From the IMG/VR virus record IMGVR_UViG_3300020477_000990, positions 248,001 to 312,000 of that record: a DNA stretch of 64,000 nt. One strand, written 5' to 3'. Both the position numbers and the translations under genes were made by a program. Below the pieces are notes generated by a model. It was not told where the DNA came from and ran no database searches. It saw nothing but the letters and a program-made list of their open reading frames with translations. Of this stretch, positions 1 through 64,000 are shown in pieces (within the stretch, counting starts at the first letter, position 1; every line of letters starts with the position of its first letter).

Positions 1-1926
1 CTTTTTAATGGTAAAAAAGGTGCGGTGCAGGCACTTGGTTTTTTAACAGGATTATCTAATATTGTAAAAGGGAATTCATCAAAAAAATTTAATATTACTA
101 CAAAATGGGATGGGTCTCCAGCAATTGTTTGTGGAACAGATCCTAAAGATGGTAAATTTTTTATTGGCACAAAAGGTGTTTTTAACAAAAACCCAAAATT
201 AAATAAGTCAATGAAAGATGTATCAGTAAATCATGCTGATACAGTTGCTAAAGGTGAAACTACAGATAAAAGTGAGTTAAGAGGCAAATTAAGACAAGCA
301 TTAAAATATTTAGAAAAATTAAATATTAAAGGTGTATTACAAGGTGATTTAATGTTTACACAAGGTGACCTTCAAGAAAAGAATTGCCAAGGTGAAGCTT
401 GTATAACGTTTCAACCAAATGAAATAGTTTATGCTGTCCCATCAAATAGTGAATTAGCACAAAGAATTAAAAGAGCTAAAGTTGGAATAGTATTTCATAC
501 ATCATATGAAGGTGATAGTTTAGATAATATGACAGCGTCATTTAGAGTTGATTTATCTAATTTAACACCTACACCAGATGTTTGGTTTGATGATGCATAT
601 ATTAAAGACTATTCTGGTATGGCAACAATGACAGCACAAGAGTCAGCGGCAGTAGATTCTGGAATAGCTCAAATAAAAAGTAGTTTGCAATCAGTAGGAA
701 ATGCATTTGAATTTTTAGATGGTTCTGAAGCTGGTAATGATTTAAAGATTAATATTGCGGCTAATATTAATTCTAATATTAAGCAAAATGTAATACAACA
801 AAATCCTGAAACATTTTTTAATCAATTTGTTGAGGATTATAAGAAAAGAGCAGAAGCTAAAATAGAGCAATTAAAGACGGGTAGAGAGGGTGTTGCAGGA
901 CAACGTCGCTTAAATGCCCTACAAATTGGCTTAAATTACTTAAATACTAATAAGAATAATATGTTGAGTTTTTACTCTATATGGCTTAAATTAGGTGCTA
1001 TGAAGAACATATTATATAAAAAATTATCAAGTATTAAAGCAATTGATAGTTTTGAACAAAATGGAGATGAATTAAAAGTAAGAGATCCAGAAGGTTTTGT
1101 TGCTGTTGACCATATAGGAAATGCAATAAAAGTTGTGGATAGATTAGATTTTAGTAGGAAAAATTTTATGAAAAAAGAAGGTATAGAATTAGATTTAGTT
1201 ACACAATTGCTTACTGAAGCAAGAATGTTTAAATCAAGACAAGGTGTATCAAAGTTTTCAGCACGTGAAATAGCTGATATGGCTTTTGCACATTGTATCG
1301 CTTTGCAAGTAATGAATCGTGAATTCAAGTACACATCAGTTGCAAAAAGTTATGCATCAAGAACTTCAAGTTATGGTAACTATGATTATTTTAGATCAAA
1401 TGGTACTGATTTATATGTAATGTTACACGCCTTATTTGGTAAAGGTTCTATTATTAAATTTGATGATGAAAAAAATAGTAAAATTTTATTAAGCAGAATG
1501 AAAAGTGATATAATGCCGTTTAGAGAATTTTTAAGTCATATTGGATCTTCAGGATCAAATACTGATACTGAACAACGTATGTTAATGAGATTGCAAGGAG
1601 CATTGTATATTTCAAACAGTAAGTTACGTTCTATGAAACGTTTAGCAGGTGATTGGGAAAATTTAAAAACACGAGAAAAAAGAACATTAGTATCTAGCTT
1701 ATTAACTTATTTTAGATCAAATTCACCTATGTCATCGCTTACAACTTATATTCAAAGATTAGCACGTGAACGTGATTTTGGTGATGATAAGCAAAAAGTT
1801 AAAACATCAAAAGCAATGGCAGTTGGTGCGGCATTGGCAGGTGCATATTTAGGTTATAAACTTGGTCGTGGTAAAACACCAAGCTATGCAGATAAAAAAT
1901 TTAATTTTAAAAAGGATAAAAAATAA
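1..1926 (+). CDS. DUF6267-like T4-type phage protein fused to a second conserved phage domain (5' partial; frame open from base 1)
   Basis: Frame 1 open from position 1. KWDGSPAIVCG, LQGDLMFT, FQPNEIVY, PEGFVA and DRLDFSRKNF motifs are recalled from DUF6267-type proteins; about 250 further residues follow. Confidence 0.55.
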   Translation, partial: LFNGKKGAVQALGFLTGLSNIVKGNSSKKFNITTKWDGSPAIVCGTDPKDGKFFIGTKGVFNKNPKLNKSMKDVSVNHADTVAKGETTDKSELRGKLRQALKYLEKLNIKGVLQGDLMFTQGDLQEKNCQGEACITFQPNEIVYAVPSNSELAQRIKRAKVGIVFHTSYEGDSLDNMTASFRVDLSNLTPTPDVWFDDAYIKDYSGMATMTAQESAAVDSGIAQIKSSLQSVGNAFEFLDGSEAGNDLKINIAANINSNIKQNVIQQNPETFFNQFVEDYKKRAEAKIEQLKTGREGVAGQRRLNALQIGLNYLNTNKNNMLSFYSIWLKLGAMKNILYKKLSSIKAIDSFEQNGDELKVRDPEGFVAVDHIGNAIKVVDRLDFSRKNFMKKEGIELDLVTQLLTEARMFKSRQGVSKFSAREIADMAFAHCIALQVMNREFKYTSVAKSYASRTSSYGNYDYFRSNGTDLYVMLHALFGKGSIIKFDDEKNSKILLSRMKSDIMPFREFLSHIGSSGSNTDTEQRMLMRLQGALYISNSKLRSMKRLAGDWENLKTREKRTLVSSLLTYFRSNSPMSSLTTYIQRLARERDFGDDKQKVKTSKAMAVGAALAGAYLGYKLGRGKTPSYADKKFNFKKDKK

Positions 1927-2333
1927 TGGCAGTAAGAATTAATGGTGCGGCAAGAGGCGGCGAGTTTATTAGTAATAACTTACAGTTTTATACAATGTAT
2001 ACTTCTATTGATATAACTGTTACTGGAAGTTATTCTGATGCAACGCAAAAAGATTTTGATGCTGTCGTGCAATTAATTGCAGGGTATTCTCAGGTTATTA
2101 TTTCAAATGATCCAGTTGGTGTAGCAGATTTAAATGCTAATGGAGCCCCAAGTATTACAGGTGCCGGTTGGATATTTAAATTTGCGGTAGAACACCCAGA
2201 CGTATTTAAATTAAATGGAAATAGTGTACAGGCATTAATTAATGAATTTGATGGAATAGTACTAAATGGTGGCACATTTGCAACAACAGGTGGCTCAAAA
2301 AATATAGAGTTTGTACAATCGGAGACATTATAA
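1926..2333 (+). CDS. hypothetical protein, probably virion structural
   Basis: 135 aa, Gly/Ala/Thr-rich, start overlaps upstream stop. Confidence 0.5.
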   Translation: MAVRINGAARGGEFISNNLQFYTMYTSIDITVTGSYSDATQKDFDAVVQLIAGYSQVIISNDPVGVADLNANGAPSITGAGWIFKFAVEHPDVFKLNGNSVQALINEFDGIVLNGGTFATTGGSKNIEFVQSETL

Positions 2334-2334
2334 G

Positions 2335-2601
2335 ATGGAAAAGAATCAACCAAAAGTAATTAGTGAAGGTACTAAACATTTAGAAGCAAGTAATTTAGAA
2401 ACTCATGTTGTTGTATCACATGAACGTCATACAGAAATTCAAAAACGTTTTGATAAAGTAGATGTACGTATGGATAGAATGGAAGAAAAAACAGATCAAC
2501 AATTTAGTAAAATTGAAAAAATTATTATTTGGTCTATGGGTACATTGTTTATTACTTTACTTACAACATTGTTTACAATTGTATATGGGAGCTTTAAATA
2601 A
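2335..2601 (+). CDS. coiled-coil protein with C-terminal TM helix (XhlA/holin-like architecture)
   Basis: ATG at 2335 preferred over the track start 2311; heptad region followed by IIIWSMGTLFITLLTTLFTIVYG. Confidence 0.5.
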   Translation: MEKNQPKVISEGTKHLEASNLETHVVVSHERHTEIQKRFDKVDVRMDRMEEKTDQQFSKIEKIIIWSMGTLFITLLTTLFTIVYGSFK

Positions 2602-2891
2602 TGCAAATAGCAGAAGTATACAGTCAAGATTTAGATGAAGCACGTTTGATATTTGGACGTAAAGGTACAAAGGTAGTTAAAAAATACAGATGTACTTTTG
2701 GTAGAAAAAAAGGACGTATTGTTTCTAATCCTAGTGTATGCGGAGCCCCTTTAGATATTAAAAAAAGATTTACCCTTAAAAAAACAAGAGCACGAATGGG
2801 ACAAAGAATTATTAGAAAAGCATTAAGAACTAAAAGGTTTAATCCAGCGTCTAGACGTGTTGCAAAAATGAATAGAGCACTTAGACGTTAA
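2601..2891 (+). CDS. small highly basic hypothetical protein
   Basis: 96 aa, K/R-rich, translationally coupled. Confidence 0.6.
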   Translation: MQIAEVYSQDLDEARLIFGRKGTKVVKKYRCTFGRKKGRIVSNPSVCGAPLDIKKRFTLKKTRARMGQRIIRKALRTKRFNPASRRVAKMNRALRR

Positions 2892-2894
2892 ATA
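2889..2894 (+). promoter_or_regulatory. T4-type late promoter core TAAATA
   Basis: TAAATA 8 nt before the ATG at 2903; no SD. Confidence 0.45.
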
Positions 2895-2902
2895 CATACG
2901 TC

Positions 2903-3988
2903 ATGAACTATTATAATACTTACAATAGAATCGAAATAGAAATCACTTCAAAATGTAATGCGAGGTGTCCTGGTTGTTCTAGAAATGTAAATGGAATAAC
3001 AAATCCTCAATTACAAGTACAAGATTTATCATCTGAAAATTTTATAAAGTACGTCCCTAAAGAAGCATTAAAAGGAAAAAAGATTGAGTTTTGTGGGGTG
3101 TTTGGTGATCCAGTAATGCACAAAGATTTTATTACTATTGTAGAACATTGCCGATTATCAGAACCTTATTCTATTTCTATAGATACAAATGGTGGATCAC
3201 AGCCAACTAGTTGGTGGGAAAAACTTGCAACACTAGGAGTTGAAGTACAATGGAGTGTTGATGGTCATAGAAAAACAAATCATTTGTATAGAGTAAATGT
3301 AAAGTTTGATAAAATTTTAGAAAATATGAAAGCATTTTCTAAAGCAGGTGGTAAAGGTACATGGGAGTATATTGTATTTGATCATAATGAAAGTGAAATT
3401 AGTATAGCTAAAAAAGAAGCTCATGCTTTAGGTTTTGATTTTAATATTAGAAGAAATAGCAGAAATAATGAAGAAGGTTATATATCATACATTAAAGAAA
3501 AAGTAGCTGGAAAAGTTGTAACTACAAAATTTAAGGTAACACAATCAAATCCAGTACATAAGCATAGTGAAACAGAAACAGCTAAAAAAGAAGTCCAAAA
3601 AGATAATTTGCAAATTAGTTGTTTACTATATAATGATAAAAAAATGTTTTTAGGATTTGATGGACGTATTTGGCCTTGTTGTTGGTTCCATGATATCTAT
3701 AATGGTGCAGGTAATCCACAAGTAGAAGAAACATCACATGAATTAGCAACGCATCATAAACTTAAAAAATTAGATAGTAGGTATGGAGCCGGCTGGAATA
3801 GTATTATACACAATAGTTGGAATGATATATTAGGGCATGAATATTACCAAAAAATATTGCCAAATACATTTGATAGTACTAGCCCTAATTTTTTAAAAGA
3901 AGAAGCATTACCAAAATGTGCAAAAAAATGTAGGAAATCTGGAGCACTACGAGATGTAGAGCGAGTTAAATATATTGGTGATAAATAA
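2903..3988 (+). CDS. radical SAM enzyme with C-terminal SPASM/twitch domain (subfamily A)
   Basis: EITSKCNARCPGC (CxxxCxxC), FCGVFGDP, SVDG..TNHLYR; C-terminal SC...WPCC...C..KC. Confidence 0.85.
   Translation: MNYYNTYNRIEIEITSKCNARCPGCSRNVNGITNPQLQVQDLSSENFIKYVPKEALKGKKIEFCGVFGDPVMHKDFITIVEHCRLSEPYSISIDTNGGSQPTSWWEKLATLGVEVQWSVDGHRKTNHLYRVNVKFDKILENMKAFSKAGGKGTWEYIVFDHNESEISIAKKEAHALGFDFNIRRNSRNNEEGYISYIKEKVAGKVVTTKFKVTQSNPVHKHSETETAKKEVQKDNLQISCLLYNDKKMFLGFDGRIWPCCWFHDIYNGAGNPQVEETSHELATHHKLKKLDSRYGAGWNSIIHNSWNDILGHEYYQKILPNTFDSTSPNFLKEEALPKCAKKCRKSGALRDVERVKYIGDK
3980..3987 (+). promoter_or_regulatory. late promoter GATAAATA, leaderless geometry
   Basis: 5 nt before the ATG at 3993. Confidence 0.5.
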
Positions 3989-3992
3989 TTAT

Positions 3993-4433
3993 ATGAGCTT
4001 AAAAGACGATATTATTAATGGATTAGATAAATCAACAGAGTTTACTGACAGACTCAGTAAATTGGTTCATTTACCAAGATCAGTAGTTAAATCATTAACT
4101 GAACCATTGGGGCTTAAAGATTATATGAGTTTATCTAAAGCAGTTGATGAAGAAGATCCAGAAAGTGCTAAAAAAATATTATTAGATGTTGGATTTAGCA
4201 AATTAGATAATACAACCCAAAAGTTGTTATCTGAATATTCTAGTAAAGGTTCAACTAAAGCAGGAGCTTCGCAATCAGCTGGTAATAGAGATGGAAGAAA
4301 CGATACTGATCCAGAAGAAAAACCAGAACCAGCAGTTGATGATGATACAAAAGATGCAATTAATAAAATAGCTGATAAATCAGCTGAAATTGTACAATTT
4401 GCAGATATAGTTGCAAAAAATAATAAAAAGTAG
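3993..4433 (+). CDS. hypothetical protein
   Basis: ATG at 3993, in frame with the track ORF. Confidence 0.6.
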   Translation: MSLKDDIINGLDKSTEFTDRLSKLVHLPRSVVKSLTEPLGLKDYMSLSKAVDEEDPESAKKILLDVGFSKLDNTTQKLLSEYSSKGSTKAGASQSAGNRDGRNDTDPEEKPEPAVDDDTKDAINKIADKSAEIVQFADIVAKNNKK

Positions 4434-4439
4434 TATAAT
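4411..4439 (+). promoter_or_regulatory. sigma70-type promoter TTGCAA-N17-TATAAT
   Basis: direct motif match. Confidence 0.6.
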
Positions 4440-4447
4440 AAACTATA

Positions 4448-5173
4448 ATGTTTAGACAAAGAAGAAAGCAAAGACATGAAGAGCTAGAACGTGTACGTGG
4501 ACAAGCTCAAAATATGACTATTATAGAAATGATAGAACATCAACGTTTTTATAAAATTCTTAATGGTTGGAGTACTCCTAAAATTAGTAATGATTTTTTT
4601 AATGCGTGGGATAAAGTAATAGCTGAAGCTAGGCAAAAATTGCCAAGATATAAAAAACCAAATGTTGATAATGTTAAAAAATTATTGAATAAGTTAAATA
4701 AATTGGATAAATCAGTATTAAAAGAAGTAGTTGAATTAGGTATTGATACTAGATTAAATTTTAAAACAGCATTGCAAACATCAAAAACAGCTAAAGGTAT
4801 TAAAATAGGTGGTTATTTAATTAAACTTAATTACACGGGAAAGCGACAAAGCTATGATGTTATTAGAACATCAGATGAAAAAGATATAGCATTAGATATA
4901 AAATTATATGAAATGGCGTTTTGTATGGTTAACTATTTAAATGAAGGAGTATTAAGTACAGATCCAAGAATGGTTGAATTGCATGAAATATATTCAGACT
5001 ATTTAACGTATTCTGAACGAGCAACTCAATATAAAAGACGTTATTACGATGCTATAAAAGAGAGTAATAGTGCTAAACAGGAGAAAAATCTGGATGATTT
5101 TGAAAAAAATCGTGATATAGCCCTAGATTATAAGGCTAATATTATTGATTTATTCAAAAAAAATACAGCATAA
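4448..5173 (+). CDS. hypothetical protein
   Basis: 241 aa ORF with typical codon bias. Confidence 0.65.
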   Translation: MFRQRRKQRHEELERVRGQAQNMTIIEMIEHQRFYKILNGWSTPKISNDFFNAWDKVIAEARQKLPRYKKPNVDNVKKLLNKLNKLDKSVLKEVVELGIDTRLNFKTALQTSKTAKGIKIGGYLIKLNYTGKRQSYDVIRTSDEKDIALDIKLYEMAFCMVNYLNEGVLSTDPRMVELHEIYSDYLTYSERATQYKRRYYDAIKESNSAKQEKNLDDFEKNRDIALDYKANIIDLFKKNTA

Positions 5174-5187
5174 AAAATAAAGAAAAG

Positions 5188-5195
5188 TATAAATA
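5188..5195 (+). promoter_or_regulatory. late promoter TATAAATA
   Basis: exact T4 gp55 consensus. Confidence 0.6.
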
Positions 5196-5218
5196 TAGTT
5201 ATATAAGGTAGAGTACAT

Positions 5219-6088
5219 ATGAATATTTCAGAATTTAACAAACCAGCGAAAGACAAAGTAGCTAAAATTAGTGAAGCTTTAGAAACCATGTATGGTTTTA
5301 AAGTTTATGATACGCAAGACATCAAAAAATTGTATGATGTTAAAAAGTCTCTTAAACAAAAAATTAAAGAATTAGAAGCTACGTTGCCGTTTAATACGTA
5401 CTCAGCTAATCCAAAATATATGCAGGCTTTATTATTAAAAGAAGCTGTTGATAATATGATTCAAACACATGAAGCAAAAGCTAAACCAGATTTTTTAGAC
5501 ATGGATAAAGATGGTGATAAAAAAGAGCCAATGAAGAAAGCAGTTAAAGATAAAAAAGTTAAAGAAGAAGTAGCTGAAACAGAAGAATCAAAAGATGAAG
5601 AAGCTAAAGAAGAGAAAGCAACAAATATAGTGGAAGAGAAAATGATAGAAATTAAAAAACTTTTAGAACAAGAAGTTGAAAAAGCTGAAATAGTTATTGC
5701 GGCAAAAAGTATAGTTGATGAATTGCAAAATATGATCGAAGACTTAGGCAAGTTACAAAATGATGAACTTGGTGCTATTGTTGATCAAATGTCATACCAA
5801 TATGGTGGTGATGCGGCGGCAAACTTTAATACAGCAGTTGCTTCACAATTAGAAACTTTGTTAGGATCAATTAAATCGGCTAAAGAAGCTGTTAATAACG
5901 AAGTACTTGTATTGACAGGCGAAGCTCCAGCACAATCAGATATGTCAGCAACAGATTCAGATTTAGGTGATATGGGATCAGACATTGAAGATCCTGTAGA
6001 TGATTTGCCAGCAGATGATTTAACTGGTGGTGATGATGCGGCAAGCGGTCCTGTAGATGAGCCACTAGGTAGAGCCAAAAAGGCTTAA
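5219..6088 (+). CDS. acidic, probably head-internal or scaffold-like virion protein
   Basis: late promoter; charged linker with PDFLDMDKDGDKKEPMKK; acidic tail. Confidence 0.5.
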   Translation: MNISEFNKPAKDKVAKISEALETMYGFKVYDTQDIKKLYDVKKSLKQKIKELEATLPFNTYSANPKYMQALLLKEAVDNMIQTHEAKAKPDFLDMDKDGDKKEPMKKAVKDKKVKEEVAETEESKDEEAKEEKATNIVEEKMIEIKKLLEQEVEKAEIVIAAKSIVDELQNMIEDLGKLQNDELGAIVDQMSYQYGGDAAANFNTAVASQLETLLGSIKSAKEAVNNEVLVLTGEAPAQSDMSATDSDLGDMGSDIEDPVDDLPADDLTGGDDAASGPVDEPLGRAKKA

Positions 6089-6093
6089 CCAAA

Positions 6094-6420
6094 ATGAAAA
6101 TCACAGAAGTCATAGGTAAGGCAAAATATGTCAGTAAATTAGATTCTGACATTAATGAACTTATTGTTACTATGATGGCTAATGATATTGATACAATTGA
6201 TACAAAAGGCTTTGCAAGTGAATTAAAAACTTTAGGCCACGGTGTTAGTATTGATGCATTATTAAAACACTTAATGAGTAATGGAAAAATAAAATCAGTT
6301 AATTCATCAGAAATTAAATTAGATGTTCCATCAAATGATGCAACATTTAGTAAACAAGATAATACTGCCAATAAAGTTTCTAAAATGGCATCTAAAGCGG
6401 CCAAATCCGGCATTAAATAA
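6094..6420 (+). CDS. hypothetical protein
   Basis: 108 aa ORF. Confidence 0.6.
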   Translation: MKITEVIGKAKYVSKLDSDINELIVTMMANDIDTIDTKGFASELKTLGHGVSIDALLKHLMSNGKIKSVNSSEIKLDVPSNDATFSKQDNTANKVSKMASKAAKSGIK

Positions 6421-6449
6421 TTGACATATTTTATATTAACTGCTATAAT
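6421..6449 (+). promoter_or_regulatory. consensus sigma70 promoter TTGACA-N17-TATAAT with TGn extension
   Basis: exact match, followed by AGGAG. Confidence 0.85.
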
Positions 6450-6469
6450 GTTTTAAATAGGAGAACATT

Positions 6470-6625
6470 ATGCCAGGAATGTGGATACCGAAGTTTTTTG
6501 AAAAGTTATTTGAGCTTACAACACCTATTAAAAAGAAAAAAAGAATTTATAAGGTAAGAGGAAAGAAATACGTTATTAAGGATTATGTTGGACGAAAGCC
6601 TAAAAACAGAAAACTCTACAACTAA
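6470..6625 (+). CDS. 51-aa Lys-rich small protein, absent from the ORF track
   Basis: hand translation MPGMWIPKFFEKLFELTTPIKKKKRIYKVRGKKYVIKDYVGRKPKNRKLYN; AGGAG SD and perfect promoter directly upstream. Confidence 0.55.
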   Translation: MPGMWIPKFFEKLFELTTPIKKKKRIYKVRGKKYVIKDYVGRKPKNRKLYN

Positions 6626-7301
6626 CACATTATTAGTTAATAAATTTGATTACATACAATATAAAAGAAAAAGTATTGATGGAACAAGATATTATGTTAA
6701 TGATAATGGAGATCCTGTCCCATCGGTAACTACAATATTATCTAAAACTAAAGATATGACAGCAATTAATGCCTGGAAAAAACGGGTAGGAAAAGTTGAA
6801 GCACAGAGAATAGTTACAGAGTCAGCGAATCTAGGAACAGTTATGCATAAACATCTTGAATGTTTTATTGAAGGTGTAGAACGTCCTAAAGGTACAAATC
6901 AAGTCCATGTACAAGCAAAGCAATTAAGTGATACAGTTATTGAGCAAGGTTTATGTAATGTAAATGAAGTATGGGGTATAGAAACAGCACTTGCTTTTCC
7001 AGGATTATATGCAGGTACGGCTGATATGATATGTGTACACGAAGATGAACCAGCAATTGGAGACTTTAAAACAGCTCGCAAATTTAAGAAAAAAGAATGG
7101 ATTAGTGATTATTTTATGCAGGCATCAGCTTATGCACTAGCTCATAACGAAGTATATGGCACAAATATTAAAAAAGGAGTTATTTTTATGGTAACTCATG
7201 ACAATACTTACCAGCAATTTGTAGTTGAAGGAGCTGAATTTCAAACATTTACAGATAAGTGGCTTGATAAGGTTGAAACTTATTATAAAATGAATAAATA
7301 G
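6585..7301 (+). CDS. PD-(D/E)XK exonuclease (Cas4/YqaJ-like fold)
   Basis: PSVTTIL, GTVMH, AGTAD, GDFKT, QASAY motifs. Confidence 0.85.
   Translation: MLDESLKTENSTTNTLLVNKFDYIQYKRKSIDGTRYYVNDNGDPVPSVTTILSKTKDMTAINAWKKRVGKVEAQRIVTESANLGTVMHKHLECFIEGVERPKGTNQVHVQAKQLSDTVIEQGLCNVNEVWGIETALAFPGLYAGTADMICVHEDEPAIGDFKTARKFKKKEWISDYFMQASAYALAHNEVYGTNIKKGVIFMVTHDNTYQQFVVEGAEFQTFTDKWLDKVETYYKMNK
7293..7300 (+). promoter_or_regulatory. late promoter AATAAATA
   Basis: precedes GGAG and the GTG start of a structural gene. Confidence 0.5.
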
Positions 7302-7321
7302 TATTATATTGGAGTACTAAC

Positions 7322-8590
7322 GTGGCAACTACATATACTAGAATTAAAAACAGACGTGGTTTAAGAGCAGATTTACCTCAGCCTTTAGCTGATGGTGAAA
7401 TTGGTTTAGCAACAGATACGAGAGAAGTTTACATAGGTGCTGGTACACAGGACTTATTAAACAGCGATGTACAAGTTACACCATTTTTAGATGCACAGAC
7501 AGTTGTATCAGGGGACCTAACAAATATAGATTCAGCTACTACAAATAATGGTTTATTGTTTTTTAATGTAACTGGAACTCAAACATTTACAGGTGACGGA
7601 ACTAATAAAAATTCATATACTATTAGTTCTGCTAATGTATCTATTCCATCTGGTAAATCACCAATTGGTTCAAGTTATGAATCACAAGACTTTGTTGTAA
7701 CAAAATATATAAATGGTAATCCTACGTTATTAGAAACATCAAAATATTCTATTGTTAATAGTGGTGGTAATTATCAAATTAACTTTATTACGGCTCCTGA
7801 AGCAGGTTCTAAAGTTTGTGTAGTTAAATGGACAGAAGCACAAACACGTGAACACGCAAGAGCAAGAGCAAGTTGGGAAGCAAGTAATTCAGCAGTATCA
7901 AGCTATAATAAATGGCAGGCAAATGATTTAGCAAACAACCAAGTATGGGTTGATATTACAACAGGAACTGGTATGGTACAGTTTGTAACAGCAGGTGAAA
8001 AGACAGCATTGGAAACTGCTAATGCAAATGATTCGATTAGTACAATTAACGAACCAGCAACTTATAGTTTCTTAGGAGAAAATACAACATTAGGTCATGT
8101 AGCAAGAAATGTTGCAATTGATTCTGATTTAAAAATTGATTTAGATACACCACAACAAGCATATAACGTTTCAAGATTTATTAATAAAAAACGTGGCCAA
8201 GTATCAAGAGTTGCAAACAATATTCAAATTTATACTGAAGCAAGTTATCCACAGTTTCAAACAAATCAATATGTATCTTTCATGAGAAAAGCAACATTGG
8301 CCGCTAATAGTAATGGAACAGTTTTAAGTTATGTAACAACAGAGGCTAACATATACAAAGTTGATTATAGTGTAAAATATAATAATGAATTTAGAGCAGG
8401 TACAATTTTAATTGCTACAGATGGAACTAATGCTACAATTAATGATAATTTCGTAGAAACCGGCGACACTTCTGCGGTGTCCTTTGCGGCGGCAATTAGT
8501 AGCGGAAAATTGCAATGGAACTGGGCAAACAGTCATGCAACAAACGTCGCGAACTTATCATACAAGATAGAACGTTGGTTACAGTCGTAA
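7322..8590 (+). CDS. virion fibre/baseplate protein with Mtd_N-like N-terminus
   Basis: RIKNRRGLRADLPQPLADGEIGLATDTREVYIG; beta-rich body; GTG start. Confidence 0.7.
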   Translation: MATTYTRIKNRRGLRADLPQPLADGEIGLATDTREVYIGAGTQDLLNSDVQVTPFLDAQTVVSGDLTNIDSATTNNGLLFFNVTGTQTFTGDGTNKNSYTISSANVSIPSGKSPIGSSYESQDFVVTKYINGNPTLLETSKYSIVNSGGNYQINFITAPEAGSKVCVVKWTEAQTREHARARASWEASNSAVSSYNKWQANDLANNQVWVDITTGTGMVQFVTAGEKTALETANANDSISTINEPATYSFLGENTTLGHVARNVAIDSDLKIDLDTPQQAYNVSRFINKKRGQVSRVANNIQIYTEASYPQFQTNQYVSFMRKATLAANSNGTVLSYVTTEANIYKVDYSVKYNNEFRAGTILIATDGTNATINDNFVETGDTSAVSFAAAISSGKLQWNWANSHATNVANLSYKIERWLQS

Positions 8591-8706
8591 CTAGTAGTTG
8601 TATTTTTTTAACAGATTTTTTCTGTTAAATCCAATTTAACTATTGCTTTTATGAATAAAGTGATAGTATAATTATTATTGTTATAAATGATAGGTTAAAA
8701 AGAATA

Positions 8707-11031
8707 ATGAACGCACAGGGCAAAAAAGAAATCTATATAGTAAAACGAAACGGTCAACGTGAACCGTTAGATATTAACAAAGTACATAAAATGACAGAAG
8801 CCGCTTGTGGGGATCTCCCAGGAGTGTCAAGTTCACTAGTTGAAATGAATTCAGGATTACAGTTTTCAGATGGTATGACAACTGCTCAAATTCAAGAGAT
8901 TTTAATTCGTTCTGCTAATGATCTTATATCATTAGAATCACCAAATTATCAATATGTAGCGGCAAGATTATTATTGTTTACTATTAGAAAAGAAGTATTT
9001 GGAAAACATATTGATGGTAACTATCAAGTTCCATTACAGTTTTTAGTTGGAAGAAATATTGAAAAAGGATTATATGATTCTAATATAATGAAATGGTATA
9101 CTGATGAAGATTTTAAAAGATTAGATTCATATATTAAACATGATAGAGATTACAATTTTACATACGCAGGATTAAGGCAAGTTTCTGACAAATATCTAGT
9201 ACAAGATAGAAGTTCCGGAAATGTATTTGAAACACCTCAGTATATGTATATGTTAATTGCGGCAACATTGTTTTGCAACTATCCAAAAGAAACACGTCTA
9301 TCATATGTAAAAAGATATTATGATGCTGTTTCTACTTTTAAAATTAATATTCCTACGCCAGTGATGGCAGGAGTACGTACACCATTAAGACAATATGCTT
9401 CTTGTGTATTAGTTGATGTAGACGATACATTAAATTCAATTTTTTCTAGTGATATGGCAATTGGTAGATACATTGCACAAAGAGCCGGCATTGGAATTAA
9501 TGCAGGTAGAATACGTGGAATTAATTCACGTATTAGGGGTGGAGAAGTAGCACACACAGGTGTTATCCCATTTCTTAAAAAGTTTGAATCAACGGTAAGA
9601 TGCTGTACGCAAAACGGAGTACGTGGTGGTAGTGCTACGGTCCATTTCCCTATCTGGCACCAAGAAATAGAAGACATACTTGTATTAAAAAATAATAAAG
9701 GTACAGAAGATAATAGAGTACGAAAACTTGATTATTCAATACAATTGTCAAAAATATTTTATGAAAGATTTATTAAAGGAGGAAATATTACTTTGTTTTC
9801 TCCACATCAAGTACCAGGTTTATATGAAGCATTTGGTACACCAAAATTTGATAAGTTATATAAAAAATATGAACAAGATGAAACAATACCTAAAAAAATT
9901 GTACAAGCAAGAACATTAATTAGTGATGTTTTAAAAGAACGTGCTGAAACAGGAAGAATTTATATTATGAATATAGATCATGCAAACGAACATAGTTCAT
10001 TTGTAGATAAAGTTAATATGAGTAATTTATGCCAAGAAATAACTTTACCTACTGATCCTTTACAGCATATTGATGGAAAAGGTGAAATTGCTTTATGTAT
10101 TCTTTCAGCAATTAATGTTGGATTAATAAAAGATTTAACTGAACTTGCTCATTTATGTGATTTGGCAGTAAGAGCTTTAGATGAAATTATTGAGCACCAA
10201 GGTTATCCTGTTAAGGCGGCAGAACATTCTACAAAAGCAAGACGTTCACTTGGTATTGGATATATTGGTTTAGCACACTATTTGGCTAAAAATAAAGTTA
10301 AGTTTAATGATAAAAGAGCTTGGAAAATTGTAAATGAATTAACAGAAGCATTTCAATATTCTTTGATTAAAGCAAGTGTAGAGTTAGCAAAAGAAAAAGG
10401 CCCTTGTGATTATTTTAAAAAAACAAAATATTCAAAAGGAATTATGCCAGTTGATACTTATAAAAAAGATGTAGATGAAGTTGTTGGAGATAAGTTAAAA
10501 CAAAATTGGGAAAAATTACGTACTGAAGTTAAGCAATATGGAATGAGGCATTCAACATTATCAGCACAAATGCCTAGCGAAAGTTCTTCTGTAGTAGGCA
10601 ATGCTACTAATGGAATTGAACCACCTAGAGATTATTTGTCAGTTAAGAAAAGTAAAAAAGGTCCACTAAAGCAAATAGTTCCACAGTATAAAACATTAAA
10701 AGATTATTATACGTTGTTATGGGATATGCCAAGCAATGAAGGATATATTAATATTGTTGCTGTTATGCAAAAATATTTTGATCAAGCAATATCAGGAAAC
10801 TGGAGTTATAATCCAACGCATTTTGATAATAATGAAGTTCCAATGAGTGTATTAACAAAAGATTTTTTAACAACATATAAGTTAGGTTGGAAAACGTCAT
10901 ATTATCAAAATACATATGATTTTAAAGGTGAAGAACCAAATATTACAGATCAAGAAAATACATTAACAGTTGATGAAGCTTTAAGTACTGCTGAAGATAA
11001 TGATGAGGAATGCGATTCATGTACAATATAA
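8707..11031 (+). CDS. nrdA: ribonucleotide reductase class Ia alpha subunit with ATP cone
   Basis: VKRNG ATP cone, PTPVMAG, ASCVL, SNLCQEI, ALCILS, C-terminal CDSC. Confidence 0.97.
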   Translation: MNAQGKKEIYIVKRNGQREPLDINKVHKMTEAACGDLPGVSSSLVEMNSGLQFSDGMTTAQIQEILIRSANDLISLESPNYQYVAARLLLFTIRKEVFGKHIDGNYQVPLQFLVGRNIEKGLYDSNIMKWYTDEDFKRLDSYIKHDRDYNFTYAGLRQVSDKYLVQDRSSGNVFETPQYMYMLIAATLFCNYPKETRLSYVKRYYDAVSTFKINIPTPVMAGVRTPLRQYASCVLVDVDDTLNSIFSSDMAIGRYIAQRAGIGINAGRIRGINSRIRGGEVAHTGVIPFLKKFESTVRCCTQNGVRGGSATVHFPIWHQEIEDILVLKNNKGTEDNRVRKLDYSIQLSKIFYERFIKGGNITLFSPHQVPGLYEAFGTPKFDKLYKKYEQDETIPKKIVQARTLISDVLKERAETGRIYIMNIDHANEHSSFVDKVNMSNLCQEITLPTDPLQHIDGKGEIALCILSAINVGLIKDLTELAHLCDLAVRALDEIIEHQGYPVKAAEHSTKARRSLGIGYIGLAHYLAKNKVKFNDKRAWKIVNELTEAFQYSLIKASVELAKEKGPCDYFKKTKYSKGIMPVDTYKKDVDEVVGDKLKQNWEKLRTEVKQYGMRHSTLSAQMPSESSSVVGNATNGIEPPRDYLSVKKSKKGPLKQIVPQYKTLKDYYTLLWDMPSNEGYINIVAVMQKYFDQAISGNWSYNPTHFDNNEVPMSVLTKDFLTTYKLGWKTSYYQNTYDFKGEEPNITDQENTLTVDEALSTAEDNDEECDSCTI

Positions 11032-11033
11032 AC

Positions 11034-11061
11034 TTGACAATACAACGAGAGAGTGTATAAT
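11034..11061 (+). promoter_or_regulatory. sigma70-type promoter TTGACA-N16-TATAAT, leaderless geometry
   Basis: -10 ends 6 nt before the ATG at 11068. Confidence 0.7.
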
Positions 11062-11067
11062 AGAATT

Positions 11068-12168
11068 ATGAAAACAGTATTCAATAAAAACAGTAATATA
11101 GATTTTACAAAGCAACCAATGTTTTTTGGAGAAGATCAGAATGTGCAAAGGTATGATGTTTTTAAATATCCACAGTTTGATAAATTAAATCAAACTATGC
11201 TAGGATACTTTTGGAGACCTGAAGAAGTAAGTTTACAAAAAGATAGAGCAGATTATCAAACATTTAGACCAGAACAAAAACATATTTTTACAGCAAACTT
11301 AAAATACCAAACGTTATTAGATTCAGTACAAGGTAGAGGACCAAGTTTAATGTTTTTACCTTATGTTTCTAATCCTGAGTTAGAAGGCTGTATTGTTACT
11401 TGGGATTTCTTTGAAGCATTACACTCTAGAAGTTATACTCATATTATGAAAAATGTATATTCTGATCCAAGTGAAGTATTTGATACAATATTAGATGATA
11501 AAGAAATTTTAAAACGTGCTGTTAGTGTTACAAAAAATTATGATTCATTTGGAGAAGCGGCACAAAATTATGTAGTTAAAGGTAAAGGAGATATTCTTGA
11601 TGTTAAGAAAAAACTTTACCTAGCAATGGTAAATGTAAATATTTTAGAAGGATTAAGATTTTATGTTTCTTTTGCTTGTACATTTGCTTTTGGCGAATTG
11701 AAACTTATGGAAGGGTCAGCAAAAATTATTTCATTAATTGCAAGAGATGAAGCAACACATTTAAATTTAACTACTCATGTAATTAAAGCATGGCAAAAAG
11801 GTGATGATTCTCAAATGTTAAAAATTATTAAAGATACTAAAAAAGATGTTGAAGAAATGTTTAGAAATGCTGTTGATGAAGAAAAAGCATGGGCAAATTA
11901 TTTAATGAAAGATGGTTCAATTATAGGACTTAATTCAAAATTATTAGGTGATTACGTTGAATGGATTGCAAATAAAAGATTGCGAGCTATTGGCTTTGAT
12001 CCAATATATGATATTCCTGCTACACAGAACCCGTTACCATGGACGCAACATTGGCTATCAAGTGCAGGAATGCAAGTTGCCCCACAAGAAACAGAAGTTG
12101 AAAGTTATATTATCGGTGGGTTAAAACAAGACGTAGATGATAAAACTTTCGAGGACTTTAAACTATAA
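11068..12168 (+). CDS. nrdB: ribonucleotide reductase class Ia beta subunit
   Basis: FWRPEEV, LLDSVQGR, EALHSRSY, EGLRFY, RDEATH, VAPQETE. Confidence 0.97.
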   Translation: MKTVFNKNSNIDFTKQPMFFGEDQNVQRYDVFKYPQFDKLNQTMLGYFWRPEEVSLQKDRADYQTFRPEQKHIFTANLKYQTLLDSVQGRGPSLMFLPYVSNPELEGCIVTWDFFEALHSRSYTHIMKNVYSDPSEVFDTILDDKEILKRAVSVTKNYDSFGEAAQNYVVKGKGDILDVKKKLYLAMVNVNILEGLRFYVSFACTFAFGELKLMEGSAKIISLIARDEATHLNLTTHVIKAWQKGDDSQMLKIIKDTKKDVEEMFRNAVDEEKAWANYLMKDGSIIGLNSKLLGDYVEWIANKRLRAIGFDPIYDIPATQNPLPWTQHWLSSAGMQVAPQETEVESYIIGGLKQDVDDKTFEDFKL

Positions 12169-12182
12169 TAAGAAAGAAAACA

Positions 12183-12491
12183 ATGTTAAAACAAAAACTA
12201 AACAAAGATGATGTTGTAGTATTTAGAACAGTAGGTAGTGATGAAGTTATTGCTACTTTAATTGAAGAAACTGATACTGCTTATCGTGTTAGCAAACCTC
12301 TAGCTTTAGCAATGACGGCAAAAGGTGTTGGCATGACACAATATATGATAATGGCTGATAAAGAAAGCGAATTTGAATTTCTAAAAACCACACTAATTAC
12401 GGTAGGAAAAGCAAATTCACAAGCCAAAGAAGCATACGCACAAAGCATATCTAATATCGTACAACCACCAAAACAATCGATAATCACCTAA
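12183..12491 (+). CDS. hypothetical protein (small beta-barrel, possibly Sm-like)
   Basis: 102 aa, alternating beta pattern. Confidence 0.55.
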   Translation: MLKQKLNKDDVVVFRTVGSDEVIATLIEETDTAYRVSKPLALAMTAKGVGMTQYMIMADKESEFEFLKTTLITVGKANSQAKEAYAQSISNIVQPPKQSIIT

Positions 12492-12500
12492 TCTAAAAGA

Positions 12501-12508
12501 AATAAATA
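12501..12508 (+). promoter_or_regulatory. late promoter AATAAATA
   Basis: upstream of the PAAR gene. Confidence 0.55.
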
Positions 12509-12529
12509 CTACTATAAAGGATTGTAAAA

Positions 12530-12814
12530 ATGCCATTAGTAGCTAGATTAGGAGATACTTGTACAGGTCATGGATGCTGGCCATCTAGACCCAATGTGAG
12601 TGCTTCTCCAAATGTATTTGCTGATGGAATACCAGTTCATAGAGTTGGTGATGCTTGGGGAACGCATTGCTGTTTAGCACTTTGTCACTCAAGTGTATTA
12701 GCAACCGGATCACCAAATGTATTTGCAAATAATATACAAGTTGGCAGAATAGGTGATGCTGTAGCTTGTGGTAGTACAGTAGCTACTGGGTCAGCAACAG
12801 TATGGGCAAATTAA
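12530..12814 (+). CDS. PAAR-domain spike-tip protein (T4 gp5.4-like)
   Basis: ARLGD..TGH, SPNVFADGIPVHRVGD, GRIGDAVACG repeats. Confidence 0.92.
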   Translation: MPLVARLGDTCTGHGCWPSRPNVSASPNVFADGIPVHRVGDAWGTHCCLALCHSSVLATGSPNVFANNIQVGRIGDAVACGSTVATGSATVWAN

Positions 12815-12825
12815 GGAGTTAAATT

Positions 12826-13713
12826 ATGGCAACAATTTTACCAGGTGACGGGAGTAGTTTGTGGAATAACTTTGATGGAACAGCGATTTCTCAATCAATG
12901 GGAAGTATTGCAAAAGAAAGTTTGCAAAATGGATATTTTGATATTAAAGATACTACAGACTTATACGGAAATTCAATAAAAACACAAACGGCTTGGAAAA
13001 ATCCAAATTACGAAAAAGAATCACAAATTAAAAATATATTATATAATGGAAATGGTAATTGGATTGGTATGTCTAATTTGCCAGAAGGATGGAACAATCC
13101 AAATATTAGTAATAGAGCAACTATTGTTGAACTTGGAAGACCATTAAACGATACAGAATTAGATCAGATGACACAAATAGATGGATTGTTAAATGACTTT
13201 CATAGGCACGGAAATATACAAAGTGGTGTTGAACAAAATGATTGGGGTGGCAACAATTTATTTAAAATGATTGGTAAACATAAATCATTTCATTTACCAG
13301 GTGGACAATTACCTAAACCAATTGGACAGATGCTATCAATAGGACAAGGTATTAATTCCTTAAATACAGCATTAGGTAATGCGGCATCAGTAAATTCAGG
13401 TCCTTGTAAATTTATAGAAGACTTATTTGGAGCAATATCTAAAGGTGGTGCTATATTAAGTAAAATTTTAGGATTTATTAGTAGTGCATTGGGAATTTTA
13501 AATATGATAAATGGTATCATTGGATTCGTTCAACAGTTAGCCGCACAGATATTAGCAGACTTGGCGGCGTTAGCAGGTGCAATTACAAGAATAACAAATG
13601 CCGCAATTGCTGGATTGTTAGATGGATTAATGAGTGATCCTTGTTTAAAGCATTTAATTTATGCAGGTATCGCCGGAGTAGGGTTAATTAAGACAATTAA
13701 AAAGTTCACCTAA
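12826..13713 (+). CDS. hypothetical virion protein with amphipathic C-terminal helices
   Basis: follows PAAR; hydrophobic Ala/Gly/Ile/Leu C-terminal third. Confidence 0.55.
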   Translation: MATILPGDGSSLWNNFDGTAISQSMGSIAKESLQNGYFDIKDTTDLYGNSIKTQTAWKNPNYEKESQIKNILYNGNGNWIGMSNLPEGWNNPNISNRATIVELGRPLNDTELDQMTQIDGLLNDFHRHGNIQSGVEQNDWGGNNLFKMIGKHKSFHLPGGQLPKPIGQMLSIGQGINSLNTALGNAASVNSGPCKFIEDLFGAISKGGAILSKILGFISSALGILNMINGIIGFVQQLAAQILADLAALAGAITRITNAAIAGLLDGLMSDPCLKHLIYAGIAGVGLIKTIKKFT

Positions 13714-13720
13714 TTAATAT

Positions 13721-13810
13721 GGAAGGGTGGCTGAGTGGTTGAAAGCACCGGTCTTGAAAACCGGCAAAGGCGCAAGTCTTTCCAGAGTTCGAATCTCTGC
13801 CCTTCCGCCA
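13721..13810 (+). tRNA. tRNA-Ser(TGA)
   Basis: GGAAGGG/CCCTTCC acceptor, CCGGT-cttgaaa-ACCGG anticodon arm, long variable arm, GTTCGAATC, CCA. Confidence 0.96.
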
Positions 13811-13830
13811 GTAATAAATATATGTAAGTT

Positions 13831-14454
13831 ATGGATCATTTAGAACAATTATTAAGCACACGTCATACTTACAAGACGTTTCTCCCCAAAGCATTGGAAG
13901 ATGAAAAAATTGAAAGAATACTTAAATCCATAACTGACGTCCCGTCATGTAATAATAGATACAATTACAAAGTTAAAGTGTTAAAAAATAGTTTAGAAGA
14001 AAGAAAACAAAAAATAGGTTTATTTGATTACGTTTGTACAATGTCAAAAAATCCAGTAAAATATGATGATACTTCTGAAAATTTAGTAACAAGATCTCCT
14101 AAATCATATGATGAAGCAATGAGATGGTTGGAATTAAAAAATTTAGATCAGCATATAAATGGTCAAGTTTTAGCACCTTTAGTATTAGTGTATTATGTTG
14201 CTGACGATGATCCAGTTCAACTTGATATACTTGATATGGGGTTATCATGTTGGAATAATATTATTACAGCACAAATGCTTGGAATACAAAGTGGATTTTG
14301 TGGTTGTTTTGATAAAGCATTTATGAAAGATTTTTTAGAATTAGAAGGTTCTCCAGTTGTAGCAATAGGATTTGGATATGCTAATGATATTATTGATAAC
14401 GATCAAAAACATCCTGATAATCCTAGACCAAAATATACAGATTTAATAGTTTAA
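13831..14454 (+). CDS. nitroreductase-family flavoprotein
   Basis: STRHTYKTF, DVPSCNNRY, DMGL...AQMLGIQSGFCGC, VAIGFGY. Confidence 0.75.
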   Translation: MDHLEQLLSTRHTYKTFLPKALEDEKIERILKSITDVPSCNNRYNYKVKVLKNSLEERKQKIGLFDYVCTMSKNPVKYDDTSENLVTRSPKSYDEAMRWLELKNLDQHINGQVLAPLVLVYYVADDDPVQLDILDMGLSCWNNIITAQMLGIQSGFCGCFDKAFMKDFLELEGSPVVAIGFGYANDIIDNDQKHPDNPRPKYTDLIV

Positions 14455-15242
14455 TATTTTTTAATTTTAGTGTGTATACTTGGACCAAGACTTTTTTCTC
14501 GTTTGTATTTGACTCTTTTTAAGATCAAATCATTATCATCTTTATAATATGAATATCCATGACACGTCATTAATCCAAGTACATGGTCGTTTGATATTCC
14601 TAGCAATCTATTCAATTCATCAGATGCTGTATGATCACTAGCATGATTTATACATCCACAAAACGTATTGTGTAACCCCATAGTCATACCACACCAAATT
14701 GCGGAAGTAGCCATTACTCCTATATTAACACCTTTAGAACAGTCTGGTCCATCATTCCATTGGACTTTACCTTCTTTCCAGCCAGGAGCCTTGTGAAAAT
14801 ATAACACAACCAATGGAGCAAACAATTGAGTGTTTGGTCGTAATCGAATGTCCTTCCTATGATTAAAAATCCATTTGTATTTTTCATCAACAAAGTTTTT
14901 ATATCTAGCAATGTCATTAATTGAATAAGTCGTTACTGTGTTATCAGGAACTGCCGAAATATTTGCCCAGATGTATTGTTTGATTAATTTTCCTTGTTCA
15001 GAATTGGTTAGTGCTATTTTTAAATAATCACTATGATTAATTGGATATTTAATTTTGGCATCTGGTTGGTCATAAAAAGGATAAGGCTTAAATGGTGCCT
15101 TTTCAATACTTCGTAAAATGCAATCGGTTTGTTCTTCAGAAACATCACGGTCTAAATCAAACCATTTCCAGTTTCCTCGATCATCAATCATGTTTTCAAT
15201 GTCTTGTATGTTTGACAGAGATTTTTCGTTAATTATGCCCAT
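14451..15242 (-). CDS. nitroreductase-family flavoprotein (divergent paralog)
   Basis: RGNWKWF, APLVVLYF, NIGVMA...MGLHNTFCGC, MTCHGY; AAGGA SD. Confidence 0.65.
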   Translation of the reverse strand: MGIINEKSLSNIQDIENMIDDRGNWKWFDLDRDVSEEQTDCILRSIEKAPFKPYPFYDQPDAKIKYPINHSDYLKIALTNSEQGKLIKQYIWANISAVPDNTVTTYSINDIARYKNFVDEKYKWIFNHRKDIRLRPNTQLFAPLVVLYFHKAPGWKEGKVQWNDGPDCSKGVNIGVMATSAIWCGMTMGLHNTFCGCINHASDHTASDELNRLLGISNDHVLGLMTCHGYSYYKDDNDLILKRVKYKREKSLGPSIHTKIKKY

Positions 15243-15285
15243 GTTTATCCTTGACTAAATACCATAAAATATAGTATTATTTAGT

Positions 15286-15648
15286 ATGACGTATTATGTA
15301 AATGAAAATTGTATAAAATGTAAGCACACAGATTGCGTAGAAGTTTGTCCAGTTGATTGTTTTTATGAAGGTGAAAACTTTCTTGCTATTAAACCTGATG
15401 AATGTATTGATTGTGGAGTCTGTGAACCAGAGTGTCCAGTTGATGCAATAAAAGCCGATACTGATCCAGAGCAACCTAAAGCTGAAATAGATAAATGGGT
15501 TGAGCTAAATACAATGTATGCTAACCAATGGCCCAATATAACAAAAAAGAAAGATGCATTACCTGAAGCAAAAGAATATGATCCAGAAACTTATAAAGAA
15601 GATAAAACATCTTTACTATCTGAAAAGCCAGGTACAGGAGATGAATAA
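15286..15648 (+). CDS. fdxA: 7Fe/8Fe ferredoxin, FdxA type
   Basis: [18 protein letters not shown] and [12 protein letters not shown]. Confidence 0.93.
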
Positions 15649-16583
15649 TGACAGATAAAAAACAAACACCACAAGAAAAGGCTTTTGAAAAAAAGAAAGC
15701 TGAAAAATTAGCTGAATTAGAAAAAAATAATACTAAACAAACTAAACTTACAGGCACACCATTACGTCCTGAAATGCAACAAGAAATAAAAGTTGATCTA
15801 GAAGGTTTAAGAAAAAATCATATTTTTATAGCAACACCATGTTATGGTGGTATGGTTGGTGAACCATATTTAAAAGCGATGACACAATTATCAATTTTGT
15901 TTAAGCATCATGATTTAAATTTTACATTGGCGACAATAGCAAATGAAAGTTTAGTAACACGAGGAAGAAATACTTTGGTAGCAATGTTTTTAGAAAATCC
16001 AATGTACACTCATTTAATGTTTATTGATGCTGACATAGGATTTAATCCAAACGATTTAGTTAAAATGATGCATCGTGATAAAGAAGTTGTTACTGGAGCA
16101 TATCCTAAGAAGTCAATTAATTGGCCAGCTGTTCATCAAGTAGCAAGAACAACTGAAGATGATAAGGCATGGGATTTAGCAAAGCATCAAGCCCAATATG
16201 TTATTAATGTTAAGAGAGAACATAAAGAGCAAGAAGAGATTCCAATAGTTCAAGGGCTAATTCCAGTTTTAGATTCAGGAACAGGGTTTATGATGATTAA
16301 AAGGTCATGTATAGATAAAATGATAGAAAAATTTCCTGAAACAAAATATAATAATGATCTTAATACTAATCCTAAATACAATCCTTACTTTTATGCGTTA
16401 TTCGATACAATGATAGAAGATGGAACAAAGAGATATTTGTCAGAAGATTACACATTTTGTAGACGTTGGCAGTCAATTGGTGGGGAAATTTGGATGGATC
16501 CTTCTATTGATTTAGATCATTATGGAAATTATTCATTTCAGGGTAATATCAGCGAACAATTTACATTAATCAGAAAAGACTAG
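15648..16583 (+). CDS. GT-A/GT2-like glycosyltransferase
   Basis: IFIATPCY, ESLVTRGRN, FIDADIGF (DxD), LSEDYTFC...GGEIW. Confidence 0.7.
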   Translation: MTDKKQTPQEKAFEKKKAEKLAELEKNNTKQTKLTGTPLRPEMQQEIKVDLEGLRKNHIFIATPCYGGMVGEPYLKAMTQLSILFKHHDLNFTLATIANESLVTRGRNTLVAMFLENPMYTHLMFIDADIGFNPNDLVKMMHRDKEVVTGAYPKKSINWPAVHQVARTTEDDKAWDLAKHQAQYVINVKREHKEQEEIPIVQGLIPVLDSGTGFMMIKRSCIDKMIEKFPETKYNNDLNTNPKYNPYFYALFDTMIEDGTKRYLSEDYTFCRRWQSIGGEIWMDPSIDLDHYGNYSFQGNISEQFTLIRKD

Positions 16584-16586
16584 TAA

Positions 16587-16615
16587 TTGACTTTTGATAC
16601 AAAATATAGTATTAT
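16587..16615 (+). promoter_or_regulatory. sigma70-type promoter TTGACT-N17-TATTAT, leaderless geometry
   Basis: -10 ends 6 nt before the ATG at 16622. Confidence 0.65.
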
Positions 16616-16621
16616 TAAGTA

Positions 16622-17113
16622 ATGAGTCTACTTGAAAAAATAAAACAATTATTTCCAACAGCTTCAAAGCCTAATGATGTAAAAACAATTGGAGATGACC
16701 TTCTTCATAATAGTTTTTTACAACTTACGGAATATGTTGAGCTTGTAGTTGCACAAATATATAAATTAACTAAAGATACTACATATAGAAGTCGTGAAGA
16801 TGGGCTTAAAGGTATAGAATGGCTAAAGAAACAAAAAGAAAAAGATATCAAATACCAGTCAGCATTGGATGAAATTAGAATTCTATATACATGGTGGAAT
16901 GATTTAAGACCAAAAAGAAATGATCCGTGGAAAGGAATTGATCGATCATTTGGTGATTTTAGAGACGAATGGCTAAATACAACGGAAGATAAAAATCCAG
17001 AGTATAAAAGTTTTATGGATCAATGTCGTCATGCAGAGAAAATTCAAAAAGTATATGGCATTGAGGATACCAAGATGCTAATAAGGTTGGTTAACATTAG
17101 AGAATATTTGTAA
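16622..17113 (+). CDS. hypothetical protein
   Basis: 163 aa ORF. Confidence 0.6.
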   Translation: MSLLEKIKQLFPTASKPNDVKTIGDDLLHNSFLQLTEYVELVVAQIYKLTKDTTYRSREDGLKGIEWLKKQKEKDIKYQSALDEIRILYTWWNDLRPKRNDPWKGIDRSFGDFRDEWLNTTEDKNPEYKSFMDQCRHAEKIQKVYGIEDTKMLIRLVNIREYL

Positions 17114-17114
17114 T

Positions 17115-17366
17115 ATGTCAGATAATAATAAAAAAGATGGTTCTAAAACTTTTCATTTAACATATCAAGAAATAGTAGATGCATTTGCACAATATCTTTA
17201 CGATAGACAGTTGCTTGATAATGAAGAATCTGAAGGTTCTTTAGTATTTGAGCTCAGTGAAGATAACGGTGCTAAAGTAATTGTTACTCCTAAAGTAACA
17301 GAAGATGATGAAAGTTCATCAGATTATACAGTTGAGCATATAGATTTAGAAAAGGAAGAAGAATAA
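17115..17366 (+). CDS. small acidic hypothetical protein
   Basis: 83 aa, D/E-rich. Confidence 0.6.
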   Translation: MSDNNKKDGSKTFHLTYQEIVDAFAQYLYDRQLLDNEESEGSLVFELSEDNGAKVIVTPKVTEDDESSSDYTVEHIDLEKEEE

Positions 17367-17367
17367 T

Positions 17368-17553
17368 ATGGCATACGATGTAGAATTAGAACAATTAAAA
17401 GATGAACACGCGAGATTACACATAGCATTAGAAAAATTAGTAGCAGAAGGTGATGATGACGTTAGAATCGCTGTTATGAAAAAAAGAAAGCTATGGATTA
17501 AAGATAAAATTTCACATATTGAAACTAAAAATCAATTAGCACAAGCAAATTAA
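17368..17553 (+). CDS. DUF465/YdcH-like small coiled-coil protein
   Basis: LKDEHARLH...MKKRKLWIKDKI. Confidence 0.7.
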   Translation: MAYDVELEQLKDEHARLHIALEKLVAEGDDDVRIAVMKKRKLWIKDKISHIETKNQLAQAN

Positions 17554-17569
17554 TATAATAAAAATAATC

Positions 17570-17980
17570 ATGTACGAATATAGATGTAAAATACTAAGAA
17601 TAGTGGACGGTGATACAGTAGACGTTGACGTAGATTTAGGATTTGGTACATGGATGCACAAAGAACGTGTTAGATTATTAGGAATAGACACTCCAGAATC
17701 AAGAACACGTGATAAAGAAGAAAAGAAATTTGGAATATTATCAAAGAATTATTTAAAAACCCACTATCCTGTGGGATCATCAGCAGTATTAAGAACCCAT
17801 AAAGACAAAACAGGAAAGTTTGGTCGTATATTGGGAGAGTTTATATATGATAAAACAACAATTAACCAGAAAATGGTTGACGAAGGCTATGCAGTAGTGT
17901 ACAATGGACAAAGTAAAGATGATATACAAAAAATGCATTTAAATAACCGTATACGGCTAATTAACGAAGGTAAACTATAA
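17570..17980 (+). CDS. thermonuclease (SNase family)
   Basis: [30 protein letters not shown]. Confidence 0.9.
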
Positions 17981-17983
17981 ATA
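17976..17983 (+). promoter_or_regulatory. late promoter TATAAATA upstream of EF-G
   Basis: exact consensus. Confidence 0.5.
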
Positions 17984-18006
17984 TAGGAAACTATAGACTT
18001 AATACA

Positions 18007-20076
18007 ATGAATACTAAAGACTTAACGCGATACAGAAATATAGGTATTATTGCCCACGTTGATGCTGGTAAAACAACTACAACAGAAAGAATATTATACT
18101 ATACCGGAAAATCCCATAAAATTGGTGAAGTTCACGATGGAGCCGCGACAACGGACTACATGGAACAAGAACAAGAACGTGGTATAACAATTACATCAGC
18201 GGCAACTACAGTTTTTTGGAACGATCACAGAATTAACATTATTGATACACCAGGACACATTGACTTTAACATTGAAGTAAACAGATCATTAAGAGTACTT
18301 GATGGTGCTGTAGTAGTATTTGATGGAGTTGCAGGTGTAGAACCACAATCAGAAACAAACTGGCGTTTAGCAGATCAATACAGAGTTCCAAGACTTTGTT
18401 TTGTAAACAAATTAGATAGAACAGGTGCAGATTTTTTAAGATGTGTTGAAATGATTAAAGAAAGACTAGGTGCAAAACCAGTTATAATGACAATACCAAT
18501 TGGTGCAGAATCTAATTTGCAAGGTATTGTAGATTTAGTTACAATGAAAGCAATAGTTTGGGATGGAGAGCAATTAGGTGCTTCATTTAATGAGCAAGAA
18601 ATTCCAGAAGATATGAAAGCTGATGCTGAAAAATATAGAACAGAATTAATTGATACTGTAGTTGAACAAGATGAAGCTGTAATGGAATCATATTTAGAAG
18701 GTGAAGAACCAACAGTAGAACAAATTAAGTCTTGTGTTAGAAAAGGTACAGTTGCATTTGATTTTGTTCCTGTATTATGTGGTAGTGCATTTAAAAATAA
18801 AGGTGTACAACCTTTACTAGATGCAGTAGTTGATTACTTACCTGCACCAACAGAAGTTGATGCAATATATTCTATAGATGAAAATGGTGAACAAAAAGAT
18901 CCTATTAAATCTGACCCGTCATTACCATTTAGTGCGTTAGCATTTAAAATTATTAATGACAAGTATGGTGCATTAACATTTGCTAGAGTATATAGTGGTA
19001 AGGCAAGTTCAGGACATACACTTTACAATTCAACAAGAGATGAAAAAGAACGTATTGGTAGAATATATGAAATGCACGCCAATTCAAAAGAAGAAGTAAA
19101 AAATATACAAGCTGGTGATATTATTGCATTTGTAGGATTAAAAAATGTTACTACAGGTGATACTTTAGTTGCAGAAGATAGTGAAGTAGTATTAGAAAGA
19201 ATGGTGTTTCCAGAACCAGTTATTGATATTGCAGTAGAACCAAAAACAAAAGATGACCAAGAAAAAATGGGAGAAGCACTTGGTAAGTTTGTACAAGAAG
19301 ATCCAAGTTTACGAGTTAAAACAGATCAAGAAACAGGTCAAACAATTTTAAGTGGAATGGGTGAATTGCATTTAGAAATTATTGTTGATAGAATGAAAAG
19401 AGAATTTAAAGTTGGCGCCAATATTGGTAAGCCACAAGTTGCTTATAGAGAAACAATAACAAAACCATATGAAGTAACATATACACATAAAAAACAATCA
19501 GGTGGTTCAGGACAATTTGCACATATTGTTTGTAATATTGAACCAGGACAACGTGGTGATGGGTATACATTTGAAGATGAAATTAAAGGTGGTAATGTTC
19601 CTAAAGAATTTATACCATCAGTTGAAGATGGGTTTAAAACACAAGGCTATTCAGGAGTATTAGCAGGATGGCCAACAGTAGATTATAAAGTTACATTGTT
19701 AGATGGAAAATATCACGAAGTAGATTCATCAGCAATAGCATTTGAAATTGCGGCAAAGGCCGCTTTTAGAGAAGGTATGAAACAAGCAGGACCAGTATTA
19801 TTAGAACCTATGATGAAAGTTGAAGTTATTACACCTGAAGAATATTTAGGAGATGTAATAGGTGATTTAAGTTCACGTAGAGGACAAATTAGAGGGCAAG
19901 AACCAAGAGGTAATGGATTAGTGTTAGATGCATTAGTTCCTTTAGCCCAAATGTTTGGATATGTTGGTAATTTACGTTCTTTAACAAGCGGTAGAGCGTC
20001 ATACAGCATGGAATTTAATAGTTATGAAATTGTACCAAGCAATGTACAAGAAGAAATAGTAGCAGGAAACCAATAA
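18007..20076 (+). CDS. fusA: elongation factor G
   Basis: [57 protein letters not shown]; 689 aa. Confidence 0.98.
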
Positions 20077-20079
20077 TGT

Positions 20080-20319
20080 ATGGGGATACTAGATTTACAT
20101 GGATATTATATACATGAAGCTTGGGAAGAGTTTAAAAAGTTTATTGATGATAGTCAAGATATGAAATATGTAACAGTTATTACAGGCAAAGGTAAAATGC
20201 AAGAAGAATTCCAACATTGGGTTGATACAAATCCAAAGTTGAAATCCTGTGAGTTACTACCAACTGGTGGTGCTTACAAGGTATATTACAAGAAAGATAA
20301 GAGGAGTCAAAGTGAATAA
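20080..20319 (+). CDS. stand-alone Smr-domain endonuclease
   Basis: LDLHG and VITGKG motifs in 79 aa. Confidence 0.8.
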
Positions 20320-20515
20320 AGGTAAAATTAAATGGTTTAATCCGACTAAAGGTTACGGATTTATTGAAGACAGCGAAGGTGGTAAAGATGTATTTTTACA
20401 TATTTCTGCACTACACGAAGCTGGAATTGAGTCTATTACAGAAGGCGAAGAAGTTACTTTTGAAATAGGTGAAAATAGAGGCAAGCCTACCGCTATAAAT
20501 ATTAAAAAGGCATAA
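20312..20515 (+). CDS. cold-shock protein (CSD)
   Basis: GTG at 20312 after GAGGAG; KWFN..KGYGFI (RNP1), DVFLHIS (RNP2). Confidence 0.93.
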
Positions 20516-20525
20516 AGGAGACCAA

Positions 20526-20825
20526 ATGAGTACAGGTAAACTAAAATGGTATAATGGAGCAAAAGGATTTGGCTTTATAGTACCCTCAGATGGTAGCAAA
20601 GATGTTTTTGTTCATGTTACTGCATTTAAAGAAGCAGGCATAACAAAAATTGACCAAGGTCAAGCTCTTGAATTTGAGATTAAAGAGCATAACGGGAAAC
20701 CGGTTGCTACTGCTTTGAAATTATTAGAATCACCTGGTGATGAGTCTGCAGAAGTTAGTACTGAAGCAAAAGTTGAAGATAAAGCTGAAGAAACACCTGC
20801 AGAATCTGAAACACCAGCACAGTAA
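20526..20825 (+). CDS. cold-shock protein with acidic C-terminal tail
   Basis: KWYN..KGFGFI, DVFVHVT, then about 30 aa rich in E/A/S/T/P. Confidence 0.92.
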   Translation: MSTGKLKWYNGAKGFGFIVPSDGSKDVFVHVTAFKEAGITKIDQGQALEFEIKEHNGKPVATALKLLESPGDESAEVSTEAKVEDKAEETPAESETPAQ

Positions 20826-20838
20826 TAAGGAGTAGCAA

Positions 20839-21261
20839 ATGGCTAAAGAAGTAGTCGGGCTGATTAAATTACAAATTCCAGCCGGACAAGCCAAACCAGC
20901 CCCGCCAGTAGGGCCAGCTCTTGGACAGAGAGGTGTGAATATCATGGACTTCTGTAAGAAGTTTAATGATAAAACTAAAGCCATGGAAGGTCCAATACCT
21001 GTTACTATAACGGTCTATAAAGATAAGAGTTTCATTTTTGAGCTAAAACAACCACCAGTATCGTTTTTTATATTAAAAGCGGTTGGTTTAAAAAAAGGTG
21101 GCAGAACGCCTGGTCGTTCAGTTATTAAAAGAATAACTAAAGCACAGGTAAGAGAGATAGCTGAGAAAAAAATGGTTGATATGAATGCCTTCACAGTTGA
21201 GCAGGCGATGAAGCAAGTTGAAGGCTCATGTCGTTCGATGAGTATCGAAGTTGTCAAATAA
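20839..21261 (+). CDS. rplK: 50S ribosomal protein uL11
   Basis: [35 protein letters not shown]...GSCRSM. Confidence 0.97.
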
Positions 21262-21309
21262 TTTTTGATTCATTTTTGATATATTATAGGTTTCTTTTAA
21301 ATCATTTTT

Positions 21310-21317
21310 TATAAATA
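21310..21317 (+). promoter_or_regulatory. late promoter TATAAATA
   Basis: exact consensus, followed by a GC-richer structured leader. Confidence 0.55.
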
Positions 21318-21390
21318 TTTTTTGGTAGTAAGCCCAACGCCGGTAACGACGGTAAGCTGATCCCCACAATAATTTAATCGGAGACAGTCT

Positions 21391-21579
21391 ATGGAAAAAA
21401 TATTCAGATCCATGGGCGACGGACTCTTAATGGTTGGTGCCCTATTTTCTAAGAAGCATAGATCATTGGATGTTCCTGCCGACCAGTCGGATCAGGTTAA
21501 AAGGTTCAAAAGATGGTTATCCTACGAGCCATCTAAGCATTATTTAGGTGCTGGCCAAAAAAAGGACACGCATAAGTAA
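21391..21579 (+). CDS. small hypothetical protein (or part of an ncRNA)
   Basis: 62 aa; GGAG 7 nt upstream; atypical composition. Confidence 0.4.
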   Translation: MEKIFRSMGDGLLMVGALFSKKHRSLDVPADQSDQVKRFKRWLSYEPSKHYLGAGQKKDTHK

Positions 21580-21584
21580 TCTTC

Positions 21585-21613
21585 TTGACAAGATGCGTTG
21601 TTTCGTGTATTAT
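21585..21613 (+). promoter_or_regulatory. sigma70-type promoter TTGACA-N17-TATTAT overlapped by an 11-bp inverted repeat
   Basis: arms ATGCGTTGTTT 21593-21603 and AAACAACGCAT 21627-21637. Confidence 0.7.
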
Positions 21614-21646
21614 TATTAATATGCTAAAACAACGCATTTTGCATAT

Positions 21647-21696
21647 TGAGGTCTTAACGTCATCCCTCTTTAAAAATTCTGCCGTTTTATAGGAGG
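21647..21696 (+). ncRNA. candidate preQ1-I-like pseudoknot riboswitch in the queD leader
   Basis: GAGG/CCTC stem, loop running U...C, A-rich tail, AACG/CGTT second pairing next to AGGAGG. Confidence 0.4.
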
Positions 21697-21700
21697 AAAT

Positions 21701-22153
21701 ATGGGTAAACATTTAAGTACAAAAACATACGGACATAACATTGGTTTAAGTTCAGTATTTAGACAGCCTAATGCAGACCATTCACATTGTCATTTATTAC
21801 ATGGTTATAGTTTAGCATTTAAGTTCACATTTGGTTGTAATGAGCTAGATAATAAAAATTGGGCAGTAGATTTTGGTGGGCTAAAACCATTAAAAGCATG
21901 GTTAGAAGATAATTTTGATCATAAAGTTGCATTAGATAAAAACGATCCACATCTAGAAAAATTTAAAGAACTTGAGCAATTAGATTTAGCAGAGTTAAGA
22001 ATATTTGATGGAGTTGGTGCTGAAAAATTTGCGGAACACGCCTTTAACTTTGCAGATAAATTAATTAGAGAAAAAACAAATAATAGATGCTATTGTATAG
22101 AAGTTGAATGTGCGGAGCATGGAGCCAATTCAGCAATATATCGTAATGAATGA
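21701..22153 (+). CDS. queD: 6-carboxy-tetrahydropterin synthase / PTPS family
   Basis: HCHLLHGYS, VDFGGLK, FDHK, GAEKFA, VECAE. Confidence 0.85.
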   Translation: MGKHLSTKTYGHNIGLSSVFRQPNADHSHCHLLHGYSLAFKFTFGCNELDNKNWAVDFGGLKPLKAWLEDNFDHKVALDKNDPHLEKFKELEQLDLAELRIFDGVGAEKFAEHAFNFADKLIREKTNNRCYCIEVECAEHGANSAIYRNE

Positions 22154-22799
22154 TGATTATCAAAATTCAGGGTATCCTAATTGGGGTATGCTTGGAGAAT
22201 TAATTAAAGAAACAAAACCTAAAATAGTTGTAGAAATAGGAACATACTACGGAGGGTGGACAAAGTTTCTTTCTGAGAATACTAGTCCAGATACAAGAAT
22301 TTTTACATTTCAAACACCTGAACGTAGAAGATTAAATCATTTAGCAGATACTACACAAGGAGAAAATAATATTCTTCCTGATTTTGTGGTAGAAGCTTTA
22401 ACTCAAGATTATCCAGAAACTTGGGGAAATTTTACTGCACAAAATTGGAAGGATTTAGCAAAGCAAAGTCTAGACAAAAAATATCATGGAATGTATGATT
22501 TTAATTTACTTGCTGATGCAATTAGTAATGATAAAAAAATTACTTGTATTTTAGCAACTTCTCCACTATCATATCCATGGCCAGTTAAGTATGATTTATG
22601 CACAATAAATCTTTCATATCATTTAGATGACAATTTAAAGCAAATAGATTATTGGATAAAATATGCCAAAAAGAATGGAATTTTATGTATTAGTTCATAT
22701 GGGTCTATAGATAAAATTCAAGAAATTTACGGAAAAGATCATAAAGTAAAACGATGGAGTAATGGTTACTTATGGATTTACGGCAAGTCAAAAATATAA
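22146..22799 (+). CDS. class I SAM-dependent methyltransferase (Methyltransf_24-like)
   Basis: ATG at 22146; PKIVVEIGTYYGGWT motif I. Confidence 0.7.
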   Translation: MNDDYQNSGYPNWGMLGELIKETKPKIVVEIGTYYGGWTKFLSENTSPDTRIFTFQTPERRRLNHLADTTQGENNILPDFVVEALTQDYPETWGNFTAQNWKDLAKQSLDKKYHGMYDFNLLADAISNDKKITCILATSPLSYPWPVKYDLCTINLSYHLDDNLKQIDYWIKYAKKNGILCISSYGSIDKIQEIYGKDHKVKRWSNGYLWIYGKSKI

Positions 22800-22817
22800 A
22801 ATTTGTTCATGATTTTA

Positions 22818-22825
22818 TATAAATA
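22818..22825 (+). promoter_or_regulatory. late promoter TATAAATA, leaderless geometry
   Basis: 5 nt before the ATG at 22831. Confidence 0.6.
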
Positions 22826-22830
22826 ATATT

Positions 22831-24213
22831 ATGTTTATGGCAATACTTACATTGCTGACTGCATTAAGCATTTCAGCGGTAGCGATTTACTATTCAATTG
22901 CAGGTTTGGCGGCTATATTTGCCGCGGCGGCAATCCCTATTATGATTATGGGTACTGTTCTTGAGGTTGGTAAGTTAGTAGCGGCCTCTTGGTTGTATCA
23001 AAACTGGAAGGCGGCTCCAGGGGCAATTAAAACATATCTATCAATTGCAGTTGTTGTATTAATGCTAATTACGTCAATGGGTATATTTGGATTTTTATCT
23101 AAAGCACACGTAGAGCAAACGTCATTAGGATCTACACAACAAGTTAAATTAAACAACATAGAAGAAAAAATTATTAGATCAGAAAATAAAATTGAACGTT
23201 GGTCAGATGAAATTGCAAGACTTAATAGTGGGCAAAATGTTCGTGTTGATATTTTAATTGATAAGCAAAATGAAGAACTAGCAGTATTGTATGAAAGAAT
23301 TAAAGAAGAAAAGAACGAATTAAGAGCCCAAGCAGATAAAGATATTGAATTACAAAATAATAGATTATTACAAGCAAAAGAACGTAAAGAATCAGATATT
23401 GCCGCGGCACAAGAAAGATTTAAAGGTTCTTTTAGTAAAAGAAAATTAGATGAAGCTATAGCAGAAGCTAAAGCAAATGAACTTGCAGTTGCTTCGGCGG
23501 CACAAAGAATTATTGTAGAAATACAAAATAAGTTACAAGAAAATCTTGCTAAAATTGATGAAAAATATGCTCCACAAATAGAAAATATTAATGCAACAAT
23601 TAACGGTTTAAGATCAGAAGCAAACGTTAAGACAGATAATATTGATACAAGAATTGATGAGTTAGAAATATTCATTGAAGAAGAACAAGATTCGTTAAAC
23701 CAAGTAAATGAAGATAAAATTATTATTGTAATGGAACAGCAAAAACTTGAAGTAGAAGTTGGTCCATTAAAATATATTGCAGAATTTATATATGGGCAAG
23801 AAGCAGATAGAAATTTATTAGAACAAGCAGTACGTTGGGTTATTATTACAATTATATTTGTATTTGATCCACTAGCAGTATGTTTATTAGTAGCGGCTAA
23901 TATGTCACTTATTAGAAGATTTGGAAGAGGATTTGAAAAACAATATGAGTACGATCCTAATTTAATAAAAGAATATACTGGTAAGAAGCCAACAAGTGTA
24001 ACACCAGAGCAAAAAAAAGACGAAAAAGAATTAGCACAGATAAAAGATAGTAATGCTGAATTAGAAAAAAAATTAAGTGAAGCTGAATCAAAATTAGCTG
24101 AACAATTAGATTATCAAAAATCTTTAGAAGATAAACCAGAAAAGTTGGTCATCAATATTGATGAAACAGCTACAATTGATGCAGAAGATGACACCGAGAA
24201 AAAAAAAGGATAA
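22831..24213 (+). CDS. multi-TM membrane protein with a long coiled coil
   Basis: three to four N-terminal hydrophobic helices, heptad core, TM IIFVFDPLAVCLLVAA. Confidence 0.7.
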   Translation: MFMAILTLLTALSISAVAIYYSIAGLAAIFAAAAIPIMIMGTVLEVGKLVAASWLYQNWKAAPGAIKTYLSIAVVVLMLITSMGIFGFLSKAHVEQTSLGSTQQVKLNNIEEKIIRSENKIERWSDEIARLNSGQNVRVDILIDKQNEELAVLYERIKEEKNELRAQADKDIELQNNRLLQAKERKESDIAAAQERFKGSFSKRKLDEAIAEAKANELAVASAAQRIIVEIQNKLQENLAKIDEKYAPQIENINATINGLRSEANVKTDNIDTRIDELEIFIEEEQDSLNQVNEDKIIIVMEQQKLEVEVGPLKYIAEFIYGQEADRNLLEQAVRWVIITIIFVFDPLAVCLLVAANMSLIRRFGRGFEKQYEYDPNLIKEYTGKKPTSVTPEQKKDEKELAQIKDSNAELEKKLSEAESKLAEQLDYQKSLEDKPEKLVINIDETATIDAEDDTEKKKG

Positions 24214-24569
24214 CCAAGTCCGAGGTAGTTAATCTTGTTATTGATGATATTAATGAAATTAAAACACAAGAAATACTAAATGAACAGGCCAATGTTTCAA
24301 CGGTCGAAGAGTATAAGGTTGAAAAGCCAGATGAAATTTTGGTTGAAAATATTAAAATTGAACCAAAACCAGAAGTTGAAATGAAATTTAAAGAAGAAGT
24401 AAATGTTAGGATGAAGGAAATAGAAAAAAAGATTGACACAGAGCAAAATCGTGTTATTATTAATAAAACTATGAAAAATGAAAGTTTAAAGAAAACAACA
24501 AATACTTCACAAGAAATTGGATGGCTAAAAGGCTATGTTGGCAAGATTGCTGGAGATAAAGAAGAATAA
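24192..24569 (+). CDS. frame-3 continuation of the preceding gene, reached via the A9 run
   Basis: frame open from 24192 to TAA at 24569; no ATG in the first ~60 codons. Confidence 0.55.
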   Translation, partial: HREKKRITKSEVVNLVIDDINEIKTQEILNEQANVSTVEEYKVEKPDEILVENIKIEPKPEVEMKFKEEVNVRMKEIEKKIDTEQNRVIINKTMKNESLKKTTNTSQEIGWLKGYVGKIAGDKEE

Positions 24570-25258
24570 TGGATTGGACAAATTTAGACAAAGTTGAGTT
24601 TGCTATTACAACACATTGTCAAGCTAAATGTCCGTTGTGTGCTAGAACCAATAAAGAAACTTTAGAAAAAGTAAATTGGTTGCCATTGCATCATTTATCT
24701 TTAGATGAATACAAAAATGCTGTTGATCAATTGTTACCTAATAGAGATATAGATTTTTGTGGTGATTACGGTGATCCAATAATGCATCCACAAATTGAAG
24801 ATTTTATTGATTATGCTATACAAAAAAATCACAATGTAAGTGTACACACAAATGGTGGCTTACGTACAAAAGATTGGTATATTAAAGTTGCAAAGAAATA
24901 TAATAAACTTTTAATGGTGTTTGCTATTGATGGAATAGACGAAGAAACAAATTCAAAATATAGAGTAGGAGTTAACTTTAATCGTGCTTGGGAAAATATG
25001 ATAGCTCATGCAGAAAATAGTAATGGGCATACAGTTTGGAACTTTTTAGTATTTGATTTTAATTATGATCAATTAGATAGAGCAAAAGAATTGTGTCAGA
25101 AACATAATATTATATTTGTTCCACATATGAATACTAGAGTAACAGAATACTATGATCATTTAATTAAAGATTTAACTTTAAAAGTGCAATTAGAACAAAA
25201 GTGTGATAATATGTATGATCCAAAATTAACAGAAAGAGTAGCTTTATATGTCGATTAA
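24569..25258 (+). CDS. radical SAM core (subfamily A) without its SPASM domain
   Basis: CQAKCPLC, FCGDYGDP, HTNGG, AIDG..TNSKYR, WNFLVF. Confidence 0.85.
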   Translation: MDWTNLDKVEFAITTHCQAKCPLCARTNKETLEKVNWLPLHHLSLDEYKNAVDQLLPNRDIDFCGDYGDPIMHPQIEDFIDYAIQKNHNVSVHTNGGLRTKDWYIKVAKKYNKLLMVFAIDGIDEETNSKYRVGVNFNRAWENMIAHAENSNGHTVWNFLVFDFNYDQLDRAKELCQKHNIIFVPHMNTRVTEYYDHLIKDLTLKVQLEQKCDNMYDPKLTERVALYVD

Positions 25259-25532
25259 TTGCAAATCAAAAGGTATCATTGTTGATTATAATAATAAAGT
25301 TTACCCTTGTTGCTATGTATTAACTAGAGAAATGTTTCCTGAAGAAAAAAGTAAATATTTAAGTAAGTTAGATAATGATTGGAATGATTTATCAAAGTAT
25401 ACATTAGAAAAAATATTAAGTAATAAAGCATTTACTGAACATTTCAATGAAAAACATTGGAATGATAAAAACAACTGCGATGAGATATGTACGTCTCAAT
25501 GCTCAATAAAGAAAGAAAAAAATAATGCCTAA
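25248..25532 (+). CDS. stand-alone SPASM/twitch domain
   Basis: INC...VYPCC...CDEICTSQC. Confidence 0.75.
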
Positions 25533-26796
25533 GAAAAAAGACGAACAATTTAGTTGTTCATTTTGTGGAAAAAATAGAGAGAAAGTAAAAAAACTTATTG
25601 CAGGACCAAAGGTTTATATTTGTAATGAGTGTATTGAACTTTGTCATTCAATTTTAGAAGAAAGTGATTTACGTCAAGTAGAAGAACGTAAGCAAGAATT
25701 AAAACAAATTATACCAGATGAATTAAAAGCACATTTAGATGAACACGTAATTGGTCAAGAACAAGCTAAAAAAGTTTTAAGTGTAGCAGTATATAACCAT
25801 TATAAAAGATTAGCTAATCCTATAGTAGATGGTGTTGAACTTGAAAAATCAAATGTTTTATTAGTAGGACCAAGTGGCTGTGGTAAAACATTATTAGCAA
25901 AACGTATAGCAGATTATTTAGATGTTCCATTTGCTCAAGCAGATGCAACTACATTAACTGAAAGTGGATATGTTGGCGATGATGTAGAAAATATTATATT
26001 AAGATTATTACAAAATTGTGATTTTGATGTAGCAAAAGCAGAAAAAGGTATTGTTTATATTGATGAAATAGATAAAAAATCACGTAAGTCTGAGTCAACT
26101 TCTATTACTAGAGATGTATCAGGAGAAGGTGTGCAACAAGCATTATTAAAATTGCTTGAAGGTACTATAGTGAGAGTTCCACCAGCTGGTGGAAGAAAAC
26201 ACCCACAGCAAGAAATGATTACTGTTGACACTACAAATATTTTATTTGTTGTAGGTGGAGCATTTGTTGGGTTAGAGGAAATTATTCGTAAAAGACTTAA
26301 TTTGAATACAACAATAGGATTTAATTCTTCATCACCATCAAAAGAAGAAATTGAAAGAGTATTAGAAAGAGCTGAACCAGATGATATAGTTAAATTTGGA
26401 TTAATTCCTGAAATGGTAGGTAGGTTGCCAGTTGTTGTTGCTTGTCATAAACTTGATAAACAACATTTAAATGATATTCTTGTTAAACCTAAAAGTGCCA
26501 TATTAAAGCAATTCCAAAAAATGTTTAAGTTAGATGGAATTGAATTAGAGTTTAGTGATGAAGCAATTGAAGTTGTATGCACTTTAGCATTAAAAAAAGA
26601 TATAGGTGCTAGAGGACTAAGATCTGTTTTAGAAAAGCATTTATTACAATTACAATACGAGTTACCAATGCTTAAAGAACAAGGTGTTGAACGTATTGCA
26701 ATTAATGAAACTTTTATAACAGAAGGAAAGCCACCAATGTTAATATATAAAGAAGTAAATAAAGATAAAGACGGAACGGATAACGGAGCGAAGTGA
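25525..26796 (+). CDS. clpX: ClpX ATPase
   Basis: CSFCG/CNEC zinc domain, [36 protein letters not shown] loop, GARGLR. Confidence 0.97.
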
Positions 26797-27350
26797 AAAA
26801 GCATTTCATTAGAAGAAACAACAAACCAACGGTATTATTAAACTCTGCAATTACCTTTCCAGAAATTAGGTTAATTGATCCAGATGGACAATTTATTGGA
26901 ATAGTTCGAAATCAAGAAGCACATCAAAAAGCCAGAGATGCAGGATTAGATTTAATTTGTATTGCCGATAAGGCAAGTCCTCCTGTTTGCCGTATTATGG
27001 ACTTTGGTAAATGGAATTATGAAAAACAAAAAGCCGATAAGGAAAAGAAAAAGAAAGAACGAGCTAATCGAATTGAATTGCATGAAGTACAATTAAGACC
27101 AGGAACAGATGTTCATGATCTTAAAGTTAAATTAAAAAAAGTACAAGAATTTATAGATGATGGAGATAAAGTAAAAATGGTAATGAAGTTACGAGGTAGA
27201 GAAATTGGGCAAGGAACTATGTTTGTAGATCAATTAAAAGTTATGGTTGCTGGCCAATTAGAATTAGGTAAATTTGATTCTCCACCAAAGCAGTTTGGTA
27301 ATAAAATTATTGCAACAGTTTCTAAACAAAATGAGAAAAAAAATGCTTGA
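26793..27350 (+). CDS. infC: translation initiation factor IF-3
   Basis: [39 protein letters not shown]; GTG start after GGAG. Confidence 0.93.
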
Positions 27351-27374
27351 CAATAATCTAAATTATGTTATTAT
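27347..27374 (+). promoter_or_regulatory. sigma70-type promoter TTGACA-N16-TATTAT (TGn), leaderless geometry
   Basis: -10 ends 6 nt before the ATG at 27381. Confidence 0.7.
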
Positions 27375-27380
27375 ATTATT

Positions 27381-27713
27381 ATGAAACACAGTTCTAAACC
27401 AAGAAAGACATTCGAAATAGGAAAGTTTCAAGGTGATCGTCCTAATTGGAAAGATCGTAAAGATAGAAAACCAAGATATGAAAAACTTCCTGGAATGGCA
27501 GTTGCAGTTCAAGATAATAATGTTGAAAAAGCAATAAGACGACTTAAAAAAATGTTACAAAAAGAAGGTATGTTTCAAGAATTACGTGATAGACGATATT
27601 ATGTTAAACCTTCTGAAAAGAAAAGAGTTGCAAAAAAAGCCGCAATAAGAAGAGCCAAAAGAGATAGAAAATTAGAAGAACTTGGTTTACCCCCAAAAAG
27701 ATCAAGATACTAG
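27381..27713 (+). CDS. rpsU: 30S ribosomal protein bS21 with a basic N-terminal extension
   Basis: VQDNNVEKAIRRLKK...EG...ELRDRRYYVKPSEKKR. Confidence 0.92.
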   Translation: MKHSSKPRKTFEIGKFQGDRPNWKDRKDRKPRYEKLPGMAVAVQDNNVEKAIRRLKKMLQKEGMFQELRDRRYYVKPSEKKRVAKKAAIRRAKRDRKLEELGLPPKRSRY

Positions 27714-27717
27714 CATT

Positions 27718-28476
27718 ATGAAAGATAAGATTTCAAAATGGATCAAGGATTATGCCTTGGACCATAATCGCAAAGCATTGGTTGTAGGAATATCAGGTGG
27801 AATAGATTCATCTGTAGTTAGTACTTTGTGTGCTATGACCGGACTACAAACTTATGCAGTATCAATTCCAATTAATCAAATTGAATCACAACATGATTTA
27901 AGTATGGATCATGGATCATGGTTAGAAGAAAATTTTAAAAATGTTACACATCATAATATTGATTTAGATAGATTATATGAAAGATTTTATTTAGATATGA
28001 TGTTTGATTTTAATAATGATATGGCTTTTGCAAATTCAAAATCAAGATTACGAATGGTTACATTACATCAAATATCAGGAGCAACACAAGGTATAGTTGT
28101 AGGCACAGGTAATAAAGTTGAAGATTTTGGTGTAGGATTTTTTACAAAATATGGTGATGGTGGAGTAGATATATCACCAATAGCAGATTTTTATAAAACT
28201 GAAATTTGGCAAATGGGCAAAGAATTAGGCATACTACAAGAAATTATTGATGCTGAACCTACAGATGGATTATGGGAAGATGGAAGAACTGATGCAGATC
28301 AGTTACATGGATTATCATATGAGCAAATGGAACACGCGATGAAAAATGGATCTGATAGTGAGTATTACGATAAATATTTAGAGATACGAAAACCAAACTT
28401 ACATAAAATGAAAGAGATACCGGTATTTAAAAATGATAGAGCACAAACATCTGATAGTAAGGGCAGAAGTAAATAA
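27718..28476 (+). CDS. nadE: NH3-dependent NAD synthetase
   Basis: SGGIDSS, NSKSRLRM, GTGNKVE, FFTKYGDG, PTDGLW. Confidence 0.93.
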   Translation: MKDKISKWIKDYALDHNRKALVVGISGGIDSSVVSTLCAMTGLQTYAVSIPINQIESQHDLSMDHGSWLEENFKNVTHHNIDLDRLYERFYLDMMFDFNNDMAFANSKSRLRMVTLHQISGATQGIVVGTGNKVEDFGVGFFTKYGDGGVDISPIADFYKTEIWQMGKELGILQEIIDAEPTDGLWEDGRTDADQLHGLSYEQMEHAMKNGSDSEYYDKYLEIRKPNLHKMKEIPVFKNDRAQTSDSKGRSK

Positions 28477-28801
28477 CCCACCAACAGATCAAAAATGGGC
28501 CCATACTTGGCTAACAGAGTTAGTGTCTAAAATTGGCATGGAAATATGCCAAGGTCCTATTACAACGTATGTAAATGTACCAGGTAATAGAGGCTTAACC
28601 GGTCTAGTAATTATAGAAACATCACATATAGCATTGCATTGTTGGGATGAAACTGATCCTGGCTTATTACAATTAGATGTTTATACCTGTGGAAGTTTGC
28701 CAACTGATGTTATATTTGAAGAAATTAAACAATTTGATCCTGTTAAAGTTGAATACAAATACTTAAATAGAGAACGAGGTTTAACAGAGATTAATATATA
28801 G
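28433..28801 (+). CDS. speD: S-adenosylmethionine decarboxylase (pyruvoyl type)
   Basis: HKHLI, GLTGLVIIETSHIALHCW, LDVYTC. Confidence 0.85.
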   Translation: MIEHKHLIVRAEVNNPPTDQKWAHTWLTELVSKIGMEICQGPITTYVNVPGNRGLTGLVIIETSHIALHCWDETDPGLLQLDVYTCGSLPTDVIFEEIKQFDPVKVEYKYLNRERGLTEINI

Positions 28802-28876
28802 GCGATTAGCTCAGTTGGTTAGAGCATTCCCTTGATAAGGGAAAGGTCGTAAGTTCGAGTCTTACATCGCCTACCA
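28800..28876 (+). tRNA. tRNA-Ile(GAT)
   Basis: AGGCGAT/ATCGCCT acceptor, TTCCC-ttgataa-GGGAA, CCA. Confidence 0.95.
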
Positions 28877-28877
28877 C

Positions 28878-28953
28878 GGGTGATTAGCTCAGTTGGTAGA
28901 GCACCTCGTTTACACCGAGGGGGTCGTTGGTTCGAGTCCAGCATTACCCACCA
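28878..28953 (+). tRNA. tRNA-Val(TAC)
   Basis: CCTCG-tttacac-CGAGG anticodon arm, TTCGA, CCA. Confidence 0.95.
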
Positions 28954-28954
28954 T

Positions 28955-29031
28955 GGAGTGTTAGCTCAACTGGTTAGAGCACCCGCCTGTCACGCGGGAG
29001 GTTGAGGGTTCGAGTCCCTTACACTCCGCCA
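28955..29031 (+). tRNA. tRNA-Asp(GTC)
   Basis: GGAGTGT/ACACTCC acceptor, CCCGC-ctgtcac-GCGGG, CCA. Confidence 0.96.
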
Positions 29032-29049
29032 TATAAATATTATAAAGCT

Positions 29050-29295
29050 ATGAAAAAAAATATTAATAATATAGAAGATTTAGATTTACGAACTTTACAA
29101 AAAGAAGCCGCAAGAGCTTTAGCATCACATATTGATGGTACTAATAATGGATTAGCAGAAATTAATAAAAAATGCCATCATAATTCTACTATATTTTATA
29201 AAGAAGTTATTAAACTGTATATTGATAAATTTGGCGATTTACCAAGCAAAACAGGACCAGGAAAAGAAGTATCATTAGTGTCCGATAAATACTGA
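29050..29295 (+). CDS. hypothetical protein
   Basis: ATG at 29050 (the track start lies inside tRNA-Asp); TATAAATA at 29032. Confidence 0.55.
   Translation: MKKNINNIEDLDLRTLQKEAARALASHIDGTNNGLAEINKKCHHNSTIFYKEVIKLYIDKFGDLPSKTGPGKEVSLVSDKY
29284..29291 (+). promoter_or_regulatory. late promoter GATAAATA
   Basis: 8 nt before the radical SAM ATG; no SD. Confidence 0.5.
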
Positions 29296-29299
29296 TACT

Positions 29300-30352
29300 A
29301 TGCCATTAAGTCTTAATAATATAAAAAAGTTTGATATTGAAATTACAAATAAATGTAATGCTAGATGTCCAGGATGTATTCGTACGGTAAATGGAGATAC
29401 ACACCCTTTGCTAAAACAAAATATTACTGAATGGTCAATGGAAGATTTTTCTAATTTAATTCCTAAAGATATTATTAATGGTAAAGAGTTTATATTTGGT
29501 GGCACAGTTGATGATCCTTTTATGAATAAAAATATCATACCAATTACAAAATATATTTTAGATAATGGTGGATCAATTGAAATACATACTAATACAGGAG
29601 CAAATACTGAAAAAACATTTAAAGAAATGGGAAGATTAAGTAAAGAGTCTGGAAGGCTATTAGTAATATTTTCTGTAGATGGATTTGAAAAAACAAATCA
29701 TTTATATAGAGTAAATGTTAATTGGAATAAAGTTGTTGAAAATATGAAGGCATATACAATAGCAGAAGGCAACTGTGAATGGGAATATTTAGTTTTTGAT
29801 CATAATTATGATGATATAGAGAAAGCAAGACGATTTGCAAATGATTTAGGAATAAAATTTATATTAAGACAAAATGTAAGAAACAATCATAGTTGGGTTA
29901 GTAAAAGCAAAGTAAAAGAAAAAGGTGAAATAGTAACTAAAGAGTTTGAAGTAAAAACAACCGATAAATTTAAACACCCTGAAACAGAAGAAGTAGTCAA
30001 ATATAATGATAAATTAAAGGTTTCTAAAGAAGAAGGCCAAAGTATATATTGTAAAATGTATCATGATAAAAGTGTATTTGTTGATTGGAACTATAAAGTA
30101 TGGCCATGTTGTTGGTTTGCAACAGAAAATTTTGAACAGCATGAATATTTTCATATGTTGATTGATCAATTTGGAGAAACTTGGAATAGTTTAAGGTATC
30201 ATACTTGGAATGAAATACTAGGCCATGATTATTATTCTAAATTATTATATCAAAGTTGGAATGGTCAACAATCAGATTATTATAATCCTACTTGTTTTAA
30301 GCAATGTGGTGATAATGCATCTAGACAGAGTTATAAAAAAGAACAATTATAG
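29300..30352 (+). CDS. radical SAM enzyme with C-terminal SPASM/twitch domain (subfamily A)
   Basis: EITNKCNARCPGC, SVDG..TNHLYRVNV, WEYLVFDHN, YC...WPCC, CFKQC. Confidence 0.87.
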   Translation: MPLSLNNIKKFDIEITNKCNARCPGCIRTVNGDTHPLLKQNITEWSMEDFSNLIPKDIINGKEFIFGGTVDDPFMNKNIIPITKYILDNGGSIEIHTNTGANTEKTFKEMGRLSKESGRLLVIFSVDGFEKTNHLYRVNVNWNKVVENMKAYTIAEGNCEWEYLVFDHNYDDIEKARRFANDLGIKFILRQNVRNNHSWVSKSKVKEKGEIVTKEFEVKTTDKFKHPETEEVVKYNDKLKVSKEEGQSIYCKMYHDKSVFVDWNYKVWPCCWFATENFEQHEYFHMLIDQFGETWNSLRYHTWNEILGHDYYSKLLYQSWNGQQSDYYNPTCFKQCGDNASRQSYKKEQL

Positions 30353-30354
30353 AC

Positions 30355-30382
30355 TTGACAAAAATATAATTGATGCTATTAT
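30355..30382 (+). promoter_or_regulatory. sigma70-type promoter TTGACA-N16-TATTAT (TGn), leaderless geometry
   Basis: -10 ends 6 nt before the ATG at 30389. Confidence 0.7.
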
Positions 30383-30388
30383 TATATT

Positions 30389-30634
30389 ATGAACAATTTA
30401 GAAATACAAAATAAACAATTAGCTTATGCTTGTATAGATCGTTTAGGTGGAGAAGCAGAAGGATACGAAGTACGTAAACTTTCTGGAATAGAAGAAGATC
30501 CACGAATTAACTATAATGGCCTAAATACACAAATAGCCCTAAGAGGACTAGAAAAAGAAGGCATTATACATAGAACAAAACGAAATACAAGACAAGTTAC
30601 TTGGCATATTACAAAGAAAAAAAGAATTATTTAA
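30389..30634 (+). CDS. small hypothetical protein, possible winged-helix DNA binder
   Basis: ALRGLEKEGIIHR...VTWHI pattern. Confidence 0.5.
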   Translation: MNNLEIQNKQLAYACIDRLGGEAEGYEVRKLSGIEEDPRINYNGLNTQIALRGLEKEGIIHRTKRNTRQVTWHITKKKRII

Positions 30635-30648
30635 GTAATTTTAAAAAA

Positions 30649-30666
30649 AAGAGCTTTTTGGCTCTT
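30649..30666 (+). terminator. hairpin AAGAGC-tttttg-GCTCTT flanked by A and T tracts
   Basis: 6-bp stem seen directly. Confidence 0.4.
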
Positions 30667-30720
30667 GACTTTTTAAAAATAGTGCTTATATAATAATATA
30701 CAACATTAGTTGTATAAATA
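30664..30720 (+). promoter_or_regulatory. stacked promoters for hsp20-dnaK: RpoH-like CTTG-N17-CTTATAT, sigma70-like TTGACT-N18-TATAAT and late TATAAATA
   Basis: motifs at 30664-30691, 30665-30694 and 30713-30720. Confidence 0.55.
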
Positions 30721-30721
30721 T

Positions 30722-30775
30722 ATGTGTAGATTGCTATGATAGGATCTACATATTAAAACTTGCTTAAAGGAGGAG
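30722..30775 (+). ncRNA. tandem ROSE-like RNA thermometer hairpins
   Basis: TTGCT..AGGA occurs twice; the second copy pairs with the SD. Confidence 0.5.
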
Positions 30776-30780
30776 TTAAA

Positions 30781-31224
30781 ATGACTAGAAATCTATCTAT
30801 TTTTAATCAGTTACGTCCAGTAACTGTAGGGTTCGATAATATATTTGATCACTTTGAAAGAATGTTTGACGGAGACGTTATGAACATTCCACAGGTTAAT
30901 TATCCACCATATAATATCGTAAAGACAGGTGAAAACACCTACGATATTGAATTAGCATTAGCAGGATTCAGCAAAAATGATATTGATGTTGAATACGAGA
31001 ATAATGTATTAACTGTAAAATCAATCAAAAAAGCAGAAACCGTACAAGAAGGAAACAATGGAATGTTACATCAAGGTATTTCCAAAAGAATGTTTTCTAA
31101 ATCTTTTACTGTTTCAGATGATGTTGAAGTTAAAGGTGCAGAACTTAAAGATGGTTTGCTTAAAGTTTCTTTGGAAAGAATTATTCCAGAATCTAAAAAG
31201 CCAAGAACTATCAAAATTAAGTAA
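30781..31224 (+). CDS. small heat-shock protein Hsp20 (IbpA-like)
   Basis: YPPYNI, IELALAGF, LHQGISKRMF, AELKDGLLKV; AGGAGGAG SD. Confidence 0.95.
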   Translation: MTRNLSIFNQLRPVTVGFDNIFDHFERMFDGDVMNIPQVNYPPYNIVKTGENTYDIELALAGFSKNDIDVEYENNVLTVKSIKKAETVQEGNNGMLHQGISKRMFSKSFTVSDDVEVKGAELKDGLLKVSLERIIPESKKPRTIKIK

Positions 31225-31252
31225 TTAACAGGAAAGGAGATATATTAGAACC

Positions 31253-33145
31253 ATGAGTAAAATAATTGGTATTGACTTAGGTACAACAAACTCTTGCGTA
31301 TCCATTATGGAAGGTAAGGGAGCCAAAGTTATAGAAAATGCAGAAGGTACTAGAACAACACCATCTGTAGTATCGTTTGGAGATGAACGATTAGTAGGTA
31401 CACCAGCAAAAAGACAGGCTGTTACAAATCCTACTAATACGGTTTTTGCTTCTAAACGTTTAATAGGAAGAAAATTTGATGGAGATTCTGTACAAAAAGA
31501 CATACAGACATCACCATTTAAAATTGTAAAGGCGGAAAATGGAGATGCTTGGGTAGAAGCTAACAACGAAAAATACTCACCATCACAAATTTCGGCTTTC
31601 GTTCTTCAAAAAATGAAAGAAACAGCAGAAAAGTATTTAGGACAAGAAGTAACTAAAGCGGTTATTACTGTTCCTGCGTACTTTAACGATTCACAAAGAC
31701 AAGCAACTAAAGATGCAGGTAAAATTGCAGGACTTGAAGTTGAAAGAATTGTGAATGAACCAACTGCGGCGGCACTTGCCTACGGTTTAGATAAGAAAAA
31801 AACTGGTACGGTTGCTGTATATGACTTAGGTGGAGGTACTTTTGATATTTCTATTTTAGAAATAGGTGACGGAGTATTTGAAGTTAAGTCAACAAATGGT
31901 GATACATCATTGGGTGGTGAAGATTTTGACAATGCATTAGTAGATTATATACTTGCAGAGTTCAAAAAAGACTCAGGTGTAGACTTAAGAAATGATAATC
32001 TTGCACTTCAACGTGTAAGAGAGGCGGCAGAAAAGGCAAAATGTGAATTATCATCTGCAACACAAACAGATATTAGTTTACCATTTATTACTGCTGACAA
32101 ATCTGGACCAAAACATTTAAATCTTAAATTAACAAGAGCTAAATTTGAATCATTGGTTGATGATCTAGTTGATAGAACATTGCAACCATGTAAACAAGCT
32201 CTAAAAGATTCAGGATTTAGTGCTGGAGACATTAGTGAAGTTATTCTTGTAGGTGGTATGACAAGAATGCCTAAAGTTCAAAAAGCAGTTCAAGACTTTT
32301 TTGGTAAAGAACCAAATAAAAGTGTAAATCCAGATGAAGTAGTAGCAATTGGAGCCGCAATTCAAGGTGGTGTATTACAAGGTGATGTTAAAGATGTGTT
32401 ACTTTTAGATGTAACACCATTATCACTTGGTATTGAAACACTTGGAGGTGTATGCACGAAGCTAATTGAAAAGAATACAACTATTCCTACAAAGAAAAGT
32501 CAAGTATTCTCAACTGCTGATGATGGTCAAACGGCAGTTACTATTAGAGTAATGCAAGGTGAACGTGAAATGGCCGCTGATAATAAGTTACTAGGTAACT
32601 TTGACTTGGTAGGTATTGCATCTGCACCAAGAGGTGTACCTCAAATTGAAGTAACATTTGATATTGATGCTAATGGTATCGTAAATGTTAGTGCAAAAGA
32701 CAAAGGTACTGGCAAAGAACAAAAGATACAAATACAAGCATCAGGTGGATTAAGTGAAACTGAAATCGATAAGATGGTAAAAGACGCTGAAGCCAATAAA
32801 GAAGCAGATAAAAAGAAAAGAGAAGAAGTAGATGTTAAGAATCAAGCAGATACAATGATTCATTCTACTGAAAAAACTCTTAAAGAACATGGCGATAAGT
32901 TATCAACAGAAGATAAAAAGAAAGTTGAAGACGACTTGACTGCATTAAAAGATGTAATATCTTCTGGAAATAGCGAAACAATTAAGGATAAAATTAAATC
33001 TTTAACTGAATCAGCTATGAAGTTAGGTGAAGCTGTATATAAAGATCAGCAACAACAAACATCTAATAATAATGAAAATGCTTCTAACGATGCAAAAAAC
33101 AACGATAATGTTGTTGATGCAGACTTTGAAGAAGTTAAGAAATAA
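31253..33145 (+). CDS. dnaK: Hsp70 chaperone DnaK
   Basis: [39 protein letters not shown]-type linker region, C-terminal DADFEEV. Confidence 0.98.
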
Positions 33146-33157
33146 TTAGCTATACAA

Positions 33158-33187
33158 AATCCCCGGTAATTTTTTTTGCTGGGGATT
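33158..33187 (+). terminator. GC-rich hairpin after dnaK
   Basis: AATCCCC/GGGGATT inverted repeat. Confidence 0.5.
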
Positions 33188-33252
33188 CTCTTGAATAACG
33201 ATAAATACTTTAGAATATAAGAATTAGTTTCCGAAAAGGGCTTTTAAGTAAA

Positions 33253-33816
33253 ATGGATTTTTTAAAAATAAAAAAACACGGGATATTTTTGAAATGGTGG
33301 TGGTTTTTCTGCTTATTATTTGCGGCAACCGTACTATTAATTAATTTTGAAGTACATGAATTACTATGGGATCAAGATAGAACCAAATTATCATTCTTTA
33401 TTTTATCTATTTTCTATGCAATGACAGTACATTGTGGATATGAAAGTTGGAAATTAAGTAAATTAGCAAATGGAGATATAAAAAATCTTCCAAATTTAGA
33501 TACAAGGCACGAACCAGGTTGGTTTGCATCTGACATTTTATTAACATTAGGTCTAATTGGAACAGTATCAGGATTTATTTTAATGTTAGCTGGGGCTTTT
33601 AGTGGAATTAATATTTCTGATGTATCATCAGTACAAACTGCATTAGCAAGAATGGCAGTAGGAATGTCAACAGCATTATATACAACGTTGACAGGTTTGA
33701 TAACTAGTACAATTTTAAAATTTCAATATTTTAGATTAGATCAAGACTTAGAGAGGTATAGACAGAGACAGGCATCAAGCCTAATAGAACAGGTTGTTGA
33801 AAACCAAAAGGAATAG
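33253..33816 (+). CDS. MotA/TolQ/ExbB-family proton-channel subunit
   Basis: four TM segments; LGLIGTVSGF and GMSTALYTTLTGL motifs; GATAAATA at 33200. Confidence 0.8.
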   Translation: MDFLKIKKHGIFLKWWWFFCLLFAATVLLINFEVHELLWDQDRTKLSFFILSIFYAMTVHCGYESWKLSKLANGDIKNLPNLDTRHEPGWFASDILLTLGLIGTVSGFILMLAGAFSGINISDVSSVQTALARMAVGMSTALYTTLTGLITSTILKFQYFRLDQDLERYRQRQASSLIEQVVENQKE

Positions 33817-33819
33817 TCA

Positions 33820-34527
33820 ATGTCAAATTTACGTCGCCATCGTAGTTACGGATCACAAGTTGCTTTTATAGATTTATTATTCAACACTCTTGTTGGATTT
33901 GTATTTTTATTTGTAATGGCGTTCATATTAATTAATCCAGTTGCTAAAAAATCTAATGTTGAATTAAATGCAGAATTTATTATTACAATGAAATGGCCGA
34001 AAAAAGCAGAAGATGATGTAGACCTTTGGGTAAGAGATCCTTTAGGAAATACAGCTGGATTTAAATCTAAAGATGTTGGACTTATGAGTTTAGATAGAGA
34101 TGATTTAGGTGGTGCCAATGATACAGTTATTGGTGCAGATGGTAAAGCAATTAAAGTATATAATAATGAAGAGCATATGACAATTAGAGGAATTATACCA
34201 GGAGAGTATATTGTTAACGTTCACTTGTATGCCAAAAAAGCAGAAAAACAAGTTAAAAGTAAAAGTAAATACTATCCTAGTATACCGGTAACTGTTACAG
34301 TAGAAAAATTAAATCCATACGGAATTGTAACAGTTAGAGAAATTATATTAACGAAAAAAGGACAAGAAATTACGGCAGTTAGATTTACAGTAGATGATCA
34401 AGGTAAGATTACGAACATAAATCAATTGCCATATCAAATGATTATTAATCCATATTCTGGCACAGATGATGGAATTGGAAGTAGTCATGGAGCCGCGGCA
34501 AACACAGAATATTTTGGAGCACCATAA
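33820..34527 (+). CDS. ExbD/TolR/MotB-like single-TM subunit with a YfaP/DUF2135-like periplasmic domain
   Basis: AFIDLLFNTLVGFVFLF (Asp in the TM), W...DDVDLWVRDP.G, PGEYIVNVHLY. Confidence 0.65.
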   Translation: MSNLRRHRSYGSQVAFIDLLFNTLVGFVFLFVMAFILINPVAKKSNVELNAEFIITMKWPKKAEDDVDLWVRDPLGNTAGFKSKDVGLMSLDRDDLGGANDTVIGADGKAIKVYNNEEHMTIRGIIPGEYIVNVHLYAKKAEKQVKSKSKYYPSIPVTVTVEKLNPYGIVTVREIILTKKGQEITAVRFTVDDQGKITNINQLPYQMIINPYSGTDDGIGSSHGAAANTEYFGAP

Positions 34528-34529
34528 TT

Positions 34530-35096
34530 ATGATACAAGGGCATATATTTTTAGTACTACTTTTAATGATCATAGGAGCAACAGTTCTATGGACATTTAT
34601 ATCTTCATCTGGAAGTAAATGGAGTATAAAAGCAGTAATGACATTATTGGTTATATTAGCAATTTTAAGTTCTTGGGTTGGATTAAAAACAATGTATGGA
34701 TATCCATACGATTCATATCCAAATCATGGAAAGTATTTTTTAATAGGCCAACACGTTAAAGAGCCAAATATTAAAACTGGTGATCCTGGAGCAATTTATG
34801 TATGGTTAATTATTAGAGAGGCCAATGAAGAAAATTTAACTTGGGTAGATAAGTTAAGTGATCTATTTAATGGTAGACAACCGCGTGTTTATGCTATACA
34901 ATATAATAGACAAATGCATGAAGAATTACAAAAGATTGATGAGGAAAGAAGAGGGCAACCTTTTCCGATAACTATTGCATCTGAAGAAGCAAAAGAAAGA
35001 GGCGAAGCACATCAAGGTAATGATCGTGAAGAAAGGCAAAAATTTGTACCGTATGTTTTACCAGATACGGTTCTAATTGAAAAAAATGTAAATTAA
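34530..35096 (+). CDS. two-TM membrane protein, third gene of the motor module
   Basis: two N-terminal hydrophobic helices, soluble C-terminus. Confidence 0.6.
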   Translation: MIQGHIFLVLLLMIIGATVLWTFISSSGSKWSIKAVMTLLVILAILSSWVGLKTMYGYPYDSYPNHGKYFLIGQHVKEPNIKTGDPGAIYVWLIIREANEENLTWVDKLSDLFNGRQPRVYAIQYNRQMHEELQKIDEERRGQPFPITIASEEAKERGEAHQGNDREERQKFVPYVLPDTVLIEKNVN

Positions 35097-35107
35097 AAGG
35101 ATAAAAT

Positions 35108-35431
35108 ATGACAGAATCAGGTAACGCAAACGCATCAGCAAATATACAAACAACAACTAGTGTTCAAACAGATTTAAATGAACCTAGCAAGTATAATGTT
35201 ATTTTATTAAATGATGATTATACGCCTATGGACTTTGTTACTGATATTTTAACTACAATCTTTAGAAAAACAAAAGAACAGGCTGAAGCAGTTATGTTAA
35301 AAATTCATGAGAATGGTAAAGGCGTTGCCGGCAGTTATGTATTTGAAATAGCAGAACAAAAAGCAATTGAAACTACAGCAAAAGCGAGGTCGCAAGGACA
35401 TCCGCTTAATTGTACAGTTGAAAAAGAATAA
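35108..35431 (+). CDS. clpS: N-degron adaptor ClpS
   Basis: YNVILLNDDYTPMDFV, MLKIHENGKGVAG, IAEQK, PLNCTVE. Confidence 0.95.
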   Translation: MTESGNANASANIQTTTSVQTDLNEPSKYNVILLNDDYTPMDFVTDILTTIFRKTKEQAEAVMLKIHENGKGVAGSYVFEIAEQKAIETTAKARSQGHPLNCTVEKE

Positions 35432-35446
35432 TAATAAGGAATAAAA

Positions 35447-36442
35447 ATGTTTAGATTTTTTACCACCAGAAAATGGTTACTATGGGCCTGGCTAGGTTCA
35501 GCAATTATTTTAGGATCACTTTGGGTTCAAGTAAAAATTGATGTTAAAATAAATGAATGGTTTGGTGTGTTTTATGATATGATTCAAAAAGCACTTGCAA
35601 CACCAAATGCAATTACACTACAAGAATATTTTGCAAGTTTATTATCATTTATAACACTTGCAGGTATGTATGTTGGATTATATGTTTTAATAAGTTATTT
35701 TACAGCTCACTTTTTATTTAGGTGGCGTACTGCTATGGTTGAATGGTACCATAGTGTTTATGATAAAGCACGTTCTATAGAAGGTGCATCACAAAGGGTT
35801 CAAGAAGATACAATTAAGTTTTCACGTATTATGGAAGGACTTGGTACAAGTTTAATTGAATCAGTTATGATTTTAATTCAATTTATTCCTATACTATTTG
35901 GGTTATCACTTGGTATTCCAATATTCTTTTTTGGTGATTGGCAATATGGTTTAATTACTGGTGCATTGATTTGGACATTAGGTGGTACTGTATTTTTAAT
36001 TGGGCTAGGTTGGATATTGAGACTAGTTGGTGTTGAATATGATTTACAAAAACAAGAAGCGGCTTATAGAAAAATTCTTGTAATTGCTGAAGATGATGGA
36101 AATGTAAGACCGAAAAAAATTGAAGAATTCTTTGATGATGTTCGTAAAATACATTTTAAAAGTTATCTGCGTTATCTATATTTTAATATTGGACGTATGG
36201 CGTACTTACAAGCGAATGTATTATCAGCTTATGTATTTTTAGCACCAGCCATTGTAGCAGGTGTTGTTACACTTGGTGTAATGCAACAAATTATAAGGGC
36301 ATTTGGAAGAGTTGAAGGTTCAATGCAGTATCTTTTAAAAGCATGGCCAACAATCATTGAGTTAGCAAGTGTTTATAAACGTTTAAGAGAATTTGAAGCT
36401 AAATTACCTAAAGAAAAAGATGATACACAACGAGTACATTAA
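35447..36442 (+). CDS. sbmA: SbmA/BacA-family peptide transporter
   Basis: INEWFG.FYD.IQKAL, FRWRTAM, EGASQRVQEDT, TLGVMQQIIRAFGRVEGS, WPTIIELASVYKRL. Confidence 0.9.
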   Translation: MFRFFTTRKWLLWAWLGSAIILGSLWVQVKIDVKINEWFGVFYDMIQKALATPNAITLQEYFASLLSFITLAGMYVGLYVLISYFTAHFLFRWRTAMVEWYHSVYDKARSIEGASQRVQEDTIKFSRIMEGLGTSLIESVMILIQFIPILFGLSLGIPIFFFGDWQYGLITGALIWTLGGTVFLIGLGWILRLVGVEYDLQKQEAAYRKILVIAEDDGNVRPKKIEEFFDDVRKIHFKSYLRYLYFNIGRMAYLQANVLSAYVFLAPAIVAGVVTLGVMQQIIRAFGRVEGSMQYLLKAWPTIIELASVYKRLREFEAKLPKEKDDTQRVH

Positions 36443-36971
36443 AGAAATTAGTACAAGTATTGATGATAGTTATAGATTAAAGTTAGTTAACTATGCTACC
36501 GAATTAGTATATCATGAAGGTATATCGTCGACATATACGGCAATACATTTTAGTCAAGAATTAGATATTAATAATGAATTATTAAAACCAATAGTTGAAG
36601 ATTTTAAAAAAGCAGTTCCTGATGCATATAACTTAAATATTAGGTTTTTTAAATTTCCACCTTTTGGGTCACAGTTCCCTCATTCAGATTTTAGTATTGC
36701 TACATCAGAAAATGGAAGATCATTTTTAGTACCACTATATCCTGATCCATCTTCAGATTTATATGCTCCATTATTATTTTGGGGTGATGATATTAAAAAA
36801 GTACCATATGATTGGTATAATGAAAGTAAAGCAAAATATGTAGTTCCTAAAATTAAAAATGGATATATAGTTAATATTCATAAAATTCATAGTGTAATGA
36901 ATCATATACCACTACATAGATATAATTTACAAATAAGATTTAATACTAACAATAAGGATATTTTAATATAA
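36420..36971 (+). CDS. 2OG-Fe(II) oxygenase-like protein
   Basis: ATG at 36420; PHSD (HxD)...IHSV...RYNLQIR. Confidence 0.6.
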   Translation: MIHNEYIKEISTSIDDSYRLKLVNYATELVYHEGISSTYTAIHFSQELDINNELLKPIVEDFKKAVPDAYNLNIRFFKFPPFGSQFPHSDFSIATSENGRSFLVPLYPDPSSDLYAPLLFWGDDIKKVPYDWYNESKAKYVVPKIKNGYIVNIHKIHSVMNHIPLHRYNLQIRFNTNNKDILI

Positions 36972-37300
36972 TGGAAAATGAAATAGATAAACCAAAATTA
37001 ACAATATATGCTAAAATTGTTGAAAACTTAAAACAGGTTTATGATCCTGAAATTTCAGTCAATATATATGATTTAGGATTAATATATAATATTGATTTAG
37101 AAAGTTTGCCAAAAGCGACAATAACACATACTCTTACAAGTGCATTTTGTCCAGCGGCAGACCAAATTGTGGCCGATATAAAAGGTGCGGCTGAAACTGT
37201 AGAAGGAGTAGATGCAGTTGAAGTCATTACAACATTTGATCCACCTTTTGGTCCAGATAAAATGTCAGAAGAGGTAAAATTAGCTCTTGGCATTTTCTAA
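36971..37300 (+). CDS. DUF59/SufT/PaaD-like Fe-S assembly protein
   Basis: LKQVYDPEISVNIYDLGLIY, LTSAFCP, FDPP. Confidence 0.9.
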   Translation: MENEIDKPKLTIYAKIVENLKQVYDPEISVNIYDLGLIYNIDLESLPKATITHTLTSAFCPAADQIVADIKGAAETVEGVDAVEVITTFDPPFGPDKMSEEVKLALGIF

Positions 37301-37335
37301 TAAGTATAGTATAATATAGAGAAGGATTTAAAAAA

Positions 37336-37554
37336 ATGGATATTTCAAAAGGTTTATATAAAGCATTAGAAATAAAATATATGGCTGAAATTGAAGATGC
37401 AAAAGTGCGTTTAGTAATATATTTTGAAAAATCAGTTGCTATTGGAGAACATCCACAGCATACTGAAGAAATGGATAAGTTATTATCACAAATATCTGGT
37501 GCTGAAGATAATTTAGAATCGTTAAAAAAATATTTCAATACTTATGACAATTAA
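37336..37554 (+). CDS. conserved T4-like phage hypothetical protein
   Basis: AIGEHP motif; AAGGA SD. Confidence 0.65.
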   Translation: MDISKGLYKALEIKYMAEIEDAKVRLVIYFEKSVAIGEHPQHTEEMDKLLSQISGAEDNLESLKKYFNTYDN

Positions 37555-39034
37555 AGAATTATTAGACGAAATAGGTGTAGATCAAAATTTATATACAGTA
37601 CCAAATGGAGTACCTGTAATATCTCCAATTGATGCTAAAGAAATAGCTAAAGTAAAGCATACAACTCGACAAGAGTACGAAGCAAAATTATTAAATGTTA
37701 AACAAGCACAAATTGATTGGCGAACAGTACCAGCACCACAACGTGGTGAATTAATAAGATTATTTGGCGAAGAGCTTCGCAAATATAAAAACGAACTTGG
37801 TAGATTAGTTACTATTGAAAATGGTAAAATATTTCAAGAAGGTTTAGGTGAAGTTCAAGAAATGATAGACATCTGCGATTTTGCAGTTGGGTTATCAAGA
37901 CAATTATACGGGTTGACAATGCCAAGTGAAAGACCAGGTCACCGTATGCAAGAGATGTGGAATCCTTTAGGGGTGGTAGGAGTTGTTACAGCATTTAACT
38001 TTCCTGTAGCAGTATGGAGTTGGAACTTTGCACTTGCAACAGTATGTGGTAATGCAACACTTTGGAAACCATCACCTAAAACACCTCTAGTATCTTTTGC
38101 CTGTGAAGCAATATTTAAAAAAGCAGTTGAACGTTCAGGAATACCCCAAGCAAAAAGTATTTTAGAACTTGTAATTGGGGCTAATGAATCATCTGAATGG
38201 ATTGCTAATGATAAACTTATTAATTTAGTTTCATTAACAGGATCAACAGCAATGGGACAAGCATTAGGTAAAAATGTTACAGAAAGATTTGGTAGAGTAT
38301 TAATGGAACTTGGTGGTAATAATGCAATGATAGTTACACCAAATGCAGATATGAAATTAGCAATAAGAGCCATATTGTTTAGTGCTGTAGGTACAGCAGG
38401 ACAAAGATGTACAACTTTACGTAGAGTTATTGCACATAGATCAATTTATGAACAATTAGCAAAATACTTAAAAAAATATTATGCAAAAATTACAATTGGT
38501 AATCCATTAGATGAAGGTGTACTAGTTGGTCCTTTAGTAAGTGAACAAGCATATGATAGTATGAAAGCTACAATAGATGAGTGTGAAAAATTAGGCGAAG
38601 TAACAGGTGGAACAAGATTAGATATGCCTGGAGTATATGTAAAACCAGCAATAGTAGAATTACAAAAAGCAGAAGAAATTACAAAAACAGAAACGTTTGC
38701 ACCTTTATTATATATTATACCATATGATGAATTAGCAGAAGCAATAGCAATTAATAATAATGTACCACAAGGTTTAAGTAGTTGTATCTTTACAAAAGAT
38801 TTACAAGAAGCTGAATTGTTTATTGGAGCAAATGGATCTGATTGTGGTCTTGTAAATGTTAATATTGGCCCTAGTGGGGCTGAAATTGGCGGCGCCTTTG
38901 GTGGAGAAAAACATACAGGTGGCGGAAGAGAAAGTGGTTCAGATGCATGGAAACAATATATGCGTAGAAGCACGGTAACGGTAAACTACTCAACAGACTT
39001 GCCATTGGCACAAGGAGTTGAATTTAATGTCTAA
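37544..39034 (+). CDS. aldehyde dehydrogenase, ALDH7 (aminoadipate-semialdehyde / piperideine-6-carboxylate) type
   Basis: [52 protein letters not shown]. Confidence 0.9.
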
Positions 39035-39044
39035 GGAGATGAAT

Positions 39045-39629
39045 ATGAATTTAGTACCAATGGTTGTTGAACAATCATCAAGAGGTGAAAGAAGTTATGA
39101 TATTTTTTCACGTTTATTAAAAGAGAGAATTATTTTTATAACAGGACCAATTAACGATACTGTAGCAAGTTTAGTTTGTGCCCAGTTATTATTTTTAGAA
39201 TCCGAGTCATCAGAAAAAGATATCTATATGTATATTAATTCACCAGGTGGATCAGTTACATCAGGTTTGGCTATGTATGACACTATGCAATATGTTAAAC
39301 CAGATATTTCAACAGTAAGTATTGGATTATCAGCAAGTGCTGGTTCTTTATTATTAATGGCAGGAACAAAAGGAAAAAGAATTTCGTTACCTCATAGTAA
39401 AATAATGATACACCAACCATCTGCAGGTTTTTCAGGACAAGCTACAGATATAGAAATTCATGCTAAAGATATATTAGACACTAAAAAACGTTTAAATGAA
39501 TTATACGTAAAACATTGTGGTAAAGATCTTAAAACTGTAACTGATGCTATGGAACGTGATAATTTTATGACACCAGAACAAGCATTAGAATTTGGGTTAA
39601 TAGATAAAATCACTGATAAACGTGTTTAG
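39045..39629 (+). CDS. clpP: ClpP protease
   Basis: ATG at 39045 after AAGGAG; [22 protein letters not shown] (catalytic Ser), MIHQP, ERDNF. Confidence 0.97.
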
Positions 39630-39822
39630 GCTAATTGGTTACGAAGATCCAGAAAAGCACGAAATAATATCTCAAGATGAAACATTAGACAGAACATGGC
39701 TTCCTAGTCATGCAGAAGATATTATTACAGTTACAGATAAGCAATTTGTTTTGGCCAAGTTAAAATATCCAGACGTAGAAATATTAGGTTTTTATTCATA
39801 TCCACTTGATCTTTTGAAATAA
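39622..39822 (+). CDS. small hypothetical protein
   Basis: 66 aa, overlaps the clpP stop. Confidence 0.5.
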
Positions 39823-39834
39823 AACAAGTATAAT
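39806..39834 (+). promoter_or_regulatory. sigma70-type promoter TTGATC-N17-TATAAT, near-leaderless
   Basis: -10 ends 7 nt before the ATG at 39842. Confidence 0.55.
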
Positions 39835-39841
39835 AAACATT

Positions 39842-40561
39842 ATGGCGTTAGATATATTTCATTTAAGTTACCAAGAGCCTTATGCGGATAAAACTTGGAA
39901 ATCACTTGTAAAAAGGTTTCCTTATGCTAGGCGTGTAAAAGGAATAAAAGGAATTTTTAATGCACACAAACGATGTGCAGAATTGGCTTATACAAAATCT
40001 TTTTATGTGGTTGATGCAGATGCTATATTAGAACCTGATTTTGATTTTAGCTTTAAGCCAAGTAAATGGGATGAACATTGCACTCATGTTTGGCGTTGTA
40101 AAAATCCAATAAATGATTTAGTATATGGTTATGGTGGTGTTAAATTATTTCCTACACAAACTTGTAGATCTGCAAATGAATGGCGAATAGATTTTACAAC
40201 ATCGGTATCAAATAAACCTGGAGAAAAAGGTGCATTTAAGGCAATGCCAACTATTAGTAATGTTACGGCATTTAATACAGATCCTTTTAATACATTTAAA
40301 TCAGCATTTAGAGAATGTACAAAACTAGCGGCAAAGGTAATTGACAAACAAAAAGATCATGAAACCGAGCAAAGATTAAATGTTTGGTGTAGTGTAGGTT
40401 CAGATAAAGGGTTTGGTGAATATGCAATTGCCGGTGCTATTGCCGGTAGAGAATATGGTGAAGCAAATAAAAATAATATGGAGGCATTAAGTAAAATAAA
40501 TGACTTTGGCTGGCTTGAGCAACAGTTCAACAAAATCCAAATCTCATCTAGAAGTACATGA
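39842..40561 (+). CDS. glycosyltransferase-like (GT-A) protein
   Basis: DIFHLSY.EP, NAHKRCA, YVVDADA (DxD), GYGGVKLF. Confidence 0.6.
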   Translation: MALDIFHLSYQEPYADKTWKSLVKRFPYARRVKGIKGIFNAHKRCAELAYTKSFYVVDADAILEPDFDFSFKPSKWDEHCTHVWRCKNPINDLVYGYGGVKLFPTQTCRSANEWRIDFTTSVSNKPGEKGAFKAMPTISNVTAFNTDPFNTFKSAFRECTKLAAKVIDKQKDHETEQRLNVWCSVGSDKGFGEYAIAGAIAGREYGEANKNNMEALSKINDFGWLEQQFNKIQISSRST

Positions 40562-41399
40562 GTTATTAGATAGATTTGAATTATTGTATGATGATGTAAG
40601 TGAATTAAAAGATCTTAGACGTGCTATTCTTGACAAAGATTTATCTAGCATATTTCGTTTAAGTAAGAATTATGACGGATATTTAATTGATGAACTCCGT
40701 AAATCAGTTTTAGAAGAAAATCAATATTCTATACTTAGGTTATTAAAAATTTATGTAAAGAACAAATCGTTAACAACACTAACAAAAACGATTAAAAATT
40801 TTCCTAAAAGTAATATTAAAGATGCATATTCTAGAGGGCAGTTACACAGTAAAAAATGGTTAGTATCTGAAGTTGAAAAAATAGGAATGCATTTAGGTAC
40901 AGTATTTTTGTGTGCTGGCTGGTATGGAACGTTAGCAACAATGCTTTTTGAATCTGAAAAAATACATTTAGATAAAATAAGAAGTTTTGATATTGATCCT
41001 ACGTGTTGGCAAATTGCAGAGTCAATTAATAAACCTTGGGTTATGACTGAATGGAAATTTAAAGCAACTACACAAGACATACATAGTATTAATTTTAACG
41101 AGTATACGTACAAAACATTAAGATCAGATAAAACAGAAAGAGAATTATTTGATAAGCCAAATACAGTTATTAATACAAGTTGTGAACATATTGAAAATTG
41201 GCAAGAATGGTGGAATAAAATTCCTAATGGAAAATTATGTATTTTACAATCAAATGATTATTTTGAATTACCTGAACATATTAATTGTGTTAAAGATGTT
41301 AGCAATTTTAAATCTATAGCACCAATGGCAACTTACCTTTACACTGGCGAATTAATGTTAGGCAAATATACGAGGTATATGCTTATAGGTATTAAGTAA
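40500..41399 (+). CDS. class I SAM-dependent methyltransferase-like protein
   Basis: FLCAGWYG, SFDIDP, VINTSCEH, LQSNDY. Confidence 0.7.
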   Translation: MTLAGLSNSSTKSKSHLEVHELLDRFELLYDDVSELKDLRRAILDKDLSSIFRLSKNYDGYLIDELRKSVLEENQYSILRLLKIYVKNKSLTTLTKTIKNFPKSNIKDAYSRGQLHSKKWLVSEVEKIGMHLGTVFLCAGWYGTLATMLFESEKIHLDKIRSFDIDPTCWQIAESINKPWVMTEWKFKATTQDIHSINFNEYTYKTLRSDKTERELFDKPNTVINTSCEHIENWQEWWNKIPNGKLCILQSNDYFELPEHINCVKDVSNFKSIAPMATYLYTGELMLGKYTRYMLIGIK

Positions 41400-41656
41400 T
41401 GCCAAAGTATGTATATAGATTAAAGTCTAAAGATCAACCAGTTCTTTTTCGTGAAACAGGAAAGTTCATGGAGATTCCAATGGTAGAAGACGAATTAGAA
41501 GTAGTACATCAAATTGAAGAATGGATAAAAGAAAATTGTTCTCAGTCTGCAAGTATAGAATCCTTTGATAATTATGATTATACAGGTAAGGACAAAATTA
41601 CCATTTACTTTAAAAGTAAAGAAGATTTGCTACTTTTTAAGCTCAAGTTTGAGTAG
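41399..41656 (+). CDS. small hypothetical protein
   Basis: 85 aa, coupled. Confidence 0.55.
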   Translation: MPKYVYRLKSKDQPVLFRETGKFMEIPMVEDELEVVHQIEEWIKENCSQSASIESFDNYDYTGKDKITIYFKSKEDLLLFKLKFE

Positions 41657-41662
41657 TAAATA
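41657..41662 (+). promoter_or_regulatory. late promoter core TAAATA, leaderless geometry
   Basis: 5 nt before the ATG at 41668. Confidence 0.5.
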
Positions 41663-41667
41663 CATAT

Positions 41668-42777
41668 ATGTACAGATATGAAGATATACGAACAGTACAT
41701 TTAGAAATCACAGCGAAATGTCAGGCCGCTTGTTTGCAATGTGATAGAAATGTTAATGGTGGTGAAATAAATCCAAATATTTCACTTGATGAGTTATCTC
41801 TTGAAGATTGCAAAAAAATATTTCCACCTGAATTTGTAAAACAATTAGATAGTTTGTTTATGTGTGGTAATTTAGGTGACCCAGTTATTGCACAAGATTC
41901 ACTTGAAGTAATGGAATATTTACGTAGTCAAAATTCTAATATTTGGTTAAGCATGAATACAAATGCCGGCGCCAAAAAATCAGAGTGGTGGAAAGATTTA
42001 GCAAAAATACTTGGTAAGCAAGGCCATGTAATTTTTAGTTTTGATGGATTAAAAGATACTAATCATTTATATAGGCAAAATGTTAATTGGGATATATGTA
42101 TGGATTCGGCACAGGCGTTTATTGATGCAGGTGGTAGAGCAAGATGGGATTATTTAATATTTGGACATAATCAGCATCAAGTTGAAGATGCAAAAGCATT
42201 ATCAGAACGTATGGGATTTGAAAAATTTATGAGTAAAAAAACTGGTAGATTTTTTAGTAATGTAAAAGCAAAAGGAAAAGAAGAACATCAAGGTGTAAAT
42301 CGTAAAGGTAAACAAACACAAAAACTTACAAAGCCAGATGAAAAATATGTAAACAAAGCTCTTAAGAAAGAAGATTTACTTATAGAAAAATATGGATCTA
42401 TGAATAATTATTATGATAAAGCACATATTAATTGTAAAGTATTAAAAGATATGAATGTATATGTAAGTGCATCAGGACATTTGATGCCTTGTTGTTGGGT
42501 AGCAGGACAAATGTACAAGTGGTGGGAGAAGCCAGGAGAAAATCAAATTTATAGATTTATAGAGCAAGTAGGTGGACTTGATGAGCTATCAGTTTTACAA
42601 CATGGTTTTAAAAAAGTTTTAGAAGGAGACTTTTTTAATAATATAAAAGCAAGTTGGAAAAAAACTTCTTGTAATGGCGGCGATGGAAAATTAAAAGTAT
42701 GTTCTGTTAAATGTGGTACAGAGTTTGATCCATTTGGTGCACAATTTGAAGATAACTTCGTTACAACAGCAAGGTAA
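41668..42777 (+). CDS. radical SAM enzyme with C-terminal SPASM/twitch domain (subfamily A)
   Basis: CQAACLQC, MCGNLGDP, SFDG..TNHLYR, INC...MPCC, CSVKC. Confidence 0.88.
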   Translation: MYRYEDIRTVHLEITAKCQAACLQCDRNVNGGEINPNISLDELSLEDCKKIFPPEFVKQLDSLFMCGNLGDPVIAQDSLEVMEYLRSQNSNIWLSMNTNAGAKKSEWWKDLAKILGKQGHVIFSFDGLKDTNHLYRQNVNWDICMDSAQAFIDAGGRARWDYLIFGHNQHQVEDAKALSERMGFEKFMSKKTGRFFSNVKAKGKEEHQGVNRKGKQTQKLTKPDEKYVNKALKKEDLLIEKYGSMNNYYDKAHINCKVLKDMNVYVSASGHLMPCCWVAGQMYKWWEKPGENQIYRFIEQVGGLDELSVLQHGFKKVLEGDFFNNIKASWKKTSCNGGDGKLKVCSVKCGTEFDPFGAQFEDNFVTTAR

Positions 42778-42786
42778 ATATATAAA

Positions 42787-44256
42787 ATGAGCAATAATAA
42801 ACTACCATCAAAAACGTTTTGTGCGTTACCGTGGATGCATTTATCAACTAGACCAGATGGAAATATGCGAGTATGTTGTACAGCTAACGCAAGTTCAGTA
42901 GGTGCAACTAATGATAAAAAGCATGGTGGACAAGTTGGTATTCTAAAAAAAGATAATGGTGTTCCTGCAAACTTAAATAATTCAGATTTAATGTCATCGT
43001 GGAATAATGATTATATGAAGAACGTTCGTTTACAAATGTTAAACGGAGAAAAACCACCAGCTTGTTTAAAATGTTTTAAAGAAGAAGATGCAGGTCATAA
43101 TTCAAAACGTATGTGGGAAACTGAATATTGGATGAATAGATATTCTTTAGAAGATATGATTGGTGAAACAAAAGAAGACGGTTCTATTCCACCTAAAATT
43201 AGATATATTGATTTGCGTATGGGATCTAAATGTAATTTAAAATGTATTATGTGTAGTCCACATGATTCTTCATTATGGGTCAAAGATTGGTTAGACGTAT
43301 ATCCTACAATTAAAAATCCACAGCTAAAGCAAACAATGGGTTGGGATAATAAAGGTAAAGTACATGGCGCTGGTTATAACTGGCATAAAAATAACGAAGT
43401 ATTTTGGAAGCAGTTATATGAGCAAATACCTCATATGTATCAATTATATTTTGCAGGCGGTGAGTCTACAATTATAGAAGAACATTATACATTATTAGAA
43501 GAAGTTATTAGAAGAGGATATGCTCCTAAAATAGAATTACGTTATAATTCAAATGGTGTTGAAATGCCAGATAGATTATTTGAATTATGGAGTCATTTTA
43601 AAAGAGTGCGTTTTCATTATAGTGTAGATTCAATTGAAGAAATGAATCGTTATATACGTTTTCCTGCAGATTGGGATAATACAGTTAAACAATTTCATTT
43701 GTTAGATAATACAGAAGATAAAGTAGAAGTAACAATTGCCTGTGCAGTACAGGCTTTGAATATACATTATATTCCAGATTTTATTAAATGGAAATGGAAA
43801 CAAAATTTTAAAAAAATAAATGTATGGCCATTTGGAGCAGGTATGTTAAATTATCACTTTGTATATTGGCCTGGGCAATTAAATGTAAAAGCATTGCCAC
43901 AATGGATGAAAAATAAAACAAAAGAAAAATATGAAGCATTTTATCCTTGGTTATTAGAAAATTGGAAACTATCCGGTGCACCAAGTAAAGAAGCATTTAT
44001 GGAAGCAAGTTACGGTATTAAAAGATTAAAAGGAATGATTCAATTTATGATGTCAGAAGATTGGTCAAGACGTATGCCAGAATTTAGAGAATATATTACA
44101 AAATTTGATAAGCAACGTGGCACAGATTTTGCTAAAACTTTTCCGGATATGGCTGATATGTTAGATGAGTCATTAGATTATAGTGTTAAACCAATAACCG
44201 GTGAAAGTATTGATGAAAAAACAGAGAAGGAATTAGAAGATGGCGGAACAATCTGA
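42787..44256 (+). CDS. radical SAM enzyme with N-terminal SPASM/twitch domain (subfamily B)
   Basis: FCALPW...RVCC, CLKC, CNLKCIMC, FAGGE, YNSN. Confidence 0.88.
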   Translation: MSNNKLPSKTFCALPWMHLSTRPDGNMRVCCTANASSVGATNDKKHGGQVGILKKDNGVPANLNNSDLMSSWNNDYMKNVRLQMLNGEKPPACLKCFKEEDAGHNSKRMWETEYWMNRYSLEDMIGETKEDGSIPPKIRYIDLRMGSKCNLKCIMCSPHDSSLWVKDWLDVYPTIKNPQLKQTMGWDNKGKVHGAGYNWHKNNEVFWKQLYEQIPHMYQLYFAGGESTIIEEHYTLLEEVIRRGYAPKIELRYNSNGVEMPDRLFELWSHFKRVRFHYSVDSIEEMNRYIRFPADWDNTVKQFHLLDNTEDKVEVTIACAVQALNIHYIPDFIKWKWKQNFKKINVWPFGAGMLNYHFVYWPGQLNVKALPQWMKNKTKEKYEAFYPWLLENWKLSGAPSKEAFMEASYGIKRLKGMIQFMMSEDWSRRMPEFREYITKFDKQRGTDFAKTFPDMADMLDESLDYSVKPITGESIDEKTEKELEDGGTI

Positions 44257-44806
44257 TTTACATAAAAAGTGGGAAGAAATGAAAGACCACGTTACAAAGC
44301 CACGTAAAGAGTTAGATGGTATGGCTATTTGTCCATTTGCTAAAATGGGATTCAAACGTAATGAAGTTGAAGTTAAATGGGTTAAAAAAGATATGTTTAA
44401 AATTGCCAATGAAGCAATTGAAAATTATCCTGAAGAAAAACAGTTAGTATTATGTATTGGAGATCCAAAAGATTATTCATTAGAAGAATTAGAAAAATGG
44501 GAAAATGAAAACCAAGCAAAAGCAGTTGCAAATGATTTATACATTTATACATCTTATAAGTCAGAAGAAAAACAAGGATCAGTAGGAGTTGAAAAAAATA
44601 CAGATAAACTTATTCCTGGATTAGGTTCTGGTAATAAAGGTTTAGCAATCATACAAATACAAGGGTTAAGTGATTTAAATGAAAAATCTGAATGGGTACA
44701 TAGAAATACAAAGTATTATGATAAATGGAATAAAAAATATTATGATGCTATTGTAAAAAGAAGATATAAAGATAGTAACTATGATAGTGAGGAGTTTGAA
44801 AAATAA
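44240..44806 (+). CDS. hypothetical protein with a CPFAK motif
   Basis: 188 aa inside the radical SAM cluster. Confidence 0.55.
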   Translation: MAEQSDLHKKWEEMKDHVTKPRKELDGMAICPFAKMGFKRNEVEVKWVKKDMFKIANEAIENYPEEKQLVLCIGDPKDYSLEELEKWENENQAKAVANDLYIYTSYKSEEKQGSVGVEKNTDKLIPGLGSGNKGLAIIQIQGLSDLNEKSEWVHRNTKYYDKWNKKYYDAIVKRRYKDSNYDSEEFEK

Positions 44807-45888
44807 TGGTTAATAATTACAATAAATTTTTTAGTGATACGTCTCTAGTAAAGTGCTATTCAGAATTTCAACGATTAGAAGAAGTAATTGTTGGTAGTGC
44901 ATATAAACCAGATTGCTTTGATAGTAGTGAGCAATTTAGCCAAGAAGCCAAAGACTTATTAAAAAGAGTGTTTACAGAAACAGCAGAAGATTTAGAAGTA
45001 CTTGTTAGTATATTAAAAGCTGAAGGCATAATAGTACAACGTCCTAAAGTAATGCAAGATCCACTTGCAAAATATAATATGGGAGAATTTGATATTGAAT
45101 ATGCAAACCAACCTTTGCAACCAAGAGATATATTAGGATTTTATGGTAATAAAATTATTGAAGCATACACAAAAGACAGAACAAGATATTTTGAAAATTG
45201 GTGTTCAAGAGATATATTAAAGCAATATTATTTGCGTGGTGCAGAGTGGATAGCAATGCCACCACCACAATTAAATAAAAAAACATACCAAGATTATTAT
45301 CAAAATAGTGAAGTACTTTTTCATAATGCTAACTTAATTAAATGTGGTAAAGATATATTCCATTCACAATCACATCAAAAAGATCCTGTAAAAGGTAAAG
45401 GTACAGAACAAGGTTTAGAATGGTATAAAAAGCAATTGCCAGAATTTACATTTAATGAAATACCTGTTGGAGGTCATGCTGATGGTAAAATTGCATTAAT
45501 TAAACCAGGTTTATTAGTAACTTGGAAAAAAGAATGGATACCAGAAAAGTTAAAATCATGGGATTGTATTATAACAGAATCAGGAACAAAGTTTCCAGAA
45601 GATTTTAAAAAAACACGTAAAGAACATTTTTATAAAGATTATATTGAAAAATGGTTATCGCATTGGATTGGTTATGTTGATGAAACAGTATTTGATGTTA
45701 ATATGTTGAGTATATCAGAAGATAAAGTTATTTGTACAGGAACAGATAAAGAAGTATTTGCAAAATTAGAACAACACGGAGTAACACCTATATATTGGAA
45801 ATTTAGACATCAATATTTTTGGGATGGCGGAGTACATTGTTTAACAGCAGATGTAAGACGTAAAGGAGAACAGGAAAATTATTTCTAA
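44806..45888 (+). CDS. amidinotransferase (pentein fold; Gly/inosamine-phosphate amidinotransferase-like)
   Basis: LEEVIVG, QPRD, GHADG, DVNML, GGVHCLT catalytic Cys. Confidence 0.85.
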   Translation: MVNNYNKFFSDTSLVKCYSEFQRLEEVIVGSAYKPDCFDSSEQFSQEAKDLLKRVFTETAEDLEVLVSILKAEGIIVQRPKVMQDPLAKYNMGEFDIEYANQPLQPRDILGFYGNKIIEAYTKDRTRYFENWCSRDILKQYYLRGAEWIAMPPPQLNKKTYQDYYQNSEVLFHNANLIKCGKDIFHSQSHQKDPVKGKGTEQGLEWYKKQLPEFTFNEIPVGGHADGKIALIKPGLLVTWKKEWIPEKLKSWDCIITESGTKFPEDFKKTRKEHFYKDYIEKWLSHWIGYVDETVFDVNMLSISEDKVICTGTDKEVFAKLEQHGVTPIYWKFRHQYFWDGGVHCLTADVRRKGEQENYF

Positions 45889-47171
45889 TGGACAATCAAG
45901 CATGGAAGAAACGTGATTGGGATTGGCACAAAACAATCACTAAAAAATGTGTAGCACCTTGGCATAGTTTAACTATCGAATGGGATGGTGAAGTATATGC
46001 TGATGCTGTGGCGTTTAAACCATATGGAAGTATATATGAAAATACTTTAACTGAATTATGGAATTCTCCAAAAGCAGTTAATCTTCGTAAATCATGGAGC
46101 AAAGGATTGCCAGATAATATAATATGTGCTAGTTGTATAAAGAAAGAAGAAACAGTAGGTAGTTCTAGACGACAATACTTTTATAGAAATTTGCCATCTG
46201 AATTATTAAAAACAGCAACATATGATCCAGAGCAAAAACCTAATATATGGTATTTAGAAATTAACTCATCAAATAAATGTAATTTAAAATGTAGAATGTG
46301 TAATGGGCAAGTTTCAAGTACTTGGATTAAAGAAGAAACACAATTAGCAAAAATATCTCCTAGTTGGATGCCAAAAAGAAAAAATGGAAAATACTCTAGA
46401 GTTGATTTTGATGTTATTAAAAATGTTTTAGAAAAAAGAGAATATTTTAAAGATTTGCAATTTTTAAAGTTAACAGGCGGTGAGCCATTAATGGAAGAAC
46501 AAAATTATCAATTAATGGAACAATTTATTGAATGGGATATTGCAAAAAATGTTATGCTTGATATTAACACTAACGGAACATTTATGAATGAAAGATTAAT
46601 AAACATTGCTAAACATTTTAAATTAGTTAAGTTACATATAAGTTTAGAAGGAACAGGAGAGTTATATCAATATATACGTGGTGGAGAAAACTTTACTTTA
46701 GATCAATTAGAAACAAATATAATTGAATTCAACAAGTTACCAAATACAGTAATAATTTATACTGTTACAGTACAAATATATAATATTTTTAATTTATCAG
46801 ATATATGGAATTGGTATTTAAAAATAAGAAAACCAACTAATGAAATTTATTTTAAAAATGTTGTAGTTAATCCTCCACATTTAAATTTTCAAATATTACC
46901 TAATAGTTTAAAGTTAGAAGCATATGAAATAATGAAACAAGCAGATTTACCACAAGGTGAGTATTGGGAATTAGATGATTTTAGTCAAGGTGATATAGGA
47001 TTTAGCAATATTATGAAGAATTTACAGAATCTAAATACATATAACGAGCAACGTTTAAAAGAGTTTGTCCAGTTTACACGTGATATTGATACTATAAGAA
47101 AAACGGATATTAAAAAAATTGTCCCGCAATTAGCAGGATTATTTGAGGAAGTATATGAAGCAAGAGCCTAA
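45888..47171 (+). CDS. radical SAM enzyme, subfamily B
   Basis: CVAPW, CASC, CNLKCRMC, TGGEPL, INTNGT, SLEG...YIRG. Confidence 0.87.
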   Translation: MDNQAWKKRDWDWHKTITKKCVAPWHSLTIEWDGEVYADAVAFKPYGSIYENTLTELWNSPKAVNLRKSWSKGLPDNIICASCIKKEETVGSSRRQYFYRNLPSELLKTATYDPEQKPNIWYLEINSSNKCNLKCRMCNGQVSSTWIKEETQLAKISPSWMPKRKNGKYSRVDFDVIKNVLEKREYFKDLQFLKLTGGEPLMEEQNYQLMEQFIEWDIAKNVMLDINTNGTFMNERLINIAKHFKLVKLHISLEGTGELYQYIRGGENFTLDQLETNIIEFNKLPNTVIIYTVTVQIYNIFNLSDIWNWYLKIRKPTNEIYFKNVVVNPPHLNFQILPNSLKLEAYEIMKQADLPQGEYWELDDFSQGDIGFSNIMKNLQNLNTYNEQRLKEFVQFTRDIDTIRKTDIKKIVPQLAGLFEEVYEARA

Positions 47172-48372
47172 AACATTTTGTATTTTGCCATGGATGCATT
47201 TAGCAACAAATTCTAGTGGAAATTATAGAGTATGTTGTAATTCAACTCCAGGTAAAAATTTTATTTTAGATAAAAATGGTGAGCCTTATAAAATTTATAA
47301 AGCTGATATTAAAGAAATGTGGAACTCTGAAACATATAGAAATTTACGTTTGCAACTACTTAAAGAAGAATATCCAGATATGTGTCAACGTTGCTGGAGA
47401 GAAGAAGCAAGTGATATTAAATCTGCTCGTCAAAGTTTTAACGAAGCATATTCACATTTTATTGATGGAGCATTATCAAATACAGATATAGAAGGTAAAG
47501 CACCATTAAAAGTAGGGTATGTTGATTTACGTTTAGGAAACTTATGTAATTTAAAATGTCGTATGTGTAATCCATGGGCAAGTAACCAATGGACTAAAGA
47601 ATGGAATAAAACAACATCATATGATGGTAAAGATATACCAGAAGATGAACGTACGAGATTAGAGCATATGGATTGGCCCACAAATGAAAAAACGTGGGAA
47701 AACTTAATGCCAATTATAGATTCAGTAGAAGAAATTTACTTAACAGGTGGAGAACCTACATTAGCATTAGAACAATATAAGTTATTTGATAAATGTATTG
47801 AATTAGACAAAGCAAAAGATATTGTATTAAAGTATAATACTAATTTAACTAATATACCACCTAAAATGATTGAGTATTGGAAAAACTTTAAAAAGATTAA
47901 GATTAATGCTTCAATAGATGGGTTTGATGAGCTTAATAGATATATTAGGTATCCAACAAATTGGAAGTCAGTTGATAAAAATCTTAAAATATTTCATGAA
48001 ATAGAAAAAGAAGGTAAAATGAGAGTGCAGATTCATACTACTGTACAATTATATAATATACTTGATATAACAGATTTATTTGAATATGTTGATCAGTTTG
48101 GTTATTTTCCGTATTTAAATATATTAGATCATCCAGATTACTTAAATGTAAGAGTGTTGCCATTGCACCTTAAAGAATGTGTAGCAGAAGAATTACAAAA
48201 GTATATTGATAAGCCAAAAGTAAAAGGGTTAATAACTTATATGATGGACGAAGATTGGTCACAGCATACAGATAAATTTATTGAATATACTAATTGGCTA
48301 GATAAATCACGTAAGCAAAATGTTCTTGATATTGTTCCTGGATTAGAAGACATAATAAATTTAAAAAAATAA
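47155..48372 (+). CDS. radical SAM enzyme, subfamily B
   Basis: ATG at 47155 after GAGGA; FCILPW...RVCC, CQRC, CNLKCRMC, TGGEP, YNTN, SIDG. Confidence 0.88.
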   Translation: MKQEPKTFCILPWMHLATNSSGNYRVCCNSTPGKNFILDKNGEPYKIYKADIKEMWNSETYRNLRLQLLKEEYPDMCQRCWREEASDIKSARQSFNEAYSHFIDGALSNTDIEGKAPLKVGYVDLRLGNLCNLKCRMCNPWASNQWTKEWNKTTSYDGKDIPEDERTRLEHMDWPTNEKTWENLMPIIDSVEEIYLTGGEPTLALEQYKLFDKCIELDKAKDIVLKYNTNLTNIPPKMIEYWKNFKKIKINASIDGFDELNRYIRYPTNWKSVDKNLKIFHEIEKEGKMRVQIHTTVQLYNILDITDLFEYVDQFGYFPYLNILDHPDYLNVRVLPLHLKECVAEELQKYIDKPKVKGLITYMMDEDWSQHTDKFIEYTNWLDKSRKQNVLDIVPGLEDIINLKK

Positions 48373-48373
48373 C

Positions 48374-48401
48374 TTGACAATATATAGTATCATGCTATTA
48401 T
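48374..48401 (+). promoter_or_regulatory. sigma70-type promoter TTGACA-N16-TATTAT (TGn)
   Basis: direct motif match. Confidence 0.7.
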
Positions 48402-48435
48402 AAAAACACATTAACAATTTAACAAGAGAGGTTAT

Positions 48436-48657
48436 ATGTTCAAATACTTTGTAAAACATTTTAGCCAAGCATTATTGTTTTTATTAGCAATAGTTGGCTT
48501 TGCATGGCTTGGAGTTGAAATTGGCAAATTTGTAGGTGGCCAATTACAAAACGAATCATATACACATATTGTTTCTATTGGATTTATATTTTTAGTAGGA
48601 ATAGTATATTATGCATATGGTCAAGCAAAGATTGATATAAAATATCAATCCAAATAA
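48436..48657 (+). CDS. small two-TM membrane protein
   Basis: two hydrophobic helices; GAGG SD. Confidence 0.65.
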   Translation: MFKYFVKHFSQALLFLLAIVGFAWLGVEIGKFVGGQLQNESYTHIVSIGFIFLVGIVYYAYGQAKIDIKYQSK

Positions 48658-48663
48658 GGCTTT

Positions 48664-48738
48664 GACCCCTTCGTCTATCGGTTAGGACATCAGGTTTTCA
48701 TCCTGAAAAGAGGAGTTCGATTCTCCTAGGGGTCGCCA
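48664..48738 (+). tRNA. tRNA-Glu(TTC)
   Basis: GACCCCT/AGGGGTC acceptor, TCAGG-ttttcat-CCTGA, CCA. Confidence 0.95.
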
Positions 48739-48762
48739 GATAAATAAAATAAAAGGAAAAAA

Positions 48763-51357
48763 ATGTTTGATTATTTAATTGAAAAAATTAATAATAGTAA
48801 GAAATCTAAAGAACTAGATAGTGTAGTTGACGCATTTACATTTGATAATTTTTTTACAAATCAACATTATAGTAAGTTATCAAAAGATGCTGATAGTTTT
48901 AAAGAATTTGTTCAGGAAGATTCTCCTATTGAAGGTAAAGACCCATCAGTAATATCACTAAATGATTTAACTAACTTAAACAAAGATGATACTTGGTTTT
49001 ACGATCAATTAATTAAAACAGTTAAAAGTCAAAGTTTTAAACGTGCAATTTTAACAAAAGCTGGATTTGATAATAGTGAAGCTGTAAAGTTATCACAATT
49101 AATTGAGTCTACAGCAACTTTTCATACTGATTATACACACCAATCTGATAATAGGCATACTGATCAAAAAAATAATTTTATTAGTATAACATTACAAATA
49201 TATTTGCCAGATAATAATAGTAATAAAAATTATGGAACAGAATTTTATAATAGAAATAATGAAAAAATTTATCAGACTGACTTTTCCCCAAATACTGGAT
49301 ATCTTTTGGTATCAAATAATAATTCGTGGCATAAATCAATAAATGGAGTTTATAGGAAATCAATATTATTTAGATACTATGTTCCTTTTGATTTATATTT
49401 TTCTAGAGAGCATAGTTATCTAGAAAATGAAATGCCGTTGCCAGCTATTTTTAATAGAAATAAACAAAACAATACTTGTTGTATAGTTTGGAATAAAGAT
49501 ATGGGAGTGCCTACTAAAATTACTGATTGGTTTGCAAATATGACGTTTCGTAATTGTATAGATCTTAGGCTTCAAAATTTAATAGTATTAAATAATCCGT
49601 TTAAATATGATATAGAGGCGTTGTCTATATTAAAAGAAATACATAATTTTAAGAAAGCATTTATATTTTTTGGTGGCTTTGTATGGAAAAATAAAGACAT
49701 ATATGAATATGCTGTAAATTTAGATATGAAAGATAATGTTATAGCAGGATTATTAGATGAAGATCAATTTTTGAGGCAATGTGTTATTATTAATTTAGAT
49801 AAGTTAGATGAAATAAATGAAGATGATGCACATGGTGATGGTGGATTTTTTGAAAGGTTTATTGGAAAGCATATTAGTTTAGAAGATATGTGGTTGCCGA
49901 GAACATACTATCACCCAGAAGTTGAAGAAAATCAGATAGTTATAAAATGCTTGTATAATTCAAATGAAATTTCTAATTTTCCTAAATTAGAATATATTAA
50001 AAAATATCAAACTAAAACAACAATACAAGAATATAAAAATGCATTGCAAAAGATAAGTTATGAGGGATACCCCGACGATTTTTCTTATATTGATAATCAA
50101 ATAGATAATGCTAAACCAATAAATGAGTTACAAGGAACAACTAAAGCATTCACATTAGATAATTTTTTTAATGATATTGATTATAAGAAAATATCACAAG
50201 ATGTTATTGATTATATACATTATACTAAAGAAGATGCTCCTATTGAAGGTGAAGAACCGTCAATTATTACTTTTGACAGGTTAGAAAAACAAGATTCATT
50301 TTATAAAAATCTTTGGGCATATTTTAATACACGAAAAATGAAAAGAAAAATTTTAGAAAAATTTGGTTATGGATCTGATATAGAAGAGCTTTTACAATGT
50401 ATGCACCATTCAATATGTTTTCATACAGAATATCCACATCAAATTGATAATGTGCATTCTGATCAGAAATTTACATTATCAACTTTTACATTACAAGTAT
50501 ATTTGCCACAAGATGATAGTATTAAAGAATATGGAACACAATTTGTAAACAATAATGATGATATTATTTTTCATAAACAATTTGTGCCAAATCAAGGGTA
50601 CATGATGGAGTCGAATAATAATTCTTGGCATAAACCAAAAATGGGGGCTGAACGAAAGTCTTTAATAGTTAGGTATCTTATTGAAATTGATTATGAAAAG
50701 GTAAAAAGAGTCTTTAATTATAATAAAGATAATGATACTTGTTATATTATATGGAATAAATCATATAATAAAGTTCATACTAAAATTACTGATTGGTTTA
50801 CAATAGCATCATTGCAGAATGCACAAGAACAAAATATTGAAAATATAGTAGCTACATCAAACATTACTAACACATTGAAGTATTTGCAAAAGCAAGGGTA
50901 TAAAAATGTTGTAGTATGTTATGGTGGGCATATTTTTAGTGATAATAAGATACAACAATATGCTATTTCAATAGAAAATGTTATTGTACAAGATTTAGGA
51001 AAAATTATTGGTAGTAACGTAAGTTATTATGAACCAAAAGCAAGTGCTTCTGCAGAATTGCTTGGGTATATACAACGTAATAAAAGTGTAGAGTATGTGC
51101 AGAGTGAATACCCTGAATTAGCTAAACAGCTACAATACATTAAATCTTATAGAAATAATTACAGTTCTTTTAACAAAATATCAAAATCTATTATTCCTAA
51201 AACTTTTCTTTATTGCAATGATTGTCAAAAACAAACAATTCATCTTGATACATATCCTAGTGGATTTTATTGTAATAGTTGTAAATGTTATAAACAAGAA
51301 GATCCAGGGGCATATCTTAGTCCAACTGATTATGTAGAGTCTGATTTTAAAGATTAA
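48763..51357 (+). CDS. tandemly duplicated [2OG-Fe(II) oxygenase + unknown/GT-like] protein with a C-terminal Zn ribbon
   Basis: two copies of F..DNFF...H(T/S)DQK...TLQ.YLP...SWHK...RKS and TC.I.WNK...KITDWF; CNDC/CNSC at the end. Confidence 0.7.
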   Translation: MFDYLIEKINNSKKSKELDSVVDAFTFDNFFTNQHYSKLSKDADSFKEFVQEDSPIEGKDPSVISLNDLTNLNKDDTWFYDQLIKTVKSQSFKRAILTKAGFDNSEAVKLSQLIESTATFHTDYTHQSDNRHTDQKNNFISITLQIYLPDNNSNKNYGTEFYNRNNEKIYQTDFSPNTGYLLVSNNNSWHKSINGVYRKSILFRYYVPFDLYFSREHSYLENEMPLPAIFNRNKQNNTCCIVWNKDMGVPTKITDWFANMTFRNCIDLRLQNLIVLNNPFKYDIEALSILKEIHNFKKAFIFFGGFVWKNKDIYEYAVNLDMKDNVIAGLLDEDQFLRQCVIINLDKLDEINEDDAHGDGGFFERFIGKHISLEDMWLPRTYYHPEVEENQIVIKCLYNSNEISNFPKLEYIKKYQTKTTIQEYKNALQKISYEGYPDDFSYIDNQIDNAKPINELQGTTKAFTLDNFFNDIDYKKISQDVIDYIHYTKEDAPIEGEEPSIITFDRLEKQDSFYKNLWAYFNTRKMKRKILEKFGYGSDIEELLQCMHHSICFHTEYPHQIDNVHSDQKFTLSTFTLQVYLPQDDSIKEYGTQFVNNNDDIIFHKQFVPNQGYMMESNNNSWHKPKMGAERKSLIVRYLIEIDYEKVKRVFNYNKDNDTCYIIWNKSYNKVHTKITDWFTIASLQNAQEQNIENIVATSNITNTLKYLQKQGYKNVVVCYGGHIFSDNKIQQYAISIENVIVQDLGKIIGSNVSYYEPKASASAELLGYIQRNKSVEYVQSEYPELAKQLQYIKSYRNNYSSFNKISKSIIPKTFLYCNDCQKQTIHLDTYPSGFYCNSCKCYKQEDPGAYLSPTDYVESDFKD

Positions 51358-51444
51358 TCTAGTTTTACTACTATAAAATACATACTTAATTTTTTACAAA
51401 AAAATTGTAAATAATAGTAGCAGAGAATAAGGTAGAACTAGTTC

Positions 51445-52395
51445 ATGAAATTTCTAAAAATTATTATATTAATGGTACTCTTAGGTGTGGCTCCAATAGC
51501 ACTTGCAGACACAACTAATTCAGGTTCTACTACAAACTCTCAAACAAATGCATCAGGGTCCAACACTACAATTTCAGGCGGATATTCTGCTGAAACTACC
51601 AATACATATCAGTCTGGATCGTCAAATAACACTACTACCAACAATGATACCACTAATACAACTAATAATAAAAATACAATTCCGGTTCCATCAGCTGGTG
51701 CACCGTCAATGAGTGCATATTCACAAGATGTTTGTGCTGTTGGAAAATCAGGTGGTATCCAACTACCGGGTGTTGGAGTCTCTGGTGGTGCTACATCACG
51801 TGATATGAATTGTGAACGTATGAAACTTTCTAAATTATTAAATGATTATGGTATGAAGGTTGCCGCGGTAGCAATACTATGTCAAGATCCAAGAGTATTT
51901 GAAGCAATGGAACAAGCTGGTACTCCATGTCCATTTGAAGGTAAAATTGGTAAAGAAGCAATGGATCAATGGAACAAATATGATATTGAAAGACCAGATT
52001 ATAAAAAATATGTAGATAAAATGGATGATCGTTTAGAAATTGATGAACGTATTATGAAAGAAGAAGGTATTTTAGAAGAAAACGAATCATTAAAAACTGA
52101 TATCAAACAAATTGCAAAAGATAATAAGAAGTTGCAAAAAGAAATTTTAAAGTTACAAAAAATGCAGGTTGAGTTACTTAAAGCGGCAGAAGAAGAAGCT
52201 AAAGCGGCAGAAGAAGCTCTAAAAGAACAAATGGTTAAAGAAAGAGATCCAGTAGAAGTACATACTGGTGATAATGTAACTGACCCAGCAGAACTTCCTA
52301 ATATAGAAGTAGTAGATGAAGAAGAAATAATTATTATTCCTTTACCAAAACCAGAACAAACAAATAGCGAAGAATTTAACGCCGCTGGGAAATAA
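51445..52395 (+). CDS. exported Cys-containing protein
   Basis: signal peptide, Thr/Asn linker, C...CERMKL...LCQDPRVF..M..AGTPCP core, coiled coil. Confidence 0.7.
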   Translation: MKFLKIIILMVLLGVAPIALADTTNSGSTTNSQTNASGSNTTISGGYSAETTNTYQSGSSNNTTTNNDTTNTTNNKNTIPVPSAGAPSMSAYSQDVCAVGKSGGIQLPGVGVSGGATSRDMNCERMKLSKLLNDYGMKVAAVAILCQDPRVFEAMEQAGTPCPFEGKIGKEAMDQWNKYDIERPDYKKYVDKMDDRLEIDERIMKEEGILEENESLKTDIKQIAKDNKKLQKEILKLQKMQVELLKAAEEEAKAAEEALKEQMVKERDPVEVHTGDNVTDPAELPNIEVVDEEEIIIIPLPKPEQTNSEEFNAAGK

Positions 52396-52398
52396 TAT

Positions 52399-54225
52399 AT
52401 GAGAGTGTTTATTTCAACACTCCTGCTAACATTGGCATTGGTGTTATTTTCTACAAACGTAGGTGGCGAAACTGCTACATCAGGAAACTTGCTACCAAAC
52501 AGCACAGGTTGTAATCAAGTTTATGATGATAATAGTGCAGGTGTGCCAGGAGTAGGTTGTTCAGGTACCGCCAATAGTGGTTTAGAATCAGGTGACACAA
52601 CCGGTCAAGGTTTTGATGTAAGATCAGGTACAGGTCATGATTGGGGTACAGCAGGAACTCAAGACATAGAAGCAGATGGTAATATCACAATAGGTGATTC
52701 AGGATCTCTAGAAAATATCACAGTAACAAAACAAAACGGTGGAACTACTACAACAGATACAGATATGCTAGATGGTGGTGTTACACTAAAGTCAACCACA
52801 GAAACGCAAAACTGTGAATGGACAGGATCAAGTTATCAATGTGGACAAGCACGTTCAGGCAGAGACACATTCACAGTCAGAGTACAGATCAAAGATGCTA
52901 GTGGTAACGTGTTGGCCACAGTAGAACAACAAAGGAACACAGATGCTGGTTATTATGGTAATACAGCCGTACACGAAGACACAGTAATTTATACAGGAGA
53001 AGGCTCAAGAAGTTTTGACTGGCAATGGACAGGTACAGACGGTAACAGTCCGAATGCTACTAGTAATCTTAGAGGACCAAACTTGATAGGTGCGGCATTA
53101 GAAATGACACTAGCAGATATAGATTATTCTCCACAACCACCCATATCAGAAGAAACACAAGAAGAAATTGAAGAAGCAGAAGAAACTGTAGAAGAAGTAG
53201 AGCAAATAATTGAAACGTTACCAATTGAGGAAGTAATAAATGAAGTAGAAGAAGTTAATGTGGAAGAACCAACAGTAGAAATTACAGAACCTACAATTGA
53301 AGAACCAACAGTAGAAATTACAGAAGAAGTATTTCAAGAATCGTTTGAAGAAAACTTTACGGCAGTACTTGAAGAAGAAGGTTTAACAGAAGAATTTGAA
53401 CAAGCATTAGAAGAAGAAGGTATTACTGAAGAACAGTTTTTTGAATCTGTAACAGAAATGATAACAGAAGAATTTGCAACACCTACAGAAGAAGAGCCAA
53501 CAGTAGAAGAGCCAACAGTAGAAGAAGAGCCAACAGTAGAAGAAGAAACAGTAAATACTACTGAAGAAACAGTAGAAACAGAAACTACTACAGAAACAGA
53601 AACTACTACAGAAACAGAAACTACTGAAAATGAAACTAATACTGAGACATCAACAGAATCAGAGCAAACTGAAACGGAAACAGAAAGCACAGAGAGTGAG
53701 ACCGAGTCTAGCGAAACTGAAGAAACTGAAAATACTGAACAAGAAGAGTCCACTAGTAATGAAGAAGAGTCGGTGGACGAAAGTAATGAAGAAGCATCCA
53801 CTGATGAACAAGATGGTGCAGATGCAAGTGTTGATGGAACTGACGTAGATTCTGGTGTTAGTGAATTAAGCAAAAAAGTTGCAAACATAATTAAAAAATT
53901 AGAATCAAAATTAAAAACTCTTGATCAAAAATTAAAAGTTATATCAATGGTAACAGCACAGGCAATGGTTGAAGATCAGCCAGATATGTCTGAGTATACT
54001 GAACAACAATTTTATGATACAAGAAAATTAGCTGATAATCCTGATTGGTATGCAGAAGATACAATTTTAGCGGCATATGGTAGATCAATATATCAAGATA
54101 AAACATTATCAGCTTATCAAATTAATGATCCGGTGTTTCAACACCAGGAAGAGGTAAATAGAGTAAATGAGAATATTAGTAGGCTGGAAGCCGAACTAGA
54201 GGTATTAAGAAATGAACGTAATTAA
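52399..54225 (+). CDS. exported protein with a beta-rich N-domain, long acidic Glu/Thr repeat linker and C-terminal coiled coil
   Basis: signal peptide; EPTVEE and TETETT repeats. Confidence 0.7.
   Translation: MRVFISTLLLTLALVLFSTNVGGETATSGNLLPNSTGCNQVYDDNSAGVPGVGCSGTANSGLESGDTTGQGFDVRSGTGHDWGTAGTQDIEADGNITIGDSGSLENITVTKQNGGTTTTDTDMLDGGVTLKSTTETQNCEWTGSSYQCGQARSGRDTFTVRVQIKDASGNVLATVEQQRNTDAGYYGNTAVHEDTVIYTGEGSRSFDWQWTGTDGNSPNATSNLRGPNLIGAALEMTLADIDYSPQPPISEETQEEIEEAEETVEEVEQIIETLPIEEVINEVEEVNVEEPTVEITEPTIEEPTVEITEEVFQESFEENFTAVLEEEGLTEEFEQALEEEGITEEQFFESVTEMITEEFATPTEEEPTVEEPTVEEEPTVEEETVNTTEETVETETTTETETTTETETTENETNTETSTESEQTETETESTESETESSETEETENTEQEESTSNEEESVDESNEEASTDEQDGADASVDGTDVDSGVSELSKKVANIIKKLESKLKTLDQKLKVISMVTAQAMVEDQPDMSEYTEQQFYDTRKLADNPDWYAEDTILAAYGRSIYQDKTLSAYQINDPVFQHQEEVNRVNENISRLEAELEVLRNERN
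53263..53625 (+). repeat. in-frame coding repeats
   Basis: 27-bp GAAGAACCAACAGTAGAAATTACAGAA x2 (53263, 53299); 15-bp GAAGAGCCAACAGTA x3 (53491-53538); 18-bp GAAACAGAAACTACTACA x~3 (53575-53625). Confidence 0.85.
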
Positions 54226-54592
54226 TAAACTTACACAATGGGGATCTTTAATCGGTGTTATTTGTGCTATCGGTGGTGGATTTTATGCTTGGGGTGAATT
54301 TAATACAAGATTAGCAAATATTGAAAGTAGACCAGTTGCTGACATGACATCTATAACTGAAGATGTAGCAAATTTAAAAGTAGATATGGTTGATAGAATT
54401 ACTGCTATTGAAGATAAACTTGAAGCACAATCAGATACAGAATTAGGTACAATCCAAGCCGACATTAGTGAAATAAAAGACTCACTAGTTAAAGCATTAA
54501 AAGATATCGAGATTCAAAGTAAAGTAAATGAATTGCAAGATCAAAAAATTGAACAAGTAAGATTAAAAGCAACAAATCCATTAGCAAATTAA
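54212..54592 (+). CDS. single-TM coiled-coil protein
   Basis: N-terminal TM WGSLIGVICAIGGGFYAWG, then heptads. Confidence 0.65.
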   Translation: MNVINKLTQWGSLIGVICAIGGGFYAWGEFNTRLANIESRPVADMTSITEDVANLKVDMVDRITAIEDKLEAQSDTELGTIQADISEIKDSLVKALKDIEIQSKVNELQDQKIEQVRLKATNPLAN

Positions 54593-55584
54593 ATTTCAGC
54601 GAATGTATGTTGTTTTTTTCCAAAGTGAGAACAACTCTTTTGACATCTTGACAAGAACATAGGATGGTTTTCATTCCAACTATCTTTTAGTATTTGTGAG
54701 AACCATTCATGATCTAATATATCTTGAATATCATGTTCAAGTGAATTATTCCAATTAGAACTATATTTAGAAAATTTTTCAGACATATCATCACGTTTGT
54801 ACCAATTATTATCATACAAATAACAACAAGGCCAAATTTGATAATTAGCACCAAAGTAAATTTCACCTTCATGTATTAGTTTACATTTTATATTTAAATT
54901 TTTAGTTTCGTTTTTAATTTCAGGATGTTGATATTTTTTATTTGTTAAAGATACTTTGTTTATAACTTCTTTAGTTTTTTTATTAACTACAGTATGCGTA
55001 CTTTCTTGTTTCATAGAATAACGTAGTGAAAATTTAAATCCAAGTTTAGTAGATAGTTGTTGTGCTTTTTCTATATCATCGATATTATGATCAAATGGAT
55101 TATAAACCCATTGTCCTTTGCCACCAGCATCAGAATATGCAGTCATATTTTCTACAAGTTTATTCCAATTAACACCAACTCTATAAATGTGATTTGTATT
55201 TTCAAAGCCATCTACACAAAAACGCATATCTAATTTTGGATTGTCTTTGCTAATTGCTCCTAGTTCTGCCCAATATTCTTTTGAACGCAATCCACCGTTA
55301 GTAGAAACAATTATAACCTTTGGATTCATAGATAATGTGTATTCACATATTTCTATAAATTCTTGATTTACTAATGGATCGCCTAAAACACCACAATAAA
55401 AAATTTCTTTGTTTTCTATATATTCTTTTGAGTGTAATACTTTTTTATAGTTTTCTAGAGTAATATCAGCTAATTCTACATCTGGGTTAGTTTCCCCTTT
55501 TAATGTTCTAGCACACCCAGGACATCTAGCATTACATCTAGTGGTTAATTCTACTTCTATTTTCTTAAGATTTTGTACGAGCAT
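54589..55584 (-). CDS. radical SAM enzyme with C-terminal SPASM/twitch domain (subfamily A)
   Basis: ELTTRCNARCPGC, YCGVLGDP, CVDG..TNHIYR, IKC...WPCC, CQKSC. Confidence 0.87.
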   Translation of the reverse strand: MLVQNLKKIEVELTTRCNARCPGCARTLKGETNPDVELADITLENYKKVLHSKEYIENKEIFYCGVLGDPLVNQEFIEICEYTLSMNPKVIIVSTNGGLRSKEYWAELGAISKDNPKLDMRFCVDGFENTNHIYRVGVNWNKLVENMTAYSDAGGKGQWVYNPFDHNIDDIEKAQQLSTKLGFKFSLRYSMKQESTHTVVNKKTKEVINKVSLTNKKYQHPEIKNETKNLNIKCKLIHEGEIYFGANYQIWPCCYLYDNNWYKRDDMSEKFSKYSSNWNNSLEHDIQDILDHEWFSQILKDSWNENHPMFLSRCQKSCSHFGKKQHTFAEI

Positions 55585-55589
55585 AGTAA

Positions 55590-55597
55590 TATTTATA
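55590..55597 (-). promoter_or_regulatory. late promoter TATAAATA on the minus strand, leaderless geometry
   Basis: 5 nt before the minus-strand ATG at 55584. Confidence 0.6.
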
Positions 55598-55655
55598 GTG
55601 CTTATTTTACTAGGAAATACTATATATAGTGGCCTATTTTTTTGGCATTTTTTGG

Positions 55656-55683
55656 TTGACAGATCTCTAATATATGCTATATT
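55656..55683 (+). promoter_or_regulatory. sigma70-type promoter TTGACA-N16-TATATT (TGn)
   Basis: divergent from the late promoter; AAGGAG downstream. Confidence 0.65.
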
Positions 55684-55710
55684 AAATTATAAACTATTTT
55701 AAAGGAGAAG

Positions 55711-55908
55711 ATGCAAATGTCATCAAAAGTAATATTTAAAAATGTAAGCCTATCAAAAAAACCAGAAGAGGCTTTATACAAAGTAGTAAAAACGGCTAAT
55801 GTAACAGATACAACTATTAATGGCCAACTTTACAATACACAAGAATTAAACGGCTTTTTAAAGTCATTATCAACTAGACATATTAACTGGGAGATTATAA
55901 GTGAGTAA
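55711..55908 (+). CDS. small hypothetical protein
   Basis: promoter and SD upstream. Confidence 0.65.
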   Translation: MQMSSKVIFKNVSLSKKPEEALYKVVKTANVTDTTINGQLYNTQELNGFLKSLSTRHINWEIISE

Positions 55909-56587
55909 TCAAATGAAAAAAATTGTTCCTACTTACGATACTAAAATTGCTCTAGCAGTTGCTAATAATGTTTATGTTAAGCACGGTTACGTTAGAACTA
56001 CTGAAGCAACATTTGGTGAACGTCAATCTAATAAGCAAAGAGTTACTGAAGCTCTTGCTAAAGAGAATCCAAAATATACTAAAAAAGATATGGCAATGGC
56101 TGAAGAAATTATTGATCATTATCAAGGATTGTTATTATTTAAATTAGGTGATAAGCAAAGCGATTTTCAAGAATCTGTATTATCTTGTATTGCACAAGAT
56201 ACAGTTCAATATAAAATGTTAGGTGTGTTGGCTTCTTTACCACACACTTATAAATGTACTATTGAAAGAGAAAAAAGGCAAGAACACGAAAAGAAAATGG
56301 CAAAAGAAAGTTCATTTGTAGGCGAAGCAAAGAAAAGAAATATATTTGATATTGTAGTTGAAATGGTTAAACCATTACCACATAAAGGTTTGAACATTAT
56401 TACATTTTTAGATTCTAACAAAAACATTATTAAGTATTTTACACCTAATGATCCTGCTGTAGATGGAATTGTAATAGGTGCTAATTTACAAATTAGTGGA
56501 TATGTTAAAGATCATCAAATTAACAAATATAATAATGGTAAAGAAACTATTGTTAATAGAATTAAAGTATTAAGGATTGAAAAATAA
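55901..56587 (+). CDS. hypothetical protein with a probable C-terminal OB fold
   Basis: beta-rich C-terminus ...ISGYVKDH...ETIVNRIKV. Confidence 0.55.
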   Translation: MSNQMKKIVPTYDTKIALAVANNVYVKHGYVRTTEATFGERQSNKQRVTEALAKENPKYTKKDMAMAEEIIDHYQGLLLFKLGDKQSDFQESVLSCIAQDTVQYKMLGVLASLPHTYKCTIEREKRQEHEKKMAKESSFVGEAKKRNIFDIVVEMVKPLPHKGLNIITFLDSNKNIIKYFTPNDPAVDGIVIGANLQISGYVKDHQINKYNNGKETIVNRIKVLRIEK

Positions 56588-56874
56588 TGTCAGGATGGAT
56601 ATTAGCTATATGGATTACCTTTGTTCCTTTGGAAGCAGGTAAAGAACCACAAGAATTACAATTAAGTATTCCACATGATTCATACAAATCATGTCAAGAA
56701 GAAGTTAGTAAGATAGATAAATTTATGTTTACTATGCCAGGATTAACTTTAAAAGTTGATGCAGAATGCCAACCAAATGAAAATTATTGCACAGATGATG
56801 GTTGCCCAGATTTTTATAAAGAAGATATAATAGAGGAAAATAATGTACAAAGTCATACAAGAACTAGAATCTAA
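56587..56874 (+). CDS. small exported or membrane hypothetical protein with Cys residues
   Basis: hydrophobic N-terminus, four Cys. Confidence 0.5.
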   Translation: MSGWILAIWITFVPLEAGKEPQELQLSIPHDSYKSCQEEVSKIDKFMFTMPGLTLKVDAECQPNENYCTDDGCPDFYKEDIIEENNVQSHTRTRI

Positions 56875-58153
56875 TAATTCTAGATTATTTAAAGAAGATG
56901 TTATTAAGAGAGAAGCAGAATCTAATAACATTGAATTTTTTAGTGGTGCCAAATTAGCATTAGATCCGTTGGCTACATTTGGAGTTAAACAAGTTCCAAC
57001 AACAGATACAAATGGAGCAGGATTATCATTTGACGAGTTTACTGAAGTTGTAGATAAATTAATGGCACGTGAATTAACAGGACACGCCGCAAGAGATGCC
57101 ATACAAGATTTAGCCAACCAAGCAACAAAAGAGCAATGGAATGATTGGTATAGAAGAATACTAATTAAAGATTTAAGATGTGGTGTTAGTGAAAAGACTG
57201 TAAACAATGTTGTTAAGAAAGCAAATAAAGATTATACTATACCGGTTTTTAAATGTATGTTAGCACACGATTCAGCTAATCATGAAAAGAAATTAGTAGG
57301 TGAAAAACTTTTAGATTATAAATTAGATGGTGTTAGAGTATTGGCTATCTATGATGCTAAAGCAGATTCAGTTACAATGTATTCAAGAAATGGTAAGCAG
57401 TTTATTAACTTTGGGCATATAGAAGAAGAAATACTTAATACAATTGCAAGTAAGTTTTCAGAGTCTATGGTATTAGATGGTGAAATGGTTAGTAGTTCGT
57501 TTCAAGCATTAATGAAACAAGTGCATAGAAAAGATAATGTTCAAGCCAAAGATGCTCAATATGCCTTATTTGATGTATTAACATTAAAAGAGTTTATGTC
57601 GGGTGGAACTAAAAAAGGTTGTTGGGACAGGCATTTACAATTACAAGATTTACTTAAAGATGCTAAAGAAGATAGCAATATGTTTGTAGTAGATAAAGTA
57701 GAATGTAATTTTGATACAAAAGAAGGTCAAAAAATATTTAAAGATTATAATGCAATGGCAATTGAAAAAGGTTTTGAAGGTATAATGATTAAAGATAGAG
57801 ATGCTCCATATGAGTGTAAAAGAAGTCATTATATGTTAAAAGCAAAACCATTTATTGAAGTAAGTTTAGAAGTTAAATCAACAGAAGAAGGTACAGGTAG
57901 AAACAAAGGTAAACTTGGTGCATTAATTTGTGAAGGCACAGATGATGGAAAGTTTATTAGAGTTAATGTTGGTAGCGGATTAAGTGATGCTAATAGAGAT
58001 GAATTTTGGGCTAGTAAGGATAAACTTATTGGACAAATTGTAGAAGTAAGGGCAGATGCTATAACTAAAAACCAAGAAGCTGATAATGAATGGAGTTTAA
58101 GATTTCCTAGATTCCTAAGATTTAGAGGCTTTGAAATAGGAGAAAAAATATAA
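56843..58153 (+). CDS. lig: ATP-dependent DNA ligase
   Basis: YKLDGVR (KxDG), LDGEM, FDVL, EGIMIK, AKPF, SLRFPRF. Confidence 0.95.
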   Translation: MYKVIQELESNNSRLFKEDVIKREAESNNIEFFSGAKLALDPLATFGVKQVPTTDTNGAGLSFDEFTEVVDKLMARELTGHAARDAIQDLANQATKEQWNDWYRRILIKDLRCGVSEKTVNNVVKKANKDYTIPVFKCMLAHDSANHEKKLVGEKLLDYKLDGVRVLAIYDAKADSVTMYSRNGKQFINFGHIEEEILNTIASKFSESMVLDGEMVSSSFQALMKQVHRKDNVQAKDAQYALFDVLTLKEFMSGGTKKGCWDRHLQLQDLLKDAKEDSNMFVVDKVECNFDTKEGQKIFKDYNAMAIEKGFEGIMIKDRDAPYECKRSHYMLKAKPFIEVSLEVKSTEEGTGRNKGKLGALICEGTDDGKFIRVNVGSGLSDANRDEFWASKDKLIGQIVEVRADAITKNQEADNEWSLRFPRFLRFRGFEIGEKI

Positions 58154-58398
58154 TGGACATTTGGGTTAATCCTGTACAGGAAAATAAAATAAGAAAGTTA
58201 GGATTTACTATTCCTGAAAGACCAGGAAGAGGTAAAGTTTTTTATGAAAATGAAGAAGTAGGTTTTATTGATGACTTTATTGGAATAAGAATAGAAGATA
58301 ATAAAACAGACGCAATTATAAAGTTATTGGACAATGAAGAAGCATTGAAATTATGTATATGGAATCCACCGTCAATAGAAAGAACTAACCATGGATAA
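58153..58398 (+). CDS. hypothetical protein
   Basis: 81 aa, coupled. Confidence 0.55.
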   Translation: MDIWVNPVQENKIRKLGFTIPERPGRGKVFYENEEVGFIDDFIGIRIEDNKTDAIIKLLDNEEALKLCIWNPPSIERTNHG

Positions 58399-58654
58399 TA
58401 TTATAAACATAAAAGAATTAAGAACTAAAAAGAATAAACAAGCAAGTAATAGTGCTGAAGAAATATGTCAGCATGGATTTAAAGGATTGCTATCTCATAT
58501 GTATGCAAGTGGCTTTCCTATCATGGAGCCAGAATTCCAAAAAGATTTATCAATAGCATTTAAATTTATTCATGCCGCAGTTTCTAGGCAATATGGTTTA
58601 GAAAGTCCTTTTATAGAAGCAATAGACGAGTTTAAGAAGAACCAAAAGTTCTAA
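58391..58654 (+). CDS. hypothetical protein
   Basis: 87 aa, coupled. Confidence 0.55.
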   Translation: MDNIINIKELRTKKNKQASNSAEEICQHGFKGLLSHMYASGFPIMEPEFQKDLSIAFKFIHAAVSRQYGLESPFIEAIDEFKKNQKF

Positions 58655-58908
58655 TGATAACTAAAGAGCAGTATAAAAACTTAAAGGCCTATTACGATTA
58701 TCAAAGATTAAAAGAATATAATAAAGAAAAGTTAAGAGAAAAGATATTTCATTTAGTAAAGCAATTTGACGATGAAGATGGAGATGATTTCAATATTGAT
58801 ACAATATTTGAAAGAATGTGGGCAGATATGAAAGAAGAAGATTATGATAGGCCTATTCCATGGAGTTGGGTTCCTAAAGATCCTAAATGGAGATTGTGGA
58901 ATGAATAA
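58654..58908 (+). CDS. hypothetical protein
   Basis: 84 aa, coupled. Confidence 0.55.
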   Translation: MITKEQYKNLKAYYDYQRLKEYNKEKLREKIFHLVKQFDDEDGDDFNIDTIFERMWADMKEEDYDRPIPWSWVPKDPKWRLWNE

Positions 58909-58918
58909 TAAAAAAGTA

Positions 58919-58947
58919 TTGATTTTTTAATTAAACTATTGTATTAT
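58919..58947 (+). promoter_or_regulatory. sigma70-type promoter TTGATT-N17-TATTAT, leaderless geometry
   Basis: -10 ends 6 nt before the ATG at 58954. Confidence 0.55.
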
Positions 58948-58953
58948 AAACAT

Positions 58954-59202
58954 ATGGTCGACAGCAAAATAGTAAATTTAGATAAAATCCGGAAAACAAG
59001 AAAAAGAAAAAGTCCAAGTAAAACTTCAAAAGCATTTGATCTTGGTGATTTATTAAAATGTGATCTCGAGAAAGCTAGAAAAATGCTAGAAAGTGTTTTT
59101 CCAGGACACAATATATTAGAAGTTATAGATGATGGTAAGAAGAGATTATTAATTAGAGGTCCAAAGTTAAATTGTGTGTTGACAGCGAGGGAAGATTTAT
59201 GA
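58954..59202 (+). CDS. small basic hypothetical protein
   Basis: ATG at 58954, in frame with the track ORF. Confidence 0.55.
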   Translation: MVDSKIVNLDKIRKTRKRKSPSKTSKAFDLGDLLKCDLEKARKMLESVFPGHNILEVIDDGKKRLLIRGPKLNCVLTAREDL

Positions 59203-60209
59203 AAAAAATAGTATGTTTAGGGACTAGTCATACTTATGGTGGAGCAAATGAACGAAACTATACATTTGATGAAGCATGGCCAGGACAGTTAAGTAAGTAT
59301 CTTAAAGACAATGGTGTTGATAATTATGTTTATAACGGAGGTGAAAGTTCTTTTTCATCTTTCTTCTATCCAACTAAAATTATAAATTTTTATAATGAAT
59401 ATAAACCAGATATGTTTGTTATTGAAGTACCTGATACAGATAAAGTTGATATTGAAATATCAAGTGCTATTACAGGGCATTATATTAAAAAGCATGGCGG
59501 AAGAGATAGTAAGCCGTATCATCCAATTTATGCAAGGCAAAGAGTACTAACACAAGATTGGGAACGTGGAGAACAATATAATTGGCCCAATAGAAAAAGT
59601 ATATCTAAAGGTGAAGCAGTAGATTTTTATCATGGAGCAGACACTACAGTAAAAATTAAAGAATTTTTTAAAGGTGAAACAGGAAGAGCAGTAAAAGAAT
59701 TTTATGAAAGTGCTAGTTTAGGTGATCATGAAAGAGATAATGTTAAAAGAAAATTTAATGAGTTATACACAGCCTTAGGAAGAAATGATGAAAATTTTAA
59801 AGCAATGCTGGCTTATTGTTATTTTCATTCAGTATTCATAGATATGAGTGACTTTGAAGTATCTTGTTATCTTGCAAATTTAATGAATATAATTAATACT
59901 TTAAAAATGTTGAATGTTAAATTTTCGTTGCATTCACACGTAAACAGACAGCATTGGTTAGATCATTTTATATATAAAGAAACATATGAGCCAATTATTA
60001 ATAAACCAGACTATTGGATGACAGGTGATATGGATTGGTCTGTAAAAAAATGGGCAATAGATAAATGCACGTCAAATAATCGTAGTGATAAAGAAGCACA
60101 AGAAGAATGGGAGAAAATGAAATCAGATAAAGTTCATTTTCATCCATGGGTTTATACAATGCTTATTGATGAAGTGTTTGGACCAGAAATATTAAGAAAG
60201 TTAAAATAA
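59199..60209 (+). CDS. SGNH/GDSL hydrolase-like protein
   Basis: IVCLGTSHTYG block I; DKVH (DxxH) block V. Confidence 0.6.
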   Translation: MKKIVCLGTSHTYGGANERNYTFDEAWPGQLSKYLKDNGVDNYVYNGGESSFSSFFYPTKIINFYNEYKPDMFVIEVPDTDKVDIEISSAITGHYIKKHGGRDSKPYHPIYARQRVLTQDWERGEQYNWPNRKSISKGEAVDFYHGADTTVKIKEFFKGETGRAVKEFYESASLGDHERDNVKRKFNELYTALGRNDENFKAMLAYCYFHSVFIDMSDFEVSCYLANLMNIINTLKMLNVKFSLHSHVNRQHWLDHFIYKETYEPIINKPDYWMTGDMDWSVKKWAIDKCTSNNRSDKEAQEEWEKMKSDKVHFHPWVYTMLIDEVFGPEILRKLK

Positions 60210-61261
60210 TGAGAATTAATAACGAACCAAAATTAAATTTTGAAGACGTTTTATTACAGCCAAAACGTTCTACACTACAATCACGTAAAGATGTTGATAT
60301 GATGCGTAAATTTACTTTTCGAAATTCAAAAAAAGTATTAAGTTTTTTACCTATTTTTGCAAGTAATATGGATGGTGTTGGTACATTTAGTATGGCAAAA
60401 GTATTACAAGAATATAAAATGATGACAGTAATAACAAAAACTACTACTCCAGATCAATGGAAAGAAGCAGTAGGGTCAGGATTAAGATTACAATCAGTTG
60501 CAGTATGTACTGGTACAAATAAAATGTTTGATGATGAAGCAGAAGATTATACTAGTATGCAACGAGTATTAGATAGTTTTCCTGATATTAAATTTATTTG
60601 TATTGATGTTGCCAATGCTTATCATCAAAATATGGTTGGGTTTGTAAAAAAAGTAAGAGAAGAATATCCAGATAAAGTTATTATAGCAGGTAACGTAGTT
60701 ACACCTGAAATGACAGAAGAATTAATTATTAGTGGTGCTGATGTAGTTAAAATTGGAATAGGACCAGGTAGTGTTTGTACAACAAGAACAATGGCTGGTG
60801 TAGGAGTTCCACAATTTTCAGCAATACTAGAATGTGCAGATGCGGCCAATGGTGTTGATGGACACATAATGGCAGATGGCGGATGTACAACACCTGGTGA
60901 TATTGCAAAAGCATTAGGTGGAGGTGCCCATATGGTAATGATCGGCGGTATGTTAGCAGGGCATGATGAATCAGAAATCCCATCTACTGATGGGAAACGA
61001 GAATTCTACGGTATGAGTTCAGATCGTGCAAGAGAAGTACACGGTAAAAGAAAAGATGGCTATAGAGGTAATGAAGGAAGATTAATTCATTTACCTGATA
61101 GAGGTCCAGTTAAAGATACAGTAGAAGATATACTTGGGGGTGTAAGAAGTGCTTGTACATATATTGGAGCAAGAAGATTAAAAGATATGCCTAAATGTGC
61201 TACCTTTGTTACAACTCAAAATATAATTAACAGGGTATACGAAAACTATACTCAAAAATAA
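60209..61261 (+). CDS. guaC: GMP reductase
   Basis: LNFEDVLLQPKRSTL.SR, ASNMDGVG, DVANAY, KIGIGPGSVCTTR, FYGMSS, GVRSACTY. Confidence 0.95.
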   Translation: MRINNEPKLNFEDVLLQPKRSTLQSRKDVDMMRKFTFRNSKKVLSFLPIFASNMDGVGTFSMAKVLQEYKMMTVITKTTTPDQWKEAVGSGLRLQSVAVCTGTNKMFDDEAEDYTSMQRVLDSFPDIKFICIDVANAYHQNMVGFVKKVREEYPDKVIIAGNVVTPEMTEELIISGADVVKIGIGPGSVCTTRTMAGVGVPQFSAILECADAANGVDGHIMADGGCTTPGDIAKALGGGAHMVMIGGMLAGHDESEIPSTDGKREFYGMSSDRAREVHGKRKDGYRGNEGRLIHLPDRGPVKDTVEDILGGVRSACTYIGARRLKDMPKCATFVTTQNIINRVYENYTQK

Positions 61262-61273
61262 TTAGGGGGGTGT

Positions 61274-62209
61274 ATGAAAATAATCGCCGGGCAAAGTAAT
61301 AGAAATTTAGCAGAATCTATTGCAGAGCATTGTTTTACTAGTTTAGTTCCTGCTAACATTGGAACATTTGCAGACGGCGAATGTTCAGTTGAATTATTAG
61401 AGAATGTTCGAGGAGAAGATTGTTTTATAATTCAATCAACAAGTTCACCAGTTAATGATAATTTAATGGAATTGTTAATTATGATTGACACACTTAAAAG
61501 AGCATCAGCGAAACGTATTACAGCAGTTATGCCATATTTTGGTTATGCAAGGCAAGATAGAAAGAGTGCATCACGTACTCCTATTACGGCAAGATTAGTT
61601 GCTAACTTATTAACTGAAGCAGGTGCAAATAGAATTTTAACAATGGATCTTCATGCTGGGCAGATACAAGGATTTTTTAATATACCTGTTGATGATTTAA
61701 CATCTAGATTATTGTTTGTAAAAGATATTAAAAGGAAATTGCAAGATGAAGCAACTAAAACAGTTTTTGTATCACCAGATGCAGGAGGAGTTGTAAGGGC
61801 AAGAAAATTTGCAGATGCATTTAGTGGCATGATTGCAATTGTTGATAAAAGAAGATCAAGACCAGGTGTTAGTGAAGCTATGCACGTTATTGGTAATGTA
61901 AGAGATAAACACGCAATATTAGTTGATGATATGGTAGACTCAGGCGGCACACTTTGTAATGCGGCAAAAATATTATTGGCCAAAGGTGCGTTAAGTGTAA
62001 GAGCATATATTACTCATGGAGTATTAACAAATGATTCTTGTAAAAAAATTCAGGATAGTGATTTAAAAGAATTGGTTATAACAGATTCTATAAAATATAA
62101 TTGTCCTCCAGAAATTACAAAAATTAAAATAGTATCAATTGATAAATTGTTTGGAGAAGCTCTTAGAAGAGTAACAAATGAGGAATCAGTAAGTACCTTA
62201 TTTTCTTAA
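61274..62209 (+). CDS. prs: ribose-phosphate pyrophosphokinase
   Basis: [39 protein letters not shown]. Confidence 0.96.
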
Positions 62210-62218
62210 ATTATAGAC

Positions 62219-62251
62219 TAAATAGTTGTATACTTTCAAAGGTACAACTAT
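62219..62251 (+). promoter_or_regulatory. late promoter TAAATA embedded in a hairpin that covers the RBS and ATG
   Basis: ATAGTTGTA (62222-30) / TACAACTAT (62243-51). Confidence 0.55.
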
Positions 62252-62516
62252 GTCTATTAAAAACAAAGCAAAAGAGGATCTTGAAATAATTGATATTACC
62301 TTATTGTTAAGGCAAAGGCGATGTCGAGATTCGATAGATGAAGAATTACAAAAAATGCAGATGTATGATTCCTATTATGGAGATGCGGACATTATATTAG
62401 AAGGTAAGATATATCGTTTACAGCCATTTGTAATTCATAGAAGAACAGGTAAAAGAATAGATGTATTGTATAATGAAGATACACACAAAGTCGAAGCTCA
62501 TATTATTCCGCAGTAG
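62250..62516 (+). CDS. hypothetical protein
   Basis: ATG at 62250; stop codon lies inside tRNA-Asn. Confidence 0.5.
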   Translation: MSIKNKAKEDLEIIDITLLLRQRRCRDSIDEELQKMQMYDSYYGDADIILEGKIYRLQPFVIHRRTGKRIDVLYNEDTHKVEAHIIPQ

Positions 62517-62582
62517 CTCAGTTGGTAGAGCAGTTGACTGTTAATCAATTGGTCGCAGGTTCGAGTCCTGCCTGCGGAGCCA
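62507..62582 (+). tRNA. tRNA-Asn(GTT)
   Basis: TCCGCAG/CTGCGGA acceptor, GTTGA-ctgttaa-TCAAT, CCA. Confidence 0.96.
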
Positions 62583-62599
62583 GTTAAGATATTATTAAA

Positions 62600-62866
62600 A
62601 TGTATAGAAGAAAGCAGTTTAAAAAACATAAGAAACATCCTAGTGAATTTAAAAAAACTAGTTACAATCGTACTGGCGATTTTAAGCATAATAATAATGG
62701 TTATAATAAAGTACGTAGTTTATCAAAAAATTCAAAATATCAAAGACTATCACAGATAGATAAAGAGTTAGCAGATATTGTATTTGAACCAGAATATAGA
62801 GCTGGTGACAGATATGATAAATTATTGCTAGAACGTTGGCGATTACGTTACGAATTAGGCCTCTAA
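62600..62866 (+). CDS. small basic hypothetical protein
   Basis: 88 aa, K/R-rich. Confidence 0.55.
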   Translation: MYRRKQFKKHKKHPSEFKKTSYNRTGDFKHNNNGYNKVRSLSKNSKYQRLSQIDKELADIVFEPEYRAGDRYDKLLLERWRLRYELGL

Positions 62867-62920
62867 AAACTATATATATAATAGAAAAAGCATAAATATT
62901 AAAAAGTACATATATTTCTA

Positions 62921-62980
62921 TGACTTGGGCGTAAGCCCGGACAGTCCAATTAGTTGGATACGAAGGGCTGACATGGAGAC
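62921..62980 (+). ncRNA. structured GC-rich leader of the tail-fibre gene
   Basis: GGGC-gtaa-GCCC and TCCAA-ttag-TTGGA hairpins; alternative AGCCC/GGGCT pairing. Confidence 0.4.
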
Positions 62981-62983
62981 AAA

Positions 62984-64000
62984 ATGGCAGTAGTTTATAA
63001 TTTAAAAGGGACATCAAATCCTTATTTTAAAATCGGTAAAAGTGGGTCTACCCTATTTCAGGGTACGTCAGATCCTTCAGGTTCATATACTGTAGCAAAT
63101 GGTGACGTTTGGTTTGATACATCAAATGGTACATTAAAATTTAGATCTTCAGGTTCATGGTCAGGTATTACAACAGCATCAGATTTAAATGTAACTGGTA
63201 ATTTAACAGTTAGTGGTACTACAACTACAGTAAATTCTACAACAATTGATGTACAAAATTCTATAAGATTTGAAGGTGCTTCAGCAGATGAATACGAAAC
63301 TATATTAACAGTTGAAGATCCAACAGCAGACAGAACAGTTACGATACCAAATGCTACAACAACACTAGTAGGTACGGATACTACACAAACACTTACAAAT
63401 AAAACATTTACAAATCCAACGATCAACAGCAGAAGTCTTACTGGTACTGTAGTTGGAACAACAACAGCAGACACATTAACAAATAAAACTTTATCAGCTG
63501 GAATATTAACAGGAAATACAGTTTTAAGTGGTACAAATGATTTAATTGGTCTTAGTGGATATACTGGAAACTATTTCTTGCAATTCCAATCAGGAATAAC
63601 AGTATTATCTGGAGGAGTTGGTACAAGTCAAGGTGTAGATCTTAGAGGATCAGGAGTAGTAAGATTGCTAACTGGTGGATCAGTTAGAGTTCATATTGAT
63701 GATAGTGGTAATGTTGGTATTGGTACTGTTTCTCCAGATCATCCATTAGATGTAGCTGGTAATATAGGAACAACAGGTAGTATAGTATTTGAAGGTGCTA
63801 CAGCAGATGCACATGAAACAACTTTATCAGTAACTGACCCAACACAAGATAATACAATTACATTACCAGATGAAACTGGTACAGTTGTAACTAAATCTTC
63901 TACTACAGGTGCTATTACAATGCCAGTTGGAACTACAGCACAAAGACCTGGAACTCCAGCAACAGGCATGATTAGGTTTAATACTGATATAGATTATTTT
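62984..64000 (+). CDS. tail fibre / long virion fibre protein (3' partial; absent from the ORF track)
   Basis: hand translation MAVVYNLKG...GNLTVSGTTTTVNST...FEGASAD.YET.LTVEDPTADRTVTIP...QTLTNKT...PVGTTAQRPG; GGAG SD; CATAAATA at 62891. Confidence 0.85.
   Translation, partial: MAVVYNLKGTSNPYFKIGKSGSTLFQGTSDPSGSYTVANGDVWFDTSNGTLKFRSSGSWSGITTASDLNVTGNLTVSGTTTTVNSTTIDVQNSIRFEGASADEYETILTVEDPTADRTVTIPNATTTLVGTDTTQTLTNKTFTNPTINSRSLTGTVVGTTTADTLTNKTLSAGILTGNTVLSGTNDLIGLSGYTGNYFLQFQSGITVLSGGVGTSQGVDLRGSGVVRLLTGGSVRVHIDDSGNVGIGTVSPDHPLDVAGNIGTTGSIVFEGATADAHETTLSVTDPTQDNTITLPDETGTVVTKSSTTGAITMPVGTTAQRPGTPATGMIRFNTDIDYF

What the first reader, a model, noticed from the sequence alone, without database searches (positions are those of the whole stretch)
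2889..55597. Radical SAM genes sit behind late promoters
Seen: (T/G)ATAAATA or TAAATA lies 5-8 nt before the ATG of the radical SAM genes at 2903, 29300, 41668, 42787 and 54589(-). The gene at 24569 follows the late unit starting at 22818. Established: TATAAATA is the T4 gp55 late promoter. Inference: the chemistry occurs during morphogenesis, pointing to virion protein/glycan or packaged-DNA modification rather than metabolic takeover.
Basis: partly seen in the sequence, partly recalled or inferred. Interest (0 to 1): 0.7.

Follow-up and report, generated by a model that had tools for sequence, protein, structure and literature searches.

The report
Leaderless late promoters before radical SAM genes
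In a 328-kb marine T4-related jumbo phage with 23 radical SAM genes, a T4-type late-promoter box (TAAATA) sits so close to the ATG of one radical SAM subfamily and of many virion genes that the mRNAs should start at or 3 nt before the start codon, which suggests, but does not prove, that these enzymes are made during virion assembly.

Summary
TAAATA ends 5-8 nt before the ATG at all five named genes. Genome-wide this geometry is far above an AT-matched background: 31 of 429 genes against 5.8±2.5 in dinucleotide shuffles.

The box fits a T4-type late promoter:
- It extends to (A)TAAATA-N4-T-R, the same spacing as T4's -13..-6 box.
- It has no -35 element.
- It is depleted genome-wide and 18-fold enriched between genes.
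- It precedes portal, sheath, tail tube, neck, terminase and many virion genes.
- The genome encodes a gp55-like late sigma, itself behind a sigma70-type promoter.

New point: 23 of the 26 TAAATA-N4-TATG sites in the genome open an ORF, so about 26 late genes are predicted to be leaderless or to have a 3-nt leader. This was not seen in T4, PA5oct or CP220.

Enrichment among radical SAM genes comes from one paralogue subfamily, group B (5 of 6 genes, p=8e-6).

Corrections:
- At 2889 and 42775 the TAA is the upstream stop codon, and 42775 is a weak site.
- 24569 has its own sigma70-like promoter and is a split gene.
- The window also holds radical SAM genes at 45888 and 47143.

No transcript data exist. 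Late timing and the enzymes' target remain inferred.

The parts
2889..2894 (+). TAAATA box, followed by N4 and then C-G at -1/+1. It predicts a 3-nt leader before ATG 2903. Its TAA is the stop codon of ORF 2601-2891.
2903..3988 (+). Radical SAM gene, group B (CNARCPGC at aa 18, Cys-rich C-terminal domain).
3982..3995 (+). TAAATA-N4-TATG. Predicted leaderless start (ATG 3993) of the 146-aa gene that follows the radical SAM gene. Its TAA is that gene's stop codon.
22818..22833 (+). Perfect TATAAATA plus N4-T-ATG. Predicted leaderless late promoter of the 460-aa membrane-like protein 22831-24213.
24433..24460 (+). Sigma70-type promoter TTGACA-16-TGTTATTAT (11/12 matches plus TG). It lies between the 22818 unit and radical SAM gene 24569 and is followed by a 32-aa ORF (24472-24570) whose stop overlaps the ATG (TAATG).
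24569..25532 (+). Group-B radical SAM gene split into two overlapping ORFs: core 24569-25258 (229 aa) and Cys-rich C-terminal domain 25248-25532 (94 aa). It has no late box of its own.
29032..29039 (+). Perfect TATAAATA directly after tRNA-Asp. Predicted start at about 29045, 5 nt before ATG 29050 of an 81-aa gene that ends 4 nt before the radical SAM gene.
29286..29291 (+). TAAATA box (GATAAATA-CTGA-T-A). It predicts a 3-nt leader before ATG 29300 and lies inside the last codons (D-K-Y-stop) of the upstream gene. It is conserved in orthologous loci at 65-79% protein identity.
29300..30352 (+). Radical SAM gene, group B. Syntenic relatives place it between ClpX, IF3, S21, NadE and SAM decarboxylase on one side and Hsp20 and DnaK on the other.
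41657..41670 (+). TAAATA-CATA-T-ATG. Predicted leaderless late promoter. It sits in an 11-nt intergenic gap directly after the TAG stop at 41654-41656.
41668..48372 (+). Tightly packed six-gene unit: group-B radical SAM 41668-42777, group-A (N-terminal twitch) radical SAM 42787-44256, two unknown genes (44240-44806 and 44806-45888), and group-A radical SAM genes 45888-47171 and 47143-48372. No convincing plus-strand terminator lies inside it.
42775..42780 (+). TAAATA whose TAA is the stop codon of gene 41668-42777. It has A-A instead of T-R at the predicted start, so it is a weak, possibly fortuitous site.
55582..55597 (-). Perfect TATAAATA-TTAC-T-ATG on the minus strand. Predicted leaderless late promoter in a 126-nt intergenic region.
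54589..55584 (-). Radical SAM gene, group B, the only minus-strand gene in its neighbourhood.
26793..27713 (+). Phage-encoded translation initiation factor IF3 (26793-27350) and ribosomal protein bS21 (27381-27713). These are candidates for modulating translation of Shine-Dalgarno-less or leaderless mRNAs (inference only).

Best explanation
The window is part of a complete 328,149-bp marine jumbo phage whose terminase and core virion genes are T4-related. Host RNA polymerase probably transcribes it in two regimes. Sigma70-type promoters (GGTTGACA-N17-TGnTATAAT) serve replication, nucleotide-metabolism and regulatory genes. T4-type late promoters, (A)TAAATA at -12..-6 with no -35 element, are probably read by the phage's gp55-like sigma.

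Initiation is predicted at the purine 6 nt after the box, which is preceded by T. In about half of the late promoters a 13-45-nt leader with a Shine-Dalgarno sequence follows. In about 26 genes the initiating purine is the A of the ATG (box at -11), or lies 3 nt before it (box at -14), which gives leaderless or near-leaderless mRNAs without a Shine-Dalgarno sequence.

Five of the six 'group-B' radical SAM paralogues carry such a promoter of their own. These genes have CNARCPGC at the N-terminus, a Cys-rich twitch/SPASM-like C-terminus and no N-terminal twitch domain. The promoter at 41657 probably also drives three N-terminal-twitch radical SAM genes downstream. These enzymes would then be made together with virion proteins. 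Their family is typical of enzymes that modify peptides or proteins, which makes a protein made late in infection the most likely target.

Shown: the motif, its geometry, the statistics, the gene partition and the presence of the sigma. Inferred: the start sites, late timing, leaderless translation and the substrate.
For: - Geometry and enrichment. 31/429 genes have the box at -14..-11, against 5.8 +/- 2.5 in shuffles, and all 31 start with ATG. 23 of the 26 TAAATA-N4-TATG sites in the genome open an ORF of at least 50 aa. Spacing controls give few sites (N3 0, N5 4, N6 3, N8 3), and three same-composition control motifs give 0/4, 0/10 and 2/3 ORF-opening sites. GTG or TTG versions open no ORF.
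- Start dinucleotide. T-R sits at fixed distance in 55% of boxes upstream of genes against 16% elsewhere. A at -12 is found in 57% against 9%. T4's box spans -13..-6 (PMC2988020).
- Shine-Dalgarno-like sequences. 25/36 genes have one when the leader is 13-45 nt, against 5/17 and 1/9 in the 0-nt and 3-nt classes.
- Genome-wide distribution. TAAATA occurs 490 times against about 800-900 expected. ATAAATA is 17.7-fold enriched between genes. TTGAC is present upstream of only 2/68 boxes.
- gp55-like sigma. It lies at genome 192150-192956 (phrog_12791 2.9e-81, phrog_234 7.7e-23; T4 gp55 8.7e-5) next to gp47/gp46 homologues and behind a sigma70-type promoter. No other sigma70-family protein and no RNA polymerase beta subunit were detected.
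- Box-bearing genes. Portal, sheath, tail tube, gp13, gp4, terminase, a gp15-like gene, an Mtd-like fibre protein and at least 8 'virion structural' families carry the box. Genes behind sigma70-type promoters are DNA polymerase, an exonuclease, a QueE-like gene, S21 and the gp55-like gene.
- Radical SAM genes. Group B 5/6, p=8e-6. Fourteen of 23 radical SAM genes trace to a late box as the nearest upstream promoter, and two more do so after start correction.
- Relatives. The -11 peak recurs in loci of related marine phages, 11 at -11 against 1-2 at neighbouring positions. The box is retained in orthologous loci at 65-79% identity.
- Precedent. An ATAAATA late promoter was predicted for the related jumbo phages CBB and GAP32 (PMC5259590).
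Against: - There are no transcript 5' ends and no time course. The only RNA run from the source sample holds a few short fragments, mostly 90-95% identical.
- gp45 was not found by sequence and gp33 was not tested, so the T4 activation mechanism cannot be assumed.
- T at -13 of the T4 octamer is not conserved here.
- The boxes at 29286 and 2889 overlap upstream coding sequence or a stop codon. The conservation of 29286 in orthologues could therefore reflect the D-K-Y codons.
- More distant orthologues carry a sigma70-type -10 element or sit in tandem arrays without the box.
- The genes are tightly packed with few terminators, so read-through from earlier promoters is possible and expression need not be exclusively late.
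- Late boxes also precede non-structural genes, for example the Suf Fe-S assembly operon and possibly IF3.
Confidence: 0.62

Rival explanations
1. The boxes arise by chance from AT-rich DNA and from TAA stop codons in tightly packed genes.
For: GC content is 31.8%. At 2889 and 42775 the TAA is the upstream stop codon, and 41657 directly follows a TAG stop. The full octamer is not over-represented in the window.
Against: - The observed count is about 10 sd above dinucleotide shuffles, and no shuffle reaches it.
- Only 5/31 boxes overlap a stop codon, and 23/31 are fully intergenic.
- Spacing and composition controls give almost no sites.
- The flanking positions -12, -1 and +1 are also conserved.
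Confidence: 0.03
2. The box is an RNA-level translation signal rather than a promoter. It would be a Shine-Dalgarno-independent ribosome recruitment element, perhaps used by ribosomes that carry phage bS21, uL11 or IF3.
For: The distance to the ATG is fixed, and these genes lack a Shine-Dalgarno sequence. The phage encodes IF3, bS21, uL11 and EF-G.
Against: - The same extended box, with the same T-R dinucleotide, occurs 13-45 nt upstream of 36 other genes that mostly do have a Shine-Dalgarno sequence.
- The hexamer is depleted genome-wide on both strands, which is not expected if it were simply an RNA-level signal.
- It matches the recognition element of the encoded gp55-type sigma.
- The Y(-1)/R(+1) dinucleotide fits initiation of transcription.
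Confidence: 0.08
3. The box is a real promoter but not strictly a late one. Alternatively, the radical SAM genes are mainly expressed by read-through from upstream sigma70-type promoters. In either case, timing says little about function.
For: - There are few terminators and the genes are tightly packed.
- Sigma70-like promoters lie upstream at 24433, 27347, 30665 and 39806.
- The window is rich in auxiliary genes (NrdA, EF-G, ClpX, IF3, DnaK) that are not morphogenetic.
- A distant orthologue has a TGnTATAAT -10 element instead.
- gp33 and gp45 were not identified.
Against: Box-bearing and sigma70-type genes divide cleanly by function. The minus-strand gene 54589-55584 cannot be reached by read-through from its plus-strand neighbours, and the box is the only promoter-like element found by inspection upstream of it.
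Confidence: 0.22

Closest known systems
T4 late promoters (TATAAATA at -13..-6, read by gp55 with gp33 and the gp45 clamp)
   Same: An AT-rich box ends 6 nt before the start. There is no -35 element. A gp55 homologue is encoded next to gp47/gp46 homologues. The box precedes structural and packaging genes. The motif is depleted genome-wide.
   Different: - The conserved core is TAAATA, with A preferred at -12. T at -13 is not conserved.
- gp45 was not detectable by sequence and gp33 was not tested.
- About 26 promoters are placed so that the start coincides with the ATG or lies 3 nt before it. The TAAATA-N4-TATG pattern is not enriched in T4 (3 sites against 2 in the control).
Predicted ATAAATA late promoter of the Rak2-like jumbo phages CBB and GAP32 (PMC5259590), and PA5oct, the closest isolate by terminase (56% identity)
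   Same: The motif is the same and the phages are T4-related jumbo phages. CBB also has a gp55-like sigma, and its authors likewise found no gp33 or gp45.
   Different: Those predictions do not describe a fixed -11/-14 geometry. PA5oct shows no enrichment of TAAATA-N4-TATG (6 sites against 7 in the control), and its published promoter set is sigma70-type (PMC7318152). Those phages are not reported to have a radical SAM expansion.
Campylobacter phages CP220 and CPt10 (T4-like, with 11-12 radical SAM genes; PMC2853527)
   Same: A T4-related myovirus with many radical SAM paralogues of unknown role, partly clustered. There is weak direct homology to group B (25% identity, E 3e-6).
   Different: This genome has 23 such genes, plus a QueE-like gene, in a marine phage. 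Genes in the inspected 18-kb CP220 radical SAM cluster use ordinary AAGGA Shine-Dalgarno leaders and lack the box-ATG arrangement. The CP220 cluster is linked to glycosyltransferase and amidinotransferase genes. None was found among the window neighbours scanned with Pfam.
Leaderless mRNAs (lambda cI from PRM; common in Actinobacteria, Deinococcus and archaea)
   Same: The predicted transcripts begin with AUG and have no Shine-Dalgarno sequence. Only ATG starts are used.
   Different: Here the arrangement would be a regulon tied to a phage late sigma in a T4-related phage. Full-text searches found no description of this. The start sites are inferred, not mapped.
NF033640 N-terminal twitch-domain radical SAM proteins, and SPASM/twitch peptide or protein maturases
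   Same: Group-A genes are clear members (266-425 bits against a cut-off of 170). Group B shares the core and has a C-terminal C...PCCW...CxxxC region like a twitch or SPASM domain.
   Different: Group B lacks the N-terminal twitch domain and scores only 39-60 bits. No solved structure is closer than E 2.5e-7 over the core. The substrate is unknown.

Membership tests
T4-type (gp55-dependent) late promoter | A TATAAATA-like box ends 6 nt upstream of the start site (-13..-6). | tested here: met
   TAAATA-N4-T-R: T-R at the fixed distance in 55% of gene-proximal boxes against 16% elsewhere, and A at -12 in 57% against 9%. T4 numbering comes from PMC2988020. T at -13 is not conserved, and the start sites are inferred.
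T4-type (gp55-dependent) late promoter | No -35 element. | tested here: met
   TTGAC is present in the -45..-25 region of 2 of 68 boxes, and no position upstream of -13 is conserved.
T4-type (gp55-dependent) late promoter | The phage encodes a gp55-family sigma. | tested here: met
   Genome 192150-192956: phrog_12791 2.9e-81, phrog_234 7.7e-23, T4 gp55 8.7e-5 at 36-37% identity over the region-2 part.
T4-type (gp55-dependent) late promoter | Co-activator gp33 and sliding clamp gp45. | tested here: inconclusive
   gp45 was not found with the T4 protein, PF02916 or PF09116. A gp44 clamp loader is present. gp33 was not searched. The authors of CBB report the same absence (PMC5259590).
T4-type (gp55-dependent) late promoter | Drives morphogenesis genes, late and dependent on replication. 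| tested here: inconclusive
   The gene partition is met. Timing could not be tested because the RNA run was uninformative.
Leaderless mRNA | The primary 5' end lies at the A of the AUG. | not testable with these tools
   Inferred from the box-to-ATG distance of exactly 5 nt with T at -1 in 17/17 called genes. No usable reads were available.
Leaderless mRNA | AUG only, with no GUG or UUG, and no Shine-Dalgarno sequence. | tested here: met
   All 31 genes start with ATG, against 81% of the other genes. TAAATA-N4-TGTG occurs 0 times. TAAATA-N4-TTTG occurs 4 times and opens no ORF. Shine-Dalgarno-like sequences are found in 5/17 and 1/9 genes against 25/36.
Radical SAM superfamily (PF04055) | A CxxxCxxC cluster motif and a core-domain match. 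| tested here: met
   The motif is present in all 23 genes. PF04055 is at or above its cut-off for 2903, 24569, 29300 and 42787. Genes 41668 and 54589 fall below it but cluster with the others as BLAST paralogues.
NF033640 N-terminal twitch radical SAM | A full-length match above 170 bits that includes the N-terminal Cys-rich domain. | tested here: met
   Met for group A only: 42787 scores 425 bits, 45888 scores 266 and 47143 scores 403.
NF033640 N-terminal twitch radical SAM | The same feature, applied to the group-B genes that carry the late box. | tested here: not met
   Scores are 39-60 bits over the core only, with no N-terminal domain. Group B is a related but separate subfamily.
SPASM/twitch auxiliary-cluster domain | A C-terminal Cys motif that binds an extra Fe-S cluster. 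| tested here: inconclusive
   The alignment shows C...PCCW...CxxxC in the five full-length group-B genes and in the split-off ORF 25248-25532. PF13186 is recorded for some homologues. No structure was predicted.

The most novel reading that the evidence does not exclude
This marine jumbo-phage lineage runs a dedicated late 'leaderless regulon'. A gp55-type sigma would start about 26 mRNAs exactly at, or 3 nt before, their AUG. The phage's own IF3, bS21, uL11 and EF-G would retune host ribosomes late in infection to favour these Shine-Dalgarno-less messages. The regulon would include a phage-specific radical SAM subfamily, supplied with Fe-S clusters by a late-expressed Suf operon, that post-translationally modifies virion or other late proteins.
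Probability: 0.15. Interest if true: 0.85.

Novelty: new variant of a known kind. Interest (0 to 1): 0.6.

Why it matters
T4-type late promoters and radical-SAM-rich T4-like phages are each known. Two things appear new.

- **A late promoter fused to the start codon.** The box is placed so exactly that nearly every TAAATA-N4-TATG in a 328-kb genome is a gene start. If the start sites are confirmed, this would be a phage-encoded sigma producing a class of leaderless mRNAs. It gives a concrete reason to ask why such phages carry IF3, bS21, uL11 and EF-G.
- **A phage-specific radical SAM subfamily with its own late promoters.** The subfamily has more than 580 hits in IMG/VR and is embedded in the structural module in this phage and in relatives. 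This narrows the long-open question of what the many phage radical SAM enzymes do (open since CP220 in 2010) to a testable idea: modification of late or virion proteins, not DNA.

The motif also gives a cheap way to correct gene starts and to classify late genes in uncultured marine jumbo phages.

Tried and rejected
- **Sequencing runs.** The stretch is held by many marine metagenomes. The only RNA run from the source sample gave four short contig fragments, three of them 90-95% identical, so there was no 5'-end or expression information. The second read-laying run was not spent.
- **Megablast against isolated phages.** No relative was found.
- **Host inference from ClpX.** The best bacterial matches are 51-58% identical and spread over many phyla, so they are uninformative.
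- **Sequence search against solved structures.** Group B gave only core-domain matches (tetraether lipid synthase, NifB). The group-A gene 42787 gave nothing.
- **CP220, PA5oct and T4.** None shows the box-ATG arrangement.
- **Stop-codon artefact.** Rejected, because only 5/31 boxes overlap a stop.
- **Duplication of paralogues together with their upstream regions.** By inspection, the upstream sequences share nothing beyond the box.
- **Small ORFs upstream of the radical SAM genes as a shared precursor family** (2601, 29050, 41399). No paralogy appeared in the all-against-all BLAST and there were no Pfam hits. The idea is left open, not supported.
- **Rfam.** The window holds only the six tRNAs.
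- **Literature.** Full-text searches for leaderless late T4-type transcripts found nothing relevant.
- **Not done.** No structure prediction or complex prediction was run. Neither would have decided the promoter question.


Full report
**What the window is.** The window is bases 248,001-312,000 of a 328,149-bp virus record with direct terminal repeats, which CheckV rates as complete. GC content is 31.8% and 358 of 429 called genes are on one strand. Its large terminase is T4-type and closest to Pseudomonas jumbo phage PA5oct (56%), then Atu_ph07 and the 121Q/PBECO4 group. BLAST against T4 proteins finds gp4, gp13, gp15, gp17, gp18, gp20, gp21, gp23, gp25, gp44, gp46, gp47, gp55 and UvsW. The DNA occurs in many marine metagenomes.

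**The radical SAM genes.**
- A PF04055 search of the whole genome gives 22 hits. With the weak 41668 gene there are 23 radical SAM genes, and a QueE-like one was found later.
- All-against-all BLAST puts 22 of them in one paralogue cluster, together with the 94-aa ORF at window 25248-25532.
- Group A has 16 genes of 388-507 aa with CxxxCxxC at about aa 27-160. The three window members tested (42787, 45888, 47143) are clear members of NF033640, 'N-terminal twitch domain radical SAM' (266-425 bits against a cut-off of 170).
- Group B has six genes: window 2903, 24569, 29300, 41668 and 54589(-), and genome 224363. The Cys motif lies at aa 17-31, there is no N-terminal twitch domain, and there is a C-terminal C...PCCW...CxxxC region.
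- A B12-binding radical SAM gene lies at genome 68294.

**Checking the observation.** Across the genome, TAAATA is the commonest hexamer upstream of genes, with sharp peaks starting at -11 (17 genes) and -14 (11 genes).
- 31/429 genes have it at -14..-11, against 5.8 +/- 2.5 (maximum 16) in 500 dinucleotide-preserving shuffles. The best same-composition hexamer reaches 13, and that hexamer overlaps the motif.
- Only 5 of the 31 use the upstream gene's TAA stop, and 23 are fully intergenic.
- Radical SAM genes are enriched (6/23 against 25/406, p=0.0037). The signal comes from group B (5/6, p=8e-6), while the remaining 17 radical SAM genes (group A plus the B12-type gene) have 1/17.

**What the box is.** It extends beyond the hexamer.
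- Boxes within 60 nt upstream of genes have A at -12 in 57% of cases, against 9% elsewhere. T-then-purine follows exactly 4 nt after the box in 55%, against 16% elsewhere. With the purine as +1, TAAATA occupies -11..-6, the same placement as the last six bases of T4's TATAAATA at -13..-6 (PMC2988020).
- No -35 element is present.
- TAAATA is depleted genome-wide (490 against about 800-900 expected from Markov models). ATAAATA is 17.7-fold enriched in intergenic DNA.
- The only comparably enriched intergenic motif is GGTTGACA, which pairs with TGnTATAAT as classical sigma70-type promoters.
- The genome encodes a gp55-like late sigma (phrog_12791 2.9e-81; T4 gp55 8.7e-5) next to gp47/gp46 homologues, as in T4. 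That gene sits behind a sigma70-type promoter.
- No other sigma70-family protein and no RNA polymerase beta subunit were detected. The T7-like polymerase search was uninformative because its control did not respond.

**Which genes carry which promoter.** Genes behind the box include portal, sheath, tail tube, gp13, gp4, terminase, a gp15-like gene, an Mtd-like fibre protein, large fibre-like proteins and many 'virion structural protein' families. Annotated genes behind sigma70-type promoters are DNA polymerase, an exonuclease, a QueE-like gene, S21, Hsp20 and the gp55-like gene, and none is structural. An ATAAATA late promoter had already been predicted for the related jumbo phages CBB and GAP32 (PMC5259590). 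Calling the box a late promoter is therefore well grounded, though by inference only.

**The new point: geometry.** The predicted leader lengths fall into three classes: 0 nt (17 genes), 3 nt (9 genes) and 13-45 nt (36 genes). Long-leader genes mostly have a Shine-Dalgarno sequence (25/36). The 0-nt and 3-nt classes mostly do not (5/17 and 1/9).
- Of all 26 TAAATA-N4-TATG sites in the genome, 23 open an ORF of at least 50 aa.
- Changing the spacing gives few sites (N3 0, N5 4, N6 3, N8 3). Three same-composition control motifs give 0/4, 0/10 and 2/3 ORF-opening sites.
- GTG or TTG versions open no ORF.
- After TAAATA-N4-TAT the next base is G (26 sites) or A (23 sites), and almost never T or C.
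- This scan also corrected several gene starts, including a group-A radical SAM gene (genome 145014-146195, minus strand) and the gene after 2903 (ATG 3993).
- The arrangement is not enriched in PA5oct (6 against 7 in the control), T4 (3 against 2) or CP220 (2 against 1). It recurs in 4-kb loci from related marine phages, with 11 boxes at -11 against 1-2 at neighbouring positions.

The simplest reading is that these promoters start transcription at the A of the ATG, or 3 nt before it, and so yield leaderless mRNAs. Two full-text searches found no description of this for T4-type late promoters.

**The named genes one by one.**

| Gene | Box and predicted leader | Comment |
|---|---|---|
| 41668 | strict form, 0 nt | intergenic |
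| 54589(-) | strict form, 0 nt | intergenic; the only minus-strand gene locally, so read-through cannot explain it |
| 29300 | strict form, 3 nt | box lies in the last codons of an 81-aa gene that has its own perfect TATAAATA at 29032 |
| 2903 | C-G instead of T-R, 3 nt | TAA is the upstream stop codon |
| 42787 | A-A at the predicted start, weak | TAA is the upstream stop codon; more likely co-transcribed from 41657 |
| 24569 | no box of its own | see below |

- The box at 29286 is retained in orthologues at 65-79% identity, but protein-coding constraint could explain that.
- Genes 41668-48372 are tightly packed, with no convincing plus-strand terminator. The 41657 promoter could therefore serve four radical SAM genes.
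- Gene 24569 does not simply follow the 22818 unit. A 355-nt spacer holds TTGACA-16-TGTTATTAT (11/12 matches plus TG) and a 32-aa ORF that overlaps the ATG.
- Gene 24569 is also split into a 229-aa core and a 94-aa Cys-rich C-terminal ORF.

Overall, 14 of 23 radical SAM genes trace to a late box as the nearest upstream promoter, and two more do so after start correction.

**Function.** The group-B family is widespread in uncultured phages, with at least 580 IMG/VR hits and homologues down to 29% identity in the protein collection. Among isolates it has only weak matches, to Pelagibacter phage Mosig and the CP220 group. CP220 and CPt10 are known for 11-12 radical SAM genes of unknown role (PMC2853527).

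Context favours a role in the late phase:
- Group-B gene 224363 lies between the tail tube and sheath genes on one side and gp4 and terminase on the other.
- Orthologues at 48% identity lie next to gp9/gp10-like baseplate genes, Ig-like (He_PIG) proteins and an Fe-S assembly gene.
- The phage's SufBD operon also follows a late box.

The best partial family matches are SPASM/twitch maturases, many of which act on peptides or proteins.

DNA modification is less likely. The QueE-like gene is behind a sigma70-type promoter, and a TTGACA-N17-TATTAT element is visible just upstream of QueD in the sequence. The substrate remains unknown, and a late promoter alone does not show a structural role.

**Limits.** No transcript data could be obtained. 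gp45 was not detected and gp33 was not searched. The host is unknown. Gene calls are my own longest-ORF calls, with some starts corrected by the motif itself, so counts of 'genes with the box' are approximate. The site-based test does not depend on those calls.

**Verdict.** The functional conclusion is only partly supported. The added finding of a start-codon-fused, probably leaderless, late promoter class makes this a new variant of a known system.

Noticed in passing
window 18007-20076, 20839-21261, 26793-27350, 27381-27713: The phage encodes a full-length EF-G, ribosomal protein uL11, initiation factor IF3 and ribosomal protein bS21. All are above the Pfam cut-offs. IF3 and bS21 are syntenic in related contigs. 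A possible late box lies 26 nt before the IF3 start (window 26756). IF3 is known to discriminate against leaderless mRNAs, so a link to the leaderless gene class is worth testing.
   Followed up: partly
window 24472-25532: The group-B radical SAM gene is split into a 229-aa core ORF and an overlapping 94-aa Cys-rich C-terminal ORF in another frame. It is preceded by a 32-aa ORF whose stop overlaps the ATG (TAATG). This could be a frameshifted pseudogene, a two-subunit enzyme, or a precursor-enzyme pair.
   Followed up: partly
genome 64230-72805 (outside the window; loci L004 and L005): A late box precedes an operon with SufB/D-like Fe-S assembly genes (65019-66485, and a paralogue at 71517), short-chain dehydrogenases and a B12-binding radical SAM methyltransferase-like gene (68294). 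The phage seems to bring Fe-S cluster assembly for its radical SAM complement.
   Followed up: partly
genome 64-157 kb (L004-L010): This is a large island of paralogue families interleaved with group-A radical SAM genes: Asp/Asn beta-hydroxylase-like (3 copies), TauD-like dioxygenases (3), QueC-like PP-loop proteins (3) and a six-member family without a Pfam match. It suggests a multi-enzyme modification pathway.
   Followed up: partly
window 21701-22153; genome 18132-19058: QueD/PTPS and a QueE-like radical SAM gene point to 7-deazaguanine synthesis, possibly for DNA modification. The QueE-like gene is behind a sigma70-type promoter. A TTGACA-N17-TATTAT element upstream of QueD was seen only by reading the sequence, not by a scan.
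   Followed up: partly
window 21310-21700: A perfect TATAAATA is followed by a 68-nt leader that looks less AT-rich than its surroundings, a 62-aa ORF (21391-21579) and a long hairpin. The region folds better than shuffles (z = -2.76) and has no Rfam match.
   Followed up: partly
window 25525-26796, 27682-28801, 30781-33145, 33253-33816: ClpX, NAD synthase, SAM decarboxylase, Hsp20, DnaK and a MotA/ExbB-like protein are encoded around radical SAM gene 29300. The order is conserved in related marine contigs (L099-L102).
   Followed up: partly
loci L022, L031, L040, L052, L064, L068 (IMG/VR relatives): Upstream of group-B homologues in other phages, a related element TAAGTAC(G/A)TATATA-ATG recurs, with TAAGTA in place of TAAATA at -14. 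It may be a variant box recognised by a diverged late sigma.
   Followed up: no
loci L023, L024, L029, L032, L038, L039 and others: In many relatives, group-B genes form tandem arrays. The upstream paralogue ends ...QF-stop and the stop abuts the next ATG (TTTAAATG), which suggests translational coupling instead of individual promoters.
   Followed up: no
genome-wide: Several sigma70-type promoters end 4-10 nt before the annotated ATG (for example genome 3393, 40445, 135363 and 275347, and the TGTATAAT before radical SAM gene 74159). Leaderless starts may therefore not be limited to the late class.
   Followed up: no

What the first reader, a model, noticed from the sequence alone, without database searches (positions are those of the whole stretch)
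2903..55584. Eight radical-SAM/SPASM enzymes in two subfamilies within 64 kb of a phage
Seen: CxxxCxxC at 2903, 24569, 29300, 41668 and 54589(-) with a shared (C/G)G..(G/D)DP motif, S/A/C-x-DG..TN..YR and a C-terminal C...PCC...C..C domain (subfamily A). The proteins at 42787, 45888 and 47155 instead have an N-terminal C..PW domain and GGE (subfamily B). Established: SPASM/twitch radical SAM enzymes act on peptides, proteins and sugars (anSME, BtrN). Inference: a paralog expansion that modifies several sites or substrates.
Basis: partly seen in the sequence, partly recalled or inferred. Interest (0 to 1): 0.8.

Follow-up and report, generated by a model that had tools for sequence, protein, structure and literature searches.

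The report
Phage radical-SAM sugar-tailoring gene cassette
A 328 kb marine phage really does carry eight iron-sulfur "radical SAM" enzymes of two related types, part of a widespread uncharacterised phage gene cassette that probably tailors sugars; its function has never been tested.

Summary
The window encodes eight radical-SAM enzymes in two families, A×5 and B×3. No other plausible ORF carries CxxxCxxC. The genome is a 328 kb IMG/VR viral contig related to marine T4-like myoviruses.

Refinements:
- The short A2 is a genuinely split gene. Its Cys domain is a separate overlapping 94-aa ORF, confirmed in three independent metagenomes.
- B2 belongs to a conserved 3-Cys subtype.
- The accessory domains are twitch-like, with one auxiliary cluster. 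They are not full SPASM domains.
- B is NCBIfam NF033640. A has no curated family.

This is not a private expansion. A and B co-occur in about 70 of 89 loci examined, nearly all viral, in a recurrent order: c10-c9-GT8-like×2-c6-c1-c2(methyltransferase fold)-c3(74 aa)-A-A-B-B-PP-loop-B-third rSAM-B. The window holds a fragmented version.

In bacteria, mainly Bdellovibrionota, the same rSAMs form arrays. In five of seven contexts these sit beside glycosyltransferases and nucleotide-sugar enzymes, and one locus has an rSAM-GT2 fusion. In the cultured phage RsoM2USA the cassette follows the tail genes.

Best reading, at moderate confidence: radical tailoring of sugars in a phage-built glycan. Rivals are protein/RiPP modification and DNA-glycan modification. 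No member has a characterised relative.

The parts
2903..3988 (+). A1: subfamily A radical-SAM enzyme (361 aa). Core plus C-terminal twitch-like Cys domain (C240, C259, C260, C339, C343).
   Evidence: Pfam Radical_SAM 46.8 bits. A-HMM 438.9 bits. AF2 pLDDT 89.9. Z 15-18.5 to SkfB, SuiB, DesII, MoaA, BlsE, anSME and BtrN. The orthologue in relative L009 is only 61% identical while its neighbours are 75-98%.
24569..25258 (+). A2a: subfamily A radical-SAM core only (229 aa). First half of a split gene.
   Evidence: Pfam Radical_SAM 38 bits. A-HMM 172.4 bits. It ends in the linker just before the Cys domain. A metatranscriptome contig covers 24576-24728.
25248..25532 (+). A2b: 94-aa ORF encoding the subfamily A twitch-like Cys domain (MSINCK...PCC...C-x3-C). 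It overlaps A2a by 11 nt in another frame.
   Evidence: Pfam SPASM E 3.9e-4, 21.1 bits against a 21.5-bit cut-off. A-HMM 41.6 bits. Junction sequence read directly. Contigs from three independent studies cross the junction without indels.
29002..29295 (+). c3: small conserved cassette protein, about 74-81 aa. The likely true start is the ATG at 29050, after tRNA-Asp. It sits directly upstream of A3.
   Evidence: c3-HMM 116.8 bits. The family is present in 39 of 89 loci. It lies between c2 and an A gene: c2 upstream in 30 of 39 and A downstream in 26 of 39. Fusions to c1 and to an A-type Cys domain exist.
29300..30352 (+). A3: subfamily A radical-SAM enzyme (350 aa).
   Evidence: Pfam Radical_SAM 31.8 bits. 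A-HMM 436.4 bits. Cys at 251, 270, 271, 332 and 336.
39842..40561 (+). c1 (P239): virus-specific cassette protein with an invariant D58-x-D60 and a YG.GG.K motif. Function unknown.
   Evidence: The most frequent partner of the rSAMs, in 61 of 89 loci. c1-HMM 355 bits. No Pfam, PHROG or PDB match. Both c1 and c2 match the same 756-aa viral protein in the Atlas, suggesting a c1-c2 fusion. 41.6% identical to RsoM2USA gp348.
40500..41399 (+). c2 (P299): cassette protein with a class I SAM-methyltransferase fold.
   Evidence: Present in 59 of 89 loci. Atlas structural neighbours are Methyltransf_11, _25 and _31 families at TM 0.5-0.64. c2-HMM 357.6 bits.
41399..41656 (+). 85-aa ORF between c2 and A4, in the position that c3 occupies in the canonical cassette. 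Unrelated to c3 by HMM.
   Evidence: ORF list. No family hit. No c3-HMM hit.
41668..42777 (+). A4: subfamily A radical-SAM enzyme (369 aa). First rSAM of the core cluster.
   Evidence: A-HMM 378.2 bits. Pfam Radical_SAM only 18 bits, below the cut-off. 84% identical orthologue in L007 and 61% in L022.
42787..44256 (+). B1: subfamily B radical-SAM enzyme (489 aa) with an N-terminal twitch domain (C12, C30, C31, C93, C96).
   Evidence: NCBIfam NF033640 425.4 bits against a 170-bit cut-off. Pfam SPASM 23 bits at residues 12-96.
44240..44806 (+). 188-aa protein of unknown function inside the cluster. Conserved in relative L006 as a 185-aa gene.
   Evidence: Synteny. Only a weak phrog_10325 hit.
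44806..45888 (+). 360-aa protein of the amidinotransferase / arginine-deiminase fold. It ends in GGVHCLT.
   Evidence: phrog_25854 at 2.7e-27. Atlas feature hits score 0.92-0.93 to inosamine-phosphate amidinotransferase / ADI / DDAH clusters. Structural neighbours of its top Atlas cluster reach TM 0.67-0.84 to amidinotransferase-type clusters. Syntenic in L006.
45888..47171 (+). B2: subfamily B radical-SAM enzyme (427 aa) of a conserved subtype with 3 Cys in the twitch domain (C21, C80, C83; no CC pair).
   Evidence: NF033640 265.8 bits. The 3-Cys pattern is shared by all its closest homologues in both phages and Bdellovibrionota.
47143..48372 (+). B3: subfamily B radical-SAM enzyme (409 aa).
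   Evidence: NF033640 402.7 bits. More than 3,855 homologous clusters, mostly marine. AF2 pLDDT 89.5.
48436..48657 (+). 73-aa hydrophobic protein that follows B3. Conserved in close relatives.
   Evidence: Sequence. Syntenic 73-aa gene in L006 and L007. Forms a cluster found in 5 loci.
54589..55584 (-). A5: subfamily A radical-SAM enzyme (331 aa). It is the only one of the eight on the minus strand.
   Evidence: A-HMM 418.4 bits. Pfam Radical_SAM 25.2 bits, below the cut-off. Cys at 234, 253, 254, 314 and 318.
15286..15648 (+). Ferredoxin (2x[4Fe-4S]/7Fe type). A possible electron donor for the rSAM clusters.
   Evidence: Pfam DUF3470, Fer4 and Fer4_7. The role as reductant is inferred.
36971..37300 (+). 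Fe-S cluster assembly protein (FeS_assembly_P / DUF59 type), upstream of the core cluster.
   Evidence: Pfam PF01883 62.2 bits. The syntenic relative L006 additionally has a NifU gene there.

Best explanation
The eight genes are functional twitch-class radical-SAM enzymes. Each has the SAM-cleaving [4Fe-4S] cluster plus one auxiliary cluster. The auxiliary cluster sits at the C-terminus in family A and at the N-terminus in family B.

They belong to an ancient, widespread and uncharacterised cassette of tailed phages. The cassette combines glycosyltransferase-like proteins (GT8-like c7 and the D-x-D protein c1), a methyltransferase-fold protein (c2), a 74-aa adaptor protein (c3), a PP-loop ATPase (c5), nucleotide-sugar enzymes, and 2 to 10 or more rSAMs of families A, B and C.

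Most likely mechanism: each rSAM abstracts a hydrogen atom from a specific position of a sugar, either in a nucleotide-sugar or in a glycan under construction. The outcome would be oxidation, epimerisation, deoxygenation, decarboxylation or C-C chemistry of the kind known for BtrN, DesII, BlsE and SpeY. The paralogues would then diversify one phage-made glycan at several positions. The glycan is probably displayed on the virion tail or host-recognition apparatus, or on the infected cell's envelope.

What is shown: enzyme class, cassette architecture, co-occurrence and genomic contexts. What is inferred: the carbohydrate substrate, the reaction types and the carrier of the glycan. The phage's own ferredoxin and Fe-S assembly protein would support these enzymes; that link is also inferred.
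For: Enzyme class:
- CxxxCxxC, GGE-type motif and conserved auxiliary Cys.
- Confident models with the rSAM barrel, a beta-hairpin-CC and a helix-CxxC module.
- Z 15-18.5 to SPASM/twitch enzymes.

Cassette:
- A and B co-occur in about 70 of 89 loci examined (mostly viral), with up to 10 rSAMs in 17 kb.
- The gene order recurs.
- The partners are c7 ~ glycogenin/GT8, c5 ~ PP-loop, c11 = nucleotide-sugar dehydrogenase at 159.6 bits, c2 with a methyltransferase fold, and an amidinotransferase-fold gene in the window's own cluster.

Cellular contexts of the same rSAM families:
- GT2-GT2-B-B in Bdellovibrionia.
- SIS / cytidylyltransferase / carbamoyltransferase-B-...-GT2-rSAM-DegT in Halobacteriovorax.
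- GT4-AsnB-like-A-A-c8-B×5-c4-B×2-GT28-[rSAM-GT2 fusion] in a Parcubacteria genome.
- Deoxysugar genes + GT4 + B-B + EryCIII-type glycosyltransferases in Acidobacteria.
- FkbM methyltransferase-B-GT4-GT2 in Bryobacteraceae.

Phage location:
- In RsoM2USA the cassette gp355-gp347 directly follows the tail sheath and virion-protein genes on the same strand (PMC8504454).
- In pelagimyophages, rSAM cassettes lie in the host-recognition cluster with GT8 enzymes (PMC7029224).
- Cyanophage S-SCSM2R has a sugar aminotransferase, an rSAM and an inosamine amidinotransferase together (PMC12801897).

Other:
- A1 evolves much faster than its neighbours, 61% against 75-98% identity. This fits an arms-race surface function.
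- A ferredoxin and FeS_assembly_P are encoded in the window.
Against: - No member of family A, B or C is characterised.
- Structure comparison does not separate sugar-modifying from peptide-modifying relatives. SkfB and SuiB score as high as DesII and BlsE.
- The GT8 and PP-loop assignments rest on weak profile hits (E about 1e-3). c1 has no detectable fold relative.
- Two of seven cellular contexts have no glycosyltransferase nearby.
- In the window itself no GT8-like gene is present, and the cluster is not next to structural genes.
- A highly conserved small protein (c3) sits exactly where RiPP precursors usually sit.
- A PqqD-domain protein occurs near B in one bacterial locus.
- Guilt by association cannot reveal the actual substrate.
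Confidence: 0.45

Rival explanations
1. Protein or peptide maturation (RiPP-like). The rSAMs would install cross-links, epimerisations or other modifications. The target would be the conserved 74-aa protein c3, with its variable C-terminal tail after an invariant GPG, or phage or host proteins such as virion proteins. The methyltransferase and glycosyltransferase-like proteins would add further decorations, in the manner of mycofactocin or proteusin pathways.
For: - c3 lies between c2 and the first A gene in 30 of 39 cases and directly upstream of A3 in the window.
- Its most variable part is the C-terminal tail.
- The best structural matches of A1 include the peptide maturases SkfB and SuiB at Z 18.5, and anSME.
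- Weak NCBIfam hits point to many peptide maturases.
- A PqqD-domain protein lies near B in Bryobacteraceae.
Against: - Neither A nor B has an RRE/PqqD domain. A begins at the cluster motif, residues 17-19. B's N-terminal domain is the twitch domain. No PqqD hit was found among the window's neighbours.
- c3 is far more conserved than the enzymes (mean column identity 71% against 33%) and contains no Cys.
- c3 is fused to c1 and to an A-type Cys domain in some genomes, as an adaptor or subunit would be.
- c3 is absent from nearly all bacterial rSAM arrays, so it cannot be the general substrate.
- Most known twitch-type (single auxiliary cluster) enzymes act on small molecules (own knowledge).
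Confidence: 0.2
2. DNA hypermodification. The cassette would build and tailor a sugar or other adduct on phage DNA bases as an anti-restriction device. The rSAMs would tailor the DNA-linked glycan or its nucleotide-sugar donor.
For: - Phage glycosyltransferases related to LPS and teichoic-acid enzymes do glycosylate 5hmC or 5hoC in DNA, with mono- to trisaccharides, and they co-occur with UDP-sugar biosynthesis genes (10.1101/2023.12.21.572611; PMC13326640).
- The cassette includes a nucleotide-sugar dehydrogenase, a methyltransferase-fold protein and a QueC-like PP-loop protein (Cap9 hit).
- The window has a PTPS/QueD-like gene and a duplicated 2OG-oxygenase-like protein next to the cluster.
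Against: - No C5-cytosine methyltransferase, TET/JBP, thymidylate-synthase homologue or DpdA was found among the window ORFs that were scanned, or in the cassette.
- The papers on DNA glycosylation do not mention radical SAM (zero occurrences).
- The bacterial contexts are classical surface-glycan or glycoside clusters.
- In RsoM2USA the cassette sits in the tail module.
- The QueE scores are negligible.
Confidence: 0.12
3. Small-molecule or cofactor biosynthesis unrelated to a displayed glycan. Examples would be an aminocyclitol or nucleoside-type metabolite (antibiotic-like), a lipid modification, or the maturation of host or phage metalloenzymes. Several of the eight genes could also have unrelated functions.
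For: - An amidinotransferase (StrB1-like fold) lies inside the cluster.
- The best sequence-profile PDB hits of family A include the lipid enzyme GDGT-MAS and the nucleoside-antibiotic enzyme BlsE.
- The best NCBIfam hit is the tungsten-cofactor oxidoreductase maturase, but only at 36-60 bits against a 380-bit cut-off.
- In Acidobacteria the B-B pair lies in a polyketide-glycoside gene cluster.
- A1, A2, A3 and A5 are dispersed among metabolic genes in the window.
Against: - All these similarities are far below family cut-offs.
- The recurrent fixed gene order of A and B with GT-like partners argues for one shared pathway.
- The cassette's position in structural or host-recognition modules is unexpected for a diffusible metabolite.
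Confidence: 0.12

Closest known systems
NCBIfam NF033640 'twitch domain-containing radical SAM protein' (N_Twi_rSAM)
   Same: B1, B2 and B3 match end to end at 425, 266 and 403 bits, above the 170-bit cut-off. They have an N-terminal C-x17-CC...CxxC domain followed by the rSAM core.
   Different: The family is only a bioinformatic definition with no known substrate. B2 and its orthologues form a 3-Cys subtype without the CC pair.
Twitch radical-SAM enzymes acting on sugars and nucleotides: BtrN, DesII, SpeY, BlsE, MoaA
   Same: They share the partial TIM barrel plus one auxiliary-cluster module (beta-hairpin and helix). Z is 15.4-17.5 for A1. BlsE is the top Foldseek hit for A1 and third for B3. 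The genomic company is sugar enzymes and glycosyltransferases.
   Different: Sequence identity is only 13-18%. HMM scores are far below every family cut-off. The Cys pattern differs: family A has 5 conserved Cys including a CC pair. In family B the module is at the N-terminus.
SPASM peptide/protein maturases: SkfB, SuiB, anSME, PqqE, MftC
   Same: Structural similarity is equal or slightly higher, at Z 15.5-18.5. A small conserved ORF (c3) sits next to the enzymes.
   Different: There is no RRE domain. There is no second auxiliary cluster, because the CX2CX5CX3C motif is absent. c3 is over-conserved, sometimes fused to the enzymes, and missing from bacterial arrays.
Multi-rSAM sets reported in phages: the T4-like marine genome TARA_ERS488813_N000010 with 12 rSAM genes, pelagimyophage rSAM cassettes, and Campylobacter CP220-group phages
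   Same: The phenomenon is the same: many rSAM genes in large myovirus genomes, with Fe-S assembly genes (PMC5332604) and in host-recognition islands (PMC7029224). CP220 and F379 carry distant family A homologues at 25% identity.
   Different: Those papers only counted or mentioned the genes. Neither of the two papers read here described the A/B families, the fixed cassette order, the partners c1, c2 and c3, or the link to bacterial glycan clusters.
Ralstonia jumbo phage RsoM2USA gp347-gp355
   Same: It carries the left arm of the cassette with one B-type rSAM: c10-c9-c7-c7-c6-c1-B-c1-c2. It is a cultured phage.
   Different: It has a single rSAM, no A gene and no c3. All nine genes are annotated as hypothetical. 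The host is a soil bacterium, not a marine one.

Membership tests
Radical SAM superfamily (PF04055) | CxxxCxxC motif for the SAM-binding [4Fe-4S] cluster | tested here: met
   One motif is present in each of the eight proteins. C18, C22, C25 (family A) and C135, C139, C142 (family B) are invariant in 42-44 homologues.
Radical SAM superfamily (PF04055) | Pfam score at or above the 29.5-bit gathering cut-off | tested here: inconclusive
   Met by A1 (46.8), A2 (38.0), A3 (31.8), B1 (29.5), B2 (46.7) and B3 (51.0). A4 (18.0) and A5 (25.2) are below it. A4 and A5 nevertheless score 378 and 418 bits on the family A profile.
Radical SAM superfamily (PF04055) | Partial (beta/alpha)6 TIM-barrel fold | tested here: met
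   The AF2 models of A1 and B3 have pLDDT about 90. A1 aligns to solved rSAM enzymes at Z 10-18.5. B3 was compared only by Foldseek, at TM 0.3-0.56.
Radical SAM superfamily (PF04055) | Reductive cleavage of SAM to a 5'-deoxyadenosyl radical | not testable with these tools
   This needs anaerobic biochemistry.
NF033640 N_Twi_rSAM (subfamily B) | Full-length HMM score above the 170-bit cut-off | tested here: met
   B1 425.4, B2 265.8 and B3 402.7 bits, covering profile positions 1-4 to 397 of 398. Family A members score only 39-45 bits.
NF033640 N_Twi_rSAM (subfamily B) | N-terminal twitch-like Cys domain preceding the rSAM core | tested here: met
   Pfam SPASM hits at residues 12-96, 21-83 and 13-85, at 23.0, 35.5 and 32.7 bits against a 21.5-bit cut-off. 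C13, C81 and C84 are invariant and C31/C32 are at least 90% conserved. B2 has 3 Cys.
SPASM domain proper (two auxiliary clusters) | Seven-Cys pattern including CX2CX5CX3C | tested here: not met
   Family A has 5 conserved Cys (C-x18-CC-x~78-C-x3-C). Family B has 3-5. No CX2CX5CX3C motif is present in any of the eight.
Twitch subclass (one auxiliary cluster: BtrN/MoaA type) | Beta-hairpin plus helix module carrying 3-4 Cys ligands next to the barrel | tested here: met
   A1 model: strands 247-250 and 255-257, then C259/C260, with helix 337-343 carrying C339 and C343. B3 model: strands 19-22 and 27-29, then C31/C32, with helix 79-89 carrying C81 and C84. Binding of an actual cluster cannot be tested here.
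   MoaA at most 34 bits (cut-off 284). QueE at most 21.6 bits (cut-offs 200-260). NrdG2 15.8 bits (cut-off 131).
RiPP rSAM maturases | RiPP recognition element (PqqD-like), fused or adjacent | tested here: not met
   There is no room for one in family A, where the motif starts at residue 17-19. There is no PqqD hit in any scanned neighbour or cassette partner.
RiPP rSAM maturases | Adjacent precursor peptide with a conserved leader and a variable core | tested here: inconclusive
   c3 is adjacent and has a variable tail. However, it is over-conserved, is fused to enzymes in some genomes, and is absent from bacterial arrays.
Glycan / nucleotide-sugar tailoring rSAMs (functional class, not a sequence family) | Conserved genomic association with glycosyltransferases and nucleotide-sugar enzymes | tested here: met
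   Five of seven bacterial contexts, including an rSAM-GT2 fusion. Phage partners c7 (GT8-like) and c11 (NDP-sugar dehydrogenase). Two contexts lack glycosyltransferases.
Glycan / nucleotide-sugar tailoring rSAMs (functional class, not a sequence family) | Activity on a carbohydrate substrate | not testable with these tools
   This needs enzyme assays.

The most novel reading that the evidence does not exclude
Tailed phages, from marine T4-like myoviruses to jumbo phages, and predatory Bdellovibrionota share an undescribed multi-enzyme pathway. In it, arrays of 2 to 10 or more twitch radical-SAM paralogues (families A, B and C) rewrite individual sugar positions of a glycan. The glycan would be assembled by GT8-like and c1 transferases, organised by a 74-aa adaptor (c3). 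Phages would display it on the tail or host-recognition apparatus, or possibly on DNA. This would amount to a combinatorial 'radical glycan editing' system that generates surface diversity in an arms race. Family B would have arisen from family A-type genes by circular permutation in tandem arrays.
Probability: 0.3. Interest if true: 0.8.

Novelty: new variant of a known kind. Interest (0 to 1): 0.6.

Why it matters
Radical-SAM enzymes perform some of the hardest chemistry in biology. Only a handful are known to act on carbohydrates, and each of those is a single enzyme in an antibiotic pathway.

This study found a cassette that stacks up to ten such enzymes with glycosyltransferase-like proteins. 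It recurs in hundreds of viral contigs and in predatory bacteria, and it is abundant in the ocean: the B3 family alone has more than 3,800 sequence clusters. If the carbohydrate reading is right, the cassette is a large untapped reservoir of sugar-editing chemistry and a previously unrecognised layer of phage surface or host-recognition diversity.

The work also turns a vague literature remark ('phages have many radical SAM genes') into a defined, testable module. The module now has named parts, a cultured model (RsoM2USA gp347-gp355) and clear alternative hypotheses.

Tried and rejected
1. Housekeeping identities (MoaA, QueE, NrdG, viperin, anSME, PqqE, tungsten-cofactor maturase). All NCBIfam scores are 5-20 times below the cut-offs.
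2. A 7-deazaguanine pathway, suggested by the PTPS/QueD-like gene at 21701-22153 and the QueC-like PP-loop protein c5. No QueE-like rSAM, DpdA or true QueC was found. The window's PP-loop protein is an NAD synthase.
3. A2 as a truncated pseudogene or an assembly error. Rejected because its Cys domain is an intact overlapping ORF, and three independent assemblies cross the junction without indels.
4. B2 as a degenerate copy. Rejected because its 3-Cys pattern is conserved in its whole orthologous group.
5. A recent lineage-specific expansion. Rejected for the clustered genes.
6. A NifU gene in the window upstream of FeS_assembly_P, as in relative L006. The window ORF 36393-36971 has no NifU signature. 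It looks like an HxD...H oxygenase.
7. Structure-based function transfer. Foldseek and VIA-align against PDB, and Foldseek against AFDB-SwissProt, give only generic SPASM/twitch matches.
8. PDB profile searches for c1, c3, c10 and the 864-aa protein. Nothing meaningful came back. The c3 hits are designed repeat proteins.
9. DNA similarity to cultured phages. Only tRNA matches were found.
10. Circular permutation of A and B. The Cys domains align in register but only at P about 0.002 and probability 14%. I kept this as an idea and do not treat it as a finding.

Full report
**Observation.** The window is 31% G+C and almost all of its genes are on the + strand. Each has a single CxxxCxxC motif, close to the N-terminus in five of them (subfamily A: 2903, 24569, 29300, 41668 and 54589 on the minus strand) and after a domain of about 130 aa in three (subfamily B: 42787, 45888, 47143). 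All hit Pfam Radical_SAM, although A4 and A5 fall below the gathering score. A six-frame scan finds only one other CxxxCxxC in an ORF of at least 80 aa, in a short antisense ORF. Within-family identity is 28-39% for A and 28-31% for B. The A and B cores are homologous at 97% hhalign probability.

**Refinement 1: A2 is a split gene.** The 229-aa ORF ends in the variable linker. An overlapping ORF in another frame (25248-25532; ATG TCG ATT AAT TGC overlapping ...GTC GAT TAA) encodes MSINCK...PCC...C-x3-C, which is the subfamily A Cys domain. Contigs assembled from three independent studies (2021-2024) cross the junction without any indel. The nearby variants are synonymous or conservative. The split is therefore a real feature of the phage population and suggests a two-subunit enzyme. 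A metatranscriptome contig covers part of A2a, but DNA carry-over cannot be excluded.

**Refinement 2: B2 has three Cys.** B2 has only three Cys in its N-terminal domain. All its closest homologues share this pattern, in phages and in Bdellovibrionota alike, so it is a conserved subtype. It resembles the 3-Cys auxiliary cluster of MoaA (own knowledge).

**Refinement 3: the accessory domains are twitch-like.** They have 3-5 Cys and lack the CX2CX5CX3C motif, so they are not full SPASM domains.

**What kind of genome.** B3 matches a 328,149-bp IMG/VR contig at 100% identity. The window corresponds to roughly 248-312 kb of that contig. The first protein in the window (DUF6267 / phrog_455) is shared with 124 cultured marine T4-like myoviruses. 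The window also encodes:
- EF-G, IF3, ribosomal proteins L11 and S21, and six tRNAs;
- DnaK, ClpX, ClpP, ClpS and Hsp20;
- class I ribonucleotide reductase, DNA ligase, PRPP synthetase and a GMP-reductase-like protein;
- NAD synthase, AdoMet decarboxylase and a SbmA/BacA-like transporter;
- a ferredoxin and an Fe-S assembly protein.

It is a 'huge phage' with a rich auxiliary gene set. The same DNA is found in many marine metagenomes from 2014 to 2024.

**Family assignment.** B1, B2 and B3 are full-length members of NCBIfam NF033640 ('twitch domain-containing radical SAM protein'), at 425, 266 and 403 bits against a cut-off of 170. This family has no known function. Subfamily A reaches no curated cut-off. 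Its best hit is the tungsten-cofactor maturase model at 36-60 bits against 380. MoaA, QueE and NrdG are excluded.

**Structure.** The AlphaFold models of A1 and B3 are confident (pLDDT about 90). Both show the rSAM barrel plus a beta-hairpin-CC and helix-CxxC module. Comparison with solved and predicted structures returns only the generic SPASM/twitch class: SkfB, SuiB, DesII, MoaA, BlsE, anSME, PqqE and BtrN at Z 15-18.5 for A1. Peptide-modifying and sugar-modifying enzymes are not separated.

**Not a private expansion but a cassette.**
- A profile of subfamily A finds more than 514 stretches in IMG/VR.
- In the 80 fetched loci plus the earlier ones, A and B co-occur in about 70 of 89. Up to ten rSAMs lie in 17 kb, for example L059 with 4A+6B and L066 with 3A+6B.
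- Clustering the neighbours shows that the window's two genes upstream of A4 are the commonest partners: 39842-40561 (c1) in 61 of 89 loci and 40500-41399 (c2) in 59 of 89. Next comes a 74-aa protein (c3) in 39 of 89, whose window copy sits directly upstream of A3.
- A canonical order recurs: c10-c9-c7-c7-c6-c1-(c1)-c2-c3-A-A-B-B-c5-B-c4-x-B-(c8).
- The window holds a fragmented version: c3+A3 at 29 kb; c1-c2-[85 aa]-A4-B1-[188 aa]-[360 aa]-B2-B3-[73 aa] at 39.8-48.7 kb; and A1, A2a/b and A5 as solitary genes.
- A relative at 68-84% identity (L006) keeps the core cluster in the same order, preceded by NifU, FeS_assembly_P, aldehyde dehydrogenase and ClpP.
- The clustered genes have 19-109 external homologues that score above their best in-window paralogue, so the paralogues are ancient.

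**Identity of the partners.** Almost all lack Pfam, PHROG and NCBIfam matches.

| Partner | Best assignment | Support |
|---|---|---|
| c2 | class I methyltransferase fold | |
| c1 | virus-only family with invariant D-x-D; both c1 and c2 match one 756-aa viral protein | |
| c7 | weakly but consistently resembles glycogenin/GT8 | |
| c5 | invariant SGGxDS PP-loop and a C-terminal Cys motif | |
| c11 | nucleotide-sugar dehydrogenase | |
| c4 | a third rSAM family, absent from the window | |
| window 360-aa gene | amidinotransferase fold | |
| c3 | 63 clusters among 1.84 billion representatives | |

c3 is much more conserved than the enzymes and has no Cys. It is found fused to c1, to an A-type Cys domain and to an unknown domain. 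It therefore behaves like an adaptor or subunit.

**Cellular relatives and their company.** The closest cellular B homologues are mostly in Bdellovibrionota, often on Mb-scale contigs, as 'B-B-c4' units or as arrays of up to nine copies. I obtained precomputed Pfam annotation of the neighbours for seven loci. In five of them the rSAMs sit among glycosyltransferases and sugar enzymes:
- GT2-GT2-B-B;
- SIS / cytidylyltransferase / carbamoyltransferase-B...NTP-transferase-GT2...rSAM-DegT;
- GT4-AsnB-like-A-A-c8-B×5-c4-B×2-GT28, followed by an rSAM-GT2 fusion protein;
- deoxysugar genes, GT4, B-B and EryCIII-type glycosyltransferases in a polyketide cluster;
- FkbM methyltransferase-B-GT4-GT2.

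The other two loci are uninformative. The phage contig L001 likewise has UDP-glucose dehydrogenase, carbamoyltransferase and a cytidylyltransferase-like gene, with flavodoxin near its rSAMs.

**Position in phage genomes.** Ralstonia jumbo phage RsoM2USA is the only phage in the cultured-phage collection that matched c1. It has gp355(c10)-gp354(c9)-gp353/352(c7)-gp351(c6)-gp350(c1)-gp349(B)-gp348(c1)-gp347(c2). This block lies directly downstream of the MS-confirmed tail sheath ORF359 and virion protein ORF356, on the same strand (PMC8504454). [quoted passage not shown] A marine T4-like genome with 12 rSAM genes and Fe-S assembly genes has been noted (PMC5332604). A cyanophage carries a sugar aminotransferase, an rSAM and an inosamine amidinotransferase side by side (PMC12801897). 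The A1 orthologue in a close relative is only 61% identical while the flanking proteins are 75-98% identical, as expected for a fast-evolving interface function.

**Interpretation.**
- Shown: eight intact twitch-class rSAM genes; membership of B in NF033640; a conserved viral cassette with defined partners; and the association of these rSAM families with glycosyltransferases and nucleotide-sugar enzymes in bacteria.
- Inferred: that the substrates are sugars or glycans; that the paralogues act at different positions; and that the glycan is displayed on the virion tail or host-recognition apparatus, or on the cell envelope.
- I give this explanation 0.45.

Rivals:
- RiPP-like modification of proteins or peptides, with c3 as candidate substrate, at 0.2. 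It is weakened by the absence of any RRE, by c3's over-conservation and fusions, and by its absence from bacterial arrays.
- Tailoring of a DNA-linked glycan at 0.12. This is known chemistry in phages, but no DNA-modification hallmark genes were seen.
- Unrelated small-molecule or cofactor roles at 0.12.

**Novelty.** That large marine phages carry many rSAM genes is already in the literature. To my knowledge the following are not: the two families, the fixed cassette and its partners, the split A2, the 3-Cys B2 subtype, the Bdellovibrionota link, and the carbohydrate context. No member is characterised. I rate it a new variant of a known kind (twitch rSAM enzymes) with interest 0.6.

Noticed in passing
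window 18007-20076, 20839-21261, 26793-27350, 27381-27713; tRNAs at 13721, 28800-29031, 48664, 62507: The phage encodes EF-G, ribosomal proteins L11 and S21, IF3 and six tRNAs. This is a substantial translation gene set, typical of 'huge phages'.
   Followed up: partly
window 25525-26796, 30760-31224, 31253-33145, 35108-35431, 39018-39629: A full proteostasis set is present: ClpX, Hsp20, DnaK, ClpS and ClpP. ClpP lies just upstream of the core rSAM cluster, in the window and in relative L006.
   Followed up: partly
window 35447-36442: A SbmA/BacA-like inner-membrane peptide transporter (Pfam 452 bits) is encoded by the phage. This is unusual for a virus.
   Followed up: no
window 48763-51357 and 36393-36971: An 864-aa protein right after the cluster contains an internally duplicated module with HxD...H motifs (weak 2OG-FeII_Oxy_3 hit, E 0.0018). 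It has no PDB or PHROG relative. The 192-aa ORF upstream of FeS_assembly_P also shows an HxD...H pattern. It occupies the position where the relative L006 has NifU.
   Followed up: partly
window 13831-14454, 15286-15648, 21701-22153, 27682-28476, 28433-28801: Several metabolic genes are scattered among the dispersed A genes: a nitroreductase, a ferredoxin, a PTPS/QueD-like protein, NAD synthase and an AdoMet decarboxylase.
   Followed up: partly
L169 17737-19338 (Parcubacteria MAG, 1.27 Mb contig): A 533-aa protein combines a radical-SAM domain with GT2 glycosyltransferase domains. It lies at the end of an 11-rSAM array. This is a Rosetta-stone link between these rSAMs and glycosyl transfer.
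   Followed up: partly
L090-L166 (genome-contig scan): The closest cellular homologues of subfamily B are concentrated in predatory Bdellovibrionota, including Bacteriovoracaceae and Halobacteriovorax. Arrays reach up to 9 copies (L098). The pattern-based scan favours close relatives, so the true range is wider.
   Followed up: partly
L091 6801-7910 (- strand; Bdellovibrionia, 917 kb contig): An A-like gene here is in two pieces. A 137-aa ORF with weak A-HMM similarity lies upstream of a 231-aa rSAM core. This could be an intermediate in an A (core-twitch) to B (twitch-core) permutation.
   Followed up: no
L009 3661-4815 versus window 2903-3988: In a closely related phage, all neighbours are 75-98% identical to the window's proteins. 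The A1 orthologue is only 61% identical, so it is evolving much faster.
   Followed up: partly
L001/L002 (181 kb and 75 kb marine contigs): Another marine phage-like contig combines 4 rSAMs with flavodoxin, an Asp/Arg hydroxylase, a fatty-acid desaturase, a SET-domain protein, UDP-glucose dehydrogenase and a carbamoyltransferase.
   Followed up: no
window 7322-8590: A 422-aa protein has an Mtd_N (major tropism determinant N-terminal) domain. It may be a receptor-binding or tail-fibre-like protein and is the only structural-looking gene seen in the window.
   Followed up: no

What the first reader, a model, noticed from the sequence alone, without database searches (positions are those of the whole stretch)
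3980..58954. Systematic leaderless transcript geometry in both promoter classes
Seen: the sigma70 -10 ends exactly 6 nt before the ATG for nrdB (11068), 16622, rpsU (27381), 30389 and 58954, and 7 nt for 39842. The late motif ends exactly 5 nt before the ATG at 3993, 22831, 41668 and 55584(-), and 6 nt at 42787. None has an SD between promoter and ATG. Established: these spacings put +1 on the A of AUG, and IF-3 levels and 70S availability govern leaderless initiation. Inference: the phage relies heavily on leaderless mRNAs, and its IF-3, bS21, uL11 and EF-G may retune ribosomes between leaderless and SD-led messages.
Basis: partly seen in the sequence, partly recalled or inferred. Interest (0 to 1): 0.75.

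Follow-up and report, generated by a model that had tools for sequence, protein, structure and literature searches.

The report
Leaderless gene starts in marine phage
About one gene in seven of this 328-kb marine T4-like phage has its promoter placed so that the transcript should begin at or within 3 nt of its ATG, with no ribosome-binding leader. The same layout occurs in cultured SAR11 phages but not in T4 or cyanophage Syn9.

Summary
All 11 sites have the stated spacing. Genome-wide (328,149 bp), an ATG opening an ORF of at least 50 codons lies exactly 6 nt after a TTGACA-N16-18-TATAAT-type promoter 13 times (background about 1.3 per offset). It lies exactly 5 nt after TAAATA 25 times (background about 2.8), with a second peak at 8 nt. 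About 57 of 417 genes (14%) have this layout, including nrdB, helicase, primase, terminase and a virion protein. Most other genes have Shine-Dalgarno leaders.

The A of the ATG sits where leadered promoters of the same class have their consensus start (T at -1, purine at +1). A gp55 late sigma factor is encoded. Metatranscriptome contigs begin exactly at 30389 and at 27382-27385. The layout is kept at orthologues in a close relative. It is also seen in pelagiphages HTVC008M and Mosig, but not in T4 or Syn9.

The idea that phage IF-3, bS21, uL11 and EF-G retune ribosomes is untested. Relatives with the layout lack IF-3, uL11 and EF-G, and only bS21 co-occurs (8 of 8 against 0 of 2, confounded by ancestry). 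The closest precedent is Thermus phage phiYS40. This is a new member of a known kind.

The parts
11034..11070 (+). Early promoter TTGACA-N16-TATAAT, 6 nt, then the ATG of nrdB (gene 11068-12168). The promoter fills the whole 36-nt gap after nrdA.
   Evidence: The N-terminus MKTVFN is conserved in 80 relatives. The closest clade keeps the 6-nt spacing while the 6-mer itself varies.
15251..15288 (+). Early promoter TTGACT-N18-TATTAT, 5 nt, then the ATG of a ferredoxin gene (15286-15648).
   Evidence: The protein starts [12 protein letters not shown]; by my recollection this is how 7Fe-type ferredoxins begin (not tested).
16587..16624 (+). Early promoter TTGACT-N17-TATTAT, 6 nt, then the ATG of a 163-aa protein of unknown function.
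27347..27383 (+). Early promoter TTGACA-N16-TATTAT, 6 nt, then the ATG of the bS21 ORF (27381-27713). The S21 domain begins at residue 41. A canonical-length protein would start at ATG 27495.
   Evidence: RNA contig X25 record 17 aligns from 27385 with 3 unaligned letters before it. Relatives also have Lys/Arg-rich N-terminal extensions. The G002 orthologue has a promoter 8 nt from its ATG.
30355..30391 (+). Early promoter TTGACA-N16-TATTAT, 6 nt, then the ATG of an 81-aa protein.
   Evidence: RNA contigs X20 record 13 and X26 record 23 both begin to align exactly at 30389.
39806..39844 (+). Early-type promoter TTGATC-N17-TATAAT, 7 nt, then the ATG of a 239-aa protein. The -35 is weaker.
58919..58956 (+). 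Early-type promoter TTGATT-N17-TATTAT, 6 nt, then the ATG of an 82-aa protein.
3980..3995 (+). Late motif GATAAATA, 5 nt, then the ATG of a 146-aa protein. The stop of the upstream radical-SAM gene (3986-3988) overlaps the motif.
22818..22833 (+). Late motif TATAAATA, 5 nt, then the ATG of a 460-aa protein.
   Evidence: Orthologues in G004 and G005 keep TAAATA at 5 nt.
41655..41670 (+). Late motif AGTAAATA, 5 nt, then the ATG of a radical-SAM protein (41668-42777).
   Evidence: The G002 orthologue has TAAATA at 7 nt.
42773..42789 (+). Late motif GGTAAATA, 6 nt, then the ATG of a radical-SAM/SPASM protein (42787-44256).
55582..55597 (-). Late motif TATAAATA, 5 nt, then the ATG (55584) of a radical-SAM protein on the minus strand. 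This is a strand-switch junction, so the gene needs its own promoter.
2887..2905 (+). Late motif GTTAAATA, 8 nt, then the ATG of a radical-SAM protein. The predicted leader is 3 nt.
29284..29302 (+). Late motif GATAAATA, 8 nt, then the ATG of a radical-SAM protein. The predicted leader is 3 nt.
18007..20076 (+). EF-G gene. TATAAATA ends 24 nt upstream of the ATG, so the leader is about 19 nt with no clear SD.
   Evidence: The best cellular relatives are marine Alphaproteobacteria at 64-67% identity.
20839..21261 (+). uL11 gene, SD-led (AGGAG).
26793..27350 (+). IF-3 gene. It is a full two-domain factor with a GTG start and a GGAG SD. TAAATA lies 31 nt upstream, which predicts a late start at about 26767.
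   Evidence: RNA contig X25 record 16 starts at about 26774-26777.

Best explanation
These are real promoter-start fusions. In about 57 genes, the intergenic spacer consists of little but a promoter. The promoter is either a host sigma-70-type early one or a T4-type late one read by the phage gp55 sigma factor. It is positioned so that RNA polymerase starts on the A of the ATG, or 3 nt before it in the late 8-nt subclass. The resulting mRNAs have no leader and no Shine-Dalgarno sequence.

By analogy with lambda cI, Caulobacter and Thermus phage phiYS40, they would be translated by direct binding of the ribosome (70S with initiator tRNA) to the 5'-terminal AUG.

The phage runs two systems side by side. 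About two thirds of genes are SD-led, and about 14% are leaderless in both temporal classes.

The layout is a lineage trait of marine bS21-carrying T4-like phages, probably with alphaproteobacterial hosts. It is not a trait of T4-like phages in general.

Shown here: the geometry, its statistics, its conservation, and RNA 5' ends at two sites. Inferred: the exact start at the other sites, and the mode of translation.
For: **Position of the ATG**
- Sharp peaks at 6 nt (early) and 5 nt (late), with p about 1e-9 and 5e-16.
- The ATG's A falls where leadered promoters of the same class have their consensus start. Early leadered: A in 13 of 18 here, and T-A-T in G001 (n = 51). Late leadered: T at the fifth nt in 33 of 54 and a purine at the sixth in 46 of 54.
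- This matches the T4 late promoter at -13 to -6 (PMC1524935).
- The start codon at the peaks is ATG 38 times, against 3 GTG and 1 TTG.

**These are the real gene starts**
- Only 7 of 57 have any SD-led in-frame start within 50 codons.
- The nrdB N-terminus is conserved from residue 1-2 in 80 relatives. The DnaJ-like, ferredoxin and Rossmann-type proteins also begin as such proteins usually do, by my recollection.
- Early leaderless genes sit behind gaps with a median of 38 nt, none 10 nt or less. Genes with neither an SD nor a promoter sit at gaps of about 0 nt, which fits coupling. Fifteen leaderless genes are at strand switches.
- The first 40 nt are less structured than in SD-led genes (p = 0.01).

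**The motifs behave as early and late promoters**
- Helicase, primase, exonuclease and nrdB carry the early type. Terminase and a virion protein carry the late type. A gp55 late sigma is present, with E = 3e-81.

**RNA and comparative evidence**
- Metatranscriptome contigs begin at 30389 (two runs of one sample) and at 27382-27385 (another sample). That is 3 of 10 phage contig left ends within 4 nt of 3 predicted sites in 6 kb.
- Orthologues in G002 (43-84% aa identity) keep the layout at terminase, virion protein, helicase, primase, bS21 and others.
- The peaks are present in G001-G005, HTVC008M and Mosig, and absent in T4 and Syn9.
- In HTVC008M, 7 of 7 TAAATA-N5-ATG matches between 6 and 20 kb are GenBank CDS starts.
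Against: - No true 5'-end mapping exists. The RNA evidence is the ends of short assembled contigs from low-coverage metatranscriptomes. Each carries 2-3 unaligned letters at the end, so starts 0-4 nt from the ATG cannot be told apart. DNA carry-over is not excluded.
- Gene calls are my own ORF-based calls.
- For bS21, the conserved domain starts at residue 41. A start at 27495 would make that mRNA leadered.
- A few weak -35 cases (39842, 58954, 4448) could be chance.
- In Caulobacter a 3-nt leader cuts leaderless translation several-fold (PMC8459731). The 8-nt late subclass is therefore not explained by the simple model.
- Distant orthologues in G001 mostly have a leader plus an SD, so the trait is labile.
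- A SAR11-like genome shows no -10 peak at 6 nt, so the host's capacity for leaderless translation is unproven.
Confidence: 0.8

Rival explanations
1. Chance in an AT-rich genome. TATAAT-like and TAAATA-like strings are common at 32% GC and happen to fall before ATGs.
For: -10-like hexamers alone occur at about 5-10 per offset before first ATGs. Some listed sites have weak -35 elements.
Against: The peaks are single-offset and 9-10 times background. Same-composition hexamers give none, and TAAATA is depleted two-fold. T4 at 35% GC shows no peak. The layout is conserved at orthologues.
Confidence: 0.02
2. The promoters are real, but the ATG at +1 is incidental. The start consensus is T-A-T, and a G at the third position can arise by chance. 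Translation would then begin at a downstream start, so the mRNAs are leadered.
For: In G001 many perfect promoters are followed by ATA, ATT or ATC at the same place. The bS21 domain begins at residue 41, with an ATG at 27495. Gene 135397 has SD-led ATGs at codons 6-7.
Against: The ATG must open an in-frame ORF of at least 50 codons. Fifty of 57 have no SD-led alternative within 50 codons. The nrdB N-terminus is conserved across 80 relatives. By my recollection, the J-domain, ferredoxin and Rossmann motifs also begin at residues 1-5 as such proteins usually do. I estimate 3-4 such accidents by chance, not 13 plus 25.
Confidence: 0.07
3. The genes are translated from longer polycistronic transcripts by termination-reinitiation or 70S scanning. 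The AT-rich motif before the ATG would be a translation signal (for example for S1), not a promoter.
For: Most leaderless genes follow a same-strand gene (41 of 56). Eight late ones have gaps of 10 nt or less, for example 3993, where the upstream stop lies 4 nt before the ATG. The class with neither an SD nor a promoter clearly uses coupling.
Against: The early class has full -35/-10 pairs with 16-18-nt spacers, and no gap is 10 nt or less. Fifteen genes are at strand switches, where no upstream transcript exists. T at -1 and a purine at +1 are conserved in the 8-nt class too. Early and late motifs sort with early and late functions. RNA contigs start at the ATG.
Confidence: 0.08
4. One reading: phage IF-3, bS21, uL11 and EF-G shift ribosomes between leaderless and SD-led messages.
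For: All four genes are present. IF-3 dosage and 70S availability affect leaderless translation in E. coli (PMC9031893). Thermus phage phiYS40 is reported to raise host IF2 and lower IF3 while making leaderless mRNAs (PMC3594737). bS21 co-occurs with the geometry in 8 of 8 genomes against 0 of 2.
Against: G001, HTVC008M and Mosig have the geometry without IF-3, uL11 or EF-G. The phage IF-3 looks canonical. Extra IF-3 would be expected to inhibit leaderless translation, not favour it. The bS21 correlation is confounded by shared ancestry and host. There are no functional data.
Confidence: 0.15

Closest known systems
Thermus thermophilus phage phiYS40 (and, from my own recollection, P23-45): leaderless middle/late mRNAs
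   Same: A large lytic phage whose promoters abut the start codon, so that many transcripts lack a leader. phiYS40 is reported to be linked to changes in initiation-factor levels, with IF2 up and IF3 down (PMC3594737).
   Different: There, most middle and late transcripts are leaderless, and the host phylum uses leaderless mRNAs widely. Here it is about 14% of genes, in both the early (sigma-70-type) and the gp55-type late class, next to a majority of SD-led genes. The phage is T4-like, probably on an alphaproteobacterial host, and it encodes its own IF-3 and bS21 rather than changing host levels.
Lambda cI mRNA from PRM (also P2 gene V, from memory): single leaderless phage mRNAs
   Same: A sigma-70 promoter is placed so that +1 is the A of AUG. 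Translation is by 70S binding to the 5'-terminal AUG (PMC10491246, PMC9031893).
   Different: Those are single regulatory genes in temperate phages. Here there are dozens of genes, including replication and structural ones.
Leaderless mRNAs of Caulobacter crescentus (Alphaproteobacteria)
   Same: About 10% of mRNAs are leaderless (385 of about 4,000). There is a near-exclusive AUG, a zero-length leader and an accessible 5' end (PMC8459731). The same three features are seen here.
   Different: That is a cellular genome at 67% GC. In Caulobacter each extra 5' nt roughly halves output, which makes the 3-nt-leader subclass seen here odd.
T4 late promoters (gp55/gp33/gp45, TATAAATA at -13 to -6)
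   Same: The same core motif, a gp55 homologue, and late functions downstream (PMC1524935).
   Different: In T4 and cyanophage Syn9 the motif lies about 20-30 nt before the ATG, with an SD in between, and there is no peak at 5 nt. Here the first T of the octamer is poorly kept, so the core is TAAATA.
Phage-encoded bS21 (pelagiphage HTVC008M; Bacteroidota phages)
   Same: bS21 is encoded by large phages and has been proposed to bias initiation towards phage mRNAs (PMC6375957, PMC9723584).
   Different: The papers I searched and read draw no link to leaderless gene starts. Here bS21 co-occurs with the geometry, and its own mRNA appears to be leaderless.

Membership tests
Leaderless bacterial mRNA | The transcript 5' end is at the start codon, or within a few nt of it. 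| tested here: inconclusive
   It is predicted from the promoter geometry at all sites. Assembled RNA contig ends lie at 30389 and at 27382-27385. There is no primary-5'-end mapping.
Leaderless bacterial mRNA | No Shine-Dalgarno sequence or other leader upstream of the start. | tested here: met
   Only 5-8 nt separate the promoter element from the ATG. Fifty of 57 have no SD-led alternative start within 50 codons.
Leaderless bacterial mRNA | Strong preference for AUG as the start codon. | tested here: met
   At the peak offsets there are 38 ATG, 3 GTG and 1 TTG. About 14% of SD-led calls are non-ATG.
Leaderless bacterial mRNA | An accessible, unstructured 5' end. | tested here: met
   Mean folding energy of the first 40 nt is -1.97 against -2.62 kcal/mol for SD-led genes, p = 0.01. 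The effect is modest.
Leaderless bacterial mRNA | Translation by direct 70S or initiator-tRNA binding to the 5' AUG. | not testable with these tools
   This needs toeprinting, ribosome profiling or reporter assays.
Sigma-70-type promoter | -35 TTGACA and -10 TATAAT hexamers 16-18 bp apart, with the start about 7 nt after the -10. | tested here: met
   A at the seventh nt is also the consensus in leadered promoters. The genes downstream are early functions.
T4-type late promoter (gp55-dependent) | TATAAATA-like element at -13 to -6. | tested here: met
   The core TAAATA is followed by T at the fifth nt and a purine at the sixth. The motif is depleted elsewhere in the genome. Its position is defined in PMC1524935.
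T4-type late promoter (gp55-dependent) | The phage encodes the late sigma factor gp55. | tested here: met
   G000 192150-192956 matches phrog_12791, 'sigma factor for late transcription', at E = 2.9e-81. It also matches T4 gp55 weakly, at E = 9e-5.
T4-type late promoter (gp55-dependent) | Co-activator gp33 and sliding clamp gp45. | tested here: inconclusive
   The Syn9 gp33 query found nothing in this genome. gp33 is small and diverges fast. gp45 was not searched.
phiYS40-type leaderless expression strategy | Most middle and late transcripts are leaderless. | tested here: not met
   About 14% of genes have the layout, and roughly a quarter to a third of recognisable promoters. Two thirds of genes are SD-led.
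phiYS40-type leaderless expression strategy | Infection shifts initiation-factor balance (IF2 up, IF3 down). | not testable with these tools
   The phage adds an IF-3 gene of its own. Protein levels during infection are unknown.

The most novel reading that the evidence does not exclude
A clade of marine T4-like phages runs a second, leaderless translation channel for core genes, and phage bS21 is the factor that makes host ribosomes serve it or switch between the two channels. The clade includes the cultured SAR11 phages HTVC008M and Mosig. The core genes include terminase, helicase, primase, nrdB and tail and head parts. This would give the first functional rationale for virus-encoded bS21.
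Probability: 0.12. Interest if true: 0.85.

Novelty: new member of a known kind. Interest (0 to 1): 0.6.

Why it matters
T4-like phages are the textbook case of SD-led translation from early, middle and late promoters. Here a large marine branch of them places both host-type and gp55-type promoters directly on the ATG of dozens of genes, core replication and virion genes among them.

This matters in three ways.
- Gene callers and promoter finders tuned to SD signals will misplace starts in these abundant ocean phages.
- It shows that the gp55 late system can produce leaderless mRNAs, which I did not find described in the literature searched.
- It turns the open question of why phages carry bS21 (and here IF-3) into a concrete test, because HTVC008M and Mosig share the layout and grow on a cultured host.

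The literature searches found no mention of leaderless transcripts for pelagiphages or cyanophages.

Tried and rejected
- **Upstream stop codons.** I checked whether TAAATA peaks because it holds a TAA stop of the upstream gene. Other stop-containing hexamers show no peak, so I rejected this.
- **Host lineage.** I looked for the same -10-to-ATG peak in a candidate host lineage, 392 kb of a Pelagibacteraceae single-cell genome. The profile is flat, and crude pattern counts in four alphaproteobacterial genomes were near their controls. I found no evidence that the host shares the layout, but the host is not identified.
- **Distant orthologues.** Orthologues in the distant G001 mostly have a leader plus an SD, so conservation holds only among closer relatives.
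- **gp33.** The search gave nothing.
- **Initiator tRNA.** The single tRNA-Met(CAT) lacks the three G-C pairs in the anticodon stem and has a paired 1-72 end. I judged it not to be an initiator, by eye.
- **Transcriptome papers.** A pelagiphage transcriptome paper (PMC12753301) has no promoter or start-site data. phiKZ dRNA-seq found no leaderless phage transcripts (PMC8244752), and AR9 has long leaders (PMC5312081). Neither jumbo-phage model is a precedent.
- **Caps.** Read laying allowed one call only, so just one 6-kb stretch could be compared with RNA.

Full report
**What the window is.** The window is bases 248,001-312,000 of a 328,149-bp IMG/VR virus record with direct terminal repeats and 31.8% GC. 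It is a T4-like marine myophage. It encodes a gp55-type late sigma factor (phrog_12791, E = 2.9e-81), a T4-type large terminase, a helicase and a primase. Its nearest cultured relative by nrdA DNA is Pelagibacter phage Mosig, at 73.7%. EF-G is at 18007-20076, uL11 at 20839-21261, IF-3 at 26793-27350 and bS21 at 27381-27713. The IF-3 aligns along its full length with E. coli IF-3. The host is probably an alphaproteobacterium. The phage carries a two-piece tmRNA of the alphaproteobacterial type (RF01849, 131.6 bits). The best cellular matches of its EF-G are marine Alphaproteobacteria and Pelagibacteraceae single-cell genomes, at 64-67% identity.

**Checking the observation.** For every promoter-like match, I counted ATGs at each offset that open an ORF of at least 50 codons.
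- For TTGACA (at most 1 mismatch)-N16-18-TAnnnT (at most 1 mismatch from TATAAT), 13 of 194 matches have such an ATG at exactly 6 nt. The background is 1.27 per offset (p about 1e-9). With an exact TTGACA it is 9 of 48.
- For TAAATA, 25 of 490 lie at exactly 5 nt and 12 at 8 nt. The background is 2.8 (p about 5e-16 and 3e-5).
- Hexamers of the same composition show no peak. TAAATA is only half as frequent as they are, as expected for a signal that is avoided elsewhere.
- A broad second hump at 20-36 nt holds the ordinary promoters, which have leaders and clear SD sequences.

**How many genes.** I used a simple codon-usage ORF caller of my own (417 genes, 92.6% coding).
- 277 genes have an SD.
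- 21 have an early-type promoter abutting the ATG.
- 36 have a late-type promoter abutting the ATG.
- 83 have neither.

About 14% of genes therefore have the leaderless layout, and about 15 of them lie in the window.

**Is the ATG really at +1?** Leadered promoters of the same classes show the same start context at the same distance.
- In 18 leadered early promoters, the seventh nt after the -10 is A in 13 and never G or C. In the relative G001 (n = 51) the consensus there is T-A-T.
- In 54 leadered late motifs, the fifth nt is T in 33 and the sixth is a purine in 46.
- The late 8-nt subclass also has T then a purine at those positions (11 of 12 and 12 of 12). Its predicted transcripts therefore carry a 3-nt leader.
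- This agrees with the T4 late promoter lying at -13 to -6 (PMC1524935). It also agrees with the usual sigma-70 start 7 nt after the -10, which I state from general knowledge.

**Is the ATG the real start codon?**
- Only 7 of 57 have any SD-led in-frame start within the next 50 codons, and only two have one nearby.
- The nrdB N-terminus is conserved from residue 1-2 in 80 relatives.
- By my recollection of these families, several other proteins start as their families do. Examples are a J-domain at residue 3, a ferredoxin beginning [12 protein letters not shown], and a GxGxxG Rossmann motif at residue 6.
- At the peak offsets the codon is ATG 38 times, GTG 3 times and TTG once.
- The first 40 nt fold slightly less stably than in SD-led genes (p = 0.01).
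- bS21 is the weak case. The Pfam domain begins at residue 41, and ATG 27495 would give a canonical-length protein. However, related phage bS21 genes also have Lys/Arg-rich N-terminal extensions, one of them with its own SD. The G002 orthologue again has a promoter 8 nt before the extended start.

**Are the motifs promoters rather than translation signals?**
- The early leaderless genes sit behind gaps with a median of 38 nt. None is 10 nt or less, and a gap of that size is just the length of a promoter. For example, the 36-nt nrdA-nrdB gap is filled entirely by the promoter.
- Genes with neither an SD nor a promoter sit at gaps of about 0 nt, which is the signature of translational coupling.
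- Fifteen leaderless genes are the first gene after a strand switch.
- Motif class matches function. Helicase, primase, exonuclease, nrdB, ferredoxin and a DnaJ-like protein carry the early type. Terminase, a virion protein and a set of radical-SAM enzymes carry the late type.

**RNA.** Four marine metatranscriptome runs hold parts of window 25001-31000. They are kept only as assembled contigs.
- Of about ten phage-specific pieces, two (X20 and X26, from the same sample) begin to align exactly at 30389.
- One piece from another sample (X25) begins at 27385, with three unaligned letters before it.
- The other left ends look unrelated to predicted starts, except one 7-10 nt downstream of a predicted late start before IF-3.
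- My rough estimate for two independent hits within 4 nt of three predicted sites in 6 kb is about 2e-4.

This is supportive but not decisive. Contig ends are not mapped 5' ends, each contig has 2-3 unaligned terminal letters, and DNA carry-over cannot be excluded.

**Relatives.**
- The closest nrdB relatives keep TTGACA-N16/17-TATAAT-6 nt-ATG while the 6-mer changes. More distant ones have a 16-nt spacing, an SD, or no promoter.
- G002 is a 243-kb fragment whose terminase is 73% identical. There the layout is kept at terminase, a virion protein, helicase, primase, bS21 and several others. Sometimes it switches between 5 and 8 nt. At nrdB it switches from the early to the late class while staying leaderless.
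- In the more distant G001 (328,096 bp, 40% GC), orthologues mostly have leaders with an SD. Yet G001 has its own strong peaks, 16 at 6 nt and 33 at 5 nt. The trait is a property of the lineage and turns over gene by gene.
- The cultured pelagiphages HTVC008M and Mosig show the peaks: 12 and 6 at 5 nt, and 2 and 5 at 6 nt. T4 and cyanophage Syn9 do not. Their late motifs lie 20-30 nt before the ATG.
- In HTVC008M, all seven TAAATA-N5-ATG matches between 6 and 20 kb coincide with GenBank CDS starts. These include head-closure, baseplate, tape-measure and DNA-end-protector genes.
- A SAR11-like single-cell genome shows no -10 peak at 6 nt. I therefore have no evidence that the layout simply copies host practice, but the host is not identified.

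The first half, a systematic leaderless geometry in both promoter classes, stands. The second half, retuning of ribosomes by IF-3, bS21, uL11 and EF-G, remains speculation.
- Among ten genomes or large contigs, bS21 is present in all eight that show the peaks and in neither T4 nor Syn9.
- IF-3 and uL11 occur only here and in G002, and EF-G occurs only here. IF-3, uL11 and EF-G are therefore not needed for the architecture.
- The bS21 link is suggestive but confounded. Two of the eight were picked through bS21 itself, and all eight may share ancestry and host.
- The phage IF-3 is SD-led with a GTG start and seems to have a late promoter. Excess IF-3 inhibits leaderless translation in E. coli (PMC9031893), so a simple model in which phage IF-3 favours leaderless mRNAs is not obvious.

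**Comparison with what is known.** Leaderless mRNAs are well known.
- Lambda cI is the classic single-gene case (PMC10491246).
- About 10% of Caulobacter mRNAs are leaderless and follow the same three rules seen here (PMC8459731).
- The closest precedent is Thermus phage phiYS40. It makes most middle and late mRNAs without leaders and is reported to shift host IF2 and IF3 (PMC3594737).
- The phiKZ and AR9 jumbo phages have no leaderless transcripts (PMC8244752, PMC5312081).
- Searches of the held library found no report of leaderless starts in pelagiphages, cyanophages or other T4-like phages.

I therefore file this as a new member of a known kind. The mechanism is familiar. It is new for the T4-like lineage and for gp55-type late promoters, and it carries a testable link to phage bS21.

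**Unexplained.** I cannot explain why the late class has a second sharp peak at 8 nt (a 3-nt leader) but few cases at 6-7 nt. In Caulobacter each added 5' nt roughly halves leaderless translation (PMC8459731).

Noticed in passing
G000:C1:94952-95270 (outside the window; locus L309 438-729): The phage encodes a permuted two-piece tmRNA of the alphaproteobacterial type (RF01849, 131.6 bits; tag ADENLALAA). It also has 15 tRNAs. This points to an alphaproteobacterial host.
   Followed up: partly
window 2903-3988, 29300-30352, 41668-42777, 42787-44256, 54589-55584(-); genome 145014-146195(-), 224363-225616: There are at least seven radical-SAM paralogues, one with a SPASM domain. Every one has TAAATA abutting its ATG. 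This is an unusually large radical-SAM set for a phage, and its function is unknown.
   Followed up: no
genome-wide; window examples 2903 and 29300: The late motif shows a second sharp peak at 8 nt (12 genes, predicted 3-nt leader) but few at 6-7 nt. G002 shows the same pattern (20 at 5 nt, 10 at 8 nt). Orthologues switch between 5 and 8 nt.
   Followed up: partly
window 27381-27494: The bS21 ORF has a 38-residue Lys/Arg-rich N-terminal extension before the canonical S21 start. Related phage bS21 genes have different extensions of 12-34 residues.
   Followed up: partly
window 28800-28950: A cluster of tRNA genes (Ile, Val, Asp at genome 276800-277031) attracts metatranscriptome contigs from other organisms' tRNAs. 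This produces spurious 'joints' in the read layout.
   Followed up: no
window 30701-30998 (gene 30760-31224, just upstream of dnaK at 31253-33145): RNA contigs of very high depth (up to 530) cover this stretch with 7 differences. They look like a highly expressed close homologue from a related phage or a cell. I did not identify the gene.
   Followed up: no
loci L008-L011, L016, L017, L020, L021, L026-L030, L033-L037, L046, L047, L050, L051, L053 (upstream of nrdB): Many nrdB relatives carry a conserved GATAATTAAT element 5-7 nt before the ATG instead of the early promoter. It could be another promoter type or a variant late motif.
   Followed up: no
G001 (IMGVR_UViG_3300040801_001224), whole genome: This relative is almost the same size (328,096 bp). 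Its early promoters are extremely uniform, with a CCACT motif in the spacer and T-A-T at the start. There are 45 matches to the full pattern with at most 1 mismatch.
   Followed up: no
G002 locus upstream of nrdB (L025), compared with window 11034-11070: The promoter class before nrdB differs between close relatives. It is the sigma-70 type here and ATAAATA, 6 nt before the ATG, in G002. The gene start stays leaderless in both.
   Followed up: partly
window 18007 upstream region: EF-G follows a perfect TATAAATA, with a leader of about 19 nt that has no recognisable SD. Some genes may therefore use a third mode, leadered without an SD.
   Followed up: no
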